Source: Bilabrum cf. latius (lineage: Eukaryota). From it: 64,000 bases of DNA. The notes under the pieces are model-generated. The model saw nothing but the letters and a program-made list of their open reading frames with translations, was not told where the DNA came from and made no database searches. The stretch is from NCBI GenBank assembly GCA_965178125.1, contig OZ237764.1, positions 186,001-250,000 on the forward strand. Direction: 5' to 3'. This document shows positions 1-64,000 of this stretch, piece by piece; position 1 is the first letter of the stretch, and each line of letters begins with the position of its first letter. The position numbers and the translations under genes are program-made.

Positions 1-677
1 ATCACCGGTGCTCCCCAGAGTGGGGGCACCCCATTGCTGCCCGTCGCATCTTGGCCTGAATTTCCACCCGTCGCCGCGCTCGCCGACGAACTGCTGCATG
101 TCGGCTTCGGCATCGCATGGATCAGCATGTTGGGCAACAGAGCATCGAACATTTCGTCGAGGAAGGGGATCGTCCACGGTGCCACCCGGGCATAGCCGAA
201 CAGGGCCGCACGTGCTGCCCACGCTGCCTGCTGTGGCGTTACACCACTCTGTAGTGGTTGCTGCAGGCATTTCCAGAGCTCACCATGGTCCTCGGGCATC
301 AGATCGTCCTTTGAGAACCCTGCTGCCGCTTCCAGAGCGCCACGCAGGCCCGATTCCACGTCTGGCGTCGTGGTCGGTTTGAACACGCCCATAACGGCAG
401 CCCCTGCGCCCAGGGAAGCGACCGGCGTGTGGCCGCGTACGCAGCTGCCCAACAGAGCCCGCTGCGCATCTGCCCCTTCTTTGTTTAGCATGTTCACAGC
501 CTCGCGTACGACAGGCTCCGAGAAGCTCGACATGTGTTCAACAGCCATACCTTGAAACACATCGAAAACGCCACCCACAGCGTTCACCCTCCGCCTCACC
601 GTTGGGGCCATACGAGTGGTCATTCGCGCCACGATCGCCCGGCTTTGCTTCCATTGCGCACTCTGCTGGCTGAGCAT
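1..677 (-). CDS. Hypothetical protein, 5' part (runs off the left edge)
   Basis: Frame open from ATG 677 (MLSQQSAQWKQSRAIVARMTTRMAP...) to position 1, with an in-frame TGA just upstream. No family recognised. Confidence 0.55.
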   Translation of the reverse strand, partial: MLSQQSAQWKQSRAIVARMTTRMAPTVRRRVNAVGGVFDVFQGMAVEHMSSFSEPVVREAVNMLNKEGADAQRALLGSCVRGHTPVASLGAGAAVMGVFKPTTTPDVESGLRGALEAAAGFSKDDLMPEDHGELWKCLQQPLQSGVTPQQAAWAARAALFGYARVAPWTIPFLDEMFDALLPNMLIHAMPKPTCSSSSASAATGGNSGQDATGSNGVPPLWGAPV

Positions 678-869
678 TATTTCCTTTATCTTCTTCTGAA
701 TTCCCCTAAGTGAGAGCGCTGGTCTCGCTCAGCTCGTACTCGGAATTGATCCGATCAGTATACCACTATCGGCCCAAACATCACTGTACATGGATGCTCT
801 GTATTCGTCAGTAGGGGTGCCATTGAATCACGGAGCGCCCTGATTCAAGGCCCCTGAAGCTCCTGGCAA

Positions 870-2063
870 TCACTCCACAGGCTCACCCCACGAACTATTG
901 TACGTCTCTGGTGTAAATCCGGCGAGCCCCCATTTCTCCTTCATGTCCTGCAACGTGGGCCCCCCCCCGTCTGCGGCACCAGACTTCTCCTCCTTTTCCC
1001 TCTCCTTCTCCTTGCCCCCTTCATCTGCAGCAGCGTCGTCGGTCGCCCGCATGCCAGCTGCCTGGCGACTATCCACGTCCTCTGCCCCCGCCCCCACGTA
1101 CCTGGGATCCACCTCGTCCCCCTTTGGCTGCCACCTCACGTCGCAGCTGATCCTCACCTTGTCTGTCAGATTGGCAGTGGACATGTGCAGCGTGCGCATC
1201 CCGAACACAATCACGTCTCCCGCCCTGTAGTCCCCTGCTACCCACTGGCACTGGCACTGGCCCGCATCACCATCCGGACCCCCCGACGATGGCGAGGAGG
1301 TTGCAACCGCCTCGATCTCGGCGGGGTCCTCAGTAAACCACCCAGTGCCCTGCATCCCCTCCCTCTCCTGGTCCATCGAGCCGTATGTCTCCCGCAGCAG
1401 ACTCAGCCCCGCGCTCCTGTGCGACCCCTTGCACATGGCTAGACCCCCCATTTCAAGGGGCGTGTCCCCCATGGGGATCCAGGTGGTCAGCAACCTCGGG
1501 GAGCCTCGACTCATGTACACGTGGTCCATGTGCGCTCCGGTGAAGCGGCGGCGGGGCACGCCGCGGAGCCACTTGTAGTCAAACGTGAGCAAGTCGTCCG
1601 GCTTTTCCCCCAGCACCGTGGCCACCGCAGCCCGCAGGTCCTCATGCTCCACGCAGGCGAGCACGTCGGGCCTGGCAGTCTGGACCCCTTCCATGAACGG
1701 AACACACCCAACGCCGCACCTCGCCTAGAGCTGAGCGTCCTCCCGGCCAAAACTGTCACCAAAATCAAGTACATCGCCCTTGACTTTAAATTCTTCCAAC
1801 ACCGCCGATCTTGCGCGCAAAACGGCTTCGCGAGGAATCACACCACGCAAGAAAACGAAACCGTCCTCGCCAAAACGCTCGCGGAGGCTAGCACCAGAAG
1901 CGTCTTCTTCGAGCAGCAATGAGCTGTCTGGAATCTGTCCGAGCTTCGAGGAGGGGAAAAGGACCGTTCGCTTGCCGAGCTAAATATGGCGTTTTTTCAC
2001 GACGGCGGATCCATCGGGCTCCGGCACACGCAGGTCGCGACTTTTGCCAACCGCCGCAGCCAT
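870..2063 (-). CDS. Phytanoyl-CoA dioxygenase (PhyH)-family Fe(II)/2-oxoglutarate dioxygenase, ~397 aa
   Basis: ATG 2063 (MAAAVGKSRDL) to TGA 870-872 in one frame with in-frame TAGs at 1980-1982 and 1725-1727. Motifs FGEDGFVFLRGV, TGAHMD (HxD), LLTTWIPMGD, GDVIVFGMRTLHMS (distal His), RISCDVRW. Confidence 0.85.
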
Positions 2064-2159
2064 ACGGGAAGATGCCTATCAAACAATGTAATCAGTGGCG
2101 TATGCTGATATTTTTCAGACTTTGACGCGTAGTTTGTTGCGGTCGCATTTCCACTCATC

Positions 2160-3451
2160 ACAGATGCTAGGAGCAGTCATTCTTGGCCTTTCTGGTCTAC
2201 AGGTGCCAACATGGCGCACGAGACCAGTCCGTCTTCCAGATGATCTTCAACACCAAGAACCGCAAGCAGCTGAAACGAACGTTCACCTCGTGGCTGTGCC
2301 CGTATATCCTACGGGACGCGACTGCACTGCTGAAGTCGAGCTCCAGCACGCACGCTGCCGGTATACTGCGCGAAGCAGAAACGATGCACCCGGTAGCGAC
2401 AGACGCCTGGGCAAAGTTTGACGAGGACTCTGTAGGCATGAAATACCTACAGAGCTGCATCGGTTTGGACAATTCCCGGATCCTCGGCCCTTCGGCCATG
2501 CCGGCGATAGCACGGAGCACCTGGCGAGGCCGAGACGGCCGCCTCATCCTACGATGGCTCACTGGGCGTTACCCTCGGGAAGGGACCATGCACCACAGAG
2601 GAGAACGCTCGGTACAGGCCGAGATGATGCGCGCGGAAGCCACGCACACGGACGTACCCTGGGCACCCACGGCAGTGGGGAGAGCACTATGGATGGAACA
2701 CGTCAAAACGGAGCAGGTGCTGACACAGGAACACCGAGGGGACGCAGACTCCTTGGAGCTCTCTATCGTCCAAGGCACCCTCGAACAACTCCAAGAACGG
2801 TGCCGACGTGCAATCCGACGCTTGTAGCAGAGGGCCAATGAGAGCTTCGGACGAGCCATTGAGGGGTTGTAGTCCTGCCAACTGTGCGTAGCTGAACAAC
2901 TCAGCTCGGGCAGCCCAACAGCCCGAGACCTTGCAATCCGAGCCCACCCGCTCGGACACATACTGAATCCCTCCGAGAACTAGTTCATCGGAGAGTGGAT
3001 GACAGGAACGCTGGGCCGTTGCGCCCTCAGCAAGGAGCTTCAGGTGCTAGAACGCATCTGGGCGAAGGGAACGGCAAGGCTAGCACGCTCCCGGATCTGG
3101 AGCAGGCAACAAGTCCTAGAGGCGGACTATATGGCGGTCTGGTGGCGAGAGGCTGAACGCCTCACGCCTCGCCAGGCCTTCCTCGCGCATGCTCCCTCAC
3201 TGCGGACGTTCGACTGGGTCTGACTCCCAGGAGATCTCAACGCGATGCGCTTAGGACACGGGTCCTAGGCATGTATCGGTCTTAACCAGACCAACTATTT
3301 CTTCAGAGGCCTTTTCAGGTCCTGACTGGCTCCGCCAACGCGGGTACAGCTGGGTCCCCTGTTAAGGTGCGCGTTACTTTGGTGGCAGTCCTCGGATTGT
3401 CTCTGGTATTGAATTGCGTGCGAAAACTCTATTTTCTCTCTCTCTCTCTCT
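2160..3451 (+). mobile_element. Probable 5'-truncated retroelement (non-LTR-like) fragment
   Basis: About 350 open codons (2183-3223, TGA) with no ATG at the 5' end of the frame, read through 3 TAGs. LILRWLTGRYP resembles the post-RT 'LRTGH'-type segment of LINE ORF2. Followed by ~210 nt UTR and a (CT)n tract at ~3436-3451. It sits inside a divergent gene pair whose spacing is far longer than the other pairs. No RT domain or target-site duplication seen; boundaries approximate. Confidence 0.4.
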
Positions 3452-3673
3452 GGTGAAAGCCTGGCCTATTTCCCTGTCTTTGCGCATGGACTAGCCTTGG
3501 AACTACCCACTTGAACTTGAAACTAGCTGCTATTAAGAGCTCCTATCGCCTGAAGTCTGCGTGTGCAACCATTCGTGGCGCTCGTGGTTGGATTGCGAAA
3601 CGTTCAGATAACCAGCTGAATCTTGTGTATAGATCTACATTTTGGCGCGAGTCAAATACAGTTTAGGATAGCC

Positions 3674-6600
3674 ATGGCTGGTACTAGTAGTGAGGCTACT
3701 TGCAGTCGAAACCAGGCTGCCACGAATGGGAGTGGCCAAGAACTAGACCAGCTGATGCGTTCCATTGCAGAGGCAGCTAGAGCGGCCAATATTGCAGCTC
3801 AACAAGGTTCTAGTAGCGATGAACACCTTGCGTCAATCAGTGCAGTGCAGGCTGCCCTGGAGCAGGCCAAGCAGCAGGCCGCCGCACTCGCAGCTGCCCA
3901 GCAACAGCAAGCTGCAGTCCGCACATCACCAAGCCCCCCTTACAGTTAGGATATGGTCCGACCGAATCCCGAACGGCTGGTGTCAAGGGGTGCCAGGACT
4001 TCGCCAGCAGCGAGAAGCCACACCTCTTGCTCGGCCGTCGATTCCGGCTCCGAGTCCACATCCTAGCGATCCCTCCGGATGCGCAGCACCCGCGGGGCCG
4101 AGTCTTACGCGAGCGTCGCCAGCGCCACCGGAGCCAGTTCCCTGGGGCGCCCAGTCAGGAGCAGGGGCGGCGCCTGGAGTGGTGGCGCACGGGCAGGAGG
4201 CAGTGGCAGCGAGGCGCCCTGCCCGTGGAGCCGGGAGACTGTTCCCTCAGAGGCCCTTGACGCTGCCAGTCGGGGTGCTGTGCGGCAGGATCGATCCGAC
4301 AGAGCGATGCATGCCGGAGGGCACGGATGGCGAGCCGCATCTGGCACGGACTCGATGGGTGCCAGCACGGCAGTGTCAGCTGGCCCTGACTTGAACCTGG
4401 AAGCGGCGGTGCGGGCGCTGGGCCCCGCCTCAGTGGCTGGGCTCAGCCCCAGCCCAAGGGTTGGACGTGGCAGTGAGCAGCCTAGAGCGCGGGGCGGGGA
4501 ACACATCCCTGCCCCCACCCCGGGGCGAAACCCAACGGACCCGACTCTCGCCGAAGGGCTGCAGCGTTTTGGATCTGGCAGCCTCTCTGGAATAGCTCAG
4601 GCTCTGGGCGACCGGAATCTGACGGAGGCCGGCTCTGAGTTGTCTGCTGGGCGGGGCACGTATCCGTTGAGCGCAACGGGAGAGATGGGGGATGGTGGTG
4701 TCAGCCAAATCGGGGGCATCAGGGGGCGAGAGAGCAGCGGTCAGGTGGAGGCGGAGAGGGAGAGAGAGCGGGGTGACAACAGCCCCGATCGGCGGGTGTC
4801 GTACGCGTGGACGGGGGTCTCTGAGCCCACGGGTGGCAGGTACAGACTGGAGGACGCCATCGAATCAGCGCTTGACGGGGCGAGCGACGGGGGTCGATCG
4901 GGACTGTCGGACCGGGGAGAGGTGCTGGGGCATGCGGTCGCAAGTGCGGATGGAATGGAGGAGGAGGAGGAGGAGGAGGACCACACGGGGCATGCGCAGG
5001 GGAGAAGAGGGCGACAGCCAGCCGACTCGAGGGCCGGGTCAGATGCAGGGAGCGGCGTGGATGTGGATGTGGACATGGGCGTGGATGTGGATGTGGATGT
5101 GGATGTGGCCGTGCTGGGTGCAGGCAGCGAGGGCGGCCACCCGGGCCCGGATAATGGGCTGGCGAACCAGCTGTCCATGCACATCAGGAGGCATAACAGG
5201 GGCGGGGCTGGGTCCAGCGGCATGCTTGCAGCGGACACTGCGCAGTCGGAGGGCGAGGAGGAGCAAGGAGACGACGAGGATGATGAGGACGGGGCGGAAG
5301 GCGCCAGTGCGGCGGAAGTTGCCTCCATCGCTGCTGCCTCCCTCCGCTCCGGTGCCTTGGCCACCCATGCCTGGGCCAGTTCTTCCTCCCTGCGAGATGC
5401 AGCCATGGCCATGGAGGGAGCGTCAAGGGGGGAGGAGGACAGGCCTGCTGGGAGTCACCCGCACCGCGAGCACGAAGCCACCGCAAGGGCGCGGCACAGA
5501 AAGGCGCCGCGCCGCCGCGCACTCACCGGGGGCGGTGCTTCTTCCACGGCAGCGGGTCAGACGCCTGCCACTGCTCGTGGCGGTGGGGGGCAGGTTCGGA
5601 GGGGCAAGCGTGCTAGGCTGCTGCGCGCTGGTATGGGGGCGCGGCCGACCGGCATGGGTGGGTCCGTGCGGCTGGAAGGCAGAGCTCGGTTGGCGGGTGG
5701 GCGGGGTGCCAGACAAGGAAAGGAACGCGCGGGCTACCAACGGGGATTCCGGTAGTCCCATCGACAGGATGCAGAGACGGGGGCGTGGGGGCCAGTGCTT
5801 CGGGCACGGAGTGCTGCTAACGCATCGCCGAGCACGAATGACGGCTCCGAGCAAGATCGCACAGACAGACAAAGAGATGAAGACAGCGCAGGTCGCAGAT
5901 CCAGGGCTCCATCATCGGACCTCCTTGTGCTGAGCGCGTCTGACCCAGACACGGATGAGGACACGATTGCAAGGAACACAACCGTGGACACTGAGTCGAG
6001 AGCCACTGGCAGGTCCTCCAGACTAGATCAAGGCACTGATGCTGCCAGCGTTCGGGCCCAGCGGGGAGGCGTGTCCCCATCTCGCTCGGAGGCTGCCAGC
6101 TCGGTGCATGCCACGCGCAGCACCATCCAAGGGTGGGTTGCTCCTCGGCGTCGAGGGCGAGGCAGCCATGTCTCCGTCACGCGGGCGAACTATACGAAGG
6201 GTCAGGATGATAGGCAGCACCAAGCTCCGTCATCGATTGCTGCAGCTGCCTCTGACGAATCGCCAAGCCACGGTGCCTCTTCAGAATCCGGCGTAACGCG
6301 CATGCTCTCGCTGGAAGGTTCTTCCATGCGCAGCGTAGCAGTTCATCGCGTACCAGCCAAGTCTTCTGCATCGTCTAAATTGAAGGCCGCACGACTTGGC
6401 TGGGGGTCTACCGTTGGCATCGGCCGAGTGCATCTCCCAGCAGCACATGACCCAGTTGCGATCGGCCAAGCGGTGAGTGGGCACCGTACAACGCACGCAG
6501 GTCGCGCATCAGTTGGCAGATCGGTTCGATCGGCGCATGCGTCGCGCGGGAGCCAAGGAAAGCCCACGGCCACCACGAGCCGTGGCGGGGCCCGCATTGC

Positions 6601-9600
6601 CAGAGCCCAGTCCGAGACGAACCTCGGCCTAGGACTGCCCTCTGCTTCCAGACAACCGGCGGAAAGTCCGGTAACAGCTATGGGTGCAAAACAAGACATA
6701 AACGGAGAAGCAGACTTGTCATAGGCTGGTGGAGATGGCTTGGAAAGCGATGGCAGTGGGGTGCCAGTCGGTGGCGGCGCTGCCCCAGCATCCCCGAGTG
6801 CCAGCGCATGGACGGGTGTGTCTGTCTCTCACCCCTTCGATGGCTCGAGCCAGGCAGGGCCAGCAGCAGAAGCAGGGACAGTGACAGGCGCAGTTCCCAG
6901 GTGGCACTGGCGGGAAGCCGGAAGTCGAGCACGAGGGGGCGGCGACCACCTGTGGCGCGCAACCAATCGATCCAAGAGCGGCACAGCAGGTGCCGGCGAC
7001 ATTCCTCCACTGCAGCTAAGCGATGAAGCATAGAGCACCTCTGGTATAGGCAGCAGCGCCATGCCCTCCTCCTTCCTGGAAGCGGCTCAAATGAGCTCTC
7101 GCAGCAGCGGCCGGCACTAGAGCAAGCATGATCCGAGACAGTCGTTCGAACGCACCGGGCGGCAATCCTCCGGTGCCCACGAGCTAATCCTCTCATCTGG
7201 GAGAATGGGTCATGCCTTGGGGCACTCTGCGAGGCCCGCCCGGCACGGCACGCCCGGGGCCCGTTCTAGCGCCTCTGTGATCGACAAGCCATCGCAGGAG
7301 CTCGTCAGGTCCAGTGCAGCGCGCCTCCACGAGCACAAGAGAAGCAAGGCCAAGACCGCCGGCGGTCGTGCGCCAGCTTCAAGACAGGCCGCCGCCTCTG
7401 ACGCCGCGGGTCTGCCTGTCGCGGCCGATGCTCGCGGCAGGAACGACCCAGCCCCGCTGTCGGCCAGGGAGGGCAGCGCGAGCGGGCTGCTCGTGCTCGG
7501 GCCCGGGCTGGAAATGGGCGCTGTCCCGGAGCACGACAACGATTCGCAGGCGGGCATGATCATCCCGCACTCGAGGGCCTCTCTCGGCCGTTCTGATTCC
7601 GAGTCCGATCGGCGCAGCAGTGGGGGTGACTCTGATGGAGATTTTAGCGATGAATTCGGGCGGCGTGGTCCGGGCGGGAGCCCCGGTGACGGTGTTGGCG
7701 GCATCAGGGACAGGATGGAATCTGGCAGCGGCGGGGCAGTCGGTAGTCCCATCCTGACGGCGCGGGGCCGGCGCATGGCATCGCCGCACGGGCCGGAGCA
7801 GCGGGGTCACATGGAGGGTACCCCCGGAGTGTTGTCCCCGGCGAGGGGGGCCGTCCGGTCGTCTGGCCTGCGCTCCGCAAGCGCTGTAGGCGAGGAGAGA
7901 TGGGGCTCCATGACAGCCGCGGGGGGCAGGCAGCGGAGAGAGGTCAGGGGCAGGCGGGTGTCCTGGGCCCAGCGCTCCGTGGGAGACGGGCGGGGGGATG
8001 ACATCGCGCGGCGCACCGCGGGTGTGAGATTCAAGGGCATGGAAGTCCAGACGCTCGGAGCCGATCGGTCCGAGCCCGTTGGTGGCGATGCAACTAGGTC
8101 TGGCCCTGGCCCCCGTGCCGAGGACGGCCAAGGGATCGACTTTGGCGACCTGTCTCCCCGGATGGATCTGGAGGCGCGCACCTCTGAGTGTGAGGAAGAG
8201 GAAGAGAACGATAGCAAGCAAGAGAAGGGTGGAGCTGAGATGCTCGAGGTCGGGCTGGGTGGTCTGCCCTCGGTCGGGGATAGGTCCGTGTCCTCGGCGG
8301 GGGGGTCTGGTAGACGTGCTGAACAAATGGGCTAGCGAGCTGCATCAGGCGGGAATCCGGGACACAGACGGAGCCGAACTCCGGAGCTGTCGATGCCAAC
8401 GGGTGTGCGCACGCCGGCGGGAGTGTACTCGAGCCGTGCTGGCAGTCCCGCCCCGGCTGGGCTGTTGCGGTCCCCGCTCTCCCGTACCAGCTCCGGTACG
8501 TTTCAGCAGCAGCACACTTTGCACGCGGCACACCCTACCAGGAGCACGAGCATGGACCACAGCGGGCTGGGTGCGGCCTCTCTGGCGGCGACACAGGCTC
8601 TCTCGGAGGGCGGCGAGGGCTCGTTGGACGGGGAGAGAGGGGGCGCGTATGGGGATGACGGGCCGAGGTCCGTGACGGACTCGCCCCCGCCCTCCACGGA
8701 GGCCTTGCAGACCGTCCATAGTGGTGACGCGGCTTCAGTGCCCTCGAGCGCGAGCGGTGTCGGAACCAGGCCGAGAAGAGGTGGAGCTACCGGAGGGCTG
8801 TCCTCCCCTGTCGGTATCCCCAGGGGCCTCCAGTCTCGGGAGGGAAGAGGGTCTCAAGCAGACACGCGGCAGGAGCAGGCCTCGCCCAGCCTGCGCTCCA
8901 TAGACATGTCCCGGAGTCCATTGGATGATGAAGGGCTTGGGCTCGGGCCCGGGCTGGGAACGGACGCTCAGCATAGAACTGCTGCAGCTAACCGGTATAT
9001 CTCGAATGGGGCGACTGGGAAGCTTGGGCATCATGAGTAGGAAGAGGGCGAGGGGCAGCAGTGGGAGCGATCCCATTCTCACTCCGAGTCCCAGTCCCAG
9101 TCGCATGTCACCCTCCCGCTGCCCTGGCGCACCCCCTCGGATGCAAGGTCGCGCTCCCGTATGGACCCTGAGGCAGCCGCCCACAGCATCGTGCTGGAGG
9201 AAGATGCCAGTGGTGGTGAGGCAGAAATGGAAATGCACCGCGGCGGCCATCGGTCTGGCGGTGCACAAAGAGGGGAACAAATAGGGGAACAACGCAGCGG
9301 CCTCCAGCACGCTGGCACAGCTGGCTATTCCGCGGCGGAGCACTCCACAGAGCCCACTGGAATGCTCGCACGGGGTGTCCGGGCCAGAGCTGGACCCTCT
9401 AGTCCCGAGAGCACCAGTAGCGGCAAGCACCGAATCGCGCAGCCCATGCTCACCCGACCCATCCGCGCTGCGTCACATGGAGATGCCGCGCCTTCCCGCA
9501 GGGCAGGCCGATGGCACAGCGAAGACTCCGAGTCCGAGGCCCTGCGGGAGAGCCCGTCGGATGGCGGCCTGGGAGTGGAGAAGAAGATAGAGCTGGGCGA

Positions 9601-10453
9601 GGTGGGCTGGGAAGGACAGGTCGGTGCGGCTGTTGGGACGCTGGGCACCAGCGGGGGCGTTGGTGGTGTGACGAGTGCGATCCGCTCGGGGGCCAATCTG
9701 GCCCGTCGGGCTGCTGGCTGGTGCGGGCATGGCTCGGGGCATGGGACGGGCATGCTGCATGGTCAGGGCAGAGGCAGAGGCCGGGGCCTGGTGTCGAGGG
9801 GCAGGTCAGTGTAGTCGCTGCCTGTGAGGCTCGATAGGGATCGGCTGGATGGAAGGGGCGGGGAGGGGCTCGGGAGGCCGGAATCGGAGTCAGACAACGG
9901 AAAGGGGGGGTTGCAGGTCGGAACTCCAGGCGAAAGGCCGGTCGTCAATGAGGCAATCGACGTGCGGGGGAGCCCAAGTAGACCGGAAGCAGGCAGGTCA
10001 CGGGGAGGCACGCAAGCGGGACTCAGCGCGTATGACGAGTCCACGGATGGACGGTGTGACGAGTGTGGGGACAGCACGTGGTCTGGTACGCTGCATAGCG
10101 GTCAAGGTGCGCTCCCGGGATCGAGACCCGGTGCAGAGAGGGCCGCCATGGGCCAGCCCGTGTTTCTGCCGAGCGGGGGCATGGCGAGAGTGGCGGGGGC
10201 AGGAGCAGAGACAGGTGGCGGAGATGGGGCTGGCAGACACGTCGCAGGTAGACTGCCCCAGCCGTGGGCCGCGCAGTACGAGGAGCAGGGGGTCACCGGT
10301 GGTGGGCCGGGCATGCCTCAGCCGCGCCAGCACCACCGTCACGGTGCCAGTGGGGCCATGGGCAGACTGAGCCGTGGGCTGGGAGTGGGCGCAGCTTCCG
10401 TGCAGGCCCTGCCCTCTGTGGCGGAGAGCACCGGAAGCAGCGTGCGCAGCTGA
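3674..10453 (+). CDS. Very large low-complexity (G/S/A/R-rich) hypothetical protein, ~2259 aa
   Basis: Track ORFs starting 3623, 4079, 5795, 6740, 7205, 8393, 9161 and 9824 share one frame and are separated only by TAG (9 counted). ATG 3674, TGA 10451-10453. Short N-terminal coiled coil (ELDQLMRSIAEAARAA...LEQAKQQAAALAAAQQQQ); no catalytic motif. Confidence 0.75.
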
Positions 10454-10542
10454 ATCGCATGGGTTTCTTTCTTCGTGTTTCAACAACGATAGGCAACACA
10501 GGAGAATGATTGGGTTTTTAAAGGAGACCTGGTTGGGAATGG

Positions 10543-13500
10543 ATGGTCACCGAGGGCCTGCAAGACTCTAGCAGCCTGCTCTCATCACAGGGCCCACTCG
10601 AGGGAAATCGCGAGCATGGATCCCAGTACAACTTGAAGAAGGAGTGGGTCCGAGCACGAACGGCTCATCGCGTTAGCGTGTCGTGCTGGCTGCTCTGGCG
10701 CAGCCTGAGTGCGACCGCCGCAATGTGACGTTGCTCTTGTCATCTGATTCTTGCGACCAACTGGCGCCACCCTTCATTCGGTGTTGTCGTCTGCAAATCA
10801 CGCCTGCAGGATGCCACCATAGGATTTCATGCAGCTTTCTGCTTGGGTTACTCCAATTCAATCAATAGTTTTTGTTGTTTTGGCAATCATTCAGACTCAG
10901 ATCGGTTTGCAAGGTGGCAACAGTGCTGGGCTACGCGTCTGTGGCACACGATGCGCACGTATGAGTGAATCAGAAGTAAACAGCATGCGAGTTGCCCCAG
11001 GCATGTACATAGGACTTTCTGTAGCTTGCTTTGGTTTGCTATGCTCGGCTACTACTAGTGACGTTAGGTCATTGTGCTGGACACTACTCGTGCCAGCCGT
11101 ATCGGTGAGCTGCTTTGCGGACTCCTCGGAGATTCACTGGACCGTGTGCACTTTCCACGACATAGATAATTCCTTTCATATACTCCGAACGATCTCTTGC
11201 AGATGGCTGCTGTATCCCTACTTCAGAACCCAGTCGCTGATTGTGTCGATGCCGGGTGCTTTATTGTACAGGAAGGCACGAAAGGCCCAGTCATTATGTC
11301 CACACAAATTTTCTTGATCGTAGTATCTGTTGCAAATCAGCAAGTTTGGCTCACATTCCACGCGGTCTGTCCGGGCAGGCTGCCTGCGATTGCGTTGATG
11401 GGGCTTGCATGGATCGGTTCCGCTGCCTTTGTGCTTGGGCCAACGATAATTACGGCTTTTCAAGACGGCAACACTGGCGTAACGGTGTGGGCTGTTGCTT
11501 TATGCGCAATAGCTATTGCGCTTGTCGCGGGGATTGCCTGCAGTCCAGTCTTGACGGTAGCCTCGAGCATTTTGGAAGCCGGTCTGCCAAAGGCAACTGC
11601 CCAGAGCAACAAGGAACGCCTCAGCGAAAAAGCATATGATTAGCTCCAATGCTTTGGCATCTCATGCTCGCGACGCTGGCTGACCGTGCTTCTCGTGCGG
11701 GGCCTAATGATCACAACTGTGCTGCTCGCAGCTTGTCTCCTGATTGCGTATGACCTGATTGCTGGGGCCTCTTCAGACCTGCTGCTGCGCTTCATCATAT
11801 ATGAGGATATTGTAGCGACAATTTACACTCTTACGAGTGTACTGCTGGTATCTTCGGCCATATCGCAACTGGTGCAGCAAGTGGCAAAAGCGAAGGATGA
11901 GGCGAACCGGTCCCGCATGCAGCACGTGCGGCAGTTCATCCGGTACGTCTTCCACGAGGCAAGAGTGCCTCTGCAAGCAGTTTCTCTTGGCGTGGAAGAG
12001 ATCGAAGACATACTTCGTGACATCCATAGGGAACACAGGGCGGCGCACCGAGGGTCACACGGGGGCCGCCAGCCGGTCAGCGGATCTACTGGTGAATCGA
12101 TGATCAGCTCGGGATCTATACCCGCAGGACCCCTGCTCTCACCTAACGTATCGATCGGAAAGAACATTAGAAAAGCATCTGGTGGGCCGACCTAGGTGGG
12201 CAGGTCACCAAGCGCCGCCAACCAGGGTGGCGGCGGCGGTGCTCTCGCCCGGATGGGCAACGAGGTCTCCGCCACCAGACCAGTGCGCCGGGCACTGGTG
12301 CCACTGGCCGCCGGAACCGAATAGGTGTCCTTGGCACGAGGTGGCAATATATCTTCGGACACATCCGGCTCCGATGGTACTGCCACGCACGGCACCGCAG
12401 CCTCCGCTTCCTTCGTGCTTCCCGTCGCGCACGGGTCCTCCGATGCAGCCGCAGCGAGATTGGGAGCTAGCGGGGCGGCTATTCCCGATCAATAGACCAC
12501 GGGACATCGAAGGAGCGGGGCTTAGCGGGAAAAGCAAGGCTAGACGCGTTGTTTGCCCAAGCACAGCGTCGCCGTGGCCAAGTCACACCTGCTGGACCTC
12601 ACGTCAGCGTGCTCTGCCATGTGGGACGGATGCACCGCCATGCAGTCCGTGTTCAACGACGTGCTAGACGCCCAGCGCATTTAGGATGGGCGACTGGCCC
12701 TGGTGGACAGGGACCTGGACCTCAGGCAGTTGCTGCGGAGCGCCAGGAGGATCTTTCGACCGGTGGCGCAGACTAAAGGCATCGCTTTGAGGGTTGGTCT
12801 CCTGCGGGACCCCAGGCTGGGGGAGGAGCATAGCTCAAAAGAGCTGACGTGCGACTCAGTGCGGCTATCGTAGGTGATCAACAATCTTATTTCGAATGCA
12901 ATGAAGTTCACGGAGCAAGGCGGGGTCACTGTCATGGCCAAGCTCACCGTGCAACGGGCGGAGCACCACACGGTCCATGATGGAGGAGGGGGGGATGCTC
13001 ACATGACTAGTCTAGACTTGATTCAGAGGAGATCATCGCAATCAAGGGCAGCCAAAACTAGAATGGCGTCGGCAAATTCCGACGGCAGTGCTGTCCGTAG
13101 GGCGGCATAGGACGTTGCGACGGCATCACTGCCGGCTGGTGCTGGACGGCCCAGCCCTACCCGCTCTGTCGCCAAGCCATCGAGTGGGAAGAACGCAGGC
13201 AGCGAGGCTGGCCGCAATTCGGCCAGAGTGGCTCCTAAGACTCACCTGCTGCCGTCCAGGTCAACCTCATCCATGGCTCACAGCCTGCCCAGGCCCTCTG
13301 TCAGGAACAGAGCGAAGACCGCTAACGTGCCTGCGGTCCGAGTGGATGTGCAGCCTGTGGCCCCTGCAGCGCCAGCAGCGGGTATCCTGCCGGAGTAGGT
13401 ATGGTTGTAGGTTGCTGTATCGGACACAGGATGCGGAATAGACACAAAGGATCAGGCGAAGCTTTTTCAGCCGTTCTAGCAGACGAGGCAAGGCCTCGTT

Positions 13501-14970
13501 TTCACCGGTGCATCGTCAGGTCTCGGCCTGTTCATCTCCAGAGGAATCGTGCGGCAGATGGGGGGCGATCTTAGTCTGGAGAGCCAGCCAGGCAAGGGGA
13601 GTGAGTTCCGCCTCAGCGTCCCGATACAGCTGCACGATCGTTCCAGTCCCTAGAGCTAGCAATCGTTCGACTCGTCTTCAGACACAAAGGACAGGGCAGA
13701 AGGACAAGACCACGCGACAGAAGGGTAGAACCGCGCTGCAGATCAAAAGAGATGCGACAACGGATTGCCAGAGGATTGCGGGGATGATTCGATTGCCATG
13801 GTGTACGAGTCGCTGACAGAGGACAAGCAGGAGAATAGCAAGGCGGCGCAGGTCGGTCCGGCGAGGCGCGCGTCCGTCGAGTCATCACGGAGCAGCTGGG
13901 ACAAGGCATGGATTGGCAGTCGCAGCGGGGCAGATGAATCGCTCGGGGGCAGGTCTGGGCTGTCGAGCATCAATGAAGACGGTTCGAGTCACCATCACGC
14001 CATAGAAGGCGAAGAAGCGGCGCACATCTTCCGTCTTAAAGCAGGGGTCTCCCGTGGCTTGGATAGTCCGAACAGCGGCAGCAATTCCCGCGATGCTAGT
14101 AGTAGTGGGGGCACGCCAGGGCACGCTGCGACAGAGGTGTGGGCGCGATCAAAAGGCGTTGTTCCTCCGAGCGCAGCCAGCAAGGGTTCCCTCGGCCGAG
14201 AGAAGCTGGCCAATGCCAAGATTGCCGCGAAGCAGCGGCAGCCGACCGGCCAAGAGAGTGACCCGCCAGAGGCGCGCACTCGGAAGCACAGGCACGTTAC
14301 AAAGAAACGCAAAAAGACGGGGACTTCGAGTGCGACAGCAGGTGCTGTGGGTGCCGGCGCGTCTGTCGCCCCAGCTTCGGGTGCTGTCAGGGATAGCAAC
14401 AGCTCTGGAGCTGCCCTTGGGGCTGGCAGTAGTGATGACGTCGGGGCTCCGGCTCCAAAAGGGGCCACCACTGCAGCGAAGCACGACGCCCCGACGCCCA
14501 TCATGCCTTCCAAAACAACTAGCAGAAGCAATGTGCCTTGCCTCGTGGTGGAAGACGTCCGGGTCAACCGCACGCTGCTGTGCCGAGCGCTCGCCAGGAA
14601 AGGGTTCGAACCCGTCGGCGCGGAGGACGGGCAGCAGGCTCTGGATCTGGCGCCGGCTGTGTTTGGGCCCTTTGAGCGAGAGGGGCAGGGCAGCAGCGGG
14701 GAGGGGCCGCATGAGCTGCTAGGACTGGTAGTGATGGATCGGTCCATGCCGATCATGGGTGGGATCGAGTGCACGAAGCGACTGAGGGACATGTTCGGGG
14801 AGAGGCTCGCTATCATTGGGCTCACGGGGGATGCCATGCAGGAGGACCTAGAGGAGTTCAGGTTAGCCGGGCTGGACGGTGTGATGTCAAAGCCTGCAGG
14901 GGCCAAGCAAATCAAGAAGATGTGGGACAGGTTGAGCAGCGGCGTAGCTGCCCAGCGCAGGCCAGTTTGA
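10543..14970 (+). CDS. Multi-pass membrane hybrid histidine kinase (HisKA, HATPase_c, receiver), ~1414 aa
   Basis: H-box FIRYVFHEARVPL, N-box RLS[TAG]VINNLISNAMKFT, G1 VSDTGCGI, F-box LFQPF[TAG]Q, G2 SSGLGLFISRGIVRQMGG, receiver LVVED...VVMDRSMPIMGG...IIGLTG...SKP. Several hydrophobic N-terminal segments. Introns 11105-11202 (good) and 10725-10809 (tentative, so the start is uncertain). About 15 in-frame TAGs; TGA stop. Confidence 0.9.
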
Positions 14971-15180
14971 AGGGGTTTAGCATGAGACAGCCTAAGACAA
15001 GCTCTGTGTCTGGTTAACGGCCGGGACGTTGAATTTTGGGTGCACTGCATTGTAGTGAGAATCAGGCTAATGCATAAATCATCCACACATGAAAAGTCTA
15101 GAACGGTGTAAGACACTATCGAATTGTCTGAGGGCCCTTCAATCACACGATTCGCACAGTCGAAAACAAGTGGGGGCACG

Positions 15181-16070
15181 TCACGAGTCGGCACCCTCAC
15201 GCCCTTCTTCAGACGGCGGCAGCTCCCCCGAGGCCTCCCTCTGCGTCCTCAGTTTCTCCATGCGCAGCTTCCTCTCCAGTGCCATCCGCTGGGCCCGCGT
15301 CAGTGGCTGTTCAACGGGCTGCGGCGCCCGGATCGACCGCAGGCCTCTCGTGGGATCCATGCGCTTGGTGTTTCCTTTCGCTACCACCACCCGGGTGCGC
15401 CGGCGCAGTGGCAGCCTCCCCGACATGCCCCGCCGGTCCTCAAGCACGGTCATGGAGGCAGAGGCGCGCGCCAGCTGAGAGCCCTTCTTATGACCCGCTC
15501 CTCCTCTACCTCGCCGCCGGCGCCCCTTGCCCGCCTAAACCTGCAGACCAAGGAGGGCGGCACTTGCTGAGCTGCTCAGCGAGTCGGCTGCCAGACTCCG
15601 CCCGCTTGTAGATGCTTCCTCTATGCTGCGGCTGGAAGGGTCCTGACCCCCGGCACCTGATGGCATCTCTAGGTGCTGATGCTGGCCATTGCCACCGAGA
15701 CCGGGCAGCACACCAGATCCCGCTGTGCTAGCACCCTGGAGATCTCCAGCAGACCCCCCCGCTGTGCTCCTGCTCCGCTTAAGTGCCGCTGCCCGCTCCG
15801 CAGGGTCCAGTCCCGCGTCCATCTCCACCTCCAGCTCGCTCTTGAGCCTCCCCCTGAAGGAGCCCTGCCTCTTCATCTCAGCGATGACTTCCTGAGGGTC
15901 GCGCTGGGGGCTTGAGGGAGAGGCAGAGGAAGCGCCCGTGGGCTCGGCGGTGTCCTTGGATCGCCGCGATGTCTTTGACGACCGCGAAGTTTTGCTGGCA
16001 GCAGATCGCTTGCTGCCCTTCGACCCAGCGCTGTCCAGCCGCTGATGCCTGGATCGCATAGGGGAGTGCC

Positions 16071-16117
<47 letters not shown>

Positions 16118-18923
16118 CGCATGGTGGGTGTGACTGCCCTGTCTACGACATCGGGCGACTTCGATCTCCTGGCCACACCCTCAAGAAACCCGCCCGCCGA
16201 ACTGACACGAAGTCGCATGGCATGGCCGACAGAGTGTAGCGAACGTTCGCCAAGTTCAGAGGGCTCGTCCATCTCGCTGTCCACCGCGGCATCCCCAAGC
16301 CCATCGGGCCGCCTGCCACGCATCGACAGCTGGTGCTCGAACCACCGAGGGCCCAGTCGATTCCTCTCTGCCGCATCGCGCGGGGTGTCCAGGCGACCCT
16401 CCGCCGCCCGTCGCAGTCCCATGGCAGAGATCGTCTCCCGGGCTCGCACCGATGCGTGCTGGCCCACCTTTGACCCCACCGTGGGGCCTGGGGTCCCCCG
16501 CCTGCCCATGGGACTCTTCGCGCCATAGCCCGACCGCTGCGCCCGCGTTGGTGTCGCCACTGGCGAGGGTCCATCGGTGCTGCTGGGGCCTCCCAGTCTC
16601 CCGACCTCACCGCCTGGATCTGCGATGCTGCCCTGGGGACTGGGTTCCATGCTGCCCTCTCGTGACATCTTGATCACCTTCGAGAGCACGCTCCGTATGG
16701 AGGCTCGCCTGGATGCTTTCTTCGCGGCACTATCAGTGCCTGCTCCTGCACCCCCAGTGTCGATGCTAAGCTTCTTCTTGCTCTCTAGCAACCGGTCGGC
16801 CATCGCTGCAGTGGCCGCCGCCGCTTTGTGCCTCTCTCGCTGCAGCACCTCCGCGCCGCTCCTGACGCTCTGCAGTGCCTGGAGTGTGCCACCCACACCC
16901 ACCCGCCGGCCCTTGGTCCTTCCCTCCCTCTCCATCTGCTTGAGCTCTCTTCGTGTGCGCTGCACCACCGCGCGAATGCCCGGGGCCGTTCCCCCCTCGC
17001 TCCTACCCGGAACAATGGTCGAGGCTGCCCTGAACCTGGACTGTGCCAGCGCGTCAAAGGTCGGGGCCAGCACGTTGTGAGTCTCCGTCGTGCTGCTCTG
17101 GGGCATGCCAGAGGCGAACGCCTTCATCTAAAGCAGGGGAAGGAACTCGTCCGTCTCGAGGAAATTGCGGGCTTCGGCCCGGGTGATGGCCAGCCCGCTG
17201 GCACCCACCTTCCCCGCGGGCCCTCTGGGGTTGCCCTCAAGCAGCCGCTCCCAGCCGCCTGTAACGGCCAGGTCCTCAACACCCAGCAGCGACTCACCCA
17301 GGTGCGTGGTAATGTCCATGCGAGCCCCGCTGCCGGAGCCATCACGGTCCAGTGCGTAGCTCTTTGCCGCTCTCCTCGCGGCAGCCTTGGATTCAGAGCC
17401 GTTTGAGCTGCTCTTCTTGCCCTCTCCACCACCGCTGGCCTCGGGCACGCCCCTGCCTTTGACCAGTGCATCCGAGTCCAGAGCGCCCGATACCCTCTTC
17501 CCGCGAGCGTATTCCTCTGCAATGTCTGCCATCGTGCTCGAAGCCACCACGGTGCTCTAATCCTCCAGCAGTGCCGCCTCCTCCCCCGGCCCGCTGTGCG
17601 CCCCCTTCATCTTGCGCCGAATCGCACCCACTGCCCTCTTCCGGCGTGGCCCAGCGATGGGCGGCAGGGCACGAAACACGCTGCGTGTCAGGTCGTATAC
17701 ATTGCTGGGGTCGGGCACGGGCGGAAGCGTCGCCATGAGGTCCTCCTCCTGTTCCTTGAGCTCTTCCTGGGGGACAGGCTGCAGATCATCCTCCTCGTCC
17801 TCTACTTCGTATGCATCTTGACCCTGTCCTCCCCCCCTGCTTGGCATCGTGGCCCTGCCCTCTGCCTGGGTCAGCCCCAGCGGGTCATCCGGCTCCAGTC
17901 CAACGTGACCCGGGGTGGGCTGTCCCTGGGGGCTCCAGAACATGGGCGTCACCCCAACGGGCGGGGTCCCGCTGGTGCCGCTGTCCATGCCCTTGCCTCT
18001 CGCGCCGCCAGCCAGGAGCTGCGGTGGATGAAACGTTCGCGCGGTTCGTTCAAGCTCCTCGAGCTCTGCTTCTCCTTCTCCTTCTAGATCGGAGGCACCC
18101 GGCGTGTCGCGGCCATCGCCGCCATCGTCCCCACTACTGTTATCGCTGTCCGAATTCACGGAACCTGTCCCCCGGTTGACCCCTTCGATGCCCCCTTCCA
18201 TCGACTGTATCACCGACAGGTTGCGCGCCCGGCCGACCATGTCTAATGGAAGGCTACCTCGCCTGCCCTGGCGTCTCTGCACCCGGGCACGTCCCCCTGC
18301 TCCCAATCCAGTGCCGGTACCAGCCACCCCGCCTAGCCTCTGCTCCAACTGCACAGCAGCCTACCGCTATAAGCGATTGGGCCGGAACCTAGACCTGTCG
18401 TCGGGACCAACGAGACCCAGGACCCCGCTCGTACTGGCACCGAGTTCACCCGCCCTCCATGGCGACCCCATCCATCGCTTTTGTTCGGCAGCAGCTGACC
18501 CCCCACCAGGGGACGATGCCGCCGACCGCGACAGCACCGCGACGCCCGCGACCGCCCCTGCCTCCGACATCGTCCGCACGTCCCCGCGGCTCAGCACTCC
18601 CGCACCTGTGCCCGCATCCGACCCAAGAATTGACCCCGGCCCGTCCGTAGATGGCCTCCACTGCTGGTCCGACTCGAGAACCTCGCCGCCCGGGTCCTCG
18701 GGCTTCCTCGGCAGGTGCGACCCGATCACGCGCCGGAGCTCCGGCGGCAGCGAAGACATCATTGCCGATGCCTCGTCCACTATTCCCAGCTCCTGCGCCC
18801 ACAGCCGCCCCTGCAGGCGGTCAAATCTATCGAGTCGATCCGAGTTGAGCCATCGAGGCTGGGAGCGCCGGTCCGGATCGATCGTTCGCTGGAACTTTGA
18901 CCGGCCCTGCCTGCCCAACGGCA

Positions 18924-18954
<31 letters not shown>

Positions 18955-20373
18955 GCCCGCTCCAGCGCCTGCAGCAGCCCCCGTGCCTGTGCCCGCCCGC
19001 CCCGTAAAACCAGCCGTAGACCCCCTCCTTCCCGTCACCACGCCGCCCAGCAGCTCGGCCATGTCCTTCTCCGCGGGTTCCTGCGCCAGACGAGCCGCCA
19101 TGGCCGTCTGCAGCGCCTGCACCACGGCCGACGCGCGGCGCGTGGCAGTGGCCGCCTGCTGCAGGCGCGCGTCCTCTGCCTCCTTTCTGGCCATCCTCTC
19201 CCTGGCCCTGTCCCTCAGCTTGTCCAGGAAATGCTCCGCTGCGGCGTGCGCGCGCCGCGTCCGACTCATCTTGATGCTGTGCAGCCCGCTGGCCTGCAGC
19301 CGCCTAGCCCCCTCCGCTGTGATTCCCTCCCACTTCGTGTCGGAAAACACCTCGTCCAGCGCTGCTTCCAGAGCCGCCCTCCGCTCGGGCCCGCCCAGCG
19401 CCGCCACAAAGGCACGCTCGTCCGCGATCTCGCCGAGCACATCCCTTCGCGCCCGCTGCACGCTCACCGCACCGTGCGCTGACCTCGAACTCACGTCCAC
19501 GATGGACCGCAGCCGGGCGGCGTTGGCCCGCGGCCCGAACACCCCGCTCTTCTCCATCCTGCGGCGAGTCCTCCTCAGCTGCCGCACGAACCGCCGCGCC
19601 CTGCCGAGCAGCTTCTCCGCCACGCGGTCCCTATACTTGGAACGGTCGGCCTCGGTGAGCATGCGCAGGGCGGCGAGCTCGGGTGCTCCCAGCCCGTGCG
19701 TGCTGAACAGATTCGTGCGCCTCAGTTCGTCCAGGATGCGCCTGTAGGCCGAGTCCTCCTTCAGCGGCTTGCGAGCTTTCTTCGTCTTCTGGGCAGTCGC
19801 GTCGCCCGCAACACCTTTGCCCGTGCTGCCTGCGGCAGGGGGATCGCCACCTTTAACAGCTCGATCCAACTCGGTTCCAGCTGCTACTGTTGCGTTGTTG
19901 AACGCCGTGCTTTTCATTTCCCGAATGTGCCTGAGGCGAGCAGCGTGTTTCTCCTCCGCCCGACGGATAGAGTCGTTGATCCCGCCAGCCTTCTTGCGCG
20001 CTTCCTCTTCCATCGCCTTGGTAAACTCATTGCCACGACCAGTCCGCTTGTCTCGCACCGCTTTGCTGTGCTTGTCTAAGCGGCTCACCAGGCCTGCAGG
20101 AAGCTCACTAGTGTCCATCGAGGGGATGTCGGTGGGCGGCTGGCTTTGCCACTCCATGATGCAATCGAACGGGTCCTTGCCCTCAACTGCAGCCCGCATC
20201 AGCCTAGATACGAGACGCCCGTACCGCTTTGACATGCTCTAAACTCTTTGGACTGCAACTGGCCTCCTCATCTTCATGAGCCCTTCGGGATCCTCTGGCA
20301 CATCCGGAACCAGCCCTTCGTACTTGGTCCCTGCCAGAGCAAGTGTGATATCCCTCGCGGGCTTCCTGGCCAT
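15181..20373 (-). CDS. Large hypothetical protein with helical/coiled-coil and low-complexity regions, ~1730 aa
   Basis: ORFs 18367-20235, 17557-18354, 17128-17550, 15535-17127 and 15181-15453 share a frame and join through 6 TAGs. ATG 20373 (MARKPARDIT), TGA 15181-15183. Confidence 0.75.
16072..16116. repeat. (CCTGTG)n hexamer microsatellite encoding a Gly-Thr run on the minus strand
   Basis: About 7 tandem copies visible; translated as GTGTGTGTGTGTGTG in the 15181-20373 protein. Confidence 0.85.
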
Positions 20374-20482
20374 ATTGGCCTCACCCACAATGCGAGAACT
20401 GGACTGGTTGTACCTGTCCGTTTGCTAGAGTATTTTGGCTCCGCATTACTCAATAAAAACTTCGCATTTTGGCACTACAAGC

Positions 20483-23400
20483 ATGACATCTGCGTCGAAT
20501 CCAAAGTCAATACTCGAGGAAATACAAGAAAAGATTGTGGATGAGGCCTCTGCCACGGCCCCACTCACTTCAGGCGCCTTACGCGTACTTGACGGTTAGT
20601 TGCTTGCAGCGCATGCACCGCCGCATTCGCTACTTGGCTCCCAAACGTTCCTACGCTCAGCAATCCATTCTTGGAGCGCGCAGTATTTGTACCAACAACA
20701 AATGAACTGGATGTGGAAATCGAGCTGGAGAGATCCGAGCAGGTGGCCGCAGAACGAGAAATCCTGGAACTTGAAGAGGCTGCGCGGTCGTCGTGGCTGA
20801 TGTGGACTTGGCTGCAGATCCGTAGAGCCGCATTGCTCGTACTCTCTGCTCCGCGCTCGTTCCTTTTTCTCGTTACTCTGGGTGTTCTGACTGCCGTAGG
20901 AGGGTGAGCCGCGCCGCTGTGCAACTGCTGCATCAGGGACACGGCCGACGAAGCAAGGCCTCCGTACCTTGAAAACCATTCCATTCGCAGGTTTTTGATC
21001 GATCTCGCTACTTTCTGGCTTTAGGGGACGCGGCATTCCATCTCTGAGGGGTGGGGGGCCCAGGCCTACTTCGGCTGGACATTGTGGTGCGTGATTTTCT
21101 CGCTGCTGGCCACGGCTGCCACGGACTTTCTAGACCCCAGGGCGGAGGGCTCGGGCATTCCGCAGCTCAAGAGCATACTGGCGGGAACGGACCTGTCGGG
21201 GCACTTATCCATCCGGGCCGCTGCTGTCAAGGCGGTGGGCCTGGTGCTCGCCATGGGAGGCGGGCTGGCCGTGGGGAAGGAAGGGCCCTTCTCTGCCCTG
21301 GCTGCGGCAGCAGCACATGCGCTGGCCCAGGTGCCATTTTGCGGGGAGGGGCGGGGAAACGAGGCGGGGATGCGGCAGATGCTGGCCGCGGCTGTGGCCG
21401 CCGGTGTGACTGCCGTGCTCGGCGCGCCAGTGGGCGGAGTGCTCTTTAGCATCGAGGTGACTTCCACGTACTACCAGGTGAGCAGCCTGTGGCGGGGTTT
21501 TCTGTGCGCGCTTGCCTGCGTGTTTACCTTCGAAGTTCTGAATGCTCTGCGGAGAGATGAGCTGTTCTACGCGACGGAGTTCCTGGCCGCGGATGTCGGG
21601 TGGGACATCGTGGCCTTTGCTGGCCTAGCGATCGTGTGCGGCGTGCTGGCATCGCTGCTGGTGCTGCTTACGGCCCGCCTGCAGGTGGCTCGGCGGGTGC
21701 TTCTGCAGCGTTTCGGGCGGGCAGGCAGGTACTCGCTGGTGGGATTTGCTTCCTTCGTCGTCGCCACCGCGCTGTTCTTGACTCCCAGCCTCAGGAAGTC
21801 CGACCAGCAGGCCATCAACGACCTCTTCCAGGAGAATCAGGTGGGTGCGGATGCAGGGGGTGGTCAAAGCGGCGGCGGATCGGGGAGTGGTGGTCAATCG
21901 TGGGAGTCGCTGCAGGACCTTGGATGGAACACCGGTGGGTCTGCCATCCTGTCGCTGGCCCTGTACCTCACCGTCAGGCTGGTTGTGGTACCCATCAGCA
22001 TATCTCTGCCGCTGCCCTGCGGGCTGTTCACCCCCATGTTTGCCCTGGGCGCGGGGCTCGGGCGCTTCTTCGGCGAGCTCCTTGCGGTGGCGCTGCCTGG
22101 TGCAGGGGTGGTCCCTGGCGCATACGCAGTGGTGGGTGCCGCCAGCCTGTCAGCGGGCGTGACCCACACGCTGTCCACGGCCGTGATCATCTTCGAGCTC
22201 ACGGGCCAGATCAGGCACCTCGTCCCCGTGCTCCTCGGGGTCGTGCTTGCGTACACCATCTCGGCCTCCCTGCAGCCGTCCGTATACGACGTGCTGCTGG
22301 CCGTGAACGGCCTGCCGCACATCGGCAGGGCACATCGCCTGCAGCTCTACTCCCTTGTGGCCCGCGACATCCTGCACCACAGGGTGCCCTACCTCACCCC
22401 CGAGTCCTCCTTCGTGGAGGCCCTGGCATGCCTCAGGGCGATGCCGCCCAGGGGCAAGGACACGCAGCCCATCTTCGAGTTCCCCGTGCTGGACTCGGCT
22501 GGGTCTGCCCGGCTCCTGGGAACCGTAACCCGCTCCTCGCTGCAGGCCGTGTTCGACAGGCGTGCCGTGCCGGATGCGCTGCTGAAGAAAGTGGACGATT
22601 GGCTCCAGCTCTCTGACGGAGGTGGGGTGCAAGGAGAAGGTTAGGGCGCACGCGGGGTTCTGGGGACGGGCGTACAGGGCACCGCGGCAGTCGAGCTCAG
22701 CAGCATGGACAGCACCGTCCACCGTGGGGAGGATGGCCCCACCCCCACTGAAGGTCAGGAAAGCAGCTCGCGCGGGAGATCCAGGTCCGGCTCTGGGCAA
22801 GGGCAAGGCGATGCAGCAGGCTCTGGAACCGCCGGTTCACCAGTCGGGCCCATGTCCGTTGACCCCGTAGATGATGGACGCATCCATACTGGTCTGTTTC
22901 CAGTGTGGATGCTGCAGCGCATTCGGTTCACCGGCGGTGTGCAGCCCGTCCTGCTGGGAGATGCCTCCACCGCGGGCATGCGAAGGCGGCGGGGGTCGGG
23001 AGCAGATGCTGGGACGGGCCTATCAGTCTAGAGCGGGCTACCCCTGGCTCGAGGAAGCAGCCCGGCCGCTGGCGGGAGCCTGGGGAGCCCGCTCGGCTCG
23101 GGTCGAGGTGCCTTCTCGCGTGGGGGTCAAGGAGGAGGGGCTGACTCGCTGGACGAGGCAGAGGAGGGGCTGCTGGGCGATGGTTCCGAGGCCAGAGCGG
23201 GCTCACCTCTGCCGATGGGTGACCTCCTGCGGTCTCCTGCTAGGATAGGGACCCCCCAGGGTCATGGCATGGAAGAGAGTGCAGCTTCGAGGGCGGGCCA
23301 GTCCTCCGCAGGCTCGGGCTCCGGCTCGGCTGGTACGCCTAGGAGGAGACAGACGGGCGTATTCCTTGGGGGCAGCCCCCTTGTGCAGCAGCAGCAGGGG

Positions 23401-23769
23401 GAGGGGTAGAGGTAGGCAGGAGGGGGCCAGGGGCGGGGCCCTGCCCCTGCTGCTTCCCAATTGGGAGGAGGCGCTGCAGCCACTTCCCCTGCCACTGCCA
23501 CGACCGCGCTGCACTGGCCCGAGGCAGTGGAGCCTGGGACTCTCAGCGAGGCGGACCAGATGCCAGCGGTGCACATTGACAGGGCACCGCTTACCGTGCA
23601 GGAGCTGACGCCGCTGACGAAGCTGCATTTCCTGTTTGCGACGTGCCTATTCGCGCAGTTGTTTGTGGTGCGTGGTGACAGAGTGCTAGGTGCGGTGCTC
23701 AAGGAGGACATGGGAGATACCAAGCGGCTGGAGCAAGGCAGGATCAGGGCAGTGCAAGGCAGGCGGTGA
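20483..23769 (+). CDS. CLC chloride channel/transporter with two CBS domains, ~1036 aa
   Basis: GSGIP, GKEGP, GGVLFSIEVT, GLFTP and PSVYD signatures; CBS1 ~22360-22560, CBS2 ~23570-23715. Introns 20595-20683 and 20904-20990 restore the frame. 5 in-frame TAGs, four of them between CBS1 and CBS2; TGA stop. Confidence 0.93.
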
Positions 23770-23923
23770 TTGATCCGAGTGGAGTAGACTAGGCCACAGT
23801 TGCTGCAGCAGGCTACCACTAGTATAGTGTCAATGGGTGCAATGATTCTGAACACGTCCAGATACTTCGATCATTTTCATAACTACCACATGCAGACAAC
23901 ATCAAGCAGGTCCGAAAACACGC

Positions 23924-25426
23924 TCATCCTACCACTGACTCGCCAGCCCCAGCGATGCCGCTTGGATCCTACCCTGACCCATCCCCGACTGAAGCAACCT
24001 ACCCAGCCGCCTCTGCTGAATCTTCCACAGTCCGTTCCACGCCGGCTGCAGCTGCCTAATTTTGCTCGCCTGCATCATCCCCCTTCCTATCAGATGCACC
24101 CTCCCGGCCATCGTCCTCATAGTCTCCCTTGGCAGACACCAGGAACAGCTGGTGTATCTTGTGCGAGCGCATCCCCCTGGCTACCTGGTAGAAGGATACC
24201 CAGTGCTTGGGCGCCTGCCCCCTGATCGCGAGCAGGACTTCTCTCCTTGGTAGGTCCACTCCCGGTGCCATGTCCATCCGAACGTCTTCACCCGGCTGCA
24301 GCTCGTTCCATTGCCTCAGCATGGCGGCCTTGGCCTTGTCTGACGGCAGGGCAGTGTCTCTCTCAAGCTTTCTCAGGGGCTTATCAACCGCAACGGTAGC
24401 AGGCCTGCCTGAGACCGATGGGCGCAAGTGCTCGTTCTGCTTGTCGCCCCTCCCCCCATCATTGCTCGCGGCTTCGCTTGCAACCAACAGGGGAGCACTG
24501 GACTCCGCTGCACTAGCACCGCTTGCACCATCATCCCTGCCTGCGAGCAATCGATGCGCCCCAGCACCAGCGATGCCCGCCCCTCCAGCCCCGCCCCCTG
24601 CTGCCCCTCCCTTGCTCCCAGCGGGGCCCCCAGCATCGCCCTCATCTCCGCTGTCCCCCCCAGCATCCCGGCCCGACCCTGCGCTCGCTACTGACAAGGC
24701 TGCTGAGCTGTACCCCGAGGCTTCGCTGGCAACTGAATCAGAGCGACTGCGAGACGATTCCAGGCTTCGGGACTTTCGCGGGGGGTAAGCCACTGCTTCA
24801 GGGACGGGCTGCGGTGGCCGACCGTGCGCATCGAGGGCGTGCTCGCCCTGCCGAAAGCCAAATACTCTCACGTAGTGGTTCCTAATGTGGGCCAGTACGC
24901 GGTTTCCAGCACGTAAAGCCCGAGTCAGTCGAGTCCATAGCGTGTCACAATATTCCAGTGGGTTCTTCGCGAACTGGGCGTCTAAAACTCTGCAGCTCAA
25001 TCGAATCTTGGCTTCTGGCATCGCAAACAAGCCTAGAGCTCGCTTGAAGAGGGGGTTACCAACTTTTCCAGAGGACGCATCTATACCAGGTACTTTGAGT
25101 CGTCTATATACATCAATTACAGCTTCTTGCGTGATCAACTCGGTCGCCTCTCCAGCATCTAGACCACGGCTGACAGCGACGCTGAGTGCAACCGAAGCTA
25201 TCGCCGCAGCTGCGCATTTTGGACCACGCTGCTTAGCGGATAGCCTGTCTTGTACAAATACCTCAGAGACATTACCAGCAGTCACTTCGATGTGACTCGA
25301 ATCCATCTGGAAGACGCGAAGTCGGCAAGTCTTGCAAGCATGCATGCGACGCTTGCGGCGAGGTGCCGGCACTTTTGCGTCGCTATGCGCTCCTTGAGTT
25401 TCACGACGCCATGGTGGAGGTTCCAT
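23924..25426 (-). CDS. BIVM-like / peptidase C39-like (papain-fold) protein, ~500 aa
   Basis: KQRGPKCAAAAIAS (Q...C), LITQEAVI, KVGNPLF, LAHIRNHYVRVFGF (His), LLAIRGQAPKHWVSF. C-terminus extends through 3 TAGs to TGA 23924-23926. Start is ATG 25426 or 25558. Confidence 0.55.
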
Positions 25427-25616
25427 AGTGCCCAAAAACCTCCAGAATGAGGTCTGATATCCACTTGTCAACGTGCCGCAAACAAATACAGAATGAAACT
25501 GTAGCGAGCACATATGCGACCACACTGGATCCACGGCAACTCGAGACCGTTCGGCCATTGGAGGTGCAGCTGTTCCAAGTCTCTTCGGCGATTCTAGTAC
25601 CTGCGACTGCGAAGGT

Positions 25617-28600
25617 ATGGCAGCGTCTGGGGCGTCATCATCTGGGGATGCAAGGGCATTCGTTGTCGGCGATGAAATATTGATTCAGGGCAGGCATGTT
25701 GGGACGGTGAAATTCATAGGTAAGCAGCTCGTATTTGGCCCTTTCGGCATTTCCTGTCGTGAATAGCTCTTTTTATCTCAGGGTTCCCCTATCTTTCGTC
25801 GTTTGACCCGCAAAGCCCACCATTCACGGCGGGCACCGGGCATCAGACGACGTAAACGGTCGTTGTCACTGCTGACATCGTGCCGATGCCGTGATTAAGG
25901 CTTGTCTGGTTTGTTCAAGCGCATGGTTTGTTACTGAGTTTTACATCTGGAGCAGGTACGACGTCATTTGACCCGGCTGGCAGGGAATGGATAGGCGTTG
26001 AGCTTGAGCGGCCGATTGGGAAGCACGACGGGAAGGTCAAGAGCGTAAGGTATTTCACGGCAAAGGCAAAGCACGGAACGTTTGTTGCACGGAAGCAGTG
26101 TGAGCTCTACACCGAGGAGAAGCGTGCGGCTCGGAAGATTCAGGCGGCCGCACGCATGAAGATAGCGAAGAAGAAGGTAGAGCAAGACATCAGTTGGAGA
26201 ACCTACAATGCGCTTGATGCATCCGACGAAAACGTGAGCCGAAATTCTTAATTTGTGATAGCATGCTTGGCGAGTCGGTGGCTGGTTTCCCGGCAGAGCA
26301 GCCGGCAGACGGTCCGCGGATCAAGGGCGAGCGAGCACGCGCCTTCTTTTCTCCTCCTCGCCCCAACCCGACCCACCTCCCCGCAGGACCACTTGCACCG
26401 GCGGTAGCAACTCATGACTGGTGGCCTGCCCCAGAGCGAGGACAAGCTCACAGCCGCGGTGCGGGAGAGCGTCGTGAAGGCCGCAGACTCGATGGAGCCA
26501 GGCCCGGAGTACAAGGGCATCCGGCTGAGCTTCCCTATGACGATGGAGCAGTGCCACGAGCTAATCACGTACTTCAAGGGGGGCAATGTGCTGCACTACA
26601 AGTACGTGGTGCAGGTGCTGGAGCACTTTGCGGACGCCATGGCCAAGCAGGAGACCCTGGTGGAGACAACGGTGGAAAAGGGGGAGAGGCTGGCGGTGGT
26701 GGGGGACACGCACGGGCAGCTGCAGGACCTCTACTCGATCTTCACCATCAACGGGACCCCTGATGCGAGGAACAGGTACCTCGTCAACGGCGACTTTGTT
26801 GACAGGGGAAGGTATGGCGCGGAGATCGCCATCACCCTGTTCTGCTTCCACCTCGCCAACCCGCACTCCCTGCTCATGAACAGAGGGTGAGGAATCAAAT
26901 AGACCTGTAGCGCACGCAATAGACAATGGAGGGGAGGGGGTGTGGGTGCAACTTGCAGAAGCTCCTCCCTTCCCTTCCCCCTTTCCCCCAAAGCTCCTGA
27001 TTGAACCCATCCCTGCCAGTCCCAATCGCCTCTTGCTCGCTATCGCAGGAACCACGAGGAGACGTCGCAGAACGAGACGCAGGGCTTCCTGCAGGAGCTG
27101 GCCAGCAAGTACGGCCCGGGCCCGCATGCATCTGCCGTTGGTGGAAGCGCCGAGGCGAGCCGGAACGTCTACGGCATGTTCCACCACGCCTTCGACACGC
27201 TGCCTCTGGCCACGCTGATCCGGAAGGAGGACAGGAAGGTGTTCGTGGTGCACGGCGGCCTATTCGACCGCAACCAGAACGTGAAGCTGTCCCACATCCA
27301 GGCGATCAAGCGCAGGAGGAGCATCCCATGGGGCAGGCAGACGTTCGAGGACAAGCTGTTCGAGGACATGATGTGGTCCGACCCGCGCGAGGACATGCGC
27401 GGCACTGAGCCGTCCACCAGGGGCGCCGGCGTGTTCTTCGGGCCCGACGTCACGGAGCGGTTCTGCGCTCTGAACGGAATCTCTCTGGTCATCCGTTCCC
27501 ACGAGTGCGTCAAGGAGGGATACATGTACCAGCACCAGGACAGGTGCCTGACCATCTTCAGCGCCAGCCGGTACTGCGGCACGGGTGTGAACAGCGGGGC
27601 CTTCATCGTGTTCGACTCTGACCTCACGAACGTGGTGCAGCAGTTCATGGCAGGCCCGCTCGAGAGCACCAAGCCTGCCCCGCTCGCCGCCAGCGCGCTG
27701 AGCTAGCCGTACAAGCCGCAGGCTCCCCCACGGGCCGACGAGGTCGATAGCACTCGCCAGAAAGACGTAGTCAAGTCGAAGATCATCGAGCGGATCGTGC
27801 TCAAGAAGCCAGACCTGTACTGGTACTTCTCCAACGCAGACAAGGAGCACACGGGCACGATCGACCGGTTGGGCTGGGCCGAGGCCATGCGGACCGTGCT
27901 GGACATGCCCGACCTGCAGTGGATGCGCCTCTCGTACGAGCTGGTGGAGGCGGACTCGGACGGCAAGATTAACTACACCAAGTTCCTGGAGAGGTACCGC
28001 ATCCGCATGCGGGAGGAAGACCAGTCCTGGCAGAACGCCGTTCTGGGCCGAGTGTGCGAGAAGCTCTTCAAGATGTGCGCCAGCCTCGAGGACGCATACA
28101 AGCTCTTCGACGCTGACGGGTCCGGCAAGATCGAGTACTCCGAGTTCGTGGGCACCCTGGAGAAGCTGGACGTGGGCCTGAGCCGCAAGCAGATCTACGA
28201 GTTGATGCGGTCCATCGACACCGACCAGGACTCGAAGATATCGCTCGAGGAGTTCGCCTCGAGGTTCAGGATTGTGTTCAGCGCCGTTCAGAAATCGGGA
28301 GGCAAGGCGCCGCCCGGGGGCGCCCCCCTGGACGAGTGGACGCTGCACACGCTTCAGAGGGTGGGCACGCACCTCTTCGCGGGGAGCCTCAACGCCTCTC
28401 AGCTCTTTGCCAAGCTGGACACGGACAAGGACTCGGCCGTGTCCAGAGACGAGTTCCATGCCGCGCTGACCGAGATGCGGCTGGAGCCCCCGTTGACGGC
28501 CGAGGAGGAGGGCAAGCTGATGCGGGCCATCGACACGAACAACAGCGGGCACATTAACTACGTCGAGTTCATCGAGGCCTTCTCCTTCGCAGACGTGGGC

Positions 28601-28987
28601 GCCGCCAAGGCCGCCAAGGCAGCCTCCGCTGGCTCCCCTGACGCCGGGCAGTCGGGCGGGGACTGGCAGCGAGCCGTGATCGAGCAAGTAGTGAACGTGC
28701 TATTCGAGTACAGGATTGAGCTGGGCGCCGCATTCGAGAAATTTGATCTGGACAACTCGGGGACGGTAAGCAGCGAGGAGTTCCGGATGGGCCTCAAGGC
28801 CCTGACGGGAGCGATCGGGTCCAACCTGACCGACATGCAGGCGGACGAGCTGCTGAAGTCGCTCGACTAGAATGGCGATGGAGTCATCTCGTATCAGGAG
28901 TTCCTGGAGGGATTCTCGGTGGTGGATACCGAGGCTAAGAGCAAAGGGGCGGCAACCGGTGGTGCCGCCAGCGGGGCGGGCAGATGA
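25617..28987 (+). CDS. PPEF: PPEF/RdgC-type Ser/Thr phosphatase with N-terminal CAP-Gly, IQ motif and about 8 EF-hand motifs, ~939 aa
   Basis: CAP-Gly (GTVKFIG...WIGVEL...GKHDG...RYF), IQ (AARKIQAAARMKIAK), PPP motifs GDTHG, GDFVDRG, RGNHE (across an intron), VHGG, WSDP, IRSHE, FSASRY. Introns 25720-25955, 26234-26386, 26887-27048. 3 in-frame TAGs; TGA stop. Confidence 0.92.
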
Positions 28988-29143
28988 GTACACAAACGAA
29001 TTGCTATACAGGTCGCACGTGCCCTAGACTCTACTTGTTCGTGGTTCACCGAATCCAACCAAACTTTGATGGGTCGTGCATAAAAAACGGACTGGCCAGT
29101 AAGAATCATCCAAAATCAAGTCCGAACTTGGATCAAGCTGGGA

Positions 29144-32100
29144 TCACTAGCGCCCATTCCCTCGACTGCCCCTCCCCCAACCGCCGGTCTCACCATCTTC
29201 ATCCGCTAGATCTTCACGGAGTGAATCAAGCATGCAGCCTCGCGGCCTGCCTTTCCCGTCCTTTGTACCTGTTTGCGGCAGACTGAACGACGAACGCTAG
29301 CCCGATTCGCGCTCCAAGTACCTCTGCACAGTCGATGGAAGCACCAGAGGCCTCAGCCTCATCCCTGCGGCAGGCGCATTTGCCGGCATGCTGACCCCAC
29401 CGCTGAGGTGCGGCCCCGCTGGGATGGGCTTGAAGTCACCTGTGGGGAGGCCTCCCGTGAGGGCATTGCCGGCTGATGTGCCCCCGAGCACCTCCTCCCA
29501 GGCCTTAGACACGGACGGTGCTTGCTGCGAAGCGCCTGCTCCCCGGGTCAGCGATAAAGAGTTCGAGTCCCCGTCGCTCTCGGACTCGTAGGCAGCGATC
29601 CGCTTCAGTTCCTCCGACAAATCAAGTGCGTCCTCGTCCTCCGCATCGCTGCTATCCTGCTCGTCAGTGTCAGCGTCATTGCCCTGGATGCCATCAGGCT
29701 AATCGTCCATACTGCTCGCATACACTTGCTCATCATCTTGGCTCGTCGGGTCCTGCACACCCACTGCCCCGGGCTCCTCCTCGCTGATCACCTGCACCCG
29801 GCCTTCCCCGAACAGCTCGATCAGCCGCACACGCCGCTCGCCACTCTCGCTCCCAAGTTCTTCGGACTCACCACTCGATGATGGAGGCGCAGCGTCCCGT
29901 GCTTCGGATCCGGCTGGATCATTGGAGGGATCACGAAGCACCTCAGCCTCCACCTCTTGATCTTCACCGCCGCTGTCATCGTCACTGTCATTCCCACCAC
30001 TCTCTCCTCTGCTTGCCGCAGAAACGTTGTGGGCACCGGCGCTGCCAGCACCTGACCCAGCGGAAGCAGCGCTAAACCGCTCTCGAGACGTTGACCCACC
30101 TTCATCAGCTGACGTGCCTTCTGCAGAGACAGAAACCGGGGCTGCGCCGCCTTGCATCTCCCGAATGGTTGAAGCTACTGCAGTCATGTGCGCCTGCCGT
30201 ACAACAGCCATGTGCCTGGACTGTTTGCTAGCCTGCCGACCTTGGCCTTGGGCCTCTTGCAGGTCAGTATCGCCGTACGTGATGCCAGCGTTTGTCATAG
30301 GGAGCCTAGGCAGCGCCCCCATAGCATGATTAGACTCGTACCGCAGCAAGGTCGCGTCATTAGCGCCTCCGGTGCCTCCACCGGGCTCTACCACGGAGGC
30401 GTCGTGGTGATGCTCCGCAGCCTCCGTTGCTGCAGGCTTTTCGGATTTACGGCCTTTCTAGGCATGTATCTCGCCACCGGAACCGATCTTCTTGCTCTCG
30501 ACAGCCCCCTCTTCGTCCTCAATCTCTTCGGCATTCGCCACCGTTCTGCCAATCTGGCGTGACACCGGGGACACCACCCTGCTAGCCAGCCCCTCCCCAC
30601 CGGAAGCAGACTGCTTTCGCCGCCGCAGCACGGCTCGCATGGTTCGCGCAGCTGCATCCCCACCGAGCACGCGATTCCGAGCACCCACGGGGCTCCGTTT
30701 GGTTCCACGGCTAGCTCGGGCCGATCGATCACCCTTTGCTGACTGCCTGGTCGTTGACTAGGGGCCCACACCTCTGGCAGCAGCTCCCCCCTCCACCTCT
30801 CCGTCAGCTGGTGCTGCACCGGAACCCACAGAATCGGCATCGGTCCCTTTTCCTTGCTTCATCTGCGCCAAGACTTTGCTGGCCCATTTGCCAGCGACTG
30901 CATCGTCTTTTGGCTTCTTCCATGCACCGTGCCGCGACTTTCCGGCCACGAGTCGCGACTGCGCCCCCCTGGATGAGCCGCCGCCAGCTGTTTCTCGAAA
31001 TGCCCTACGCTTGCGGAGAGCACGTGGCTAGCTAGACAGTCGTGTCCCGCACGCATCGCGAGTTGGTACAGGGACCAAGTCAGCCCCAATCCATCGCGTG
31101 AATTTGGAACCGTTGATGCCCATGTCCTTCGGTCTCAGGTCCCAGCGAGACGGTAGGGGCAGCTTCTCCCCCCTCAGGTTCACCCGAGTCGTTGCAAGCT
31201 CCCCACCCCCCTCTACGATATCTACGAATGCGTGGTACTCAGTGAGTCGCTGTGCGTACGCCTCCTCGAGTCGAGCTTGCACCTTCTCGCGGTGTCGTAT
31301 CACCCTCTTCAGGCGATCAGACTGCGATTCCGCCTTTTCGCGCTTCATATCACTACCGCGGCTAGCACCGGCCATGGCCCCCGCACCGCCGGTATTTCCC
31401 GGCCCACTGCCAGCTCCAGAGGCACCTCCAGCCCCAGCTCCAGCAGGTGGGGCGGCCCCTCCCGACGCTCCTCCTGCAGCACCCCCACCAGAGCCGTTGT
31501 TACCGTCCCCACCATCACTGCCACCCCCCTTCCCACCAGCTGATGCGCCACCACTGCCGTCCATGTCATCTGCACCTTCCCTATCTTCGACAGATTCATC
31601 CGCGGCAATGGCACCGGTCGCACCCGTCTCTCTCACCTCACCAGTCGAAGTATCTCCGACAGACCCATCGACCGCGCTGGCCAGCTGCGAGTCATCGCCA
31701 TGCCCAGCACCAGCTCCCGCTTTGCCAACAATTCCAGGCACTTTTTCACCGCCATCGTCTCCCTTCGCCACTTCGACTCCAAGTTCGTCTTTCTCTAGCC
31801 CTGTCCTGACCTTCATGGACGGGTCCTCAACGCCCTCGATCTCGAACACGTTGTGGTCCTGGATCTGGCGGAATCGAGGCAGTTCTCGCCCCGTCAGCCA
31901 CTTGTGCACGTCCTATCGATTCAGCGTGAGAATCTGCGCAGTGACTAGAGCCGAGTTGGAGATCCATACAACGACGAGGCCAGCCGGCAGCTGCACCACG
32001 AGCGGAGCCATGAGAATCATGCCCATCTGGATCGCGCTGCGAAGGCGGACGGAAAGCGTCTGCCCCAGCATGGCCGAAACTGCGGTTCGTTGCTTCCCCG

Positions 32101-33304
32101 CGGCCAAACGAGGATCCCTCATACCTCCGAATGCCATCTCGCTGAGCCCATAGGCAGCCCCCATGGCAATCGCGGGGAGCATCAGCGTCGGGTCCGATTG
32201 CGTGAGATCTTCAAACCAGAACAAGCCAGCAGTTTCCCACGACTCATCCCCCGTGAGCACGAGGTGCCTAGCCCCCAGCGAGCCCGCCATCATGGTGGGT
32301 ATGAACAGCAGTGGGGTGGACAGACTCCTCCAAGGGTAGCACCCTGCCGCGTGCAGTGCCGCCCTCAGCCCGCGAAAGGTGGTCATGGCCACCCCCATGC
32401 GCTCCCAGTAGGTTGCGTTGGGACCCAGGCGCAGGACAGCCCGCTCATGGGCGTGCATGAGCCGTCTCATTTCGGGCTGTGCGTCTTGCGACCTGCGGGG
32501 AAGAAGAGATGCGGCGAGGTGCGGTGCGGTTCACGGTGAACTGGTTGGGGCGCAGTGCAAGACGGGCGAGCGATGGGCTGCATCAACCGATGGCACGGCC
32601 ATACTCAGACTGGAGCAGTCACCGCGTGACAGTTCTGCTCACCGTGCGGCATTTCGTAGCGACATGATTTGCACAGGGAGCACAGCCAGCCGGTAGCCTA
32701 GCAAACCAACGAATATGGTTCCCATCCAATCCAGGCCAGTCAAATCGTGCAGATGCTGGAGCCACGAACCAGTTGTTGTCACTATATTCATATAGGCTTG
32801 GTACCATGACCCCTCTGGGTCTAGCCAGAGGACTGGGTAGGGATGGGGAGTGTCGACGTCGTAGGGGAAATCGGAGTAGGGGTTGATCGATGACTGCTGA
32901 ATCATCGGGGTATCAAAGAGCTACTCAGCGACTTGATCTATTCGATGCCGCGCTGGTGCCACTGGAACACCTGTCCCGGAAGCCGTAGCCTACGTTGTTG
33001 CTTCCGCTGATGCGCCAGCGCCAAGCAACCGAGCACCCCACCTGCGGGCTTTGCTGGCCCATCCTTCCGATTCCCCCCGCACATCGCAACTATCCTTCTC
33101 TTTGATGGAATCATGCACAGCTCTTGAGTGGCAGCCTCGTGAGAGGACACTTTCAACACCTCGTGATGTGATGCGAGCAACTTCCGGAACTCGATGCCGC
33201 GAAATTCTGCAAATTCTGACATGAACTGGGTTGTTGCAGGCAGACAAGCGATTCATCTGTAGTAGCTTTCGCACATATCGAGATGAAATTGTATTCTTCG
33301 ACAT
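29144..33304 (-). CDS. YidC/Oxa1/Cox18-family mitochondrial insertase with ~900-aa C-terminal extension, ~1336 aa
   Basis: LQHLHDLTGLDWMGTI...YRLAVLPVQI, GCYPWRSL, GLFWFEDLTQSDPTLMLP, LPAGLVVVWISN. Arg/Ser-rich N-terminus resembles a presequence (start 33304 or 33256). Intron 32493-32642. Frame continues through 9 TAGs in total to TGA 29144-29146. Confidence 0.85.
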
Positions 33305-33434
33305 GCTCCAACGAAGAGAAAGTAAAAACTAAATGTGATTGCTCTGCTAAAATGGAACCTTTTAAACACTGTATACCGTATATCGAACGTTCCTCGATCA
33401 AATGAACTTGCAAAAAATAGTCAGAAATCGATGC

Positions 33435-36400
33435 ATGGAATCAGCGTCGACCGGGGTTAAATCAATTGATTATGCACTTAAGCTTCTGTACGGTGAGATT
33501 GAAGCTACGTGTTGCCTCAGCGAATCACTAGGAATAACAAAATGTTTGCTGTTGCACTTTGCCTTCATTTGCAGATGTTTCATCACCTCGATTTGTACGA
33601 GATGAGGCAATAGCGACGATGGTAGCATCTATGTCAGATATCACGGATCTAGGGGAGCTTCGCGAGAGACGTCTTCTGTAGCAGCTACTTTCAGGGGTTC
33701 GGTCCTCAAGTGCAAGCACAAGGAGCACATTCTCTGCCGCCATTGGCGCCATCGCCGGCACTCAAACAGAGTCTTCTTTGCTAAGAAGCGATACATTCTT
33801 TCATGACATTGGTGGCCTGCTGACACTCAACGAATTTCAGCCAAAGCGAGTGCTTGCCAATGGAAAGGCTCTCGTTAAAAGTGCTAGCACGAAGTGTGCG
33901 TAGTCAAGGAGGCAGAACTTGCCCATTCAAAGGTAGCGCGAGCTGGCCAAGCAGTCCCTTGGTTTCGGAATCGACGACGATGACGCAAAGATCGGAGTCG
34001 AGTTGATGCAGGTTGACGATGCGATTCTGGCTGACAGGGACCTGGGCTTGCATCCGGAACCCAGCACAAAGCGCAGTGGCAGCCAAAATGCTCGGAGTGG
34101 CCGGTCGCGCGATTTGGATGCTCTTGATGTAGCATTTACGCCCAGCCAAAGTTCGTGTGCTGATGCTGGGGGTTCTCCTCGCAGGACGACGAGAACCAGG
34201 ATGGGTGCAGCTCGCGGGGAGTCGGCAAGTGCCGCGGAGAGAGCCGCTGCTGAAACTGGCGCACGGGGCATGGCGCAGCCGACCGCCCCAGGCCATGAAG
34301 CTTCTCATGGATTTGATGAGCTGCTGTTTGCGCTGGTGAGCCCTCGGTGGCAGTCGCGACACGGTGCTTGCACTGCACTCCGGGCTATCGTGGCTGCGTA
34401 GCCTTGGAGGATGCAGTCTGGGTGGGGCGGACAGGACACAGGTGAATTGGCCAAGGCGAGACATACATCTAGCCTGGCCTTGGAGGATGCGCGCAGTGCG
34501 AGCAGCTTGTCGGCCTCGTCGGGTTCTGCGTCCGAGCATGAGCAGGATCACGGCATTGCCGTGATGTCGGCCTCCTCACGACAGGCTTCTCAGGCGAGGC
34601 TGGAGGATTTAGTCGTGCGATGCTTGGGATTGCTCCTCTTGGATCGGTTCGGTGACTACTCCAGTGCGAAGGCAAGAGCCCCGGTGCGGGAGGCGGCCGC
34701 AGAGCTGCTGGCAGAGATCGTGGCTGGCTTGTCGCCAGTGGCTGCTGCCCGTGTTCTGGACTCCCTGCTTCGCATCGCTGGCGAGGACTCGTGGCACGTG
34801 CGGCATGGGGCCTGGCTGGCAATCCGGGTTATTCTTCTTAAGCGTCACAGCCAGGATCCAGACGGTGGTGGCACGTAGCCCACGGGCGTGCTGCACATGG
34901 ACCCATCGGACGGCGCCCGCCTCCTAGACAAGTGCGCGGCGGCGCTGAAGGACAGCGTGGCGGAGGTGCGCGGGGCGGCTGCGGAGGTGATTCTGAGCGT
35001 GATGAAAACTGCAGGGGCTACGGCCAGGCAAGTCATGGATAGTCGAGGCACTGCGTCATCATTGGCTCCCCAAGACACCAGTGGTGGTGAGCTTCAAGTA
35101 GCAGGCGCGCTGTGTGAGGGCCTCGTGTCCTCTTTCCAAGCCACGTCATCCGGGGACAGAGAGGTGCTCCTGCATTGCGTGAAGCAGCTATTCGTCGATC
35201 AACAAGACTCGAGCGTGGAAAATGCCGTAGCCTCAAAGGAGATGGCAGGAATGGCGAAATCTTCATCTGCGTCTTCTTCGTGCGCATCCAGTGCAGCGTC
35301 AGGAAGCGGGGCTGCCGCCACTAGTAGCAGAATGCTTATCGCTCCAATCTGGCAGCCGGCAGTGCTTCGCACAATTGCGGGTAGCTGCAGGCACCCAGAT
35401 AGTAGCATAAGATTCGCGGCATTAGAAGCTCTACGCTGTGCCGGGGAAGCAGCAGTGTGCATAGGAACAGAAAGTGAGTCTTTGGGAGATGTGGTCTCAA
35501 TGATACTTTGGTCATGCTTCCTAGGGCTGGTGGCCGACCCCAATCCTTCTTGCAGGCTTGAGGGTGCGCGGGCCCTGGCAGCATGGGTTGGGATAAAGTC
35601 TGATTCGGGAGATGCACGAATAGAGGTGTAGGGACAGGGCAGCGGTTGGAAGGGCATCGAGCTTGGATCGGTAGTTGCGGCCTGGTGCGAGGTTGGTGCG
35701 CTTGCTGATGGCACCACTGTCTCGCTCGACTTGCCGTGCCCGTCCGATGAGAAGGATGGCGCCGAGAGAAAGATTGAGACGGAATTGAAAGAAGCTGGGA
35801 AGGCTGAGGGTTCGGCAGCTTGCGCCTCTAAGGCCGCGCCAAGTAGGGGTGCAGCTGCGGCCGGCGAGTTCGGAGCTGTTGCATCAAAGGACGGAAGTGA
35901 GCATCATGAGGACATGGAGGAATCGGACGACTCGGACGAGTCGAATTCGAGCTCATCAGATGAAGAGGGGCTGGATGGTGCTGCCTCGGTTGGTGCAGCA
36001 ATAGACCCAGAGCGGCGCGCGGCAGCAGCAGCTGCCATCGCCCGCCTACTAGGGTCCCCTACCGTGGTGTTAGCAGCGACCAAAGGGGGAGTAAAGCCAA
36101 TCACACAGACGATCATCGTACCTCTGCTAGCGTCCCACAACGAAAACCAGGTACATCTAGCGGCACTCGTGCTGTGGTGGCTCCGGCAGGGACAGGTGGG
36201 GCTTCGCGATGCAAAGCTTGGTAGCGGTCATGCAGAGTCACCAGCAGGAAGGGCTAACTCTTCGAGCGACTGGCCCGTCGGCAGGGTATTGCTCGCGGGA
36301 CTAATGCCTGATACGCTCCACCGGGAGATGTGGGCAGCATCCTCCATGCTCGCTCGAACAGCAGCCCAGGGCGTGCTAGCCCATACTGCATCTCCGTATT

Positions 36401-39400
36401 CGATACACACGATGGATGGATCTTTCGCAAGGGCATCTGCAGTCGTTCCAGACGGACTCAAAGCAGAGTTGTCCCCATCCAAGGCCCAACCCTCCACACT
36501 GCAAGTAACGTGCGCTCTTCTAGGCCTGCAGAGTGCTCCAGTTGCACGGGCAGCTCTGGTGGGGCACCAGGCAGGCATCATCCTTCGGTTCGCCTCTTTC
36601 CTGCAGAGGGCCCAGCTGCTCGAGCAGAGTGACCAGGAGCCTGCGATCCAGGATGCGCTGCTCCGGGTGGCACAAGCACAGGAAGACATGCAGGAGGGTG
36701 CGAGATAGTACGTGCTGGCGACTGCGCATGCCGTGTCAGTGCTGCTTGGACTTGAGTGTGGAGCACGGGCTGCGGACGGGGCCACAAGGGATTCCGCCAC
36801 GGTGCGTGCGAAGCGATCGGTTTTGCTGTGCTACTGCTTGATGAACTCTTCCAGCGAGGCGCATGCCGCGGCTGCAGCGGAGACGTGGCTGGTCTTTGCG
36901 CACCGACGCGCGAAGTGGGATGCCGGCACCTTGGCCAGGTCTCTTGTACTGCTAGCTGCGATCCCTCGGCGCGAGGACGAGGGCGATGCGCGCAGCACAC
37001 GAGAGGAAGCAACCGTTAGAAGTGACCCTGCGGGTGAAAGAGGCCGGGCGATGAGCTGGAGAGCTCGAATTGCCACAGGGGCAAGCAGGCTAGGCCGGTC
37101 CGTTTGCAGAGGTTGTGCAGACAAATGGGAAGTGGCACTGGCAGATGTATCCTTCCCTGTGCATTCCGTCGAGTCAAATATCCCGCTTGGGTGTGTCGCT
37201 GCGTGCGCTGGCATTCTAGCGGAGGCGCATGCCTTGCAATATGTGGTCTGGGGTGATGCGGTGTCTGGTTTGCTCGCTCTGGTGCTAGAGCGGTTGGGAC
37301 AGGGGGATGTTGCAGAGGAGGAGGCAATCGTGTTCGTGCAAGTCTGCCTGTCGGTTGGAAGTGCCAAGCTGCAGGCCAGCCGTATCGTTGCAACTGCTGC
37401 ATTTGTGCACTGCACAGCGGTAGCATCCGCCAGATCGGCAAGTGCGTGTGGTCCCAGCACTTGGATGCGTGTGCTGGACCAGTGCGGGATACAGGCTTGC
37501 CAACAGGACCCTGAACTCGTTCCGCTCTTTCTGGTGCCCTGCCTCGCAGCAGCGGCCGAGTCGGGGCGCTGGGACGAGGGGCCCGGCAGACTGGTCGCCG
37601 GTCTGCTTCCGTTTGCGTCGATGCGATCGAATTCTTAGGGTGCCATGGAGGGGGAGCCGCGCAGCCTGGGTCCGCTTGCTGGCAGCCATGACTCCAGACT
37701 GGCCAGATAGCTGCAGTAGGCACCATCGACTGGTGCATCAACCGCATCACCACCAGTCGCAAGAATGAGCATGAACCGTGACTTTGAGGCAGCGCACGAT
37801 AGAGCAAATAGGCTAGTGCAAGCCCTAGTATAGGGCCCAGCTACAGGCCGCCAAACCCGTGGCGTGGCGGCGCAGGTTCTCGCCGGTGAGATGGTCAGGC
37901 CACCACCACCCAGCTTGGAGGCCGTGGACGAAAGCAGCAACCTGCCTTCCGACCATAGCATAGCACATGCAGCCGGTCTTAATGTGCGCATCGTGGAGAG
38001 ACTACGGGCCTACTAGAAAGAAGCAGTGATGTGGATGCACGCGCTTCTCTCGTGCGGCCTGGGCTGCCTACTTGCAGATGATATGGGCCTCGGTAAGACC
38101 GTGTAGGCGCTCGCCATGGTGGCTTCCTCGCTACTCGGGGCTGACGCGGCAGGAGTAGCAGGAGCTAGAGCGCTGGCAGGTGCCAGTGATGGTGAAGGCC
38201 AACCCAGCACCATTCTCTCAGCATCGTCGAAAGTGGCGCCGAGCAGTGAATCAACGACTGCCTCGGCAAGCGGGCCTGAGTTGCGTGCTTTGATCGTATG
38301 TCCAGCATCTGTGGTGCATCATTGGGTACACGAGTGCGAGAAATTTTTCCCTGCCGGCAGTGGCAGAGGCATGGGGTTGACAGCTGTGGCGTACACAGGG
38401 GGCGCAAAGGGCCGACAGGCAGCCCTATAGCGTTTATCTCGTGGTACCTGCAACGTGCTGGTGGCGCCATACTCGTCGATGCGAGGCGCAGTCAAGGAAG
38501 AGCTGCTGCAGCCCCTGGTGGCCGGACAGGGCACGACGCCGTGGGCCGTGTGTGTTCTGGACGAGGGACACGTGATCCGAAACCCTGCTACTGCAGCATC
38601 GCAGGCATGCAGACGCATCCGGGCCCGCCATAGGATCGTGCTGTCAGGGACACCAGTGCAGAACTCGGTCATGGATCTGTGGGCCGTCTTCGACTTTCTC
38701 GTCCCTGGTCTGCTGGGCTCCCATGGGCAGTTCCAAGAAACCTATCGGAGGCCAGTTCAGGCTTCGAGGCAGTCTGGGGCTACTGCTGCTCAGCTACAGG
38801 AGGCTCGCTCGGCTCTCAAGCAGCTGCACTCAGTTTGCCTCCCCTTCGTGCTCCGGCGCATGAAGCAGGACGTGCTGCCAGAGCTGCCACCTAAGGTTAT
38901 CCAAGATGTTGTGGTGGATCTCCAGCCCAGGTAGGCAGAGCTCTACCGTGCCCTTCAGGCTACCTAGGCAATACCACCGTCTGATCTCGGGCAATCTATA
39001 CAAACTAGGGAAGGAGATGCGTTGAGGAAAGCTGGCGAGAGTGATGCTAGTGGATCTAGCACGGGGAAGTCGAAAGGCGTTTCGCTCGCTGCACTCACAC
39101 GACTAAGACAGGTTTGCGGCCACCCGCGATTACTGCCGGCTGGATTGGGCGACTTGCCAAAGAAGGGTACGGCATAGTCCAAGCGATGCGCGACAGCTGG
39201 CACGAAAAGGCGGAGACATGTAGCCGATGCGGCTGAGCGGCCGCAGGAGGCCAGTAGCGCAGGTCCTCAAAGCGCGACAGAATGTGGTGAGTCGTACGAG
39301 GAGAGCGGGAAATTAATTGCGCTTGTCGAGCTCATGGAGTAGCTGGGGTTTTCGAGAGGCGAGCAAGTGGGAGGAGGAAGCAGCGAAGTTGGCAGGGCGA

Positions 39401-40035
39401 TGAAACGGAGACGCAAGCGTGCGCAGCGTACTTCAGCAGCATCGAGGGGCGCGAGTGCGCTAGCTCCCGTTGCCACTGCTGGTAGTCCGCGGCACCGTCT
39501 CCTGTTGTTTTCCTAGATGCGATCCATGCTTGACGCTGTGGAGGACCTGGTGCTTAGACGTGTCTTCCCTGCTTGCTCCTGGCTTCGGATTGACGGCAGC
39601 GTTCCAGGGTCCAGACGGGGGCAGCTTGCGCAGGCCTTCCAATCGGATCCTTCGGTTGACCTGATGCTGCTGACCACCTCGGTCGGTTCTCTGGGACTTA
39701 ACCTCTCTGCAGCGGACACGGTGATCATGCTAGACCATGACTGGAATCCCACTGTGGACCTGCAAGCTATGGACAGGGCGCACCGGATCGGGCAATAGAG
39801 GACCGTGCACGTGTTTCGTCTCATCTGCAAGGGTACTGTGGAGGAGGACGTGATGGCGCTGCAGAGGTTCAAGGCACAGGTGGCGAGGGCGGTGGTGAAC
39901 CAAGAGAACAGTGGAGGGGCGAGTGGCAGCGCAGGGGGTATAGCCGAAGCGATGGCAAGCAGACAGACCGCTCCCATTCGACAGAGAGCATCCAGCTCGA
40001 GGAGGTCTGGCCGAGATGACTCAGATGACGAATGA
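33435..40035 (+). CDS. BTAF1: Mot1/BTAF1 TBP-associated SNF2-family ATPase, ~2172 aa
   Basis: N-terminal HEAT region (LVSPRWQSRHGA, LDRFGDYSS...APVREAAA, SWHVRHGAWL); SNF2 core LADDMGLGKT, LIVCPASVVHHW, LDEGH, LSGTPVQN, LRRMK, RIDGS, GLNL, DWNP, QAMDRAHRIGQ. Intron 33493-33574. About 20 in-frame TAGs; TGA stop. Confidence 0.93.
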
Positions 40036-40156
40036 CGCAATCGGTCTGATCTGACACCATTCATGCCTTGGATCCAGATAGAGCACGCATCTCACAACCC
40101 CTGATCACCTTGCAGCTGCTAATGTAAATCAATCGACGACTCATATTCAACTCTAT

Positions 40157-43100
40157 TTATCGCTGCCTTGGCGTCCTGGCAGTAGCAGCCACCAGCTCGT
40201 GCTCCGTCGGCTCATCCTGACCCACGCCCTCCAGCAGCGGCAGTCCTAATGCACCCCTTCCTCCCGTCGATGTTCCTCCTTCCGGCTTAAGACTGGGAGG
40301 CTTGGCTAGCACCTGGCGCACGCCCGACTCCTTGGAGCCCTTGGAGCCTTTGGACCCCTTGGAACTCTTGGACCCCTTTGAAGCCTTCGAGGTCACTGAG
40401 CCCACCGAACCTCGCCGATACCTCGCCCGAGAAGGCAGATACAGGTGCTTGGCAGCAAGCCCCGCCGCTTTCTTCGCTGGGATGGCATGAAGCAGAGCGA
40501 CCGCTGCTCCCCCGCGCACCATCACTTCCCCTCCCCCTCCAAGCAGCGACCGCTTCCCGCCACTCACGTGCATGCCTGCGAGGCCGGCGTAAGGCGATGC
40601 CAGCCCGGCTTTGACCAGCCTGCGGGCCTCCTCGTCGTCTTCATCGTTGAAACCGATGCGAACCTCGCCTTCGCCCTGCTTGGAGTTGCCTTTCCCTGCC
40701 GACATGGCGGCGAGGGCCTCCGCGTCTGCAGCGCTGGCCACGCTGTGCCTACGCCTCGACACCGCGCTGCCTCGCCTCTGGGACTGGCCCGAGTGCAGCT
40801 GGGAGCGCGATCCCACGGACCGCATGGATCCCCGCCTGCTACCGCTAGCGCTAGCGTTACCAACGCTGCCCGCTGAACGGCCAGCGAGGGATCGGCCTCG
40901 GCTGTGCGAGTCGTCCACGGAGCCCCGTCGCTTGGAGGGGCCGTGTCCGATCAGTGCCGCAACGCCGACATTGGCTGCACCGGAGAGGCCGCGACCTTGA
41001 GTCGACTTCAAGGAGGAGCCTGATACCAGCGCTTGCGTGGTTGCGTCCCGCCTGGCCTTTTGCACTGGGTCCCCGAGGCTGATGAGCGAGCCAGCCGTCG
41101 AGTCGGAGTCCTCCCCAGCGTCCGCAGAGCCGAGCGAAGGCCCAACGACTGCTCCTCCATCGATCGCATCTTGGTTCTTGTGCTCCACTAACGTCTCCTT
41201 CCGTCTGTTGACTCGCAGCTGCCTCCTTTTGGCTCGTCGCTTCCTCCTCCTGATGGCCTCCTGCTCCTCCTGCCGCAGCTCCCGCGCCTCTTCGTACCTG
41301 GAACGAGCCTGCAGCACCACTTGCTTGAGCCCGGACTTGATCTCAAACTTAGACAGATCGATCGCGGTGTCTCTCTCACCCCCCGCTGCCTGCTAGGTGT
41401 CACCATGCGTGGTATCGCCTACGTCTCCGGACGCTCTCCGAGCAGATGTGTTACCCCTGTGCGATTTTTCGCCTCCTTGACCCAGACCGAGCGCTGCTTT
41501 GAGCATCCTCCGCCGCCGCACTGCAGAGACCACGAGGTCGAAAGAAACGCCCTGCGTGCTGGCAGCACCTCCCGCCGCCAGGTCTGCAAACAGTCGAGAC
41601 ACTGCGTTGCCGTCGTCGCCGGCCCCTGCCACTTCCCCGCCTTCGCCGGTCTCACCATCCGCACCTGTGCCTGACCCGTCTTGGGCTGCCCCCCCTGCCA
41701 ATGTGCCGCCCGTGTTGACAATTGCCCCTCGTGCGGCAGCTTCCTACTCCCTTCTCAGCTTGAGCAGCTGCTCCTGCTTGGTTGCTGTGATCTTCTTCCA
41801 CGCGTTGCGCAGCGCAAACCGCTGCGCAGCCGTGAGGCCAGCCTCTGGATGGGACGATGCCGATCGCAGCTCCCCGGGTGCCACCACCAGACCATCAAGC
41901 GCACTCTTCGGCGCCCGGCGCCTTGCATCCTCTGCCTGCTACCGAACGCTAGCTTTCTTCGAAGCCCCACCGTGGCTTTCTCTGTTGCCCAACCTCCGCT
42001 TCTCGGCAATCTCGGCAGACTGCGCCAGCATGCGGAGACCCTCCCTCCCGCGAATCGATTTTGACCTGGCCTTGCCTCGCCTATTGCCAAGCATGCTCGA
42101 CTCGGGGTCTTGACCCTCCCGCCCTGGTCGCAGGTCGAACCGCGGAAACACGTAGTCACCCACGCGCAGCACGTCAGGCTCCTTGTATCCGCCGTTGCTG
42201 GGCCTCTTCCTCGCACGCTTCTTGGGCTTGGACCGCTCGGCAGCGGCGAGCGCCTTGTTGTGCTGGATGACAACCTCGTCGACCTGTATGCCGGCCGAGG
42301 ACTAGGGAGCTCGCACTGGGCGGCCCACCTGCGCCTTGCGTGCCGCCCTCAGAACGTCGGCGGCGCTACCTCCTCCAGTCCTGCCGGCCGACCGCTCCGC
42401 TGCCTCTAGCCCCTGCAACGCCTGCGCCATTAGTCTCTCACCCGCCCTGCTGCTGAACGCGCCGCTGTCTGACAAAATTTGCCGCACGGCCCCGCGGGCC
42501 TGGCGAGCCGTCATGGCTCGGCCCGACGTCTTGCGCACGGGGGAGAGGGCCAGGTCGAGACGAGCTGGAGCAGAGCTGCCTCCCTGCACGCCAGCACGCC
42601 TGCCTGCAGGACTAGCCATCGTGGGCCCCCGGGGGGACTGCGCCTCAGCAATAACTACGGTGCGCCGCGTCTCGCCCTCTACAGGGGACTCGGCGCGCGC
42701 TGGGGCCTGCGCTTCCCCCTGCTGTTTCGGTCCTTGTTGGGATCGGGGCCTCGCCTACTCTTCGCCTCCCGTCGTGTCAGACTGGCGCAAGGCAGCAGCG
42801 CGCACGAACCCAACAGACCTGGGCGGCGGGGCGACCTTCTTGATGCCTGCACCGCCGAGCCCGACTTGAGTTGGAACCTGGGCCCGTGTATCGGGCTACT
42901 CATGGCCTCCAGTGGTACCGCCAGCACCAAGTGCCATCTACGTAGCGCCACGGTGTCCCGGCTTTGGGGTAAAGAGCCTGGCGCGAGGTCGGGGAACCGG
43001 TCTGCGGAGCGGCCGCCTGCCGTGGTGCCGGACCAGATTGCGAGCAGCGGCGCGCAGATCGGCACCACCGTCAATCTCCCGCGCCACGCGGCCCTTCGCC

Positions 43101-46100
43101 TTGCGAACCTTGACTTGGTGCTTCCGAGATGCTAGCACCATCTTGCCCAGAGACCTGGCACGCTGTGCGCTCTGCAGTTCCTCTCGCCTCAGATGCAAGC
43201 CCTCAAGGGCCGCGTCACCGCCGCCTGCCGATGCGTCCGTCTGCTTCGTGACGGCTGTGATACGCGAGTACCCGCCACTGCTCGTCGCAGTCAACCTAGT
43301 GTTGCCAGTCCTCGGCCTGGAGCTGGCCCTGCTTGAGAATGGCCTGCCGCGCCGCGTGCCGCCAGGAGTGATCGGCCGACGGCTTCTGGCGCGGGCCTGC
43401 ATGGCCTCCGCAGCTGCCTAGACGTGGACAGGGTCCGGCTACTATCCTTCACCGCTCCCCTGTTCCTACCCTAGGACGATAGCGAATGCCCCTGGAAATA
43501 AGGTACCGAGGGTTCCAGCCTGCGCGGTCTCATGGGTCTGCTGCAGCCCTTTGTTAAAGGCAGCCGATGCCGCGGCAGCATTCGTCTGTTTGCTCTTCCG
43601 TAGGAAGCTGCCGTACGTGCCTATGCCTCGAATGCCACCATCCAATGTGCGGAAGTGGAACGCAGTGGAGGAGCGAGGGTGTCGCCTCGGCAGGTCGTGT
43701 CGAGAAGCGCCTGCCGTACCACCCTGCACCGAACTGCCGGTTGCATCGTCCGCAACCATTGCCTGCTCCGGACTACCGTCAGCAGCGCCATCATGATGCA
43801 CTGAACCTTCTATCCCTTCACCCGAATCGCCCGAACCCTCCGCGGTCTCGGCGGCCGTTGAAGTTGGGGACAGCTGCTGCACCGGTGCAGAGCCGCCAGC
43901 GTCCTCTGCGCCCATGTCACCGGTTGTGCCGTGCACCTTACCACTCCCTGCGTCCATTTGATCTGCACTGGACCCCGCCACCCGCTCCGCCTCATCCTTC
44001 AGGGCACCAAGCCCGACAAACAGGTCCACATCACCTGCGGTTCCCCTCGTCGTCCCGCCACCCAGCGCTCCCGGCATGCTCGACCGCCGCAGGGACCTTG
44101 CATTTGCGAGGGCAGGTGAGGGTCCCTTCTGGACCGATGCTTTGCTCACTGCGCGCTCCTTTGGCGCCATGGGCACGTGCTTCAGGAACTTGCGGGAGCC
44201 AGCCTCCGCCGCGGTCGGCGTGAATGGTATCCTGCTGTGGGAGCTGCTCGACGCCAGCCGCATCTCACGGAGAAGCGGGTGGACGTCCATGCTGGCCGAC
44301 CCCCGGGAGTGACCAGCACTGGCACCCTCTGGCTACAGGGCGCGTGTGGCGTCGGCGGGCGGTGTAGAGAACCCGTCGCCCATCCCTATGGTAGCGCGCC
44401 TGGGTCTGCCCGGCTTCTTTGGGCCATCACCCTATCCCGAATCACCGGCGGGCGGTGGCACCAGCCGGCGCGTCGGAGATGCAAGGGCGATCGGAGCAGC
44501 GGGTGGGGGCGGCGGCTTGGTGGTGCGTCCCTGCCGCAGCCGTTCCGCATCCAATAGTGCGGAATCAGGCCGGTCGTCTTCGGGTCGCTTGCTGATGTAC
44601 ATGTCGGGGGAGTCTGCACGGTCCTTTTGTTCTGGTGCCATCGTCTTGTGAAGCATCTGTGAGGACGTCTCGCTGCTGCCTGGCCGGGCCGGTGGTGCCG
44701 GTGCCCTCGTCTTCCTGCCTCCGCTGGGGGGTGCTGGGCGACTGGGTGGTTTAGGTCTGGAGGGAGGCTTGGGGCTCGATACTCTGGCTAATGAGGGCAC
44801 CTCGCCTAGTATCACTGGTGCTGGCCCAGGCCCAGCGGTAGCAGCTGCAGACGAGGCAGTGCCTGCCTGGCTGCTTGCTGGCCGTGCAGCTGCAGTGGAG
44901 GGTAGGAACCGTCGGCGCGTTGGTGTCAGCGGCGGGGGGCGATCCGATGATGCAGGCGAAGCATTCTGCCCATGCTGCTGAAAGCCCATCTTGCTTGGTC
45001 CGCTGGGCCCGCCTCGGCTCCCAGTGTCTCTAGAAGAAAACGAGAAACGGCTGCGCGACTGTCCGCTCTGCTGCAGTACAGCAGCTGTGGTGGCAGGCTG
45101 GGCTCGCCAGCCGGCCAGCCCGGCTTGCAGGTGGCCTCTCGAGGACCTGCTCTCTGCTGCAACATGGGACTGGGCTGCCGTCGTGATGGCGGCCCCCGAC
45201 GGCCTCTTGTGCTTGCCCGGCGAGGAGCGGGTGGACGGGAGGTCAGGCATCACCACGTCCTTGCCCAACTTGTTGCTCAGCCGACGGCTCATCCTCCTCT
45301 GTCGCATGGCTTGCCTCTCCTCGATGCTGAGCGGCTGCATGCGGCTGAACCGACGGGCGATCTCCGAGCGGCGCACAGAATCGGTTGCCACCACGCCATC
45401 GCCCTCTTCCTGCTCGGCCTCCCCCCGACGCGCCCCTCCGAGTCCTGCCACGCTGACTCCTCCGATTGATACCCTGCGGCCCGAGGTGCTGGGCCTGCGA
45501 CCCACACCTTGAGAGGCGCGGCGGCCCTTCGTGGCTTCAGGGCCTCCCGCCGAGGCTACGGAGTTGCGCCGCTTCACCGCGGCCGCCTGCCTCTCCTTCT
45601 CCCGCTGACGCGCCTCTGCCGCTGCCTGCGCCGCCGCTGCAGCTGCACCTGAAGAGTCCGTAAGGAGGGTTAGAAATTCCCTGAAATCCAGCTCGCCGGA
45701 CCCGTCGGCATCCACCGAGCTCATCAGTGCCTTTACCTCGCCTTCGCTGTCCGCGAGGCCGACCGAGACCAGCGGCTCGAGCAGTTCGTCGATGCCGATC
45801 GTGCCGCCACCGTCTGCATCCAGCGCCTCGAACCACCGCTTCAGAAGCACAAGGTTGCGGCCCAGTCGATCAACCTCAGCGTGCCTACCGTGGGTGGAGA
45901 GCCAGCGCCTGAATGCGAACGAGTCATCGATCGTGCCGACCCGGAATCGCAGCGGCAGCGGCTCCTCCTCCTCCTCTTCCTCGTCGTCGCTAGAACTATC
46001 ACCACCGTTGGCCCCATCATGCTCGCCGTCGTCGCTGTTTCCACTGCCCAGCCCGCGCAGGCCTCTCCGCAGGTACTCCCTGTTGCTCGCTTCGCCACCA

Positions 46101-47395
46101 TCACCGCTAGCATCGCTCTCCTCTCCCTCGGACAGGGTGTCTCCCGTGGAGCGCGAGCCAGCGTCCGAGTCCTTATCACCGTCACCGTCATGGCCATGGC
46201 CAACATCCCCGCCGTCGGTGTCCTGCGAGTCCCATGCGACGGGCTAGCCGTCCGCATGCACCGCTGACTGCCCCGCGATCGCAGCCCCGGCCGGGTCCAT
46301 CAGGGGCACATCTCGGAGGCCTGTAGACCGCCCATCCCACCCGCTGCCCCCATCGTGTTCCTCGTCCTCGTCCTCGCCCGGCTGCCTGACGTATTTCTTC
46401 CCGCTGGGTTTGGGCACGCCCACCAGCGCCGTTCTGAGGAACCTGCGCATGATGCGTCTCTGCTCCGCCGTGACCCTAGCCTGGCTGGAGTTGCGGGCGG
46501 ATGATCCACCGTGCCCTCGTGCTGAATCTGCCCTTGTGTCTGCACCTGCAAGGTCCGGGGGCAGCTGCAGCACCACCCCGGCACCGGGCACCACCCGCTG
46601 CCCGGCCCCCTCAGCATTGCTCGCAGGTGACTCGGAGCCATTCGAGCCAAGCACTGCGCTCCCTGAGGCTGATACACCAGTGACACCATCGGGACTAGAA
46701 AGCAGCGGGGCCACACCGCCCGCCTTGGCTGGGTGCGACCACCCGGCCCCTTGCGACCCTCCTCCGGCGGCGACTGCTGCGAGCAGCAGCTGAGCTGTCT
46801 GCTGCAGCTGGGCCCGGCGCCGTCTTCGATCTCGAACCTCTTTCTTATCAAATACAAATGGCATCTCTTTGCTTGCGTCGAAATCCGTGGCTGCTTCAAA
46901 GCCTAGCCGGGGTGTGGTGGTCGGGGTCTGTCCGCCGCCCAGTGCTCGACCAGCGATAGTGCCCAACTCTGTGGATCGCTGATTCGTTGCAAGCAAGATT
47001 CTATCCTCAGCTGCCAATGATGCGAGTGAATCCTCGCTATCCCGCCTCTCCTGTCTTCGGTATGGGATATCTCGGTCCAAGTGCATGCCTTCCTCAACTG
47101 CAGCAAATACCCTGTCCCTGCCCGCTGGCGGTGGAGACTTTCCAGGGACAGTACCAAGTGATTTCGCGTGAAATTGGCGTTGAACCAGTCTCTCTTGGCG
47201 TCGCGCGGTTTGAACCGATATTGAAGCGTCTACAGCCTCTAATACCGCCTGAAGCCTCGGCGAAGCCAGTGGGGTACGTTCCTAGTCCTGTTCCTTTTCG
47301 AACTTCCGGCCAGTTGACCGCAGTCCTGGCACAAAATTGCCATTCTTTCGTATTGGCCTTTCGAGTAGTTCTCTTGGCGGACGACGCATCGCCAT
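40157..47395 (-). CDS. Large low-complexity protein with one EF-hand pair, ~2412 aa
   Basis: Eight track ORFs share a frame joined by about 14 TAGs. EF-hands DADGGGTIGIDE and DADGSGELDFREF at ~45670-45825. ATG 47395, TAA 40157-40159. Confidence 0.78.
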
Positions 47396-47515
47396 GGATG
47401 CCAACAGGTAATGTGCTGTCCGTTGCCGATCGGGGCCCACACGGTTCCGGTTTTCTAGGCGCCGGAGCGGTTCGGGTCGTCACGATTATACCCGAAAACC
47501 AGATCGACAATAGGT

Positions 47516-48425
47516 ATGAGTGCAACTGAACGATCAATAAGGTAGCAAATCATTACACCTGATGCCAAAGCTGGAAAGTAGGGCCATACAACGGACTCCG
47601 TTCGGCTTGCGAATGGTGTTGACGTGTCGGCCTGCTAGCTCTGGCCGGCCTTTTTAGAGATGCTCGATGCTGTGGAACGATTCTAGTACAAGCGGTTTGC
47701 AGATTGTGTCAACGATGAGTTCGGGACCGTAGATTTTGATCCGTTCACAGGTGAGTATTCACAGGCCAACCTACGCAGGTTGGTACACTCCCGCATATAC
47801 GTGTACAACATGCGATGTGCTCATTTGGAACCGCAGGAGCGAATAATATTATGAATGATATGGACGACTGGCACACATTTTACAAGAATGCCATCAAGAG
47901 TGCCAATGCCCTCGATGTGAGAAGGCTGTCATGTGCATGCGGGGAATCGTCGCCTCCTTCTATTTGTGATGCCAATCCAAGCCCCCGAGTCTCCCACTTG
48001 CAATTATGCAGCTTACATGTTGGCTAGAAGTGTAGCGATTCAATGAGAAGCTGAGCGATGATGCCAGCATGGGCTACGTGGAAGTCCAGTTCATTCAGCA
48101 CATGATCACGCCGGACGGGACCGTCCTGCACTAGTGGGATGCGGTTGCAACCGTGGTGTTCGTGTGGGACGAGGCGAAGAAGCGCTACATTGAGCTGCGA
48201 TGGCACGCGAGCCTTCGCGGAGACGCCGCGGGCAGCGGGAAGCTCGCGACTGTGCTGGCCCGTGCGGCGTGCGGCAAGGCTGGGGCACTCGTGATGCTCG
48301 TGCTCGCGTGTCTTGTGGCTCTGCTTGCGGTGCTGATCGCGAAGGACATCGTGCCTGATTATGGCGCGAAAGAGCTGGCAAGCTCAGCCTGGCAAATGGC
48401 AGCCAAGCCATTGGGGTGGGCCTGA
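47516..48425 (+). CDS. SnoaL/NTF2-like domain protein with C-terminal transmembrane helix, ~242 aa
   Basis: ATG 47516; introns 47751-47836 and 47917-48011; 6 in-frame TAGs. NTF2-like C-terminal strands ATVVFVWDEAKKRYIELRWHAS and TM ALVMLVLACLVALLAVLIA. TGA stop. Confidence 0.65.
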
Positions 48426-48649
48426 CGTGGCTGATGGATCGATGAGTGGATTCATCAGCCCCAGCCACCATGCAGCGGAAAGGTACTAGAGTGGGGAATC
48501 TCCGCCGCCCTGCTCGTCGACAAGATGACCTAGAATTCAGTTTGCATGGCGCTGCTGTGTGGTTTGTCGCATGCATAGATCTACTTGACTTTGCTGTACG
48601 AAGAGGGCCGACTGTTCTCGAAAAAAGCTAACCTCTGCGTGCCGTTTGC

Positions 48650-51600
48650 TTACAGCCCCATGTCATCCTCATCCTCCTCGTCAGTGGTGCGCCCAGATCC
48701 GAACTGAAACCCGCCAGCATGGCTGGACATCCGGCTGGACTCACGTACAAGCGCACCGGGACCTGTCAGGTCACCGTCCAGCCCAGGGCCGTGAAGGTCA
48801 CCGTGGCCATGGTCAGTCTTGGCCCCGCTGGCACCTGCATCAGCGTACATGGCGCCCCGCTGCAGGCTGCCCCGACGCCCATCCACTCCCATTTCCGCCG
48901 GCATGTGCATGGACCCGTGCATCAGCATTCGGCGAAGATCACCACCACCCCCCTGCGTATCTCTGTCCCCCGCCCGGAATGACTCTGCAGCCATGCTAGC
49001 CCCGAGTCCAAGTGCGAGACCACCGGTGTGCGACTGCGACTGCTGTGAGGGCGAGCGCGAGTGTGAACGGCCCGGGCTGTGAGTGTGAGGGCCGCTGCCG
49101 GAGCCACCCAGACCAATAGCCAGGTCATCATCTGCCGAAGAGAAGCCCATCCGCCCGCCATCGGCACCCCTGTCTCCACCCATTCGCATGGGAATGGCTT
49201 GCACAGCGTGCCTCCAATTCCCCGAGGCGCGGGCCAGGGAGGCAGCCGGGGTGCCGCCGTGGTACATGCTGCCGCTCATGTGACTTCCGCCTTCCGATTC
49301 CGAGTCGTTGCCCGTGGAGAACACATTGCGGGCCCTGCCAGGCCCCGCAGGCATGCCGTACGCCAGTGCGAGCTCGGGGCCCAGGTTCAGCGGCGCCCCA
49401 CCCATGCCATCGCTCTCGGCGCTGTGCGAGGGGGCGTGGGAATAGCCAGCGCCCGTGTCTGCCTGGTCAGGCGCACCTCCATCCCTGGTTGATCCAGCAC
49501 CGGGTGCAGCCTTGCTGCCTCCTTCGCCCTAGCCTTTGCCCAGCCTAGATTTGGTCCTGCCACGTGGCGCGCCTGCTCCGGCCCTGCCTTGCCCTCCTGT
49601 CTGCCCCCCTGGTTGCACAGGGGACTCGCGCTGCAGCCGTCCCGTGCTGTCTCGGGGCGGCACCCGCACGATCCTGGGCGGTGACTTGAACTGGCCTCCC
49701 ACTCCAGGAGATACGGGAGGCTGGTGGCTGCTGGACACCGAATCCAGGCCATTCGAGTAGAGCGAGTCGGAGCGTCCCCCCATCACTGGATCGCCTCTGC
49801 CCCCATTTGCGTACAGATGAGCAGCGTCTCCAGCACCCGCTTGTCCACCGGTGGTGTCAAGGTCGTCGTGGCCAAAGCTTCGCAGCGTGTGGCGTCGGCT
49901 CGCCGATCGGTCCCCACCCGTGGCGCCACCACCCAATCTACTCTGGCTATGCATCATCCTCTGCCGCTAGGAATCAGACACTCGGCTAGATTGACGCGTG
50001 TACAAGCCACGGCTCGAGGGCGACGGCAATTGGCTGCTGCCACCCCTCTAGAGTGCCGCGGCACTGCCTGCCCTCGAGCCTGGGTTGCCCCCACCCCCCA
50101 GCACGAGTCCTGAGCTCGATTGCGCATGCAGAGACACCTGCCGCTCCTGTCGCAGCTGCTTTCCCTAGACCAATTCATTCCGGTAGGCATGATCTGCGAG
50201 TAACGCCTTCCGCGCGCCTCCTGCCTCTGCTATCTCGCTCGGAGACAGCTCCTCATCAGAGAGCGCATCGCCCCCTGGCAGCACGCAACATGGAAAGAGC
50301 CTGCTTGCGATGAACCTCGCCTCCGCCCTAATCTAGGAGTTCACTGTGATCACCATCGCGAAGATGAGGGCCCCTTGCAGCGGGGCGAGCAGCCCACATA
50401 TGTAGCCGAACGGCACCAGCTTGACCGGTAAGTCCTCTGTCAGTACACCCCTGTCGGTCACGGGCTTGTTTCTATGCGGACTAGGGTCCACGACGAGAGA
50501 GGCGATCCGGAGCGAGATGGGCCCAAGGACGGTCAGAAGGTAGGCTCCTGGATACACGGCCATGGCTAGCAGCCGAGCAGGACAGGCGCAGTGGCAGCAC
50601 GACGGTTCTTTTGGAGTGGTGGTGACAGGGCGGGCGGCTGCACGGGCCTGCTGTAGCGAGGGCAGTGCAGCCGGTCCGGTGCCCCCCTGCCAGCGACTGT
50701 CGTCCCATTGGTCACGCGATCTGACGGTGGAAGTGTGCGAGGCACTTTTCTATCGCTTGTCCGGCAGTCGGTTGCCCGTTGGAGCGGTCCCGATCCCGGT
50801 GCCGCCTCCTCCGAGTCCCTGGTCCTGGTCTGGCAATGGCAGCTGCGCGAGCCTCGCCTGCCTGCGGACCGCCAGTCTGCCGCTCTAGTGCAGCACCATT
50901 CCGAATACCACCGCGATGTACAGAAACGCCAGCGCACGAGGGATGTATAGGATGAGTATCGAGTTCGCGTGACCGAGCTCCTCATCGTACCAGCACCAAG
51001 AGGTTTGGTATACCTGCGGCGAGGTGGAGGGCGAGGGGGGGGGGGGGGACCGAGAGAGAGGTCCAACACACTGTTAGGATCGTTGAGGCATGATAACAGG
51101 ATATTGACTGTGCCCTTGGCAAGTGCTTGCGTTCGCGCGTCCAATATTCTCACCGTGTCGGCCTGAATGCAATGCAACAAGATGCACACCGCGATCCCAG
51201 GGACCCACGCAACGTGATAGTAGTAGTAGCGATACTGGGTGAACCTGCGAGGCCAAACGTATGCACATGCTGCCAAGTAGCGGGGGTACAGCCACCCAAA
51301 TCTAATATGCAAGCTCTTGCTGCATCATTGTTCAATGGTGTCCTCCTCACCTGCCGAAGAACTCTTTCTTATAGAAGTAGGCCCACCACAACAATTCGGT
51401 TGCGAGTATAACAGACCATGCACCTGAGCAAATAGGAGCAAATGCCAGCAACCGCGCCTGCCAGATGCAAGCGTCTGAGCTTGGCCCATTCCCAGCAACA
51501 CCAAAACTAAGCGACCACGATATACCAACCAGCATGTCGCTAAACGTGAGAAACGCAAGAAGAACAGTAAAACTGAACTTCAAACTTTCAATCTTTTGCG

Positions 51601-51751
51601 ATTGGCTAGATGTTGCGGTCACCAATGGCCTACCGTTACGAATAGTCCCTGACAAGAAAAGCACAAGAAACGTCGCGCAGCAAACAGTGGAAATCAACCC
51701 TGCAAAAGCTCCCAAGTAGCCTACATGCACCCATTCTGACAAATTAGGCAT
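48650..51751 (-). CDS. 7-TM G-protein-coupled receptor-like protein (cAMP receptor/GCR1-like) with long C-terminal tail, ~951 aa
   Basis: TM1 GAFAGLISTVCCATFLVLF, TM2 LLAFLTFSDMLVGI, ACIWQARLL, YYYHVAWVPG, loop WCW, YIP, TM6 AVYPGAYL, TM7 LAPLQG. Introns 51245-51350 and 51014-51153. About 7 in-frame TAGs; TAA stop 48650-48652. Confidence 0.8.
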
Positions 51752-51868
51752 TGGCTTAGCTTGGTTACTCGTGACTTCCCATGAAAAGTAGCCACCGCTG
51801 GTGTTTTGCCGTAGACTAGGCTCCAAAGCGAAGGTTCTTTGGAGACGTCACGGTAATCCCAAGATAAA

Positions 51869-54800
51869 TCAACTGTTGCTGTCCGGCCATTCTGAAGCTG
51901 GCTCCACTACACCAATGCTGCTACTGGCTGCCTCAATAGTCCCTGTAGCACCACCCACCCCTTCGTTCCGTACTGCACCAGCCGCATCGGCACCCTCGCT
52001 CAATGCATCGCCAGCTTCTTCGGCACCCTAGCTCAATGCTGCGCTAGCTTCTTCGGCACCCTCGCTCGAGACATCGCCAGCCGCATCCACAGCGCCAGAA
52101 GCGACCTCCACACCCTCACCCAACGCCGTGCCAGCCGCATCGGCACCCTCGCTCAATGCTGCGCCAGCTTCATCGGCACCCTCGCTCGAGACATCGCCAG
52201 CCGCATCCACAGCGCCAGAAGCGACCTCCACACCCTCACCCAACGCCGTGCCGGCTGCATCAGCACCCTCGCTCAATGCTGCTCCAGCTTCTTCGGCACC
52301 CTCGCTTAATGCTGCTCCAGCCGCATCGGCTCCCTCGCTCAAGACATCGCCGGCCGCAACGGCACCCTCGCTCAAGACATCGCCAGCCGCATCCACAGCG
52401 CCAGAAGCGACCTCCACACCCTCACCCAACGCCGTGCCGGCTGCATCGGCACCCTCGTTCAATGCTGCGCCAGCCGCATCGGCTCCCTCGCTTAATGCTG
52501 CGCCAGCCGCATCGGCTCCCTCGCTTAATGCTGCTCCAGCTTCATCGGCTCCCTCGCCCAAGACATCGCCAGCCGCATCCACAGCGCCAGAAGCGACCTC
52601 CACACCCTCACCCAACGCCGTGCCGGCCGCATCGGCACCCTCGCTCAATGCTGCTCCAGCTTCATCGGCACCCTCGCTCAAGACATCGCCGGCCGCAACG
52701 GCTCCCTCGCTCAAGACATCGCCAGCCGCATCCACAGCGCCAGAAGCGACCTCCACACCCTCACCCAACGCCGTGCCGGCCGCATCGGCACCCTCGCTCA
52801 ATGCTGCGCCAGCCGCATCGGCTCCCTCGCTCAACACATCGCCAGCCGCATCCACAGCGCCAGAAGCGACCTCCACACCCTCACCCAACGCCGTGCCGGC
52901 CGCATCGGCACCCTCGCTCAATGCTGCGCCAGCTTCTTCGGCACCCTCGCTCAAGACATCGCCAGCCGCATCCACAGCGCCAGAAGCGACCTCCACACCC
53001 TCACCCAACGCCGTGCCGGCCGCATCGGCTCCCTCGCTCAACACATCGCCAGCCGCATCCACAGCGCCAGAAGCGACCTCCACACCCTCACCCAACGCCG
53101 TGCCGGCCGCATCGGCACCCTCGCTCAATGCTGCGCCAGCTTCTTCGGCACCCTCGCTCAAGACATCGCCAGCCGCATCCACAGCGCCAGAAGCGACCTC
53201 CACACCCTCACCCAACGCCGTGCCGGCCGCATCGGCTCCCTCGCTCAATGCTGCGCCAGCCGCATCGGCTCCCTCGCTCAACACATCGCCAGCCGCATCG
53301 GCTCCCTCGCTCAAGGCATCGCCAGCCGCATCGGCACCCTCGCTCAAGACATCGCCGGCCGCAACGGCACCCTCGCTCAAGACATCGCCAGCCGCATCCA
53401 CAGCGCCAGAAGCGACCTCCACACCCTCACCCAACGCCGTGCCGGCCGCATCGGCTCCCTCGCTCAATGCTGCGCCAGCCGCATCGGCTCCCTCGCTCGA
53501 GACATCGCCGGCCGCAACGGCACCCTCGCTCAAGACATCGCCAGCCGCATCCACAGCGCCAGAAGCGACCTCCACACCCTCACCCAACGCCGTGCCGGCC
53601 GCATCGGCTCCCTCGCTCAAGACATCGCCGGCCGCAACGGCACCCTCGCTCAAGACATCGCCAGCCGCATCCACAGCGCCAGAAGCGACCTCCACACCCT
53701 CACCCAACGCCGTGCCGGCCGCATCGGCTCCCTCGCTCAATGCTGCGCCAGCCGCATCGGCTCCCTCGCTCAACACATCGCCAGCCGCATCCACAGCGCC
53801 AGAAGCGACCTCCACACCCTCACCCAACGCCGTGCCGGCCGCATCGGCACCCTCGCTCAATGCTGCTCCAGCTTCTTCGGCACCCTCGCTCAAGACATCG
53901 CCAGCCGCATCGGCTCCCTCGCTCAAGACATCGCCAGCCGCATCCACAGCGCCAGAAGCGACCTCCACACCCTCACCCAACGCCGTGCCGGCCGCATCGG
54001 CTCCCTCGCTCAATGCTGCGCCAGCTTCATCGGCTCCCTCGCTCAAGGCATCGCCAGCCGCATCCACAGCGCCAGAAGCGACCTCCACACCCTCACCCAA
54101 CGCCGTGCCGGCCGCATCGGTACCCTTACCCAAGACATCGCCAGCTTCATCGGCACCCTCGCTCAAGACATCGCCAGCCGCATCCATAGCGCCAGAAGCG
54201 ACCTCCACACCCTCACTCACTGCATCGCCAGCCGAATCCAAAGCTCCTTGTGCAATATGATTCGCATTAGACAATGCATCTACAGCAGGCTTAGGTGTGG
54301 GGATTTGCTCCAGATTATCTGCAGATATCGTCGCCATTGCGGCGGGCTAGCTTGGGACTTGCTAGTCAATGAAAGTCCTGTTGAGTGGGTCCGTACCGTC
54401 CGCGGGTTCGAGTGGTTGCCCTGCTGCAGTAAGTCTGCCTTGGTCGAGCTCGTGCATGGGGTCAACTGGAACATCTAGCTGCGTATCCCCAGCAGTAGTG
54501 ATAGGCGGTTCCGTGATATCTGTCTCGTGCAACTCCATGTTGCCGCCTGCTACTGAGTCTCCTTCGGGTGAAGTTGAGGTATGGCTACCAGATGAGTCGC
54601 TAGCATTCTTATCACCACTTCCCGCTACTTCTCCAGTCACATTTGACGGGAGAAGCATGGATCGCAGTTCCCTGTGCATGGCGAGGTAGGCAGGCAAGCT
54701 CGCTCCACCGTCAGGCTTAGCCGACAGACCGAGCGTCGAGGCTACGGTGCTGGCGGGTACCACGAAAGCCACAGCAGCGATGCAGGCCAGGACAATCCAA

Positions 54801-57105
54801 AGCACAAGCATGCTGCGGCACCACGAGTTTGGCTGCTACTCGTACGGCACCGCATCGTCCCCATCGTCCCCATCGCCCCCCGCATCGTCCCGGTCTATAA
54901 TCGAGCCGCCATCGTCTCTGACTCCACCGCGCCCACCTAGGCCTCCCGACGCTTCGTCCGAAGTGGCCTGCACTAGCTTCAGCCATCTCATCTGCCAGTC
55001 GTCACTGCCAGTCAGGGCGTATTCGCCCCCCGGGGACGCAATCACGCAAGTGGGGTTCTGCATCGGTGACTCCTTCGGTGGCACGGGGCCGCACCAGCCA
55101 TCCGTGGCACACGCGCGGAACGGGTCAAACAGGGCCATGCGCTTCAGAGAGTCGATGGAAAGCACGTGCACAGCTCCATCCTGATCTGCTACTGACACCT
55201 GTCGAAAAGGACCGCTCACGTGCATAGCCACAGACACCTTCGAGGAGACTGTGGTCCAACCCGCGAGACTCCATGGCCCGGCCGCGATCGAGTTGGCAAC
55301 ACCCGTGCGGCTGGAACTGCCAGCAGACCCCGGTGTCGCCGCAAATGACCCAGCCCCGCCAGAGACACCGGTGAAGGCCCCACCCTGCGGCCCCGGCTGC
55401 GATGCAGCCTTGGACACGAAGGCAGGGGGCTGGTCCCCGGTGGCCGACAGCGGCGGTCCACCTAGCCGCACCTCATCCTGCTATGCATTCGGTGGCTGCG
55501 ACCCGCTGGCTTGGGCATGCTTAGCAACAAAATTCGGTCCGGTTCCTAGCTTTGATGCGTGTCCAGGTTCAGGGTAGGCAGCAGACGAGGACACAAGCCC
55601 CATGCCGCTCCCAGGCAGCGCCGGGCCCGCCTCCTCAGCTGGACCATCCGGCTGCGTGACTGCACCACCACCAAACAAAGCACCCGGTCCCGCTGGCATG
55701 GTTCCGGTCGACTACTCCCGTTTCCAGAGGGACAGTACCGTCCAGCACGATGACCCGCCCCTCTCCAGCACCAGAAGCTCGTCTGCGCTCGCGAATGCGC
55801 ACTGGTATGCTTCCCACGAGATGGAGGTTGGCTTCTTCTTGCGTCGCCTGGCGTAGTAGGCCTCTTTTTCTGGGGAGAGCTAGTTCCCTATGGCGACCGC
55901 TCCCACGGAGGGCAGCACGTGCATGCCTTTGTGCTTTAGGTCAATCACACGAGCAGTGCCGTCGTCGCTGCACGTAGCGATCTGCGCGGAGGTCAATACG
56001 AGTAGAAGGGGTGGGGGAGGGAGGGCAATGACGGAATAAAAGAGAGAGACCACCATCCATGCAGCAAAGATGGCATTGGAAATTATATTGTAGACCTCTA
56101 TTGCAGCAACCGTATCACCGATCAAGATGGGTCCCGCAAGGCAGCCATGCTGTGCCAGTCCTCATCATTGTCCGTGCTAGTCGAACGCAGTCACGCCCCC
56201 CCCCCCCAATCAGTCTCACCAATTCGCCCCTGCTGGCTTCGCACGGCAAGAATGCTATGTCTCTGATATCTGTTTCGTGCGCCTGAATGGTGGCGACACA
56301 CGTCACCGCACCGAGCGCATTCTCTCTGTGCCCGGGCTCGTCGCTTGCAAGCGCGCCGAGCCATGCGGACTGGTCCTTGGGCAGGGCCAGCACGTGCACC
56401 TGGCCAGTCGATGTGCCAAGTGCGAGGTGCATGCGCTTTGGGTGCCAGGCCAGGCAGTTTACGTCGGGCAACTCGGGGGAGCCCTCGGGCGGAGGCTGGA
56501 ACATTCCGCCAGCTGTCGAGACCAGGCCAAACTCGCCAACCTGGACGCTGTTCTCCGCAGGAAGTACAAGAAGAACTCGAACGTAACCAGTGCTGCCAAC
56601 AGCTAGCACGCTGCACTGCGAATCGTGAACAGGCGCTGTCGTCGCTCAACAACTGAATGCTACCAACTAAGGAGGGCCTGCGCACCTGCATCTTGCAAAA
56701 CCACAACTTACCCCGGAAAGCTACTTCGGCGCTCGAGTGAGCTTCTTCGATGCTTGCATGCACCACATATACTAATCTTTCCCTTCAAAGACGTGAGCCC
56801 CTATGGTAGTTGGCATGGGTGCCTCCCCAGAATCCCTAGCATCAGCAAGGGCCTACTTTGGAGGCAGGGTCATTAGCTCCTGCGGTTGTGCGCGGGACAA
56901 TTGGGTATTCTAAGCAGGAAAGATATATGCTTGTAGACAAACAACTTCGTTCATACGCATAATACCGCACCAATCTGTTCGGGGTATCTCCACCACCGCC
57001 GCTCGCAAGCATCCCTACGACCGGCTGCCCTTCAAGGGTACGCCCAAGCTGGCAGGAGGATAAGACAGGCGCCTGGGCGCTACCTTCAATCAATATTTCA
57101 GCCAT
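51869..57105 (-). CDS. Sec12/PREB-like WD40 type II membrane protein with very long repetitive C-terminal domain, ~1603 aa
   Basis: N-terminal ASGGGGDTPNRL resembles the Sec12 K-loop region (GGGG...PN.L). WD40 blades VNCLAWHP...LALGTSTGQVHV, AHETDIRDIAF...IATCSDDGTARVID, ASPGGEYALTGSDDWQMRW. One TM (MLVLWIVLACIAAVAFVV, 54811-54758), then repeats. Three phase-0 introns: 56880-56970, 56616-56711, 55982-56219. 9 in-frame TAGs; TGA 51869-51871. Confidence 0.72.
51975..54245 (-). repeat. Coding tandem array of interleaved 33-nt (11-aa) and 54-nt (18-aa) units
   Basis: Units EGADAAGTALG / EGADAAGAALS / EGAVAAGDVLS and EGVEVASGAVDAAGDVLS, near-identical at DNA level over ~2.2 kb. Confidence 0.95.
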
Positions 57106-57203
57106 GACCCGCAGGACCACCGAAAGTACATATTTTCAATCCATTGGCAAATGTACTCGTAATTAAGCTGAATTTAATCAGAATCGTGCTGGCCGCATTT
57201 CGT

Positions 57204-59882
57204 ATGGCCGAAGAGCATGAGAGGCTTTCAAGATCAAATGTATTCAGTATTATGGACAAATTCTACGCAAAGATGGGGTAGGCTGCTTGGGAGCTGGATC
57301 GAGTTCCCAGCTATGTCACCACAAACGCCTTTCTCGCAGATACCTATGCCTCGACTATAGCGGCTTTCTGCAACGATCTGCTTCTACAGTATGTCAAGCA
57401 ACCTGTAAAGGAACATGCTGACTTTCATGTCGATGTGCTAGACATTGGTGCTGGCTCTGGGGCTTTGTCTATCGGCGTATACCGTGCACTCCGGCGCCGT
57501 GCTGATACAGGCCCCCTTGTTGCTGCCGGTCGGATCAGAATAATCTTGCTCGACTACAGCGTATCTGTGATCAAAGGACTCATGTAGAAGTAGGAATTAA
57601 TGTGCCTGGCACGGAAGGGTAGGCTTGATTTCGCGATATTTAATTGTCACGTCGGCGAGCAACTGCAACTGCAGGTGTCCAAGGAGACTCTGACCAGCAA
57701 GACAGCACCAAATCGGCACGGCGTACTGATCTGTCAATATTTGTTTGATAGCCTCAGGAGCGACGCGTTCATGTTTGCAGGTGGTAGTGTGTATGAAGGG
57801 CTGGTGCGATCCGTAGCTGCCTCCGAGGAGAGGCTCGAGGAGGATGGGGCTGACAGGCTGCACTTGGAATGGAAATGGAGCGAAGTAGAAGATGGCTCTG
57901 ACTCATGCAGTGATTATCCCGATCCTACAGATTCTAGTGTTCCAAGTCTATCTGAATACTACCGACCGTGTCGATCTGCGCCACAAGCTTGTGCGGGCGC
58001 GTAGCCACAGAAGCAGCAGGAAGAATGCGGCGCAGCTGCAGGCGCAACATTTGGCTCAACTGTAAGTTTAGCGAAATCAGATGCTGATTTATTCAATGGC
58101 CTCCTGCGTTACTACCAGCGGCTCTTTTCTGAAATGCACGGCGTAGAAGAGGACAGCGAGGATGAAGGCAGAGATGAAGCGAGCGCATGTTATGCTGATG
58201 GGTCCCTCCTCGCGGGACAGGATAGCAAGCATGGTGGCATCGGGGCGAGTGACGAGTCTCGCTAGGGCTGCGATGGCGAGGCAGCTGCAGGGCGAGGTCA
58301 GCGCCTGGGGCGGGCTGACTGTGGCAGCACCTCGGCGCAGACCGATGGCGAGGCAGACCCCGGCAGTGGCAGCGAGGTGGACCTAGTGTCGGTGCAGAGT
58401 GCTCGGCTACTGCTACCCATTGGCAGCATCCGGTTGATCCGATCATTGCGGGCCCTGTTTCCTGGCGGCATGCTGCTGCTTTGCACTGACAAGGGCCATG
58501 CGGACCCCGCGTGCTTCGCTGGACAGCCCGACCCTGAGGCAGCGAGGCACGGTAGCGTGTCATTTATGGTTAATTTCCATGCTCTGCAGCTAGCTGTGTC
58601 TTCCATGGAGGGAGCCTCGTGGCATTCAAACTCAGAGCACAGCTCGACTAAGCTGTTCGCCGCTGCCTTCCGACAAGTAGCAACGGAGAGCAGTCAACCT
58701 ACTAGTAGCTCGGCAGATCCCGAAGGCGGGACAGGCACACCTGAGTCTGAGTCTGAGTCCGATAGTGGCGAAGATGATCACGATGGCTCCATCGCGTCGG
58801 ACTCAGACTCAGACGACGGGCTGGGCTGCATGGATTTGTCACCGGGGCTAGACCTAGACCTAGGCGTTGCGCAGGGGAGGGGTTTCATGGACCAAGGGAG
58901 GAGGCGCATCGCAAGCACCATACGCGCTTTTGAAGAGGGTCTGTAGGCTCAGAGGAAGCGGTACAGGGGAATGTGGCCGCAGGCATGTACCTCGATCGAG
59001 GGCATGTGCAGGGCAGGAGGGGCGGACACGTACATGCAGCTCACCAACCGGCTGGTGCCCGGCGGCTGGTATGACCAGGAGAGCGACTACGACGACAAAG
59101 CAAATGACGACAAATATAAAGCGGCAGTGGCATCACATGCAAGTACGCGCGAAGGTGGGTGTGCCGGCAAGCCCGAATAGCTTGGATCCAGCACGGAAGC
59201 ACAAGTGACCGCATCAGCCGGTGCCGGTGCAGCATCGCCACGGGGCATCGGCAGCGCCACTGGCGCGCATCAAGACCAACTCGACGACCCTAGTCTCAGG
59301 CAGATGCTGCCACAGTGCAGTGCACCAATCGGTCTTCCTGATGCATGCGCGATCCTGCGGTATTCGCGGTTCGACCCTGACGTGCTTGCAAAGCTGCGGC
59401 CCGTCATCGAAGAGCAGGCGGCGAGTGCGTCGGAACTGGAGCGGCGGGACATGAGCTGGTGCGCCAGGGAGGTGATCCGTGCTCGCTTTGATCGTGGCGT
59501 TCACTACGACCTCGAGTACGAACTGGCCGTGGTGCTTGATGCCTGCGGGGAGCGCGGCAGTGCGCTGCAGCTGCTCCGGAAGAGCTGGGCTCGGGGTCAG
59601 AGGCTGGCAGAGGCTGGCTCATAGGCTCCCAGATCTGGTCTGATGCATGTAGCACGGCGAGCTGCGATTGCAGCAAGGGGCCTGGGCTTGGAGCTGGAGG
59701 CCAAGCGCTGGGACAGGCTCGCGAACCCAGTTGCACACCGTAATGGTCAGGGCGCACCAGCAGGGCAAGAAGCTGCAGCAGAGGGCACACCCTTGGCCTT
59801 GCCGAAGCAAACTGGTCAGCAGCGAGTAGGTGGCATGCATCATAAGTTTGGGAAGATAGTTCTGGATATTGATGAGCTTTGA
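57204..59882 (+). CDS. Class I SAM-dependent methyltransferase (MidA-like) with TPR-like C-terminus, ~892 aa
   Basis: FYAKMG[TAG]AAW...VPSYVTTNAFLA, motif I VLDIGAGSG, ILLDY, GRLDFAIFN, YLFDSL, CTDKG...RHGSVSFMVNFHAL, C-terminal YDLEYELAVVL...ALQLLRKS. Single frame, 8 TAGs, TGA stop. Confidence 0.8.
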
Positions 59883-60084
59883 CCCTGCCTTCCGACCCAA
59901 GTGTTGTGAAGCTCCGATCGAACGGTGAATGCCTCGCAGAGCGGATTGGACGAGCACGCAGCGAGCTCTCTTCAGCATTCATCCTTGAGAAGACCTAACG
60001 CGATAGTTTGAGAAATATTGCTTTGCTCCAAAGCACAAAGTATAACACATTTTGGAGCGTAACGCAGTGAAGCTGAGTGTAGGC

Positions 60085-63000
60085 ATGGACAGCAGCGAAA
60101 CCAAGTCAGACCTTTCAACAAGCCAATCCCCTGGCTCAGGCAGACAGCAATACACCGGTCCAACACCTCCAAAACCGCCGGGTATGGACGTTAAGAAGGA
60201 GCAAGAGGCTGCGCCAAGAAGAGCTCGGCGTTCGCGGCTCGGAACAAAGTCTAAACAGACACGGGAAGAAGCGACGGAACCAGCAGGCGACAGAGCAAGT
60301 GACAAGACAAAAGATGAAACCGCATAGCAACAAACATTACAAACCCTACCTCTACGACCGACAATGAAGCCCTCGAAAGGACCCGGGGCAAGCACACAGG
60401 ACGTGCCCAAGCCGCCCAAAAGGCCACCAACTCGGGCTGCTGGCGAGTCCGGGTCGGGCGCACAGGAGCTGCCCAAGCCGCCCAAAAGGCCACCAACTCG
60501 GGCTTCTAGCAGGCCAAAACCGGGCGCACAGGAGCTGCCCAAGCCGCCCAAAAGGCCACCAACTCGGGCTTCTGGCGAGTCCGGGTCGGGCGCACAGGAG
60601 CTGCCCAAGCCGCCCGTGAGGCCACCAACTCGGGCTTCTGGCGAGTCCGGGTCGGGCGCACAGGAGCTGCCCAAGCCGCCCAAAAGGCCACCAACTCGGG
60701 CTTCTAGCAGGCCAAAACCGGGCGCACAGGAGCTGCCCAAGCCGCCCAAAAGGCCACCAACTCGGGCTTCTAGCAGGCCAAAACCGGGCGCACAGGAGCT
60801 GCCCAAGCCGCCCAAAAGGCCACCAACTTGGGCTTCTGGCGAGTCCGGGTCGGGCGCACAGGACGTGCCCAAGCCGCTCAAGAGGCCAGCCAAGAAGCCC
60901 TCCAGTGAGGCAGGGGCAGGCGCACAGGACGTGCCCAAGCCGCTCAAGAGGCCAGCCAAGAAGCCCTCCAGTGAGGCAGGGGCAGGCGCACAGGACGTGC
61001 CCAAGCCGCTCAAGAGGCCAGCCAAGAAGCCCTCCAGTGAGGCAGGGGCAGGCGCACAGGACGTGCCCAAGCCGCTCAAGAGGCCAGCCAAGAAGCCCTC
61101 CAGTGAGGCAGGGGCAGGCGCACAGGACGTGCCCAAGCCGCTCAAGAGGCCAGCCAAGAAGCCCTCCAGTGAGGCAGGGGCAGGCGCACAGGACGTGCCC
61201 AAGCCGCTCAAGAGGCCAGCCAAGAAGCCCTCCAGTGAGGCAGGGGCAGGCGCACAGGACGTGCCCAAGCCGCTCAAGAGGCCAGCCAAGAAGCCCTCCA
61301 GTGAGGCAGGGGCAGGCGCACAGGACGTGCCCAAGCCGCTCAAGAGGCCAGCCAAGAAGCCCTCCAGTGAGGCAGGGGCAGGCGCACAGGACGTGCCCAA
61401 GCCGCTCAAGAGGCCAGCCAAGAAGCCCTCCAGTGAGGCAGGGGCAGGCGCACAGGACGTGCCCAAGCCGCTCAAGAGGCCAGCCAAGAAGCCCTCCAGT
61501 GAGGCAGGGGCAGGCGCACAGGACGTGCCCAAGCCGCTCAAGAGGCCAGCCAAGAAGCCCTCCAGTGAGGCAGGGGCAGGCGCACAGGACGTGCCCAAGC
61601 CGCTCAAGAGGCCAGCCAAGAAGCCCTCCAGTGAGGCAGGGGCAGGCGCACAGGACGTGCCCAAGCCGCTCAAGAGGCCAGCCAAGAAGCCCTCCAGTGA
61701 GGCAGGGGCAGGCGCACAGGACGTGCCCAAGCCGCTCAAGAGGCCAGCCAAGAAGCCCTCCAGTGAGGCAGGGGCAGGCGCACAGGACGTGCCCAAGCCG
61801 CTCAAGAGGCCAGCCAAGAAGCCCTCCAGTGAGGCAGGGGCAGGCGCACAGGACGTGCCCAAGCCGCTCAAGAGGCCAGCCAAGAAGCCCTCCAGTGAGG
61901 CAGGGGCAGGCGCACAGGACGTGCCCAAGCCGCTCGAGAGGCCAGCCAAGAAGCCCTCCAGTGAGGCAGGGGCAGGCGCACAGGACGTGCCCAAGCCGCT
62001 CAAGAGGCCAGCCAAGAAGCCCTCCAGTGAGGCAGGGGCAGGCGCACAGGACGTGCCCAAGCCGCTCGAGAGACCAGCCAAGAAGCCCTCCAGTGAGGCA
62101 GGGGCAGGCGCACAGGACGTGCCCAAGCCGCCCAAGAGGCCAGCCAAGAAGCCCTCCAGTGAGGCAGGGGCAGGCGCACAGGACGTGCCCAAGCCGCTCA
62201 AGAGGCCAGCCAAGAAGCCCTCCAGTGAGGCAGGGGCAGGCGCACAGGACGTGCCCAAGCCGCTCGAGAGACCAGCCAAGAAGCCCTCCAGTGAGGCAGG
62301 GGCAGGCGCACAGGACGTGCCCAAGCCGCCCAAGAGGCCAGCCAAGAAGCCCTCCAGTGAGGCAGGGGCAGGCGCACAGGACGTGCCCAAGCCGCTCAAG
62401 AGGCCAGCCAAGAAGCTACCCATTCGTGCCTCTAGTGAGGCAGGGATGGTTGCATTGGACGGTGGAACTCCGTTAGAATACCGTCAGGGCTCCAATGGTA
62501 CTTGCAGTCAGGCAGGAGCTGATCTGCAAGGCGGGGCAGGTGCATCGAGGGCCAAGGAGACAGCCCACCGGCGTATCGGCATCGGATCATTGCGATTGGA
62601 GTCTAGCCTCGGGATTGGTTTGGGCGCGTCAATGCCAGCCCAGAGGCGCATGAAATCACCGTCGTGCGAGAAGGAGTTGTGCGTAGCGCTGTCAACGGCA
62701 GCAGCTGTGCACAGGCTCTCTGGTGCTCAGACGAGCACGTGCTCTGCCGTTATGCCAGGTCCATCAATTGTGCCTGCACCTGACAGGCGCATCGTGGACT
62801 TGCACCCATTCGAGGACAGCTCCATTCCTGTGGGTTATGCGATGGCCCAAGATCGAGATGATTCCGCGATGCAGGAGATTGAGGCCGAGGCGCAACGCAG
62901 ACATGCGCTACGAATGGAAGAATTGCTGGCAGCGCAGGTTCGGGAAGAGGAGCGACTTCGGGAGCTGCAGGATCTCGTTGCTGCTGCTAGACGTCAGGCC

Positions 63001-64000
63001 AGGGAGGACGAGCAGCGAGCAGTAGATTGCAAAGCAGCCGCTGAACAGCGTGCGCTGCAGCTACAGGATCGTTTGGAGGAACACGACGCGGCCGAGAGCA
63101 AGGCTTTGGCCCGGCAACAAGCTTTGCAGTTGACGATTCAGTCAATTGAGAAAAACGAAGAAGTCGCAAGAACACGGCGAGCAGCACTCGACGCCGAAAT
63201 AGCAGCGATTGCGGCCAAGGAGCGTGAAGCGGCAAGCAGGCTTTCTAGCGTCGAGATGCGAGCACGCATGGCAGAGAAGCGCGCACAGGAGGCCCAGCAA
63301 CGCACGGAAGCAGCGCAATTACGGATGAACGATGTACTGCGGCAAAAATCGGCTGCTTATCGAGCTGTTTCTGAGCAGCAGGCGAGACTTAAGCATCTTC
63401 AGGCCGAAGTGCGCCTACTGCAGGCCCAAAACGCCCAGGTTGAGCCCGCACCGACGGCGGCACCGACAACCACCATTGTGCCTGTCGAAGCGTCGGGCAG
63501 TCGCGAACAGCACGATCTTGCATCATGCGCGCCTGCCTCCGCAGCTTCTTCACAGCCGGATGAGACTCAATCCACATTGGCGATTAGAGACTTGTTGGAG
63601 GCACAACAGCGCGCGATTGATCAAGCCAGCAGGCTGCAGCGGTTGCGCGACAAGTCCCGAGCGTGCCTCATGCAGTCCACCCAGCTGCACCGCCAGAGCA
63701 TGCACAGTAGTCGGCAGCAACAAGCCGCCGCCCAAGCAATCCAAAGGGGAGGCGAGCTCGCAAGACTAGAGGCAGCGGCTGCTGCGAGGGTGCAAGAGGC
63801 AGAGTACCGCGAGTCGTTGGCTCGCTCAGCAGCTGACGAGGTCCGCAGGGCGCGCCGTGAGCAGCAAGCCTTCACGGAGGAGCAGCTGAGGCTGGTGGCC
63901 TCTCGAAAGCGAGCCGTGCACGAGCAAGAGGTGAAGCTACGATCTCGAGAACTCAGCGTGGCAGAGCGCGAGCGCGAGGTGGCCACGGCTGGCGTGCAAG
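60085..64000 (+). CDS. Pro/Lys-rich repeat plus long coiled-coil protein (runs off the right edge)
   Basis: ATG 60085 (MDSSETKSD), one TAG at 60325-60327, then open to 64000: 22-aa repeats followed by an E/Q/R/A-rich coiled coil from ~62870. Confidence 0.8.
60394..62415 (+). repeat. 66-nt coding tandem repeat, about 30-31 copies
   Basis: About 7 copies of AQELPKPPKRPPTRAS(GESGSG/SRPKPG), then about 23-24 near-identical copies of AQDVPKPLKRPAKKPSSEAGAG. Period checked (60921 to 60987). Confidence 0.95.

What the first reader, a model, noticed from the sequence alone, without database searches (positions are those of the whole stretch)
870..60327. Non-standard nuclear genetic code: TAG is a sense codon for glutamine
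Seen: in almost every gene the standard-code fragments share one frame and are separated only by TAG (roughly 110-120 by hand count), including tandem TAG-TAG at 43439-43444 (-). TAG sits at highly conserved Gln positions: SNF2 LRAY[TAG 38014]KE (consensus LRxYQ), GLGKTV[TAG 38104] (GLGKTxQ), LLFS[TAG 39514]M (IFSQ), and histidine kinase RLS[TAG 12871]VINNLISNA (RLxQVLxNLxxNA). Established: this matches NCBI table 15 and is rare in nuclear genomes (reported in the fornicate Iotanema spirale and a few ciliates). Inference: the GC-rich sequence with 80-240 nt introns does not look like a ciliate, so this may be an independent, possibly undescribed reassignment in another protist lineage. A heterotrophic stramenopile is only my guess.
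Basis: partly seen in the sequence, partly recalled or inferred. Interest (0 to 1): 0.97.

Follow-up and report, generated by a model that had tools for sequence, protein, structure and literature searches.

The report
TAG codes glutamine in a Cafeteria relative
This stretch of nuclear DNA comes from a protist related to the marine flagellate Cafeteria that reads the stop codon TAG as glutamine, a rare change of the genetic code that I could not find reported for this branch of life.

Summary
If TAG is read as sense, the window's fragments merge into ORFs of 2440, 2277, 2165 and 1754 aa; reading TAA as sense changes nothing. Fifteen gene models carry 114 in-frame TAG. Three independent lines say glutamine. 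(1) Profile columns from distant homologues: Q +16.6 nats against K +3.1 over 17 columns, with Q in 120 of 120 Mot1 homologues at three TAG sites. (2) Two syntenic metagenome contigs of a related species (75-83% nt identity) also carry in-frame TAG; TAG partners are Gln codons in 15 of 39 sites, and in 7 of 8 within well-conserved segments. (3) A relative's protein fragment has Q at two window TAG sites. Spliced contigs from two further studies are identical to the DNA at 29 of the 30 TAG sites in three genes, which excludes assembly error and complete editing. TAA and TGA remain stops. The code is therefore UAG-only to Gln (NCBI table 15 type). The best named relatives are Cafeteria roenbergensis and other stramenopiles. 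Six literature searches found no nuclear reassignment reported in stramenopiles. The tRNA and eRF1 basis could not be tested.

The parts
33538..40035 (+). Intronless Mot1/BTAF1-type SNF2 ATPase ORF, 2165 codons, 20 in-frame TAG, ends in TGA
   Evidence: Pfam SNF2-rel_dom 5.7e-60 and Helicase_C 1e-19. TAG columns: Q in 120/120 homologues at 38014, 38932 and 39514, Q in 100/120 at 38104, Q in 90/112 at 33934. One contig of run X5 spans 33574-40086 with 0 differences.
11170..14970 (+). Hybrid histidine kinase with receiver domain, 1266 codons, 15 in-frame TAG, ends in TGA
   Evidence: Pfam HATPase_c 1.3e-24 and Response_reg 8.5e-12. The N-box TAG at 12871 lies opposite Q in 3/3 PDB chains and in a profile column with Q 0.53. 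The relative's fragment P0372 has Q at 12682 and 12871.
25552..28987 (+). PPEF-like phosphatase (CAP-Gly, Metallophos, EF hands), 4 exons (25552-25719, 25956-26233, 26387-26886, 27049-28987), 939 aa from the first Met, 3 in-frame TAG (26405, 27704, 28868), ends in TGA
   Evidence: Spliced contigs in runs X5 and X8. Introns begin GTAAGC, GTGAGC and GTGAGG and each ends in CAG. One frame is open across the joined exons. TAG 28868 lies inside the last EF-hand loop.
20908..23769 (+). ClC chloride channel with CBS domain, 953 codons, 5 in-frame TAG, ends in TGA
   Evidence: Pfam Voltage_CLC 7.2e-65. Best named homologue is Cafeteria roenbergensis at 48% identity.
29144..32530 (-). ORF of 1128 codons, 7 in-frame TAG, ends CGC TAG TGA; one further upstream exon beyond an intron at 32491-32640
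   Evidence: stop context. The orthologue in L002 ends CGC CAA TAA at the same place. A minus-strand intron joint 32490>32641 is seen in X5 and X8.
40157..47479 (-). Giant low-complexity protein with an EF-hand pair, 2440 codons, 15 in-frame TAG including the tandem TAG-TAG at 43439-43444, ends in TAA
3620..10453 (+). Low-complexity ORF, 2277 codons, 9 in-frame TAG, ends in TGA
   Evidence: No Pfam search of this ORF was completed: it was in the oversize request and was not resent.
15181..20445 (-). ORF of 1754 codons, 7 in-frame TAG, ends in TGA
   Evidence: no Pfam family.
23924..25684 (-). ORF of 586 codons, 3 in-frame TAG at 15, 25 and 44 codons before the TGA stop
   Evidence: The orthologue in L001 is 54% identical over 313 residues.
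870..2078 (-). PhyH-type dioxygenase ORF, 402 codons, 3 in-frame TAG, ends in TGA
   Evidence: Pfam PhyH 2.2e-13.
48650..51073 (-). ORF of 807 codons, 7 in-frame TAG, ends in TAA
51869..56161 (-). ORF of 1430 codons with a long coding tandem repeat, 7 in-frame TAG, ends in TGA
57108..59882 (+). ORF of 924 codons, 8 in-frame TAG, ends in TGA
   Evidence: (no Pfam family).
2126..3223 (+). ORF of 365 codons, 4 in-frame TAG; coding status unsupported by any family

Best explanation
The window is nuclear DNA of a GC-rich (about 62%) stramenopile protist related to the bicosoecid Cafeteria. In it, UAG is an ordinary sense codon for glutamine, and UGA (mostly) and UAA end translation. Shown: in-frame TAG lies in genes that are transcribed and spliced. 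TAG sits at positions where distant homologues have invariant Gln. TAG interchanges with CAG and CAA between this organism and a related species that shares the code. TAG makes up 112 of 755 Gln codons (15%) in 14 ORFs. Inferred from how other UAG-to-Gln lineages are described, and not tested here: a tRNA-Gln with anticodon CUA, one base change away from CUG, reads UAG, and eRF1 has lost efficient recognition of UAG while keeping UAA and UGA. Also inferred: strong GC bias made TGA the usual terminator (12 of 14 here), so TAG was rarely needed as a stop and could be captured at low cost after the lineage split from Cafeteria.
For: ORF merging is specific to TAG and far beyond simulation. Profile columns: in the Mot1 alignment Q fills 120/120 homologues at three TAG sites, 100/120 at a fourth and 90/112 at a fifth. 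Summed log-odds from profile HMMs built without the query, over 17 TAG columns with posterior of 8 or more: Q +16.6 nats, next K +3.1. Related species: contigs L001 and L002 are syntenic with window 24852-34823 at 75-83% nt identity. In 3267 aligned codon pairs the relative has 24 in-frame TAG, 0 TAA and 0 TGA. TAG partners are Gln in 15 of 39 sites (next H, R, S and E, 3 each). The maximum-likelihood residue is Q (logL -93.6 against E -125.3). In segments of 50% identity or more, Q is the partner in 7 of 8. In ungapped DNA alignments the 10 TAG sites split as 6 with CAG, 2 with CAA, 1 TAG/TAG and 1 CCC. Fragment P0372 (92% identical) has Q at window TAG sites 12682 and 12871. The TAG just before the stop of gene 29144..32530(-) aligns with CAA in the relative, whose gene then ends in TAA. 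Transcripts: runs X5 and X8, from two studies other than the probable source, hold contigs that skip four GT..AG introns. X5 contigs cover 29 of the 30 TAG sites of three genes with 0 differences, and the tables of other letters and of indels are empty. TAA is not sense: there are 0 internal TAA in 17157 window codons and in 2790 codons of the relative, where CAA:CAG is 174:469 and 30:67.
Against: No tRNA gene lies in the window or in L001-L003, and no eRF1 gene was seen among the window's gene models. No genome is held, so the molecular basis is untested. One conserved column disagrees: TAG 12682 lies opposite E in 3/3 PDB kinases and in a profile column with E 0.39, although the close relative has Q there. 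In the global MAFFT alignment three Mot1 TAGs (37636, 37708, 37717) fall opposite conserved Leu. That stretch lies outside every HMM-aligned domain of the query, so I treat it as misaligned, but this is a judgement. 24 of the 39 TAG partners in the relative are not Gln, mostly in segments of 32-43% identity. All laid runs are contigs, which drop rare variants, so partial editing is not excluded. The tool itself labels X5 'RNA? (probably DNA)'; I read it as RNA from the spliced contigs and from depth that differs by gene (3 to 107), against a flat 17.7 in X1. There is no peptide evidence. Taxonomy rests on best hits for two proteins and one single-gene tree.
Confidence: 0.92

Rival explanations
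1. Ambiguous, context-dependent code: UAG is read as Gln inside genes but still ends translation near mRNA 3' ends, as described for Condylostoma, karyorelict ciliates and Blastocrithidia.
For: Contig ends suggest short 3' UTRs: the Mot1 stop is at 40035 and the contig ends at 40086; the PPEF-like stop is at 28987 and the contigs end at 28993 and 29041. Short UTRs accompany ambiguous codes in the literature (abstracts in the listing). My ORFs were bounded by TAA and TGA, so a TAG terminator could not show up by construction. Gene 29144..32530(-) ends TAG TGA.
Against: All 14 ORFs end at TGA or TAA. TAG is not depleted near the ends: it lies 1, 15, 25, 39, 44, 51 and 53 codons before stops. The TAG 39 codons before the PPEF-like stop sits inside an EF-hand loop that continues after it. 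The TAG next to the stop aligns with CAA in the relative. Mot1 continues for 78 residues after its last TAG, through the Helicase_C domain.
Confidence: 0.04
2. Both UAA and UAG code for glutamine (NCBI table 6 type, as in ulvophytes, Hexamita and many ciliates), and TAA is only rare because the genome is GC-rich.
For: TAA is the rarest stop triplet overall, with 310 occurrences on both strands against 937 TAG. UAA and UAG usually change together (PMC11687900, Discussion passages).
Against: Reading TAA as sense lengthens essentially no ORF. There are 0 internal TAA against 112 TAG in 17157 codons, although CAA is 37% as frequent as CAG, and 0 internal against 23 TAG in 2790 codons of the less GC-rich relative. 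TAA ends two window ORFs. It also ends the relative's orthologue exactly where the window has TGA.
Confidence: 0.03
3. Artefact or non-coding reading: pseudogenes, assembly or consensus errors, or C-to-U / U-to-C RNA editing at these sites; or TAG stands for another residue such as Glu, Lys or Leu.
For: One TAG lies opposite a conserved Glu in kinases. Three lie opposite Leu in a forced global alignment.
Against: The same letters are found in contigs of 4 runs from 4 studies, two of them spliced. A second species conserves the genes and uses TAG at other Gln sites. Log-odds favour Q by more than 13 nats over any other residue and by 31.7 nats over E in the species comparison. The Leu columns lie outside the HMM-aligned regions.
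Confidence: 0.01

Closest known systems
UAG-only to Gln nuclear codes (NCBI table 15 type): the fornicate Iotanema spirale, the ciliate Protocruzia tuzeti and two phyllopharyngean ciliate lineages (PMC11687900, Discussion passages seen; PMC5304391, listing and start of abstract only)
   Same: UAG is read as glutamine while UAA and UGA stay stops, so the meanings of UAA and UAG are uncoupled.
   Different: The lineage differs: a stramenopile close to Cafeteria, not a ciliate or a metamonad. The genome is GC-rich (0.57-0.67 per 4 kb) and has spliceosomal introns of 150-236 nt. A tRNA-Gln(CUA) could not be looked for here.
UAR to Gln codes (NCBI table 6 type): ulvophycean green algae, Hexamita, Streblomastix, Amoeboaphelidium and many ciliates (PMC11687900)
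   Same: A former stop codon is read as glutamine, presumably by a tRNA-Gln derivative.
   Different: TAA is not sense here. It ends genes and is absent inside them.
TAG to Gln recoded bacteriophages ('genetic code 15'; PMC9523058, listing and start of abstract only)
   Same: The codon has the same meaning.
   Different: The window is eukaryotic nuclear DNA: it has spliceosomal introns, Mot1/BTAF1, ClC and PPEF-like genes, and stramenopile homologues.
Cafeteria roenbergensis (bicosoecid stramenopile; genome paper PMC6972860, listing only)
   Same: It is the closest named relative: 48% identity in ClC and 55% in the PPEF-like protein, and the window is sister to its clade in the PPEF-like tree with 100/100 support. 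From recall, not from a call, its genome is also GC-rich.
   Different: Its public proteins for these genes are full length (995 and 1055 aa) under what I assume are standard-code gene calls. I infer that it has no in-frame TAG, but I did not check its DNA.

Membership tests
UAG-only to Gln nuclear code (table 15 type) | In-frame UAG inside genuine, expressed protein-coding genes | tested here: met
   114 in-frame TAG in 15 gene models; Pfam domains span TAG sites; spliced contigs are identical to the DNA at 29 of 30 TAG sites of three genes.
UAG-only to Gln nuclear code (table 15 type) | UAG corresponds to glutamine | tested here: met
   Profile log-odds Q +16.6 against K +3.1 over 17 columns. 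Q in 120/120 homologues at three sites. In the species comparison Q is 15 of 39 partners and 7 of 8 in conserved segments, with ML residue Q. The relative's fragment has Q at two sites.
UAG-only to Gln nuclear code (table 15 type) | UAA remains a stop and is not sense | tested here: met
   0 internal TAA in 17157 and 2790 codons. TAA ends 2 of 14 window ORFs and ends the relative's orthologue where the window has TGA. The sample is one 64 kb window and 12.9 kb of a relative.
UAG-only to Gln nuclear code (table 15 type) | UGA remains a stop | tested here: met
   12 of 14 ORFs end in TGA. There is no internal TGA in 3267 aligned codons of the relative. The C-termini of the PPEF-like and 29144..32530 proteins coincide with those of the relative.
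UAG-only to Gln nuclear code (table 15 type) | A cognate tRNA-Gln with anticodon CUA | not testable with these tools
   No tRNA in the window or in L001-L003, no genome held, and the genome-contig scan found nothing.
UAG-only to Gln nuclear code (table 15 type) | eRF1 altered so that UAG is no longer recognised | not testable with these tools
   No eRF1 gene was seen among the window's gene models, and there is no access to the rest of the genome.
UAR to Gln code (table 6 type) | UAA is also read as Gln | tested here: not met
   as above.
Ambiguous stop/sense codes (Condylostoma or Blastocrithidia type) | The reassigned codon also ends translation near 3' ends and is depleted just upstream of true stops | tested here: not met
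   TAG lies 1, 15, 25 and 39 codons before stops, and the terminal TAG aligns with CAA in the relative. Only 14 genes were examined, and contigs cannot show mRNA ends.
Stramenopiles, Cafeteria lineage (Bicosoecida) | Phylogenetic placement with named members | tested here: met
   The named hits to the PPEF-like protein are nearly all stramenopiles (the exceptions include a dinoflagellate and a trypanosomatid). The top named ClC hit is Cafeteria. In the ML tree of 38 PPEF-like proteins the window is sister, with 100/100 support, to Cafeteria plus two unnamed sequences. This is a single gene, with no 18S and no phylogenomics.

The most novel reading that the evidence does not exclude
This is an independent and so far undescribed origin of the UAG-only to glutamine code. 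It would be the first nuclear stop-codon reassignment in stramenopiles. It arose in a GC-rich genome, not under the AT pressure usually invoked for codon capture, and after the split from the cultivable, standard-code Cafeteria. At least two species share it (the window's organism and the one behind L001/L002), which gives a close recoded / non-recoded pair for working out how UAA and UAG become uncoupled.
Probability: 0.6. Interest if true: 0.85.

Novelty: new member of a known kind. Interest (0 to 1): 0.8.

Why it matters
Nuclear stop-codon reassignments are rare outside ciliates, and cases where UAG changes while UAA does not are rarer still. By PMC11687900 they comprise Iotanema, Protocruzia, two phyllopharyngean lineages, a rhizarian (Leu) and Scotinosphaera (Ser). 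A case in a stramenopile next to Cafeteria, a cultivable genus with sequenced genomes, would add an independent origin in another major group. It would also offer a close comparison of a recoded organism with a non-recoded one for tRNA-Gln and eRF1 changes. The genome is GC-rich and ends genes almost always with TGA, so it bears on whether disuse of a stop codon, and not AT pressure as such, opens the way to capture.

There is a practical side too. Public standard-code gene calls for this organism and its relatives are cut at TAG: P0374 ends exactly at one. Its proteome is therefore fragmented in databases and needs re-annotation with table 15. The organism also turns up in runs filed under other organism labels.

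Tried and rejected

No tRNA and no Rfam family was found in the window or the loci.

A scan of genome contigs with the PPEF-like exon found no relative: 43 stretches matched a pattern and none was confirmed.

The look-up of sequencing runs listed no holder on record as RNA. I inferred RNA origin for X5 and X8 only from spliced contigs.

For gene 29144..32530(-), the X5 and X8 contigs stop at 29181 and 29169, before the TGA at 29144-29146. Contigs cannot show ends, so I draw nothing from this.

A PDB search with the PhyH-type protein covered none of its TAG columns. The three PPEF-like TAG columns and the single aligned ClC column are variable and carry no information.

In the global MAFFT alignment, Mot1 TAGs at 37636, 37708 and 37717 fall opposite conserved Leu. 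I rejected this because a profile HMM aligns no domain of the query between residues 495 and 1478.

I considered a green-alga origin after the first Mot1 hits (Coccomyxa, Botryococcus and Closterium at 36-37%). I dropped it when ClC and the PPEF-like protein pointed to stramenopiles at 48-56%.

The identity of the EukProt record labelled GECG01 (54% identical in the PPEF-like protein) could not be confirmed from the literature library. I recall it may be a halophilic bicosoecid transcriptome, but I do not rely on that.

Literature searches for a stramenopile or bicosoecid nuclear code change found nothing relevant: 5 papers; 6; 13; 12; 11; a 2024 stramenopile review, whose only hit is a mitochondrial reference.

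Full report
**What is in the window.** The 64 kb window is GC-rich (0.57-0.67 per 4 kb) and has no tRNA gene and no Rfam match. Under the standard code the longest stop-to-stop ORF is 1224 aa, and only one ORF reaches 1000 aa. If TAG alone is read as sense, eight ORFs reach 1000 aa (2440, 2277, 2165, 1754, 1430, 1318, 1266, 1128). Reading TAA as sense changes essentially nothing. Reading TGA as sense lengthens many frames on both strands, as expected for the commonest stop triplet in GC-rich DNA, but yields nothing above 1324 aa. In 50 second-order Markov simulations of the window, 1 of 50 produced any TAG-sense ORF of 1000 aa or more; the real window has seven closed ones.

**The genes.** The merged ORFs are real genes:
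- a Mot1/BTAF1-type SNF2 ATPase (33538-40035)
- a hybrid histidine kinase (11170-14970)
- a ClC channel (20908-23769)
- a PPEF-like phosphatase with EF hands (25552-28987, four exons)
- a PhyH-type dioxygenase (870-2078)
- several long low-complexity proteins

I count 111 in-frame TAG in 14 ORFs plus 3 in the spliced PPEF-like gene. Across 17157 codons TAG occurs at 6.5 per 1000 in frame and 8.5 per 1000 off frame, so it is not avoided. TAG supplies 112 of 755 Gln-type codons (CAG 469, CAA 174).

**Not an error, and not edited away.** The Mot1 stretch is held by 8 listed runs from 4 studies (names are coded and I did not decode them). I laid 19.2 kb (20900-40100) against four runs.
- X1 covers the whole stretch in one contig with no difference and is probably the source.
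- X5 and X8 come from two other studies. They hold contigs that skip four segments with GT..AG ends (25717>25954, 26233>26387 and 26885>27048 on the plus strand; 32490>32641 on the minus strand). X1 keeps these segments.
- Depth in X5 and X8 differs strongly by gene (for example 106 for the PPEF-like gene against 13 for Mot1 in X5), while it is flat at 17.7 in X1. Contig ends fall close to gene ends.

I therefore read X5 and X8 as transcript-derived, although the tool labels X5 'RNA? (probably DNA)'. X5 contigs cover all 20 Mot1 TAG sites in one 6513-nt contig (33574-40086), all 3 PPEF-like sites, and 6 of the 7 sites in gene 29144..32530, all with zero other letters. The tables of differences and indels are empty. 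Contigs drop rare variants, so partial editing is not excluded. Complete editing to CAG and consensus error are excluded.

**Which residue: distant homologues.** I aligned the Mot1 ORF, with X at TAG, to 120 homologues. The homologues have Q in 120 of 120 at 38014, 38932 and 39514, in 100 of 120 at 38104, and in 90 of 112 at 33934. The other columns are variable or gapped.

Three TAGs (37636, 37708, 37717) fall opposite conserved Leu in the global alignment. A profile HMM built from the homologues aligns no domain of the query between residues 495 and 1478, so I treat those columns as forced.

I then scored TAG columns in the manner of Codetta. Profile HMMs were built from homologues only, for Mot1, ClC, the PPEF-like protein and the kinase (homologues). 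For TAG columns with posterior of 8 or more, I summed the log of emission over background. Over 17 columns Q scores +16.6 nats, followed by K +3.1, H +1.5, R +1.4 and E +1.3.

One conserved column disagrees. TAG 12682 in the kinase dimerisation helix lies opposite E in 3 of 3 PDB chains and in a column with E 0.39.

**Which residue: a related species.** A metagenome scan with the last PPEF-like exon returned two contigs from one metagenome, L001 (4327 nt) and L002 (8529 nt). They are syntenic with window 24852-34823 at 75-83% nucleotide identity and have a lower GC content of 0.55. They represent a related species.

Read with TAG as sense, L002 holds ORFs of 1157 aa (7 TAG) and 1124 aa (open-ended, 13 TAG).
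- In ungapped DNA alignments (1135 codons) the ten sites with TAG in either species pair as CAG 6, CAA 2, TAG 1 and CCC 1.
- In protein-guided alignments (3267 codon pairs) the relative has 24 in-frame TAG, 0 TAA and 0 TGA. The partners of TAG are Gln at 15 of 39 sites, then H, R, S and E at 3 each, with the remaining 12 spread over L, G, V, P, A, K, D, N and T.
- Using the substitution pattern of these same alignments, Q is the maximum-likelihood meaning (logL -93.6 against -125.3 for E).
- In segments of 50% identity or more, the partners are Q in 7 of 8 and H in 1. The non-Gln partners come mostly from the fast-evolving Mot1 N-terminal half and gene 29144..32530 (32-43% identity).

The library search with the kinase also returned short fragments from standard-code gene calls. 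P0374 is 100% identical to the window and ends exactly before TAG 12193. P0372 is 92% identical and has Q at both 12682 and 12871. The site that lies opposite E in distant kinases is therefore Gln in this lineage.

**Which codons stop.** Of the 14 ORFs, 12 end in TGA and 2 in TAA. There is no internal TAA in 17157 window codons or in 2790 codons of the relative. Yet CAA is 37% and 45% as frequent as CAG in the two species, and TAG occurs 112 and 23 times.

Gene 29144..32530(-) ends CGC-TAG-TGA, and its orthologue in L002 ends CGC-CAA-TAA at the same position. This shows that a TAG directly before the stop is Gln and that TAA ends translation in the relative.

TAG is not depleted near gene ends: it lies 1, 15, 25, 39, 44, 51 and 53 codons before stops. 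The TAG at 28868 lies inside an EF-hand loop that continues after it. I therefore see no sign of a context-dependent stop/sense code, within the limits of 14 genes and of contigs that cannot show mRNA ends.

The code is UAG = Gln with UAA and UGA as stops, the NCBI table 15 type, not table 6.

**Who it is.** Mot1 has no close relative in the protein collection (best about 37% identity).
- The best named ClC hit is Cafeteria roenbergensis (48%).
- For the PPEF-like exon, the top hits (52-56%) are unnamed environmental proteins, a EukProt record, and a protein filed under Symbiodinium sp. KB8. That last protein sits in one 90% cluster with four Cafeteria roenbergensis accessions.
- Further down, the named hits are mostly oomycetes, brown algae and Tribonema at 34-41%.
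- In a maximum-likelihood tree of 38 PPEF-like proteins (LG+C20+F+G4 by PMSF) the window is sister, with 100/100 support, to a clade of Cafeteria plus two unnamed sequences. A further sister group holds the EukProt record.

This is one gene and two best-hit lists, not a phylogenomic placement. The full-length public Cafeteria proteins suggest that Cafeteria itself has no in-frame TAG in these genes. That is an inference; I did not see its DNA.

**How it most likely works.**

Shown:
- UAG lies inside spliced, conserved mRNAs.
- It corresponds to Gln.
- It drifts to and from CAG and CAA like a synonymous codon.
- Translation ends at UGA or UAA.

Inferred from what is described for other UAG or UAR to Gln lineages (PMC11687900, Discussion passages):
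- A tRNA-Gln with anticodon CUA reads UAG. It is one substitution away from CUG and does not read UAA, which allows UAG to change alone.
- An eRF1 variant no longer recognises UAG.
- The evolutionary route was disuse of TAG as a terminator in a genome that ends genes with TGA, followed by capture.

None of these inferred steps could be tested. No tRNA or eRF1 gene was found in the window or the loci, no genome is held, and the genome-contig scan found nothing.

**Comparison with what is known, and novelty.** PMC11687900 (December 2024; I saw Discussion passages only) lists these cases:
- UAG-only to Gln: Iotanema spirale, Protocruzia tuzeti and two phyllopharyngean ciliate lineages
- UAG to Leu: a rhizarian
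- UAG to Ser: Scotinosphaera
- UAR to Gln: ulvophytes, Hexamita, Streblomastix and Amoeboaphelidium

Searches of the held library brought up no nuclear reassignment in a stramenopile: stramenopile, bicosoecid, Codetta with eukaryotes, flagellate and Cafeteria, and bicosoecid genera. A 2024 review of stramenopiles cites only mitochondrial code work. The library lacks most subscription journals, and supplements were closed. The runs are dated 2025, so the depositors may already know of the code.

I rate this a new member of a known kind. The code is the same as table 15. The lineage is new, the genome is unusually GC-rich, and at least two species share the change.

Noticed in passing
window 11857-12195; proteins P0374, P0372, P0371, P0375: Public standard-code gene calls for this organism and its relatives are fragments cut at TAG. 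P0374 (162 aa) is 100% identical to the kinase and ends at the residue before TAG 12193. The proteome of this lineage in databases is therefore chopped and needs re-annotation with table 15.
   Followed up: partly
window 29144-29181, minus strand: The transcript-type contigs of X5 and X8 for gene 29144..32530 stop at 29181 and 29169. That is 23-35 nt before the TGA at 29144-29146 and also before the final TAG at 29147. Contigs cannot show true ends, so this is unexplained. Poly(A)-anchored reads would tell where this mRNA ends.
   Followed up: no
window 51869-54350 (-) and 60330-62480 (+): Two long, nearly perfect coding tandem-repeat arrays. One consists of Ala/Gly/Asp-rich units inside the 1430-codon ORF. 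The other has units of about 22 residues rich in Lys/Pro/Ala inside the ORF that runs off the window's end. All six frames are open across them.
   Followed up: no
window 33538-36900 against L002 5190-8519: The N-terminal HEAT half of Mot1 is only about 32% identical in protein between the window and the related species, and gene 29144..32530 is 43% identical. The neighbouring PPEF-like phosphatase is 85-94% identical. Rates are very uneven between adjacent genes. GC content also differs (0.62 against 0.55).
   Followed up: partly
window 28987-29146 and 40035-40159: Convergent genes end very close together: 156 nt and 121 nt between the stop codons. Contig ends suggest 3' UTRs of only about 6-54 nt, which indicates a compact genome.
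   Followed up: no
proteins P0243 and P0151: Two proteins filed in NCBI under Symbiodinium sp. KB8 are among the best hits. P0243 shares a 90% cluster with Cafeteria roenbergensis proteins, which suggests bicosoecid contamination in that dinoflagellate assembly.
   Followed up: partly
window 23312-23329 and 29965-29982: A short contig in X1, X5 and X8 touches both places by about 18 nt, with 24 other letters in between (table 5c). It is probably a shared low-complexity motif from another locus, not a rearrangement.
   Followed up: no

Follow-up and report, generated by a model that had tools for sequence, protein, structure and literature searches.

In most of the nuclear genetic codes in which stop codons have been reassigned, UAA and UAG have been reported to move together (PMC5304391; PMC11687900). 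The code listed as NCBI table 6, in which UAR is read as glutamine (Gln), is found in many ciliates, hexamitin diplomonads, Ulvophyceae, Streblomastix and Amoeboaphelidium. Codes in which UAG alone has been given to Gln are rare but already known, and the decoupling of UAG from UAA is not unprecedented. In 2017, Iotanema spirale was described as reading UAG as Gln and retaining UAA as a stop (Panek et al.; PMC5304391), and later reports of UAG-only reassignment to Gln concern Protocruzia tuzeti along with two lineages of phyllopharyngean ciliates (McGowan et al. 2024; PMC11687900). The standard expectation for such a code, as outlined in PMC5304391, is a tRNA-Gln with the anticodon CUA, no tRNA with the anticodon UUA and an eRF1 that is blind to UAG. 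Decoupling with UAA kept as a stop has also been reported where UAG has taken on another meaning, namely leucine in the rhizarian exLh and serine in Scotinosphaera (PMC5304391; PMC11687900), and on paper the same table is that of crAss-like and other phages, where it is called ‘Code 15’ (TAG=Gln; PMC9523058).

The stretch of DNA analysed here (hereafter the window) is 64 kb of compact, intron-poor and gene-dense eukaryotic nuclear DNA with a GC content of 62%. Long frames are opened by read-through of TAG only: the longest run to 2,441, 2,278 and 2,166 codons when TAA and TGA are the stops, the maximum is 1,224 codons both with all three stops and with TAG and TGA as stops, and reading through TGA gave no long frames in the window. 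With TAG read through, the 3′ end is visible in 15 frames (a tally that includes the uncertain gene at 2126–3223, plus strand), TGA closing 13 of them and TAA the other two, which lie on the minus strand (40157–40159 and 48650–48652). An earlier sequence-only reading had given the same tally and had reported no in-frame TAA in over 50 kb of coding sequence in which CAA is common; both were reproduced on recounting. Taken with the evidence set out below, the nuclear code of this organism is very probably one in which UAG specifies Gln and termination is at UGA in most genes and at UAA in a minority.

In-frame TAGs are spread across genes of many kinds. Frames ending in TGA include, on the plus strand, a Mot1/BTAF1 protein with HEAT repeats, SNF2 and Helicase_C domains by Pfam (33538–40035; 20 TAG), a hybrid histidine kinase with HATPase_c and Response_reg domains (11170–14970; 15 TAG), a CLC chloride channel (20908–23769; 5 TAG), a low-complexity frame of 2,277 codons with TGA on both sides (3620–10453; 9 TAG), a 924-codon frame (57108–59882; 8 TAG) and a PPEF-type phosphatase with EF hands (26414–28987), which is interrupted by a 162-nt GT-AG intron (26887–27048); both TAGs in exon 2 of the latter lie at variable or gapped columns and are uninformative. 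On the minus strand they include a PhyH-family dioxygenase (870–2078; 3 TAG), a 1,754-codon frame (15181–20445; 7 TAG), a repeat-rich frame of 1,430 codons (51869–56161; 7 TAG) and a 1,128-codon frame (29144–32530; 7 TAG), which looks Oxa1-like by eye and had no Pfam match. The last TAG of this frame adjoins its terminal TGA (CGC TAG TGA; 29144–29149), so that a terminating TAG is possible there.

The identity of the inserted residue is best seen in Mot1, where four TAG columns (among 20 in the alignment) carry Q in almost every one of 120 homologues: 38014–38016 (RAY[Q]KEAV) and 38932–38934 in 120 of 120 each, 39514–39516 (LLFS[Q]M) in 119 and 38104–38106 (GLGKTV[Q]A) in 109. A fifth column is Q in 76 of 120. 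The histidine kinase TAG at 12871–12873 aligns with the N-box Q of all three printed PDB kinases. Other sites speak against Gln: the kinase TAG at 12682–12684 aligns with a conserved E in three of three printed PDB kinases, one Mot1 column is K, R or T (Q in 0/120), another is mostly D or E, and the TAG at 49529–49531 is S in P0244, a database protein of a close relative. A metagenomic Mot1 orthologue (L001; 54% amino-acid identity) contains 7 in-frame TAGs, no in-frame TAA or TGA, and ends in TGA. Seven of the nine window TAG columns that could be placed in the codon alignment are Q in this orthologue, where they are encoded by TAG three times (38932–38934 among them), by CAA twice and by CAG twice; four-fold third positions are saturated between the two genes (37/135 identical, with 0.25 expected). 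Within the window, TAGs are evenly distributed along genes (13, 8, 7, 11, 10, 11, 18, 7, 8 and 12 by decile; n=105), the GC content of the sequence that follows them is coding-like in 104 of 106 cases (below 0.5 in two), and TAG is needed as a terminator in no frame. Judged from these comparisons, TAG is read as Gln.

TAA behaves differently from TAG. Nineteen ORF segments (19,146 codons, 57.4 kb) hold 114 TAG, 206 CAA and 551 CAG codons in frame and neither TAA nor TGA, TAG making up about 0.6% of all codons and, among those for Gln, about 13%. If TAA stood to TAG as CAA does to CAG (206/551), 114 TAGs would be accompanied by about 43 TAAs, and even with the smallest NNA/NNG ratio observed (TTA/TTG, 33/229) by about 16. 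TAA occurs 39 and 67 times in the two off-frames of the same segments, and its in-frame absence is therefore not merely a GC-driven rarity. As a control for circularity, seven ORFs were considered that have TGA at both boundaries, the limits of which are therefore independent of calling TAA a stop; these 7,700 codons contain 42 TAG, 77 CAA, 183 CAG and no TAA, against about 17.7 expected at the CAA/CAG ratio (Poisson P(0) ~2e-8). When TGA alone is taken as the stop, the gene frames gain in-frame TAAs of three kinds: those 5′ of the first ATG (in the histidine kinase, Mot1, the 60046 frame and the 15181–20445 frame), one between what are presumed to be the two exons of the 48650 gene, and the two 3′ ends at 40157 and 48650 themselves. 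TAA is thus not used as a sense codon in the window, with an upper 95% bound of about 1.6e-4 per codon (from 0/19,146), and TGA, absent in frame from 19,146 codons and closing 13 of 15 frames, remains a terminator.

The two genes that end in TAA are a 2,440-codon EF-hand gene (frame 40157–47479), encoding a giant protein of low complexity with a single pair of EF hands (40160–47479; 15 TAG, no TAA and no TGA in frame), and an 807-codon frame (48650–51073), encoding a membrane protein whose tail is long and disordered (48653–51073; 7 in-frame TAG) and likely preceded by an upstream exon within 51347–51847, minus strand. The lower-GC sequence that the sequence-only reading had described after both TAAs was confirmed: GC drops from 0.66 over the last 60 codons to 0.44 over the next 90 nt at 40157, and from 0.65 to 0.49 at 48650. 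Among 1,580 coding windows of 90 nt (mean GC 0.64), only 0.13% have a GC of 0.44 or less and 2.0% one of 0.49 or less; downstream of the TGA ends the values are similar to those at both TAA ends (0.43–0.60). The codon-usage score falls likewise, from 0.24 to 0.06 and from 0.34 to 0.07, respectively. The next in-frame TGA lies 31 codons past the first TAA and 64 codons past the second. Stop-to-stop spacers between convergent TGA/TGA pairs measure 210, 154 and 156 bp; from 40157 to the stop of the convergent Mot1 gene there are 121 bp if TAA stops and 25 bp if it is read through, and from 48650 to a convergent small gene (47970–48425) 224 or 29 bp, respectively. P0244, which is 89% identical to the product of the 48650 frame, has its C-terminus at the same residue, but this does not discriminate between the readings because a standard-code gene caller stops at TAA either way. 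Termination at TAA is thus inferred indirectly, from GC, codon score and spacing at two gene ends (n=2). The sequence-only reading had likewise counted two supporting ends, neither of them adjoining a conserved domain; its central claim, that TAG is decoupled from TAA with TAA and TGA remaining stops, is supported by the tests within the window and by two relatives.

Two other accounts of TAA have to be weighed. It is unlikely that TAA is unassigned or avoided, and no working terminator, with the true gene ends lying elsewhere, for example beyond an unrecognized 3′ intron: there are just two TAA ends and introns do exist in this genome, as the one in the phosphatase gene demonstrates, yet no GT donor was found at or just before either TAA, and in both GC drop and spacing the two ends resemble the 13 that close in TGA. 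We know of no reason why UAA should be lost by a single eRF1 that has lost UAG only and kept UGA. The described UAG-only codes, as reported in PMC5304391, also keep UAA as a stop. Less probable again, and indeed very unlikely, is a code of the table 6 type in which both TAG and TAA mean Gln, the lack of TAA in 57 kb is no more than an effect of its rarity in a GC-rich genome, and translation continues past both TAA ends to the next TGA. Joint reassignment is the usual course in nuclear codes (PMC5304391; PMC11687900), TAA is the rarest stop trinucleotide on the two strands of the window (310, against 937 TAG and 1,549 TGA), and the end-based evidence is again limited to two genes, neither of which closes just after a conserved domain. 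Against this, in-frame codons ending in A are not scarce (GAA 320 and AAA 128, besides CAA), the 16–43 TAAs expected (17.7 in the non-circular set) were not seen whilst off-frame TAAs are present in the same DNA, GC and codon score drop directly after both TAAs, and read-through would leave convergent spacers far shorter than the 154–210 bp found elsewhere.

The reading of TAG has rivals of its own. A meaning other than Gln (Glu, Ser, Leu, Tyr or Lys), or a context-dependent sense/stop role as in Condylostoma and Blastocrithidia, would accommodate the kinase TAG at a conserved E, the S in the close relative, the Mot1 column with K, R or T and the gene that ends in TAG-TGA, and codes with UAG as Leu, Ser or Glu are on record (PMC11687900). 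This is nevertheless highly improbable, less so only than the last alternative below, given the four invariant or near-invariant Q columns of Mot1 and the N-box Q, the exchange of TAG with CAA or CAG at four Q columns between the window and the metagenomic orthologue, the absence of either depletion or enrichment of TAG towards 3′ ends with coding-like GC following 104 of 106, and the lack of any gene that requires TAG as a terminator. Least likely of all, to the point of being barely credible, is that the TAGs are not translated as such, being the product of pseudogenes, assembly errors or editing of UAG to CAG in the mRNA. Editing is compatible with a view confined to DNA, but 114 TAGs beside no TAA or TGA in 19,146 codons are unlike decay, the same pattern recurs in the independent metagenomic orthologue, and TAG reading is implied also by the fragmented predicted proteins of the close relative. 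To our knowledge, there is no precedent for nuclear U-to-C editing that acts systematically on stop codons.

Amongst the closest described codes is that of Iotanema, with which the whole codon table would be shared, UAG as Gln and UAA and UGA as terminators, and the predicted mechanism, a tRNA-Gln(CUA) with an eRF1 weakened in its recognition of UAG, would be common to both (PMC5304391). In the window organism, UAG would be decoded by a tRNA-Gln with the anticodon CUA, unable to pair with UAA; a tRNA with the anticodon UUA would be expected to be absent, and the N-domain of eRF1 would have lost recognition of UAG and kept that of UAA and UGA. Within the window, ARAGORN found no tRNA, Rfam gave no match and there is no eRF1 gene. 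The two organisms differ in that UAA is reported as the predominant stop of Iotanema whereas TGA closes 13 of 15 frames here and TAA two, and in that Iotanema is an anaerobic fornicate (Metamonada: Fornicata) known from a transcriptome (PMC5304391) whereas the window encodes an O2-dependent PhyH-family dioxygenase. They contrast further in the 62% GC of the window and its stramenopile-type PPEF phosphatase, and on account of these differences in stop usage, O2-dependent enzyme, GC and PPEF grouping the reassignment probably arose independently. The phosphatase groups with stramenopile-type proteins in a single-gene tree, which suggests that the organism may be a stramenopile; on present evidence it is therefore neither Iotanema, Protocruzia nor a phyllopharyngean. 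Protocruzia tuzeti and the phyllopharyngeans share with it the reassignment to Gln of UAG and not of UAA (PMC11687900). No ciliate-named match appeared in either homologue list. Ciliate macronuclear DNA does not resemble the window, with its 15 or more genes spread over the two strands in 64 kb of 62% GC DNA. Table 6 resembles the window in reading UAG as Gln, presumably through a tRNA derived from tRNA-Gln(CUG), and was rejected since TAA was not found as a Gln codon (0 TAA against 114 TAG, with two TAA ends). The codes of exLh and Scotinosphaera are alike in the decoupling but involve another amino acid, whereas the window columns and codon exchanges indicate Gln. ‘Code 15’ belongs to bacterial viruses with RF1/RF2, in contrast to the window, which is nuclear DNA with genes of eukaryotic kind and an intron of the spliceosomal type. 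An ambiguous code of the Condylostoma/Blastocrithidia type is likewise disfavoured, the TAG-TGA tandem at 29144–29149 aside: TAG is not depleted upstream of stops (12/105 in the last decile) and no terminating TAG is needed.

The database fragments of the close relative break at window TAGs, P0245 stopping just before TAG 247. The reading of TAG is thus common to at least one close and one distant relative, and therefore belongs to a lineage rather than to a single assembly. At least three sampled members would make up this lineage: the window organism, the relative that is about 89% identical (one protein) and the one that is 54% identical (Mot1). We tentatively propose, as a real possibility that falls somewhat short of an even chance, a previously undescribed lineage of aerobic protists with GC-rich, compact genomes, probably stramenopiles outside the oomycetes and ochrophytes, in which UAG specifies Gln, UGA is the main stop and UAA a minor one. 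If this is true, no variant nuclear code would have been reported from stramenopiles before, nor would any earlier UAG-only reassignment have come with genomic DNA at chromosome scale, in which what Panek et al. (2017) predicted for tRNA(CUA) and eRF1 would be directly checkable.

The window has a GC content of 62% (range 0.54-0.68 in 2-kb windows), and with the standard stop codons the longest frame that it contains is 1,224 codons. Treating TAG as sense, with TAA and TGA as the stops, opens frames of 2,441, 2,278, 2,166, 1,755, 1,431, 1,318 and 1,267 codons; reading through TAA instead (longest frames 1,224 and 861 codons) or TGA instead (1,325 and 1,224 codons) opens nothing comparable. Using Pfam, it was found that the TAG-read-through frames hold ordinary eukaryotic genes: Mot1/BTAF1 with HEAT, SNF2 and Helicase_C domains (33538-40035, +), a CLC channel (20908-23769, +), a hybrid histidine kinase (HK; 11170-14970, +), a PhyH-family dioxygenase (870-2078, -), a pair of EF hands within a 2,440-codon frame (40157-47479, -) and a PPEF-type phosphatase that has EF hands and is interrupted by a GT-AG intron of 162 nt (26887-27048, +). 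Genes are carried on both strands and the spacers are short. No tRNA genes were found in the window by ARAGORN, and no Rfam family reached threshold. As a giant-virus catalogue paper treats variant codes (PMC13524828), a viral origin was also considered; it was rejected on the ordinary eukaryotic genes, the GT-AG intron and the lack of any recognised viral-hallmark family in Pfam. No exact 50-nt match to the window was found among viral contigs.

The 1,430-codon frame at 51869-56161 (-) includes approximately 700 residues of near-perfect tandem repeats, chiefly at 52000-54300, with units like GADAAGTALGEGVEVASGAVDAAGDVLSE; GC skew in this repeat region reaches -0.375 (52001-54000), and the sole Pfam match of the frame is a sub-threshold one to Apolipoprotein. 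The open-ended frame 60046-63999 (+) encodes a 22-residue unit, AGAQDVPKPLKRPAKKPSSEAG, repeated in tandem around 25 times and then a region resembling a coiled coil, and has only one TAG in 1,318 codons and an AT skew of 0.52 in 60001-62000. Exon 2 of the PPEF gene (27005-28987, +), in which two TAGs are present, has a GC3 of 0.88 against ~0.6-0.75 in the other genes, which suggests strong codon bias in what may be a highly expressed gene. Antisense to PPEF is a 941-codon open frame (26321-29143, -), and other long antisense frames likewise lie opposite real genes; because they have no Pfam match and an inverted GC-by-position pattern, they are taken to be by-products of GC-rich coding DNA.

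In-frame codons were counted in 19 ORF segments (19,146 codons, 57.4 kb), which contain 114 TAG, no TAA, no TGA, 206 CAA and 551 CAG, whilst the two off-frames of the same segments contain 39 and 67 TAA. The absence of TAA from more than 50 kb of coding sequence in which CAA is common, as put forward in the sequence-only reading, is thus borne out, as are the 13 TGA and 2 TAA ends (40157-40159 and 48650-48652) that it listed among the 15 frames with a visible 3' end: both the count and the TAA coordinates were exactly reproduced, with one of the 15 frames, 2126-3223 (+), being an uncertain gene. The zero count is partly circular, because TAA and TGA had served to delimit the frames, and the count was therefore repeated on the seven frames with TGA at both sides. 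These 7,700 codons include 42 TAG, 77 CAA, 183 CAG and again no TAA, where 17.7 TAA would be expected at the CAA/CAG ratio (Poisson P(0) ~2e-8). When TGA is taken as the sole stop, the TAAs that are added in frame lie upstream of the first ATG in the HK and Mot1 frames and in the frames starting at 60046 and 15181, between the presumed two exons of the gene in frame 48650-51073 (-; hereafter the 48650 gene), and at the two TAA 3' ends. The contrast between TAG and TAA in frame is confirmed in the window, far beyond chance.

The meaning of TAG was studied by aligning Mot1 with its 120 best database homologues and scoring 20 TAG columns. Four of these fall in SNF2 motifs and have glutamine in nearly all homologues: RAY[Q] (120/120), QPR[Q] (120/120), LLFS[Q] (119/120) and GLGKTV[Q] (109/120). 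At a fifth, 76 of the 120 have Q. The other columns vary or contain gaps; one has K in 92, R in 18, T in 10 and Q in none of the homologues, and another has D in 78, E in 31 and Q in 7. For the histidine kinase, all three PDB kinases shown have the N-box Q where the window has TAG at 12871-12873; opposite the TAG at 12682-12684 (+) all three have the E of the 'kIEaGkl' stretch, the sole conserved TAG column that does not fit Gln. The two TAGs of PPEF exon 2 give no information, as their columns are variable or gapped.

The strongest single test of TAG meaning is the comparison with L001, a metagenomic Mot1 orthologue (2,489 bp, 56% GC) that was the one confirmed locus among 27 pattern matches in a scan of metagenome contigs; a scan of genome contigs with the C-terminal part of Mot1 gave 30 pattern matches, none of them confirmed. 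The Mot1 part of L001 has 54% amino-acid identity to the window, and four-fold third positions are saturated (37/135 identical, 0.25 expected). The L001 frame contains seven TAGs but neither TAA nor TGA, and closes with a TGA near the end of the window Mot1. Nine window TAG columns can be aligned in L001, of which seven are Q (encoded by TAG in three, CAA in two and CAG in two) and the remaining two are A and P; conversely, four of the five L001 TAG columns that align in the window are Q. As TAG, CAA and CAG exchange at Q columns between the two sequences, TAG behaves like a codon synonymous with the other two. TAG positions are not shared between the two beyond chance (3 TAG/TAG in 20 Q-Q columns vs ~1.4 expected, not significant). 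That TAG encodes Gln is close to certain.

A dual role for TAG, as both stop and sense codon, would be an alternative to this reading, and no sign of one was found in either the spread of TAG along genes or the GC content downstream. The 105 TAGs scored by position are evenly distributed (deciles 13, 8, 7, 11, 10, 11, 18, 7, 8 and 12), and GC below 0.5 in the next 90 nt was seen for only 2 of 106 TAGs, a frequency that matches the background of coding sequence. The frame ending at 29144 (-) closes with CGC TAG TGA (29144-29152), where the TAG immediately before the terminal TGA could encode a C-terminal Gln or be what is left of a tandem stop. Were TAA instead a sense codon alongside TAG, ~43 in-frame TAAs would be expected among the 19,146 codons at the CAA/CAG ratio, and ~16 even at the most extreme two-fold A/G ratio (TTA/TTG, 33/229); none was observed. 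Within the window, it is very well supported that TAA has no appreciable use as a sense codon.

Whether TAA also terminates translation has to be judged from two gene ends, and here the lower GC that had been noted after both TAAs was recovered. GC falls from 0.66 in the last 60 codons to 0.44 in the next 90 nt at 40157-40159, and from 0.65 to 0.49 at 48650-48652; among 1,580 coding 90-nt windows, 0.13% are as low as 0.44 and 2.0% as low as 0.49. A like fall was seen at the twelve TGA ends scored (downstream GC 0.43-0.60). Codon-usage log-odds per codon drop across the TAA from 0.24 to 0.06 (40157) and from 0.34 to 0.07 (48650), and lie between -0.42 and 0.17 after TGA ends. Both TAA-ended genes converge on a neighbour, with stop-to-stop spacers of 121 and 224 bp when TAA is the stop; the three TGA/TGA convergent pairs have spacers of 210, 154 and 156 bp, and read-through to the next TGA would leave only 25 and 29 bp. 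Between the two TAA-ended genes lies a 151-codon frame (47970-48425, +), treated as a gene in this spacing analysis only, which has two TAGs, a C-terminal hydrophobic stretch, a TGA end and no Pfam match.

Comparative evidence on these ends comes from P0244, a database protein of a close relative (380 residues) that was found by exhaustive HMMER search with the 48650 gene as query and matches its residues 431-807 with 89% (BLASTP) or 92% (phmmer) identity. The two share their C-terminus (...DEEDEDDMGL), consistent with a TAA stop, although a gene caller using the standard code halts at TAA anyway, so that the match carries no independent weight. A search with the C-terminal 400 residues of the 40157 gene, in which 8,000 candidates of 220-700 aa were scored, gave no homologue at E<=1e-5, so that this TAA end is without comparative support, and the 275-bp tail of L001 past the Mot1 stop contains nothing like the C-terminus of the 40157 gene. 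From the indirect signals at the two gene ends, TAA is likely a working terminator, and the full statement, that TAG is Gln with TAA and TGA both acting as stops, is judged highly probable.

The close relative appears to use TAG in the same way. P0245, a second of its proteins (75 residues), is 88% identical to residues 171-246 of the 48650 gene and ends directly before the window TAG codon 247; since an identical-length member of its cluster lies on the same 3,354-bp contig as P0244, the relative carries the same in-frame TAG, and public gene calls have broken its gene into fragments. P0244, P0245 and P0248, the last of which is encoded on the 3,354-bp contig together with P0244, are all fragments that stop at, or restart after, an in-frame TAG (P0245 stops, P0244 starts after). 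P0244 has S where the window has TAG at 49529-49531, which reads as a single TAG/TCG difference in a fast-evolving, disordered tail and lends no support to Q. Since public gene calls in this lineage break at each TAG, its proteins are largely missing or truncated in standard-code databases.

The first documented case of UAG=Gln in which UAA stays a stop is Iotanema spirale, where UAA is the predominant stop (PMC5304391); Protocruzia tuzeti and two lineages of phyllopharyngean ciliates joined the list later (PMC11687900). Splits of UAG from UAA are few in these sources, comprising a rhizarian, Iotanema, Scotinosphaera, Protocruzia and some phyllopharyngean ciliates (PMC5304391, PMC11687900). 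The codon table read from the window is the same as in Iotanema, Protocruzia and the phyllopharyngeans. The window differs in its organism, its 62% GC and its dominant terminator, which is UGA (TGA) where that of Iotanema is UAA; unlike the other UAG-only cases, it is contiguous genomic DNA rather than transcriptome, with relatives at two depths. A search of the literature on variant nuclear codes in stramenopiles, labyrinthulomycetes and eukaryotic MAGs found no such report, though subscription journals and supplements were mostly outside the search and one may exist. The code variant itself has been in print since 2017, and the finding is real, rare and useful. By the mechanism proposed for such a code, a tRNA for UAG that does not decode UAA would need the anticodon CUA, most simply derived from tRNA-Gln(CUG) by one change, and the single eukaryotic release factor eRF1 would lose recognition of UAG and keep UAA and UGA; the candidate eRF1 change in Iotanema is T32G in the GTS motif (PMC5304391).

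Placement of the organism draws mainly on PPEF. No Mot1 homologue exceeds ~39% identity near full length (61% was reached over just 21% of the query), and their names span fungi, animals and plants, which is uninformative; the CLC domain matched only generic eukaryotic CLC clusters in the ESM Atlas (scores <=0.88), giving no taxonomic lead. Named PPEF matches are nearly all stramenopiles (oomycetes, brown algae, Tribonema, Phaeothamnion); the best PPEF matches, at 54-56% identity, are mostly outside this named set. One match is labelled Symbiodinium sp. KB8, a suspected contaminant because the other dinoflagellate match is just 30% identical. In a quick maximum-likelihood tree of this one gene (44 rows, support as SH-aLRT only), the window falls in a 13-row clade (SH-aLRT 99) in which the KB8 record is the sole named row, beside a second clade with oomycetes and ochrophytes. 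This points, as a lead and not a placement, to a stramenopile outside the oomycetes and ochrophytes. The nearest PPEF relatives are complete proteins of 952-963 residues called under the standard code and so have no TAG in their PPEF gene, and the reassignment seems confined to a sub-lineage.

In practical terms, databases that rely on the standard code systematically truncate proteins from this lineage. The predicted tRNA-Gln(CUA) gene, lack of any tRNA(UUA) and changes in eRF1 would be directly visible in a full assembly, and UAG-only reassignments of this kind bear on whether eRF1 and tRNA wobble bind the evolution of UAG and UAA together.
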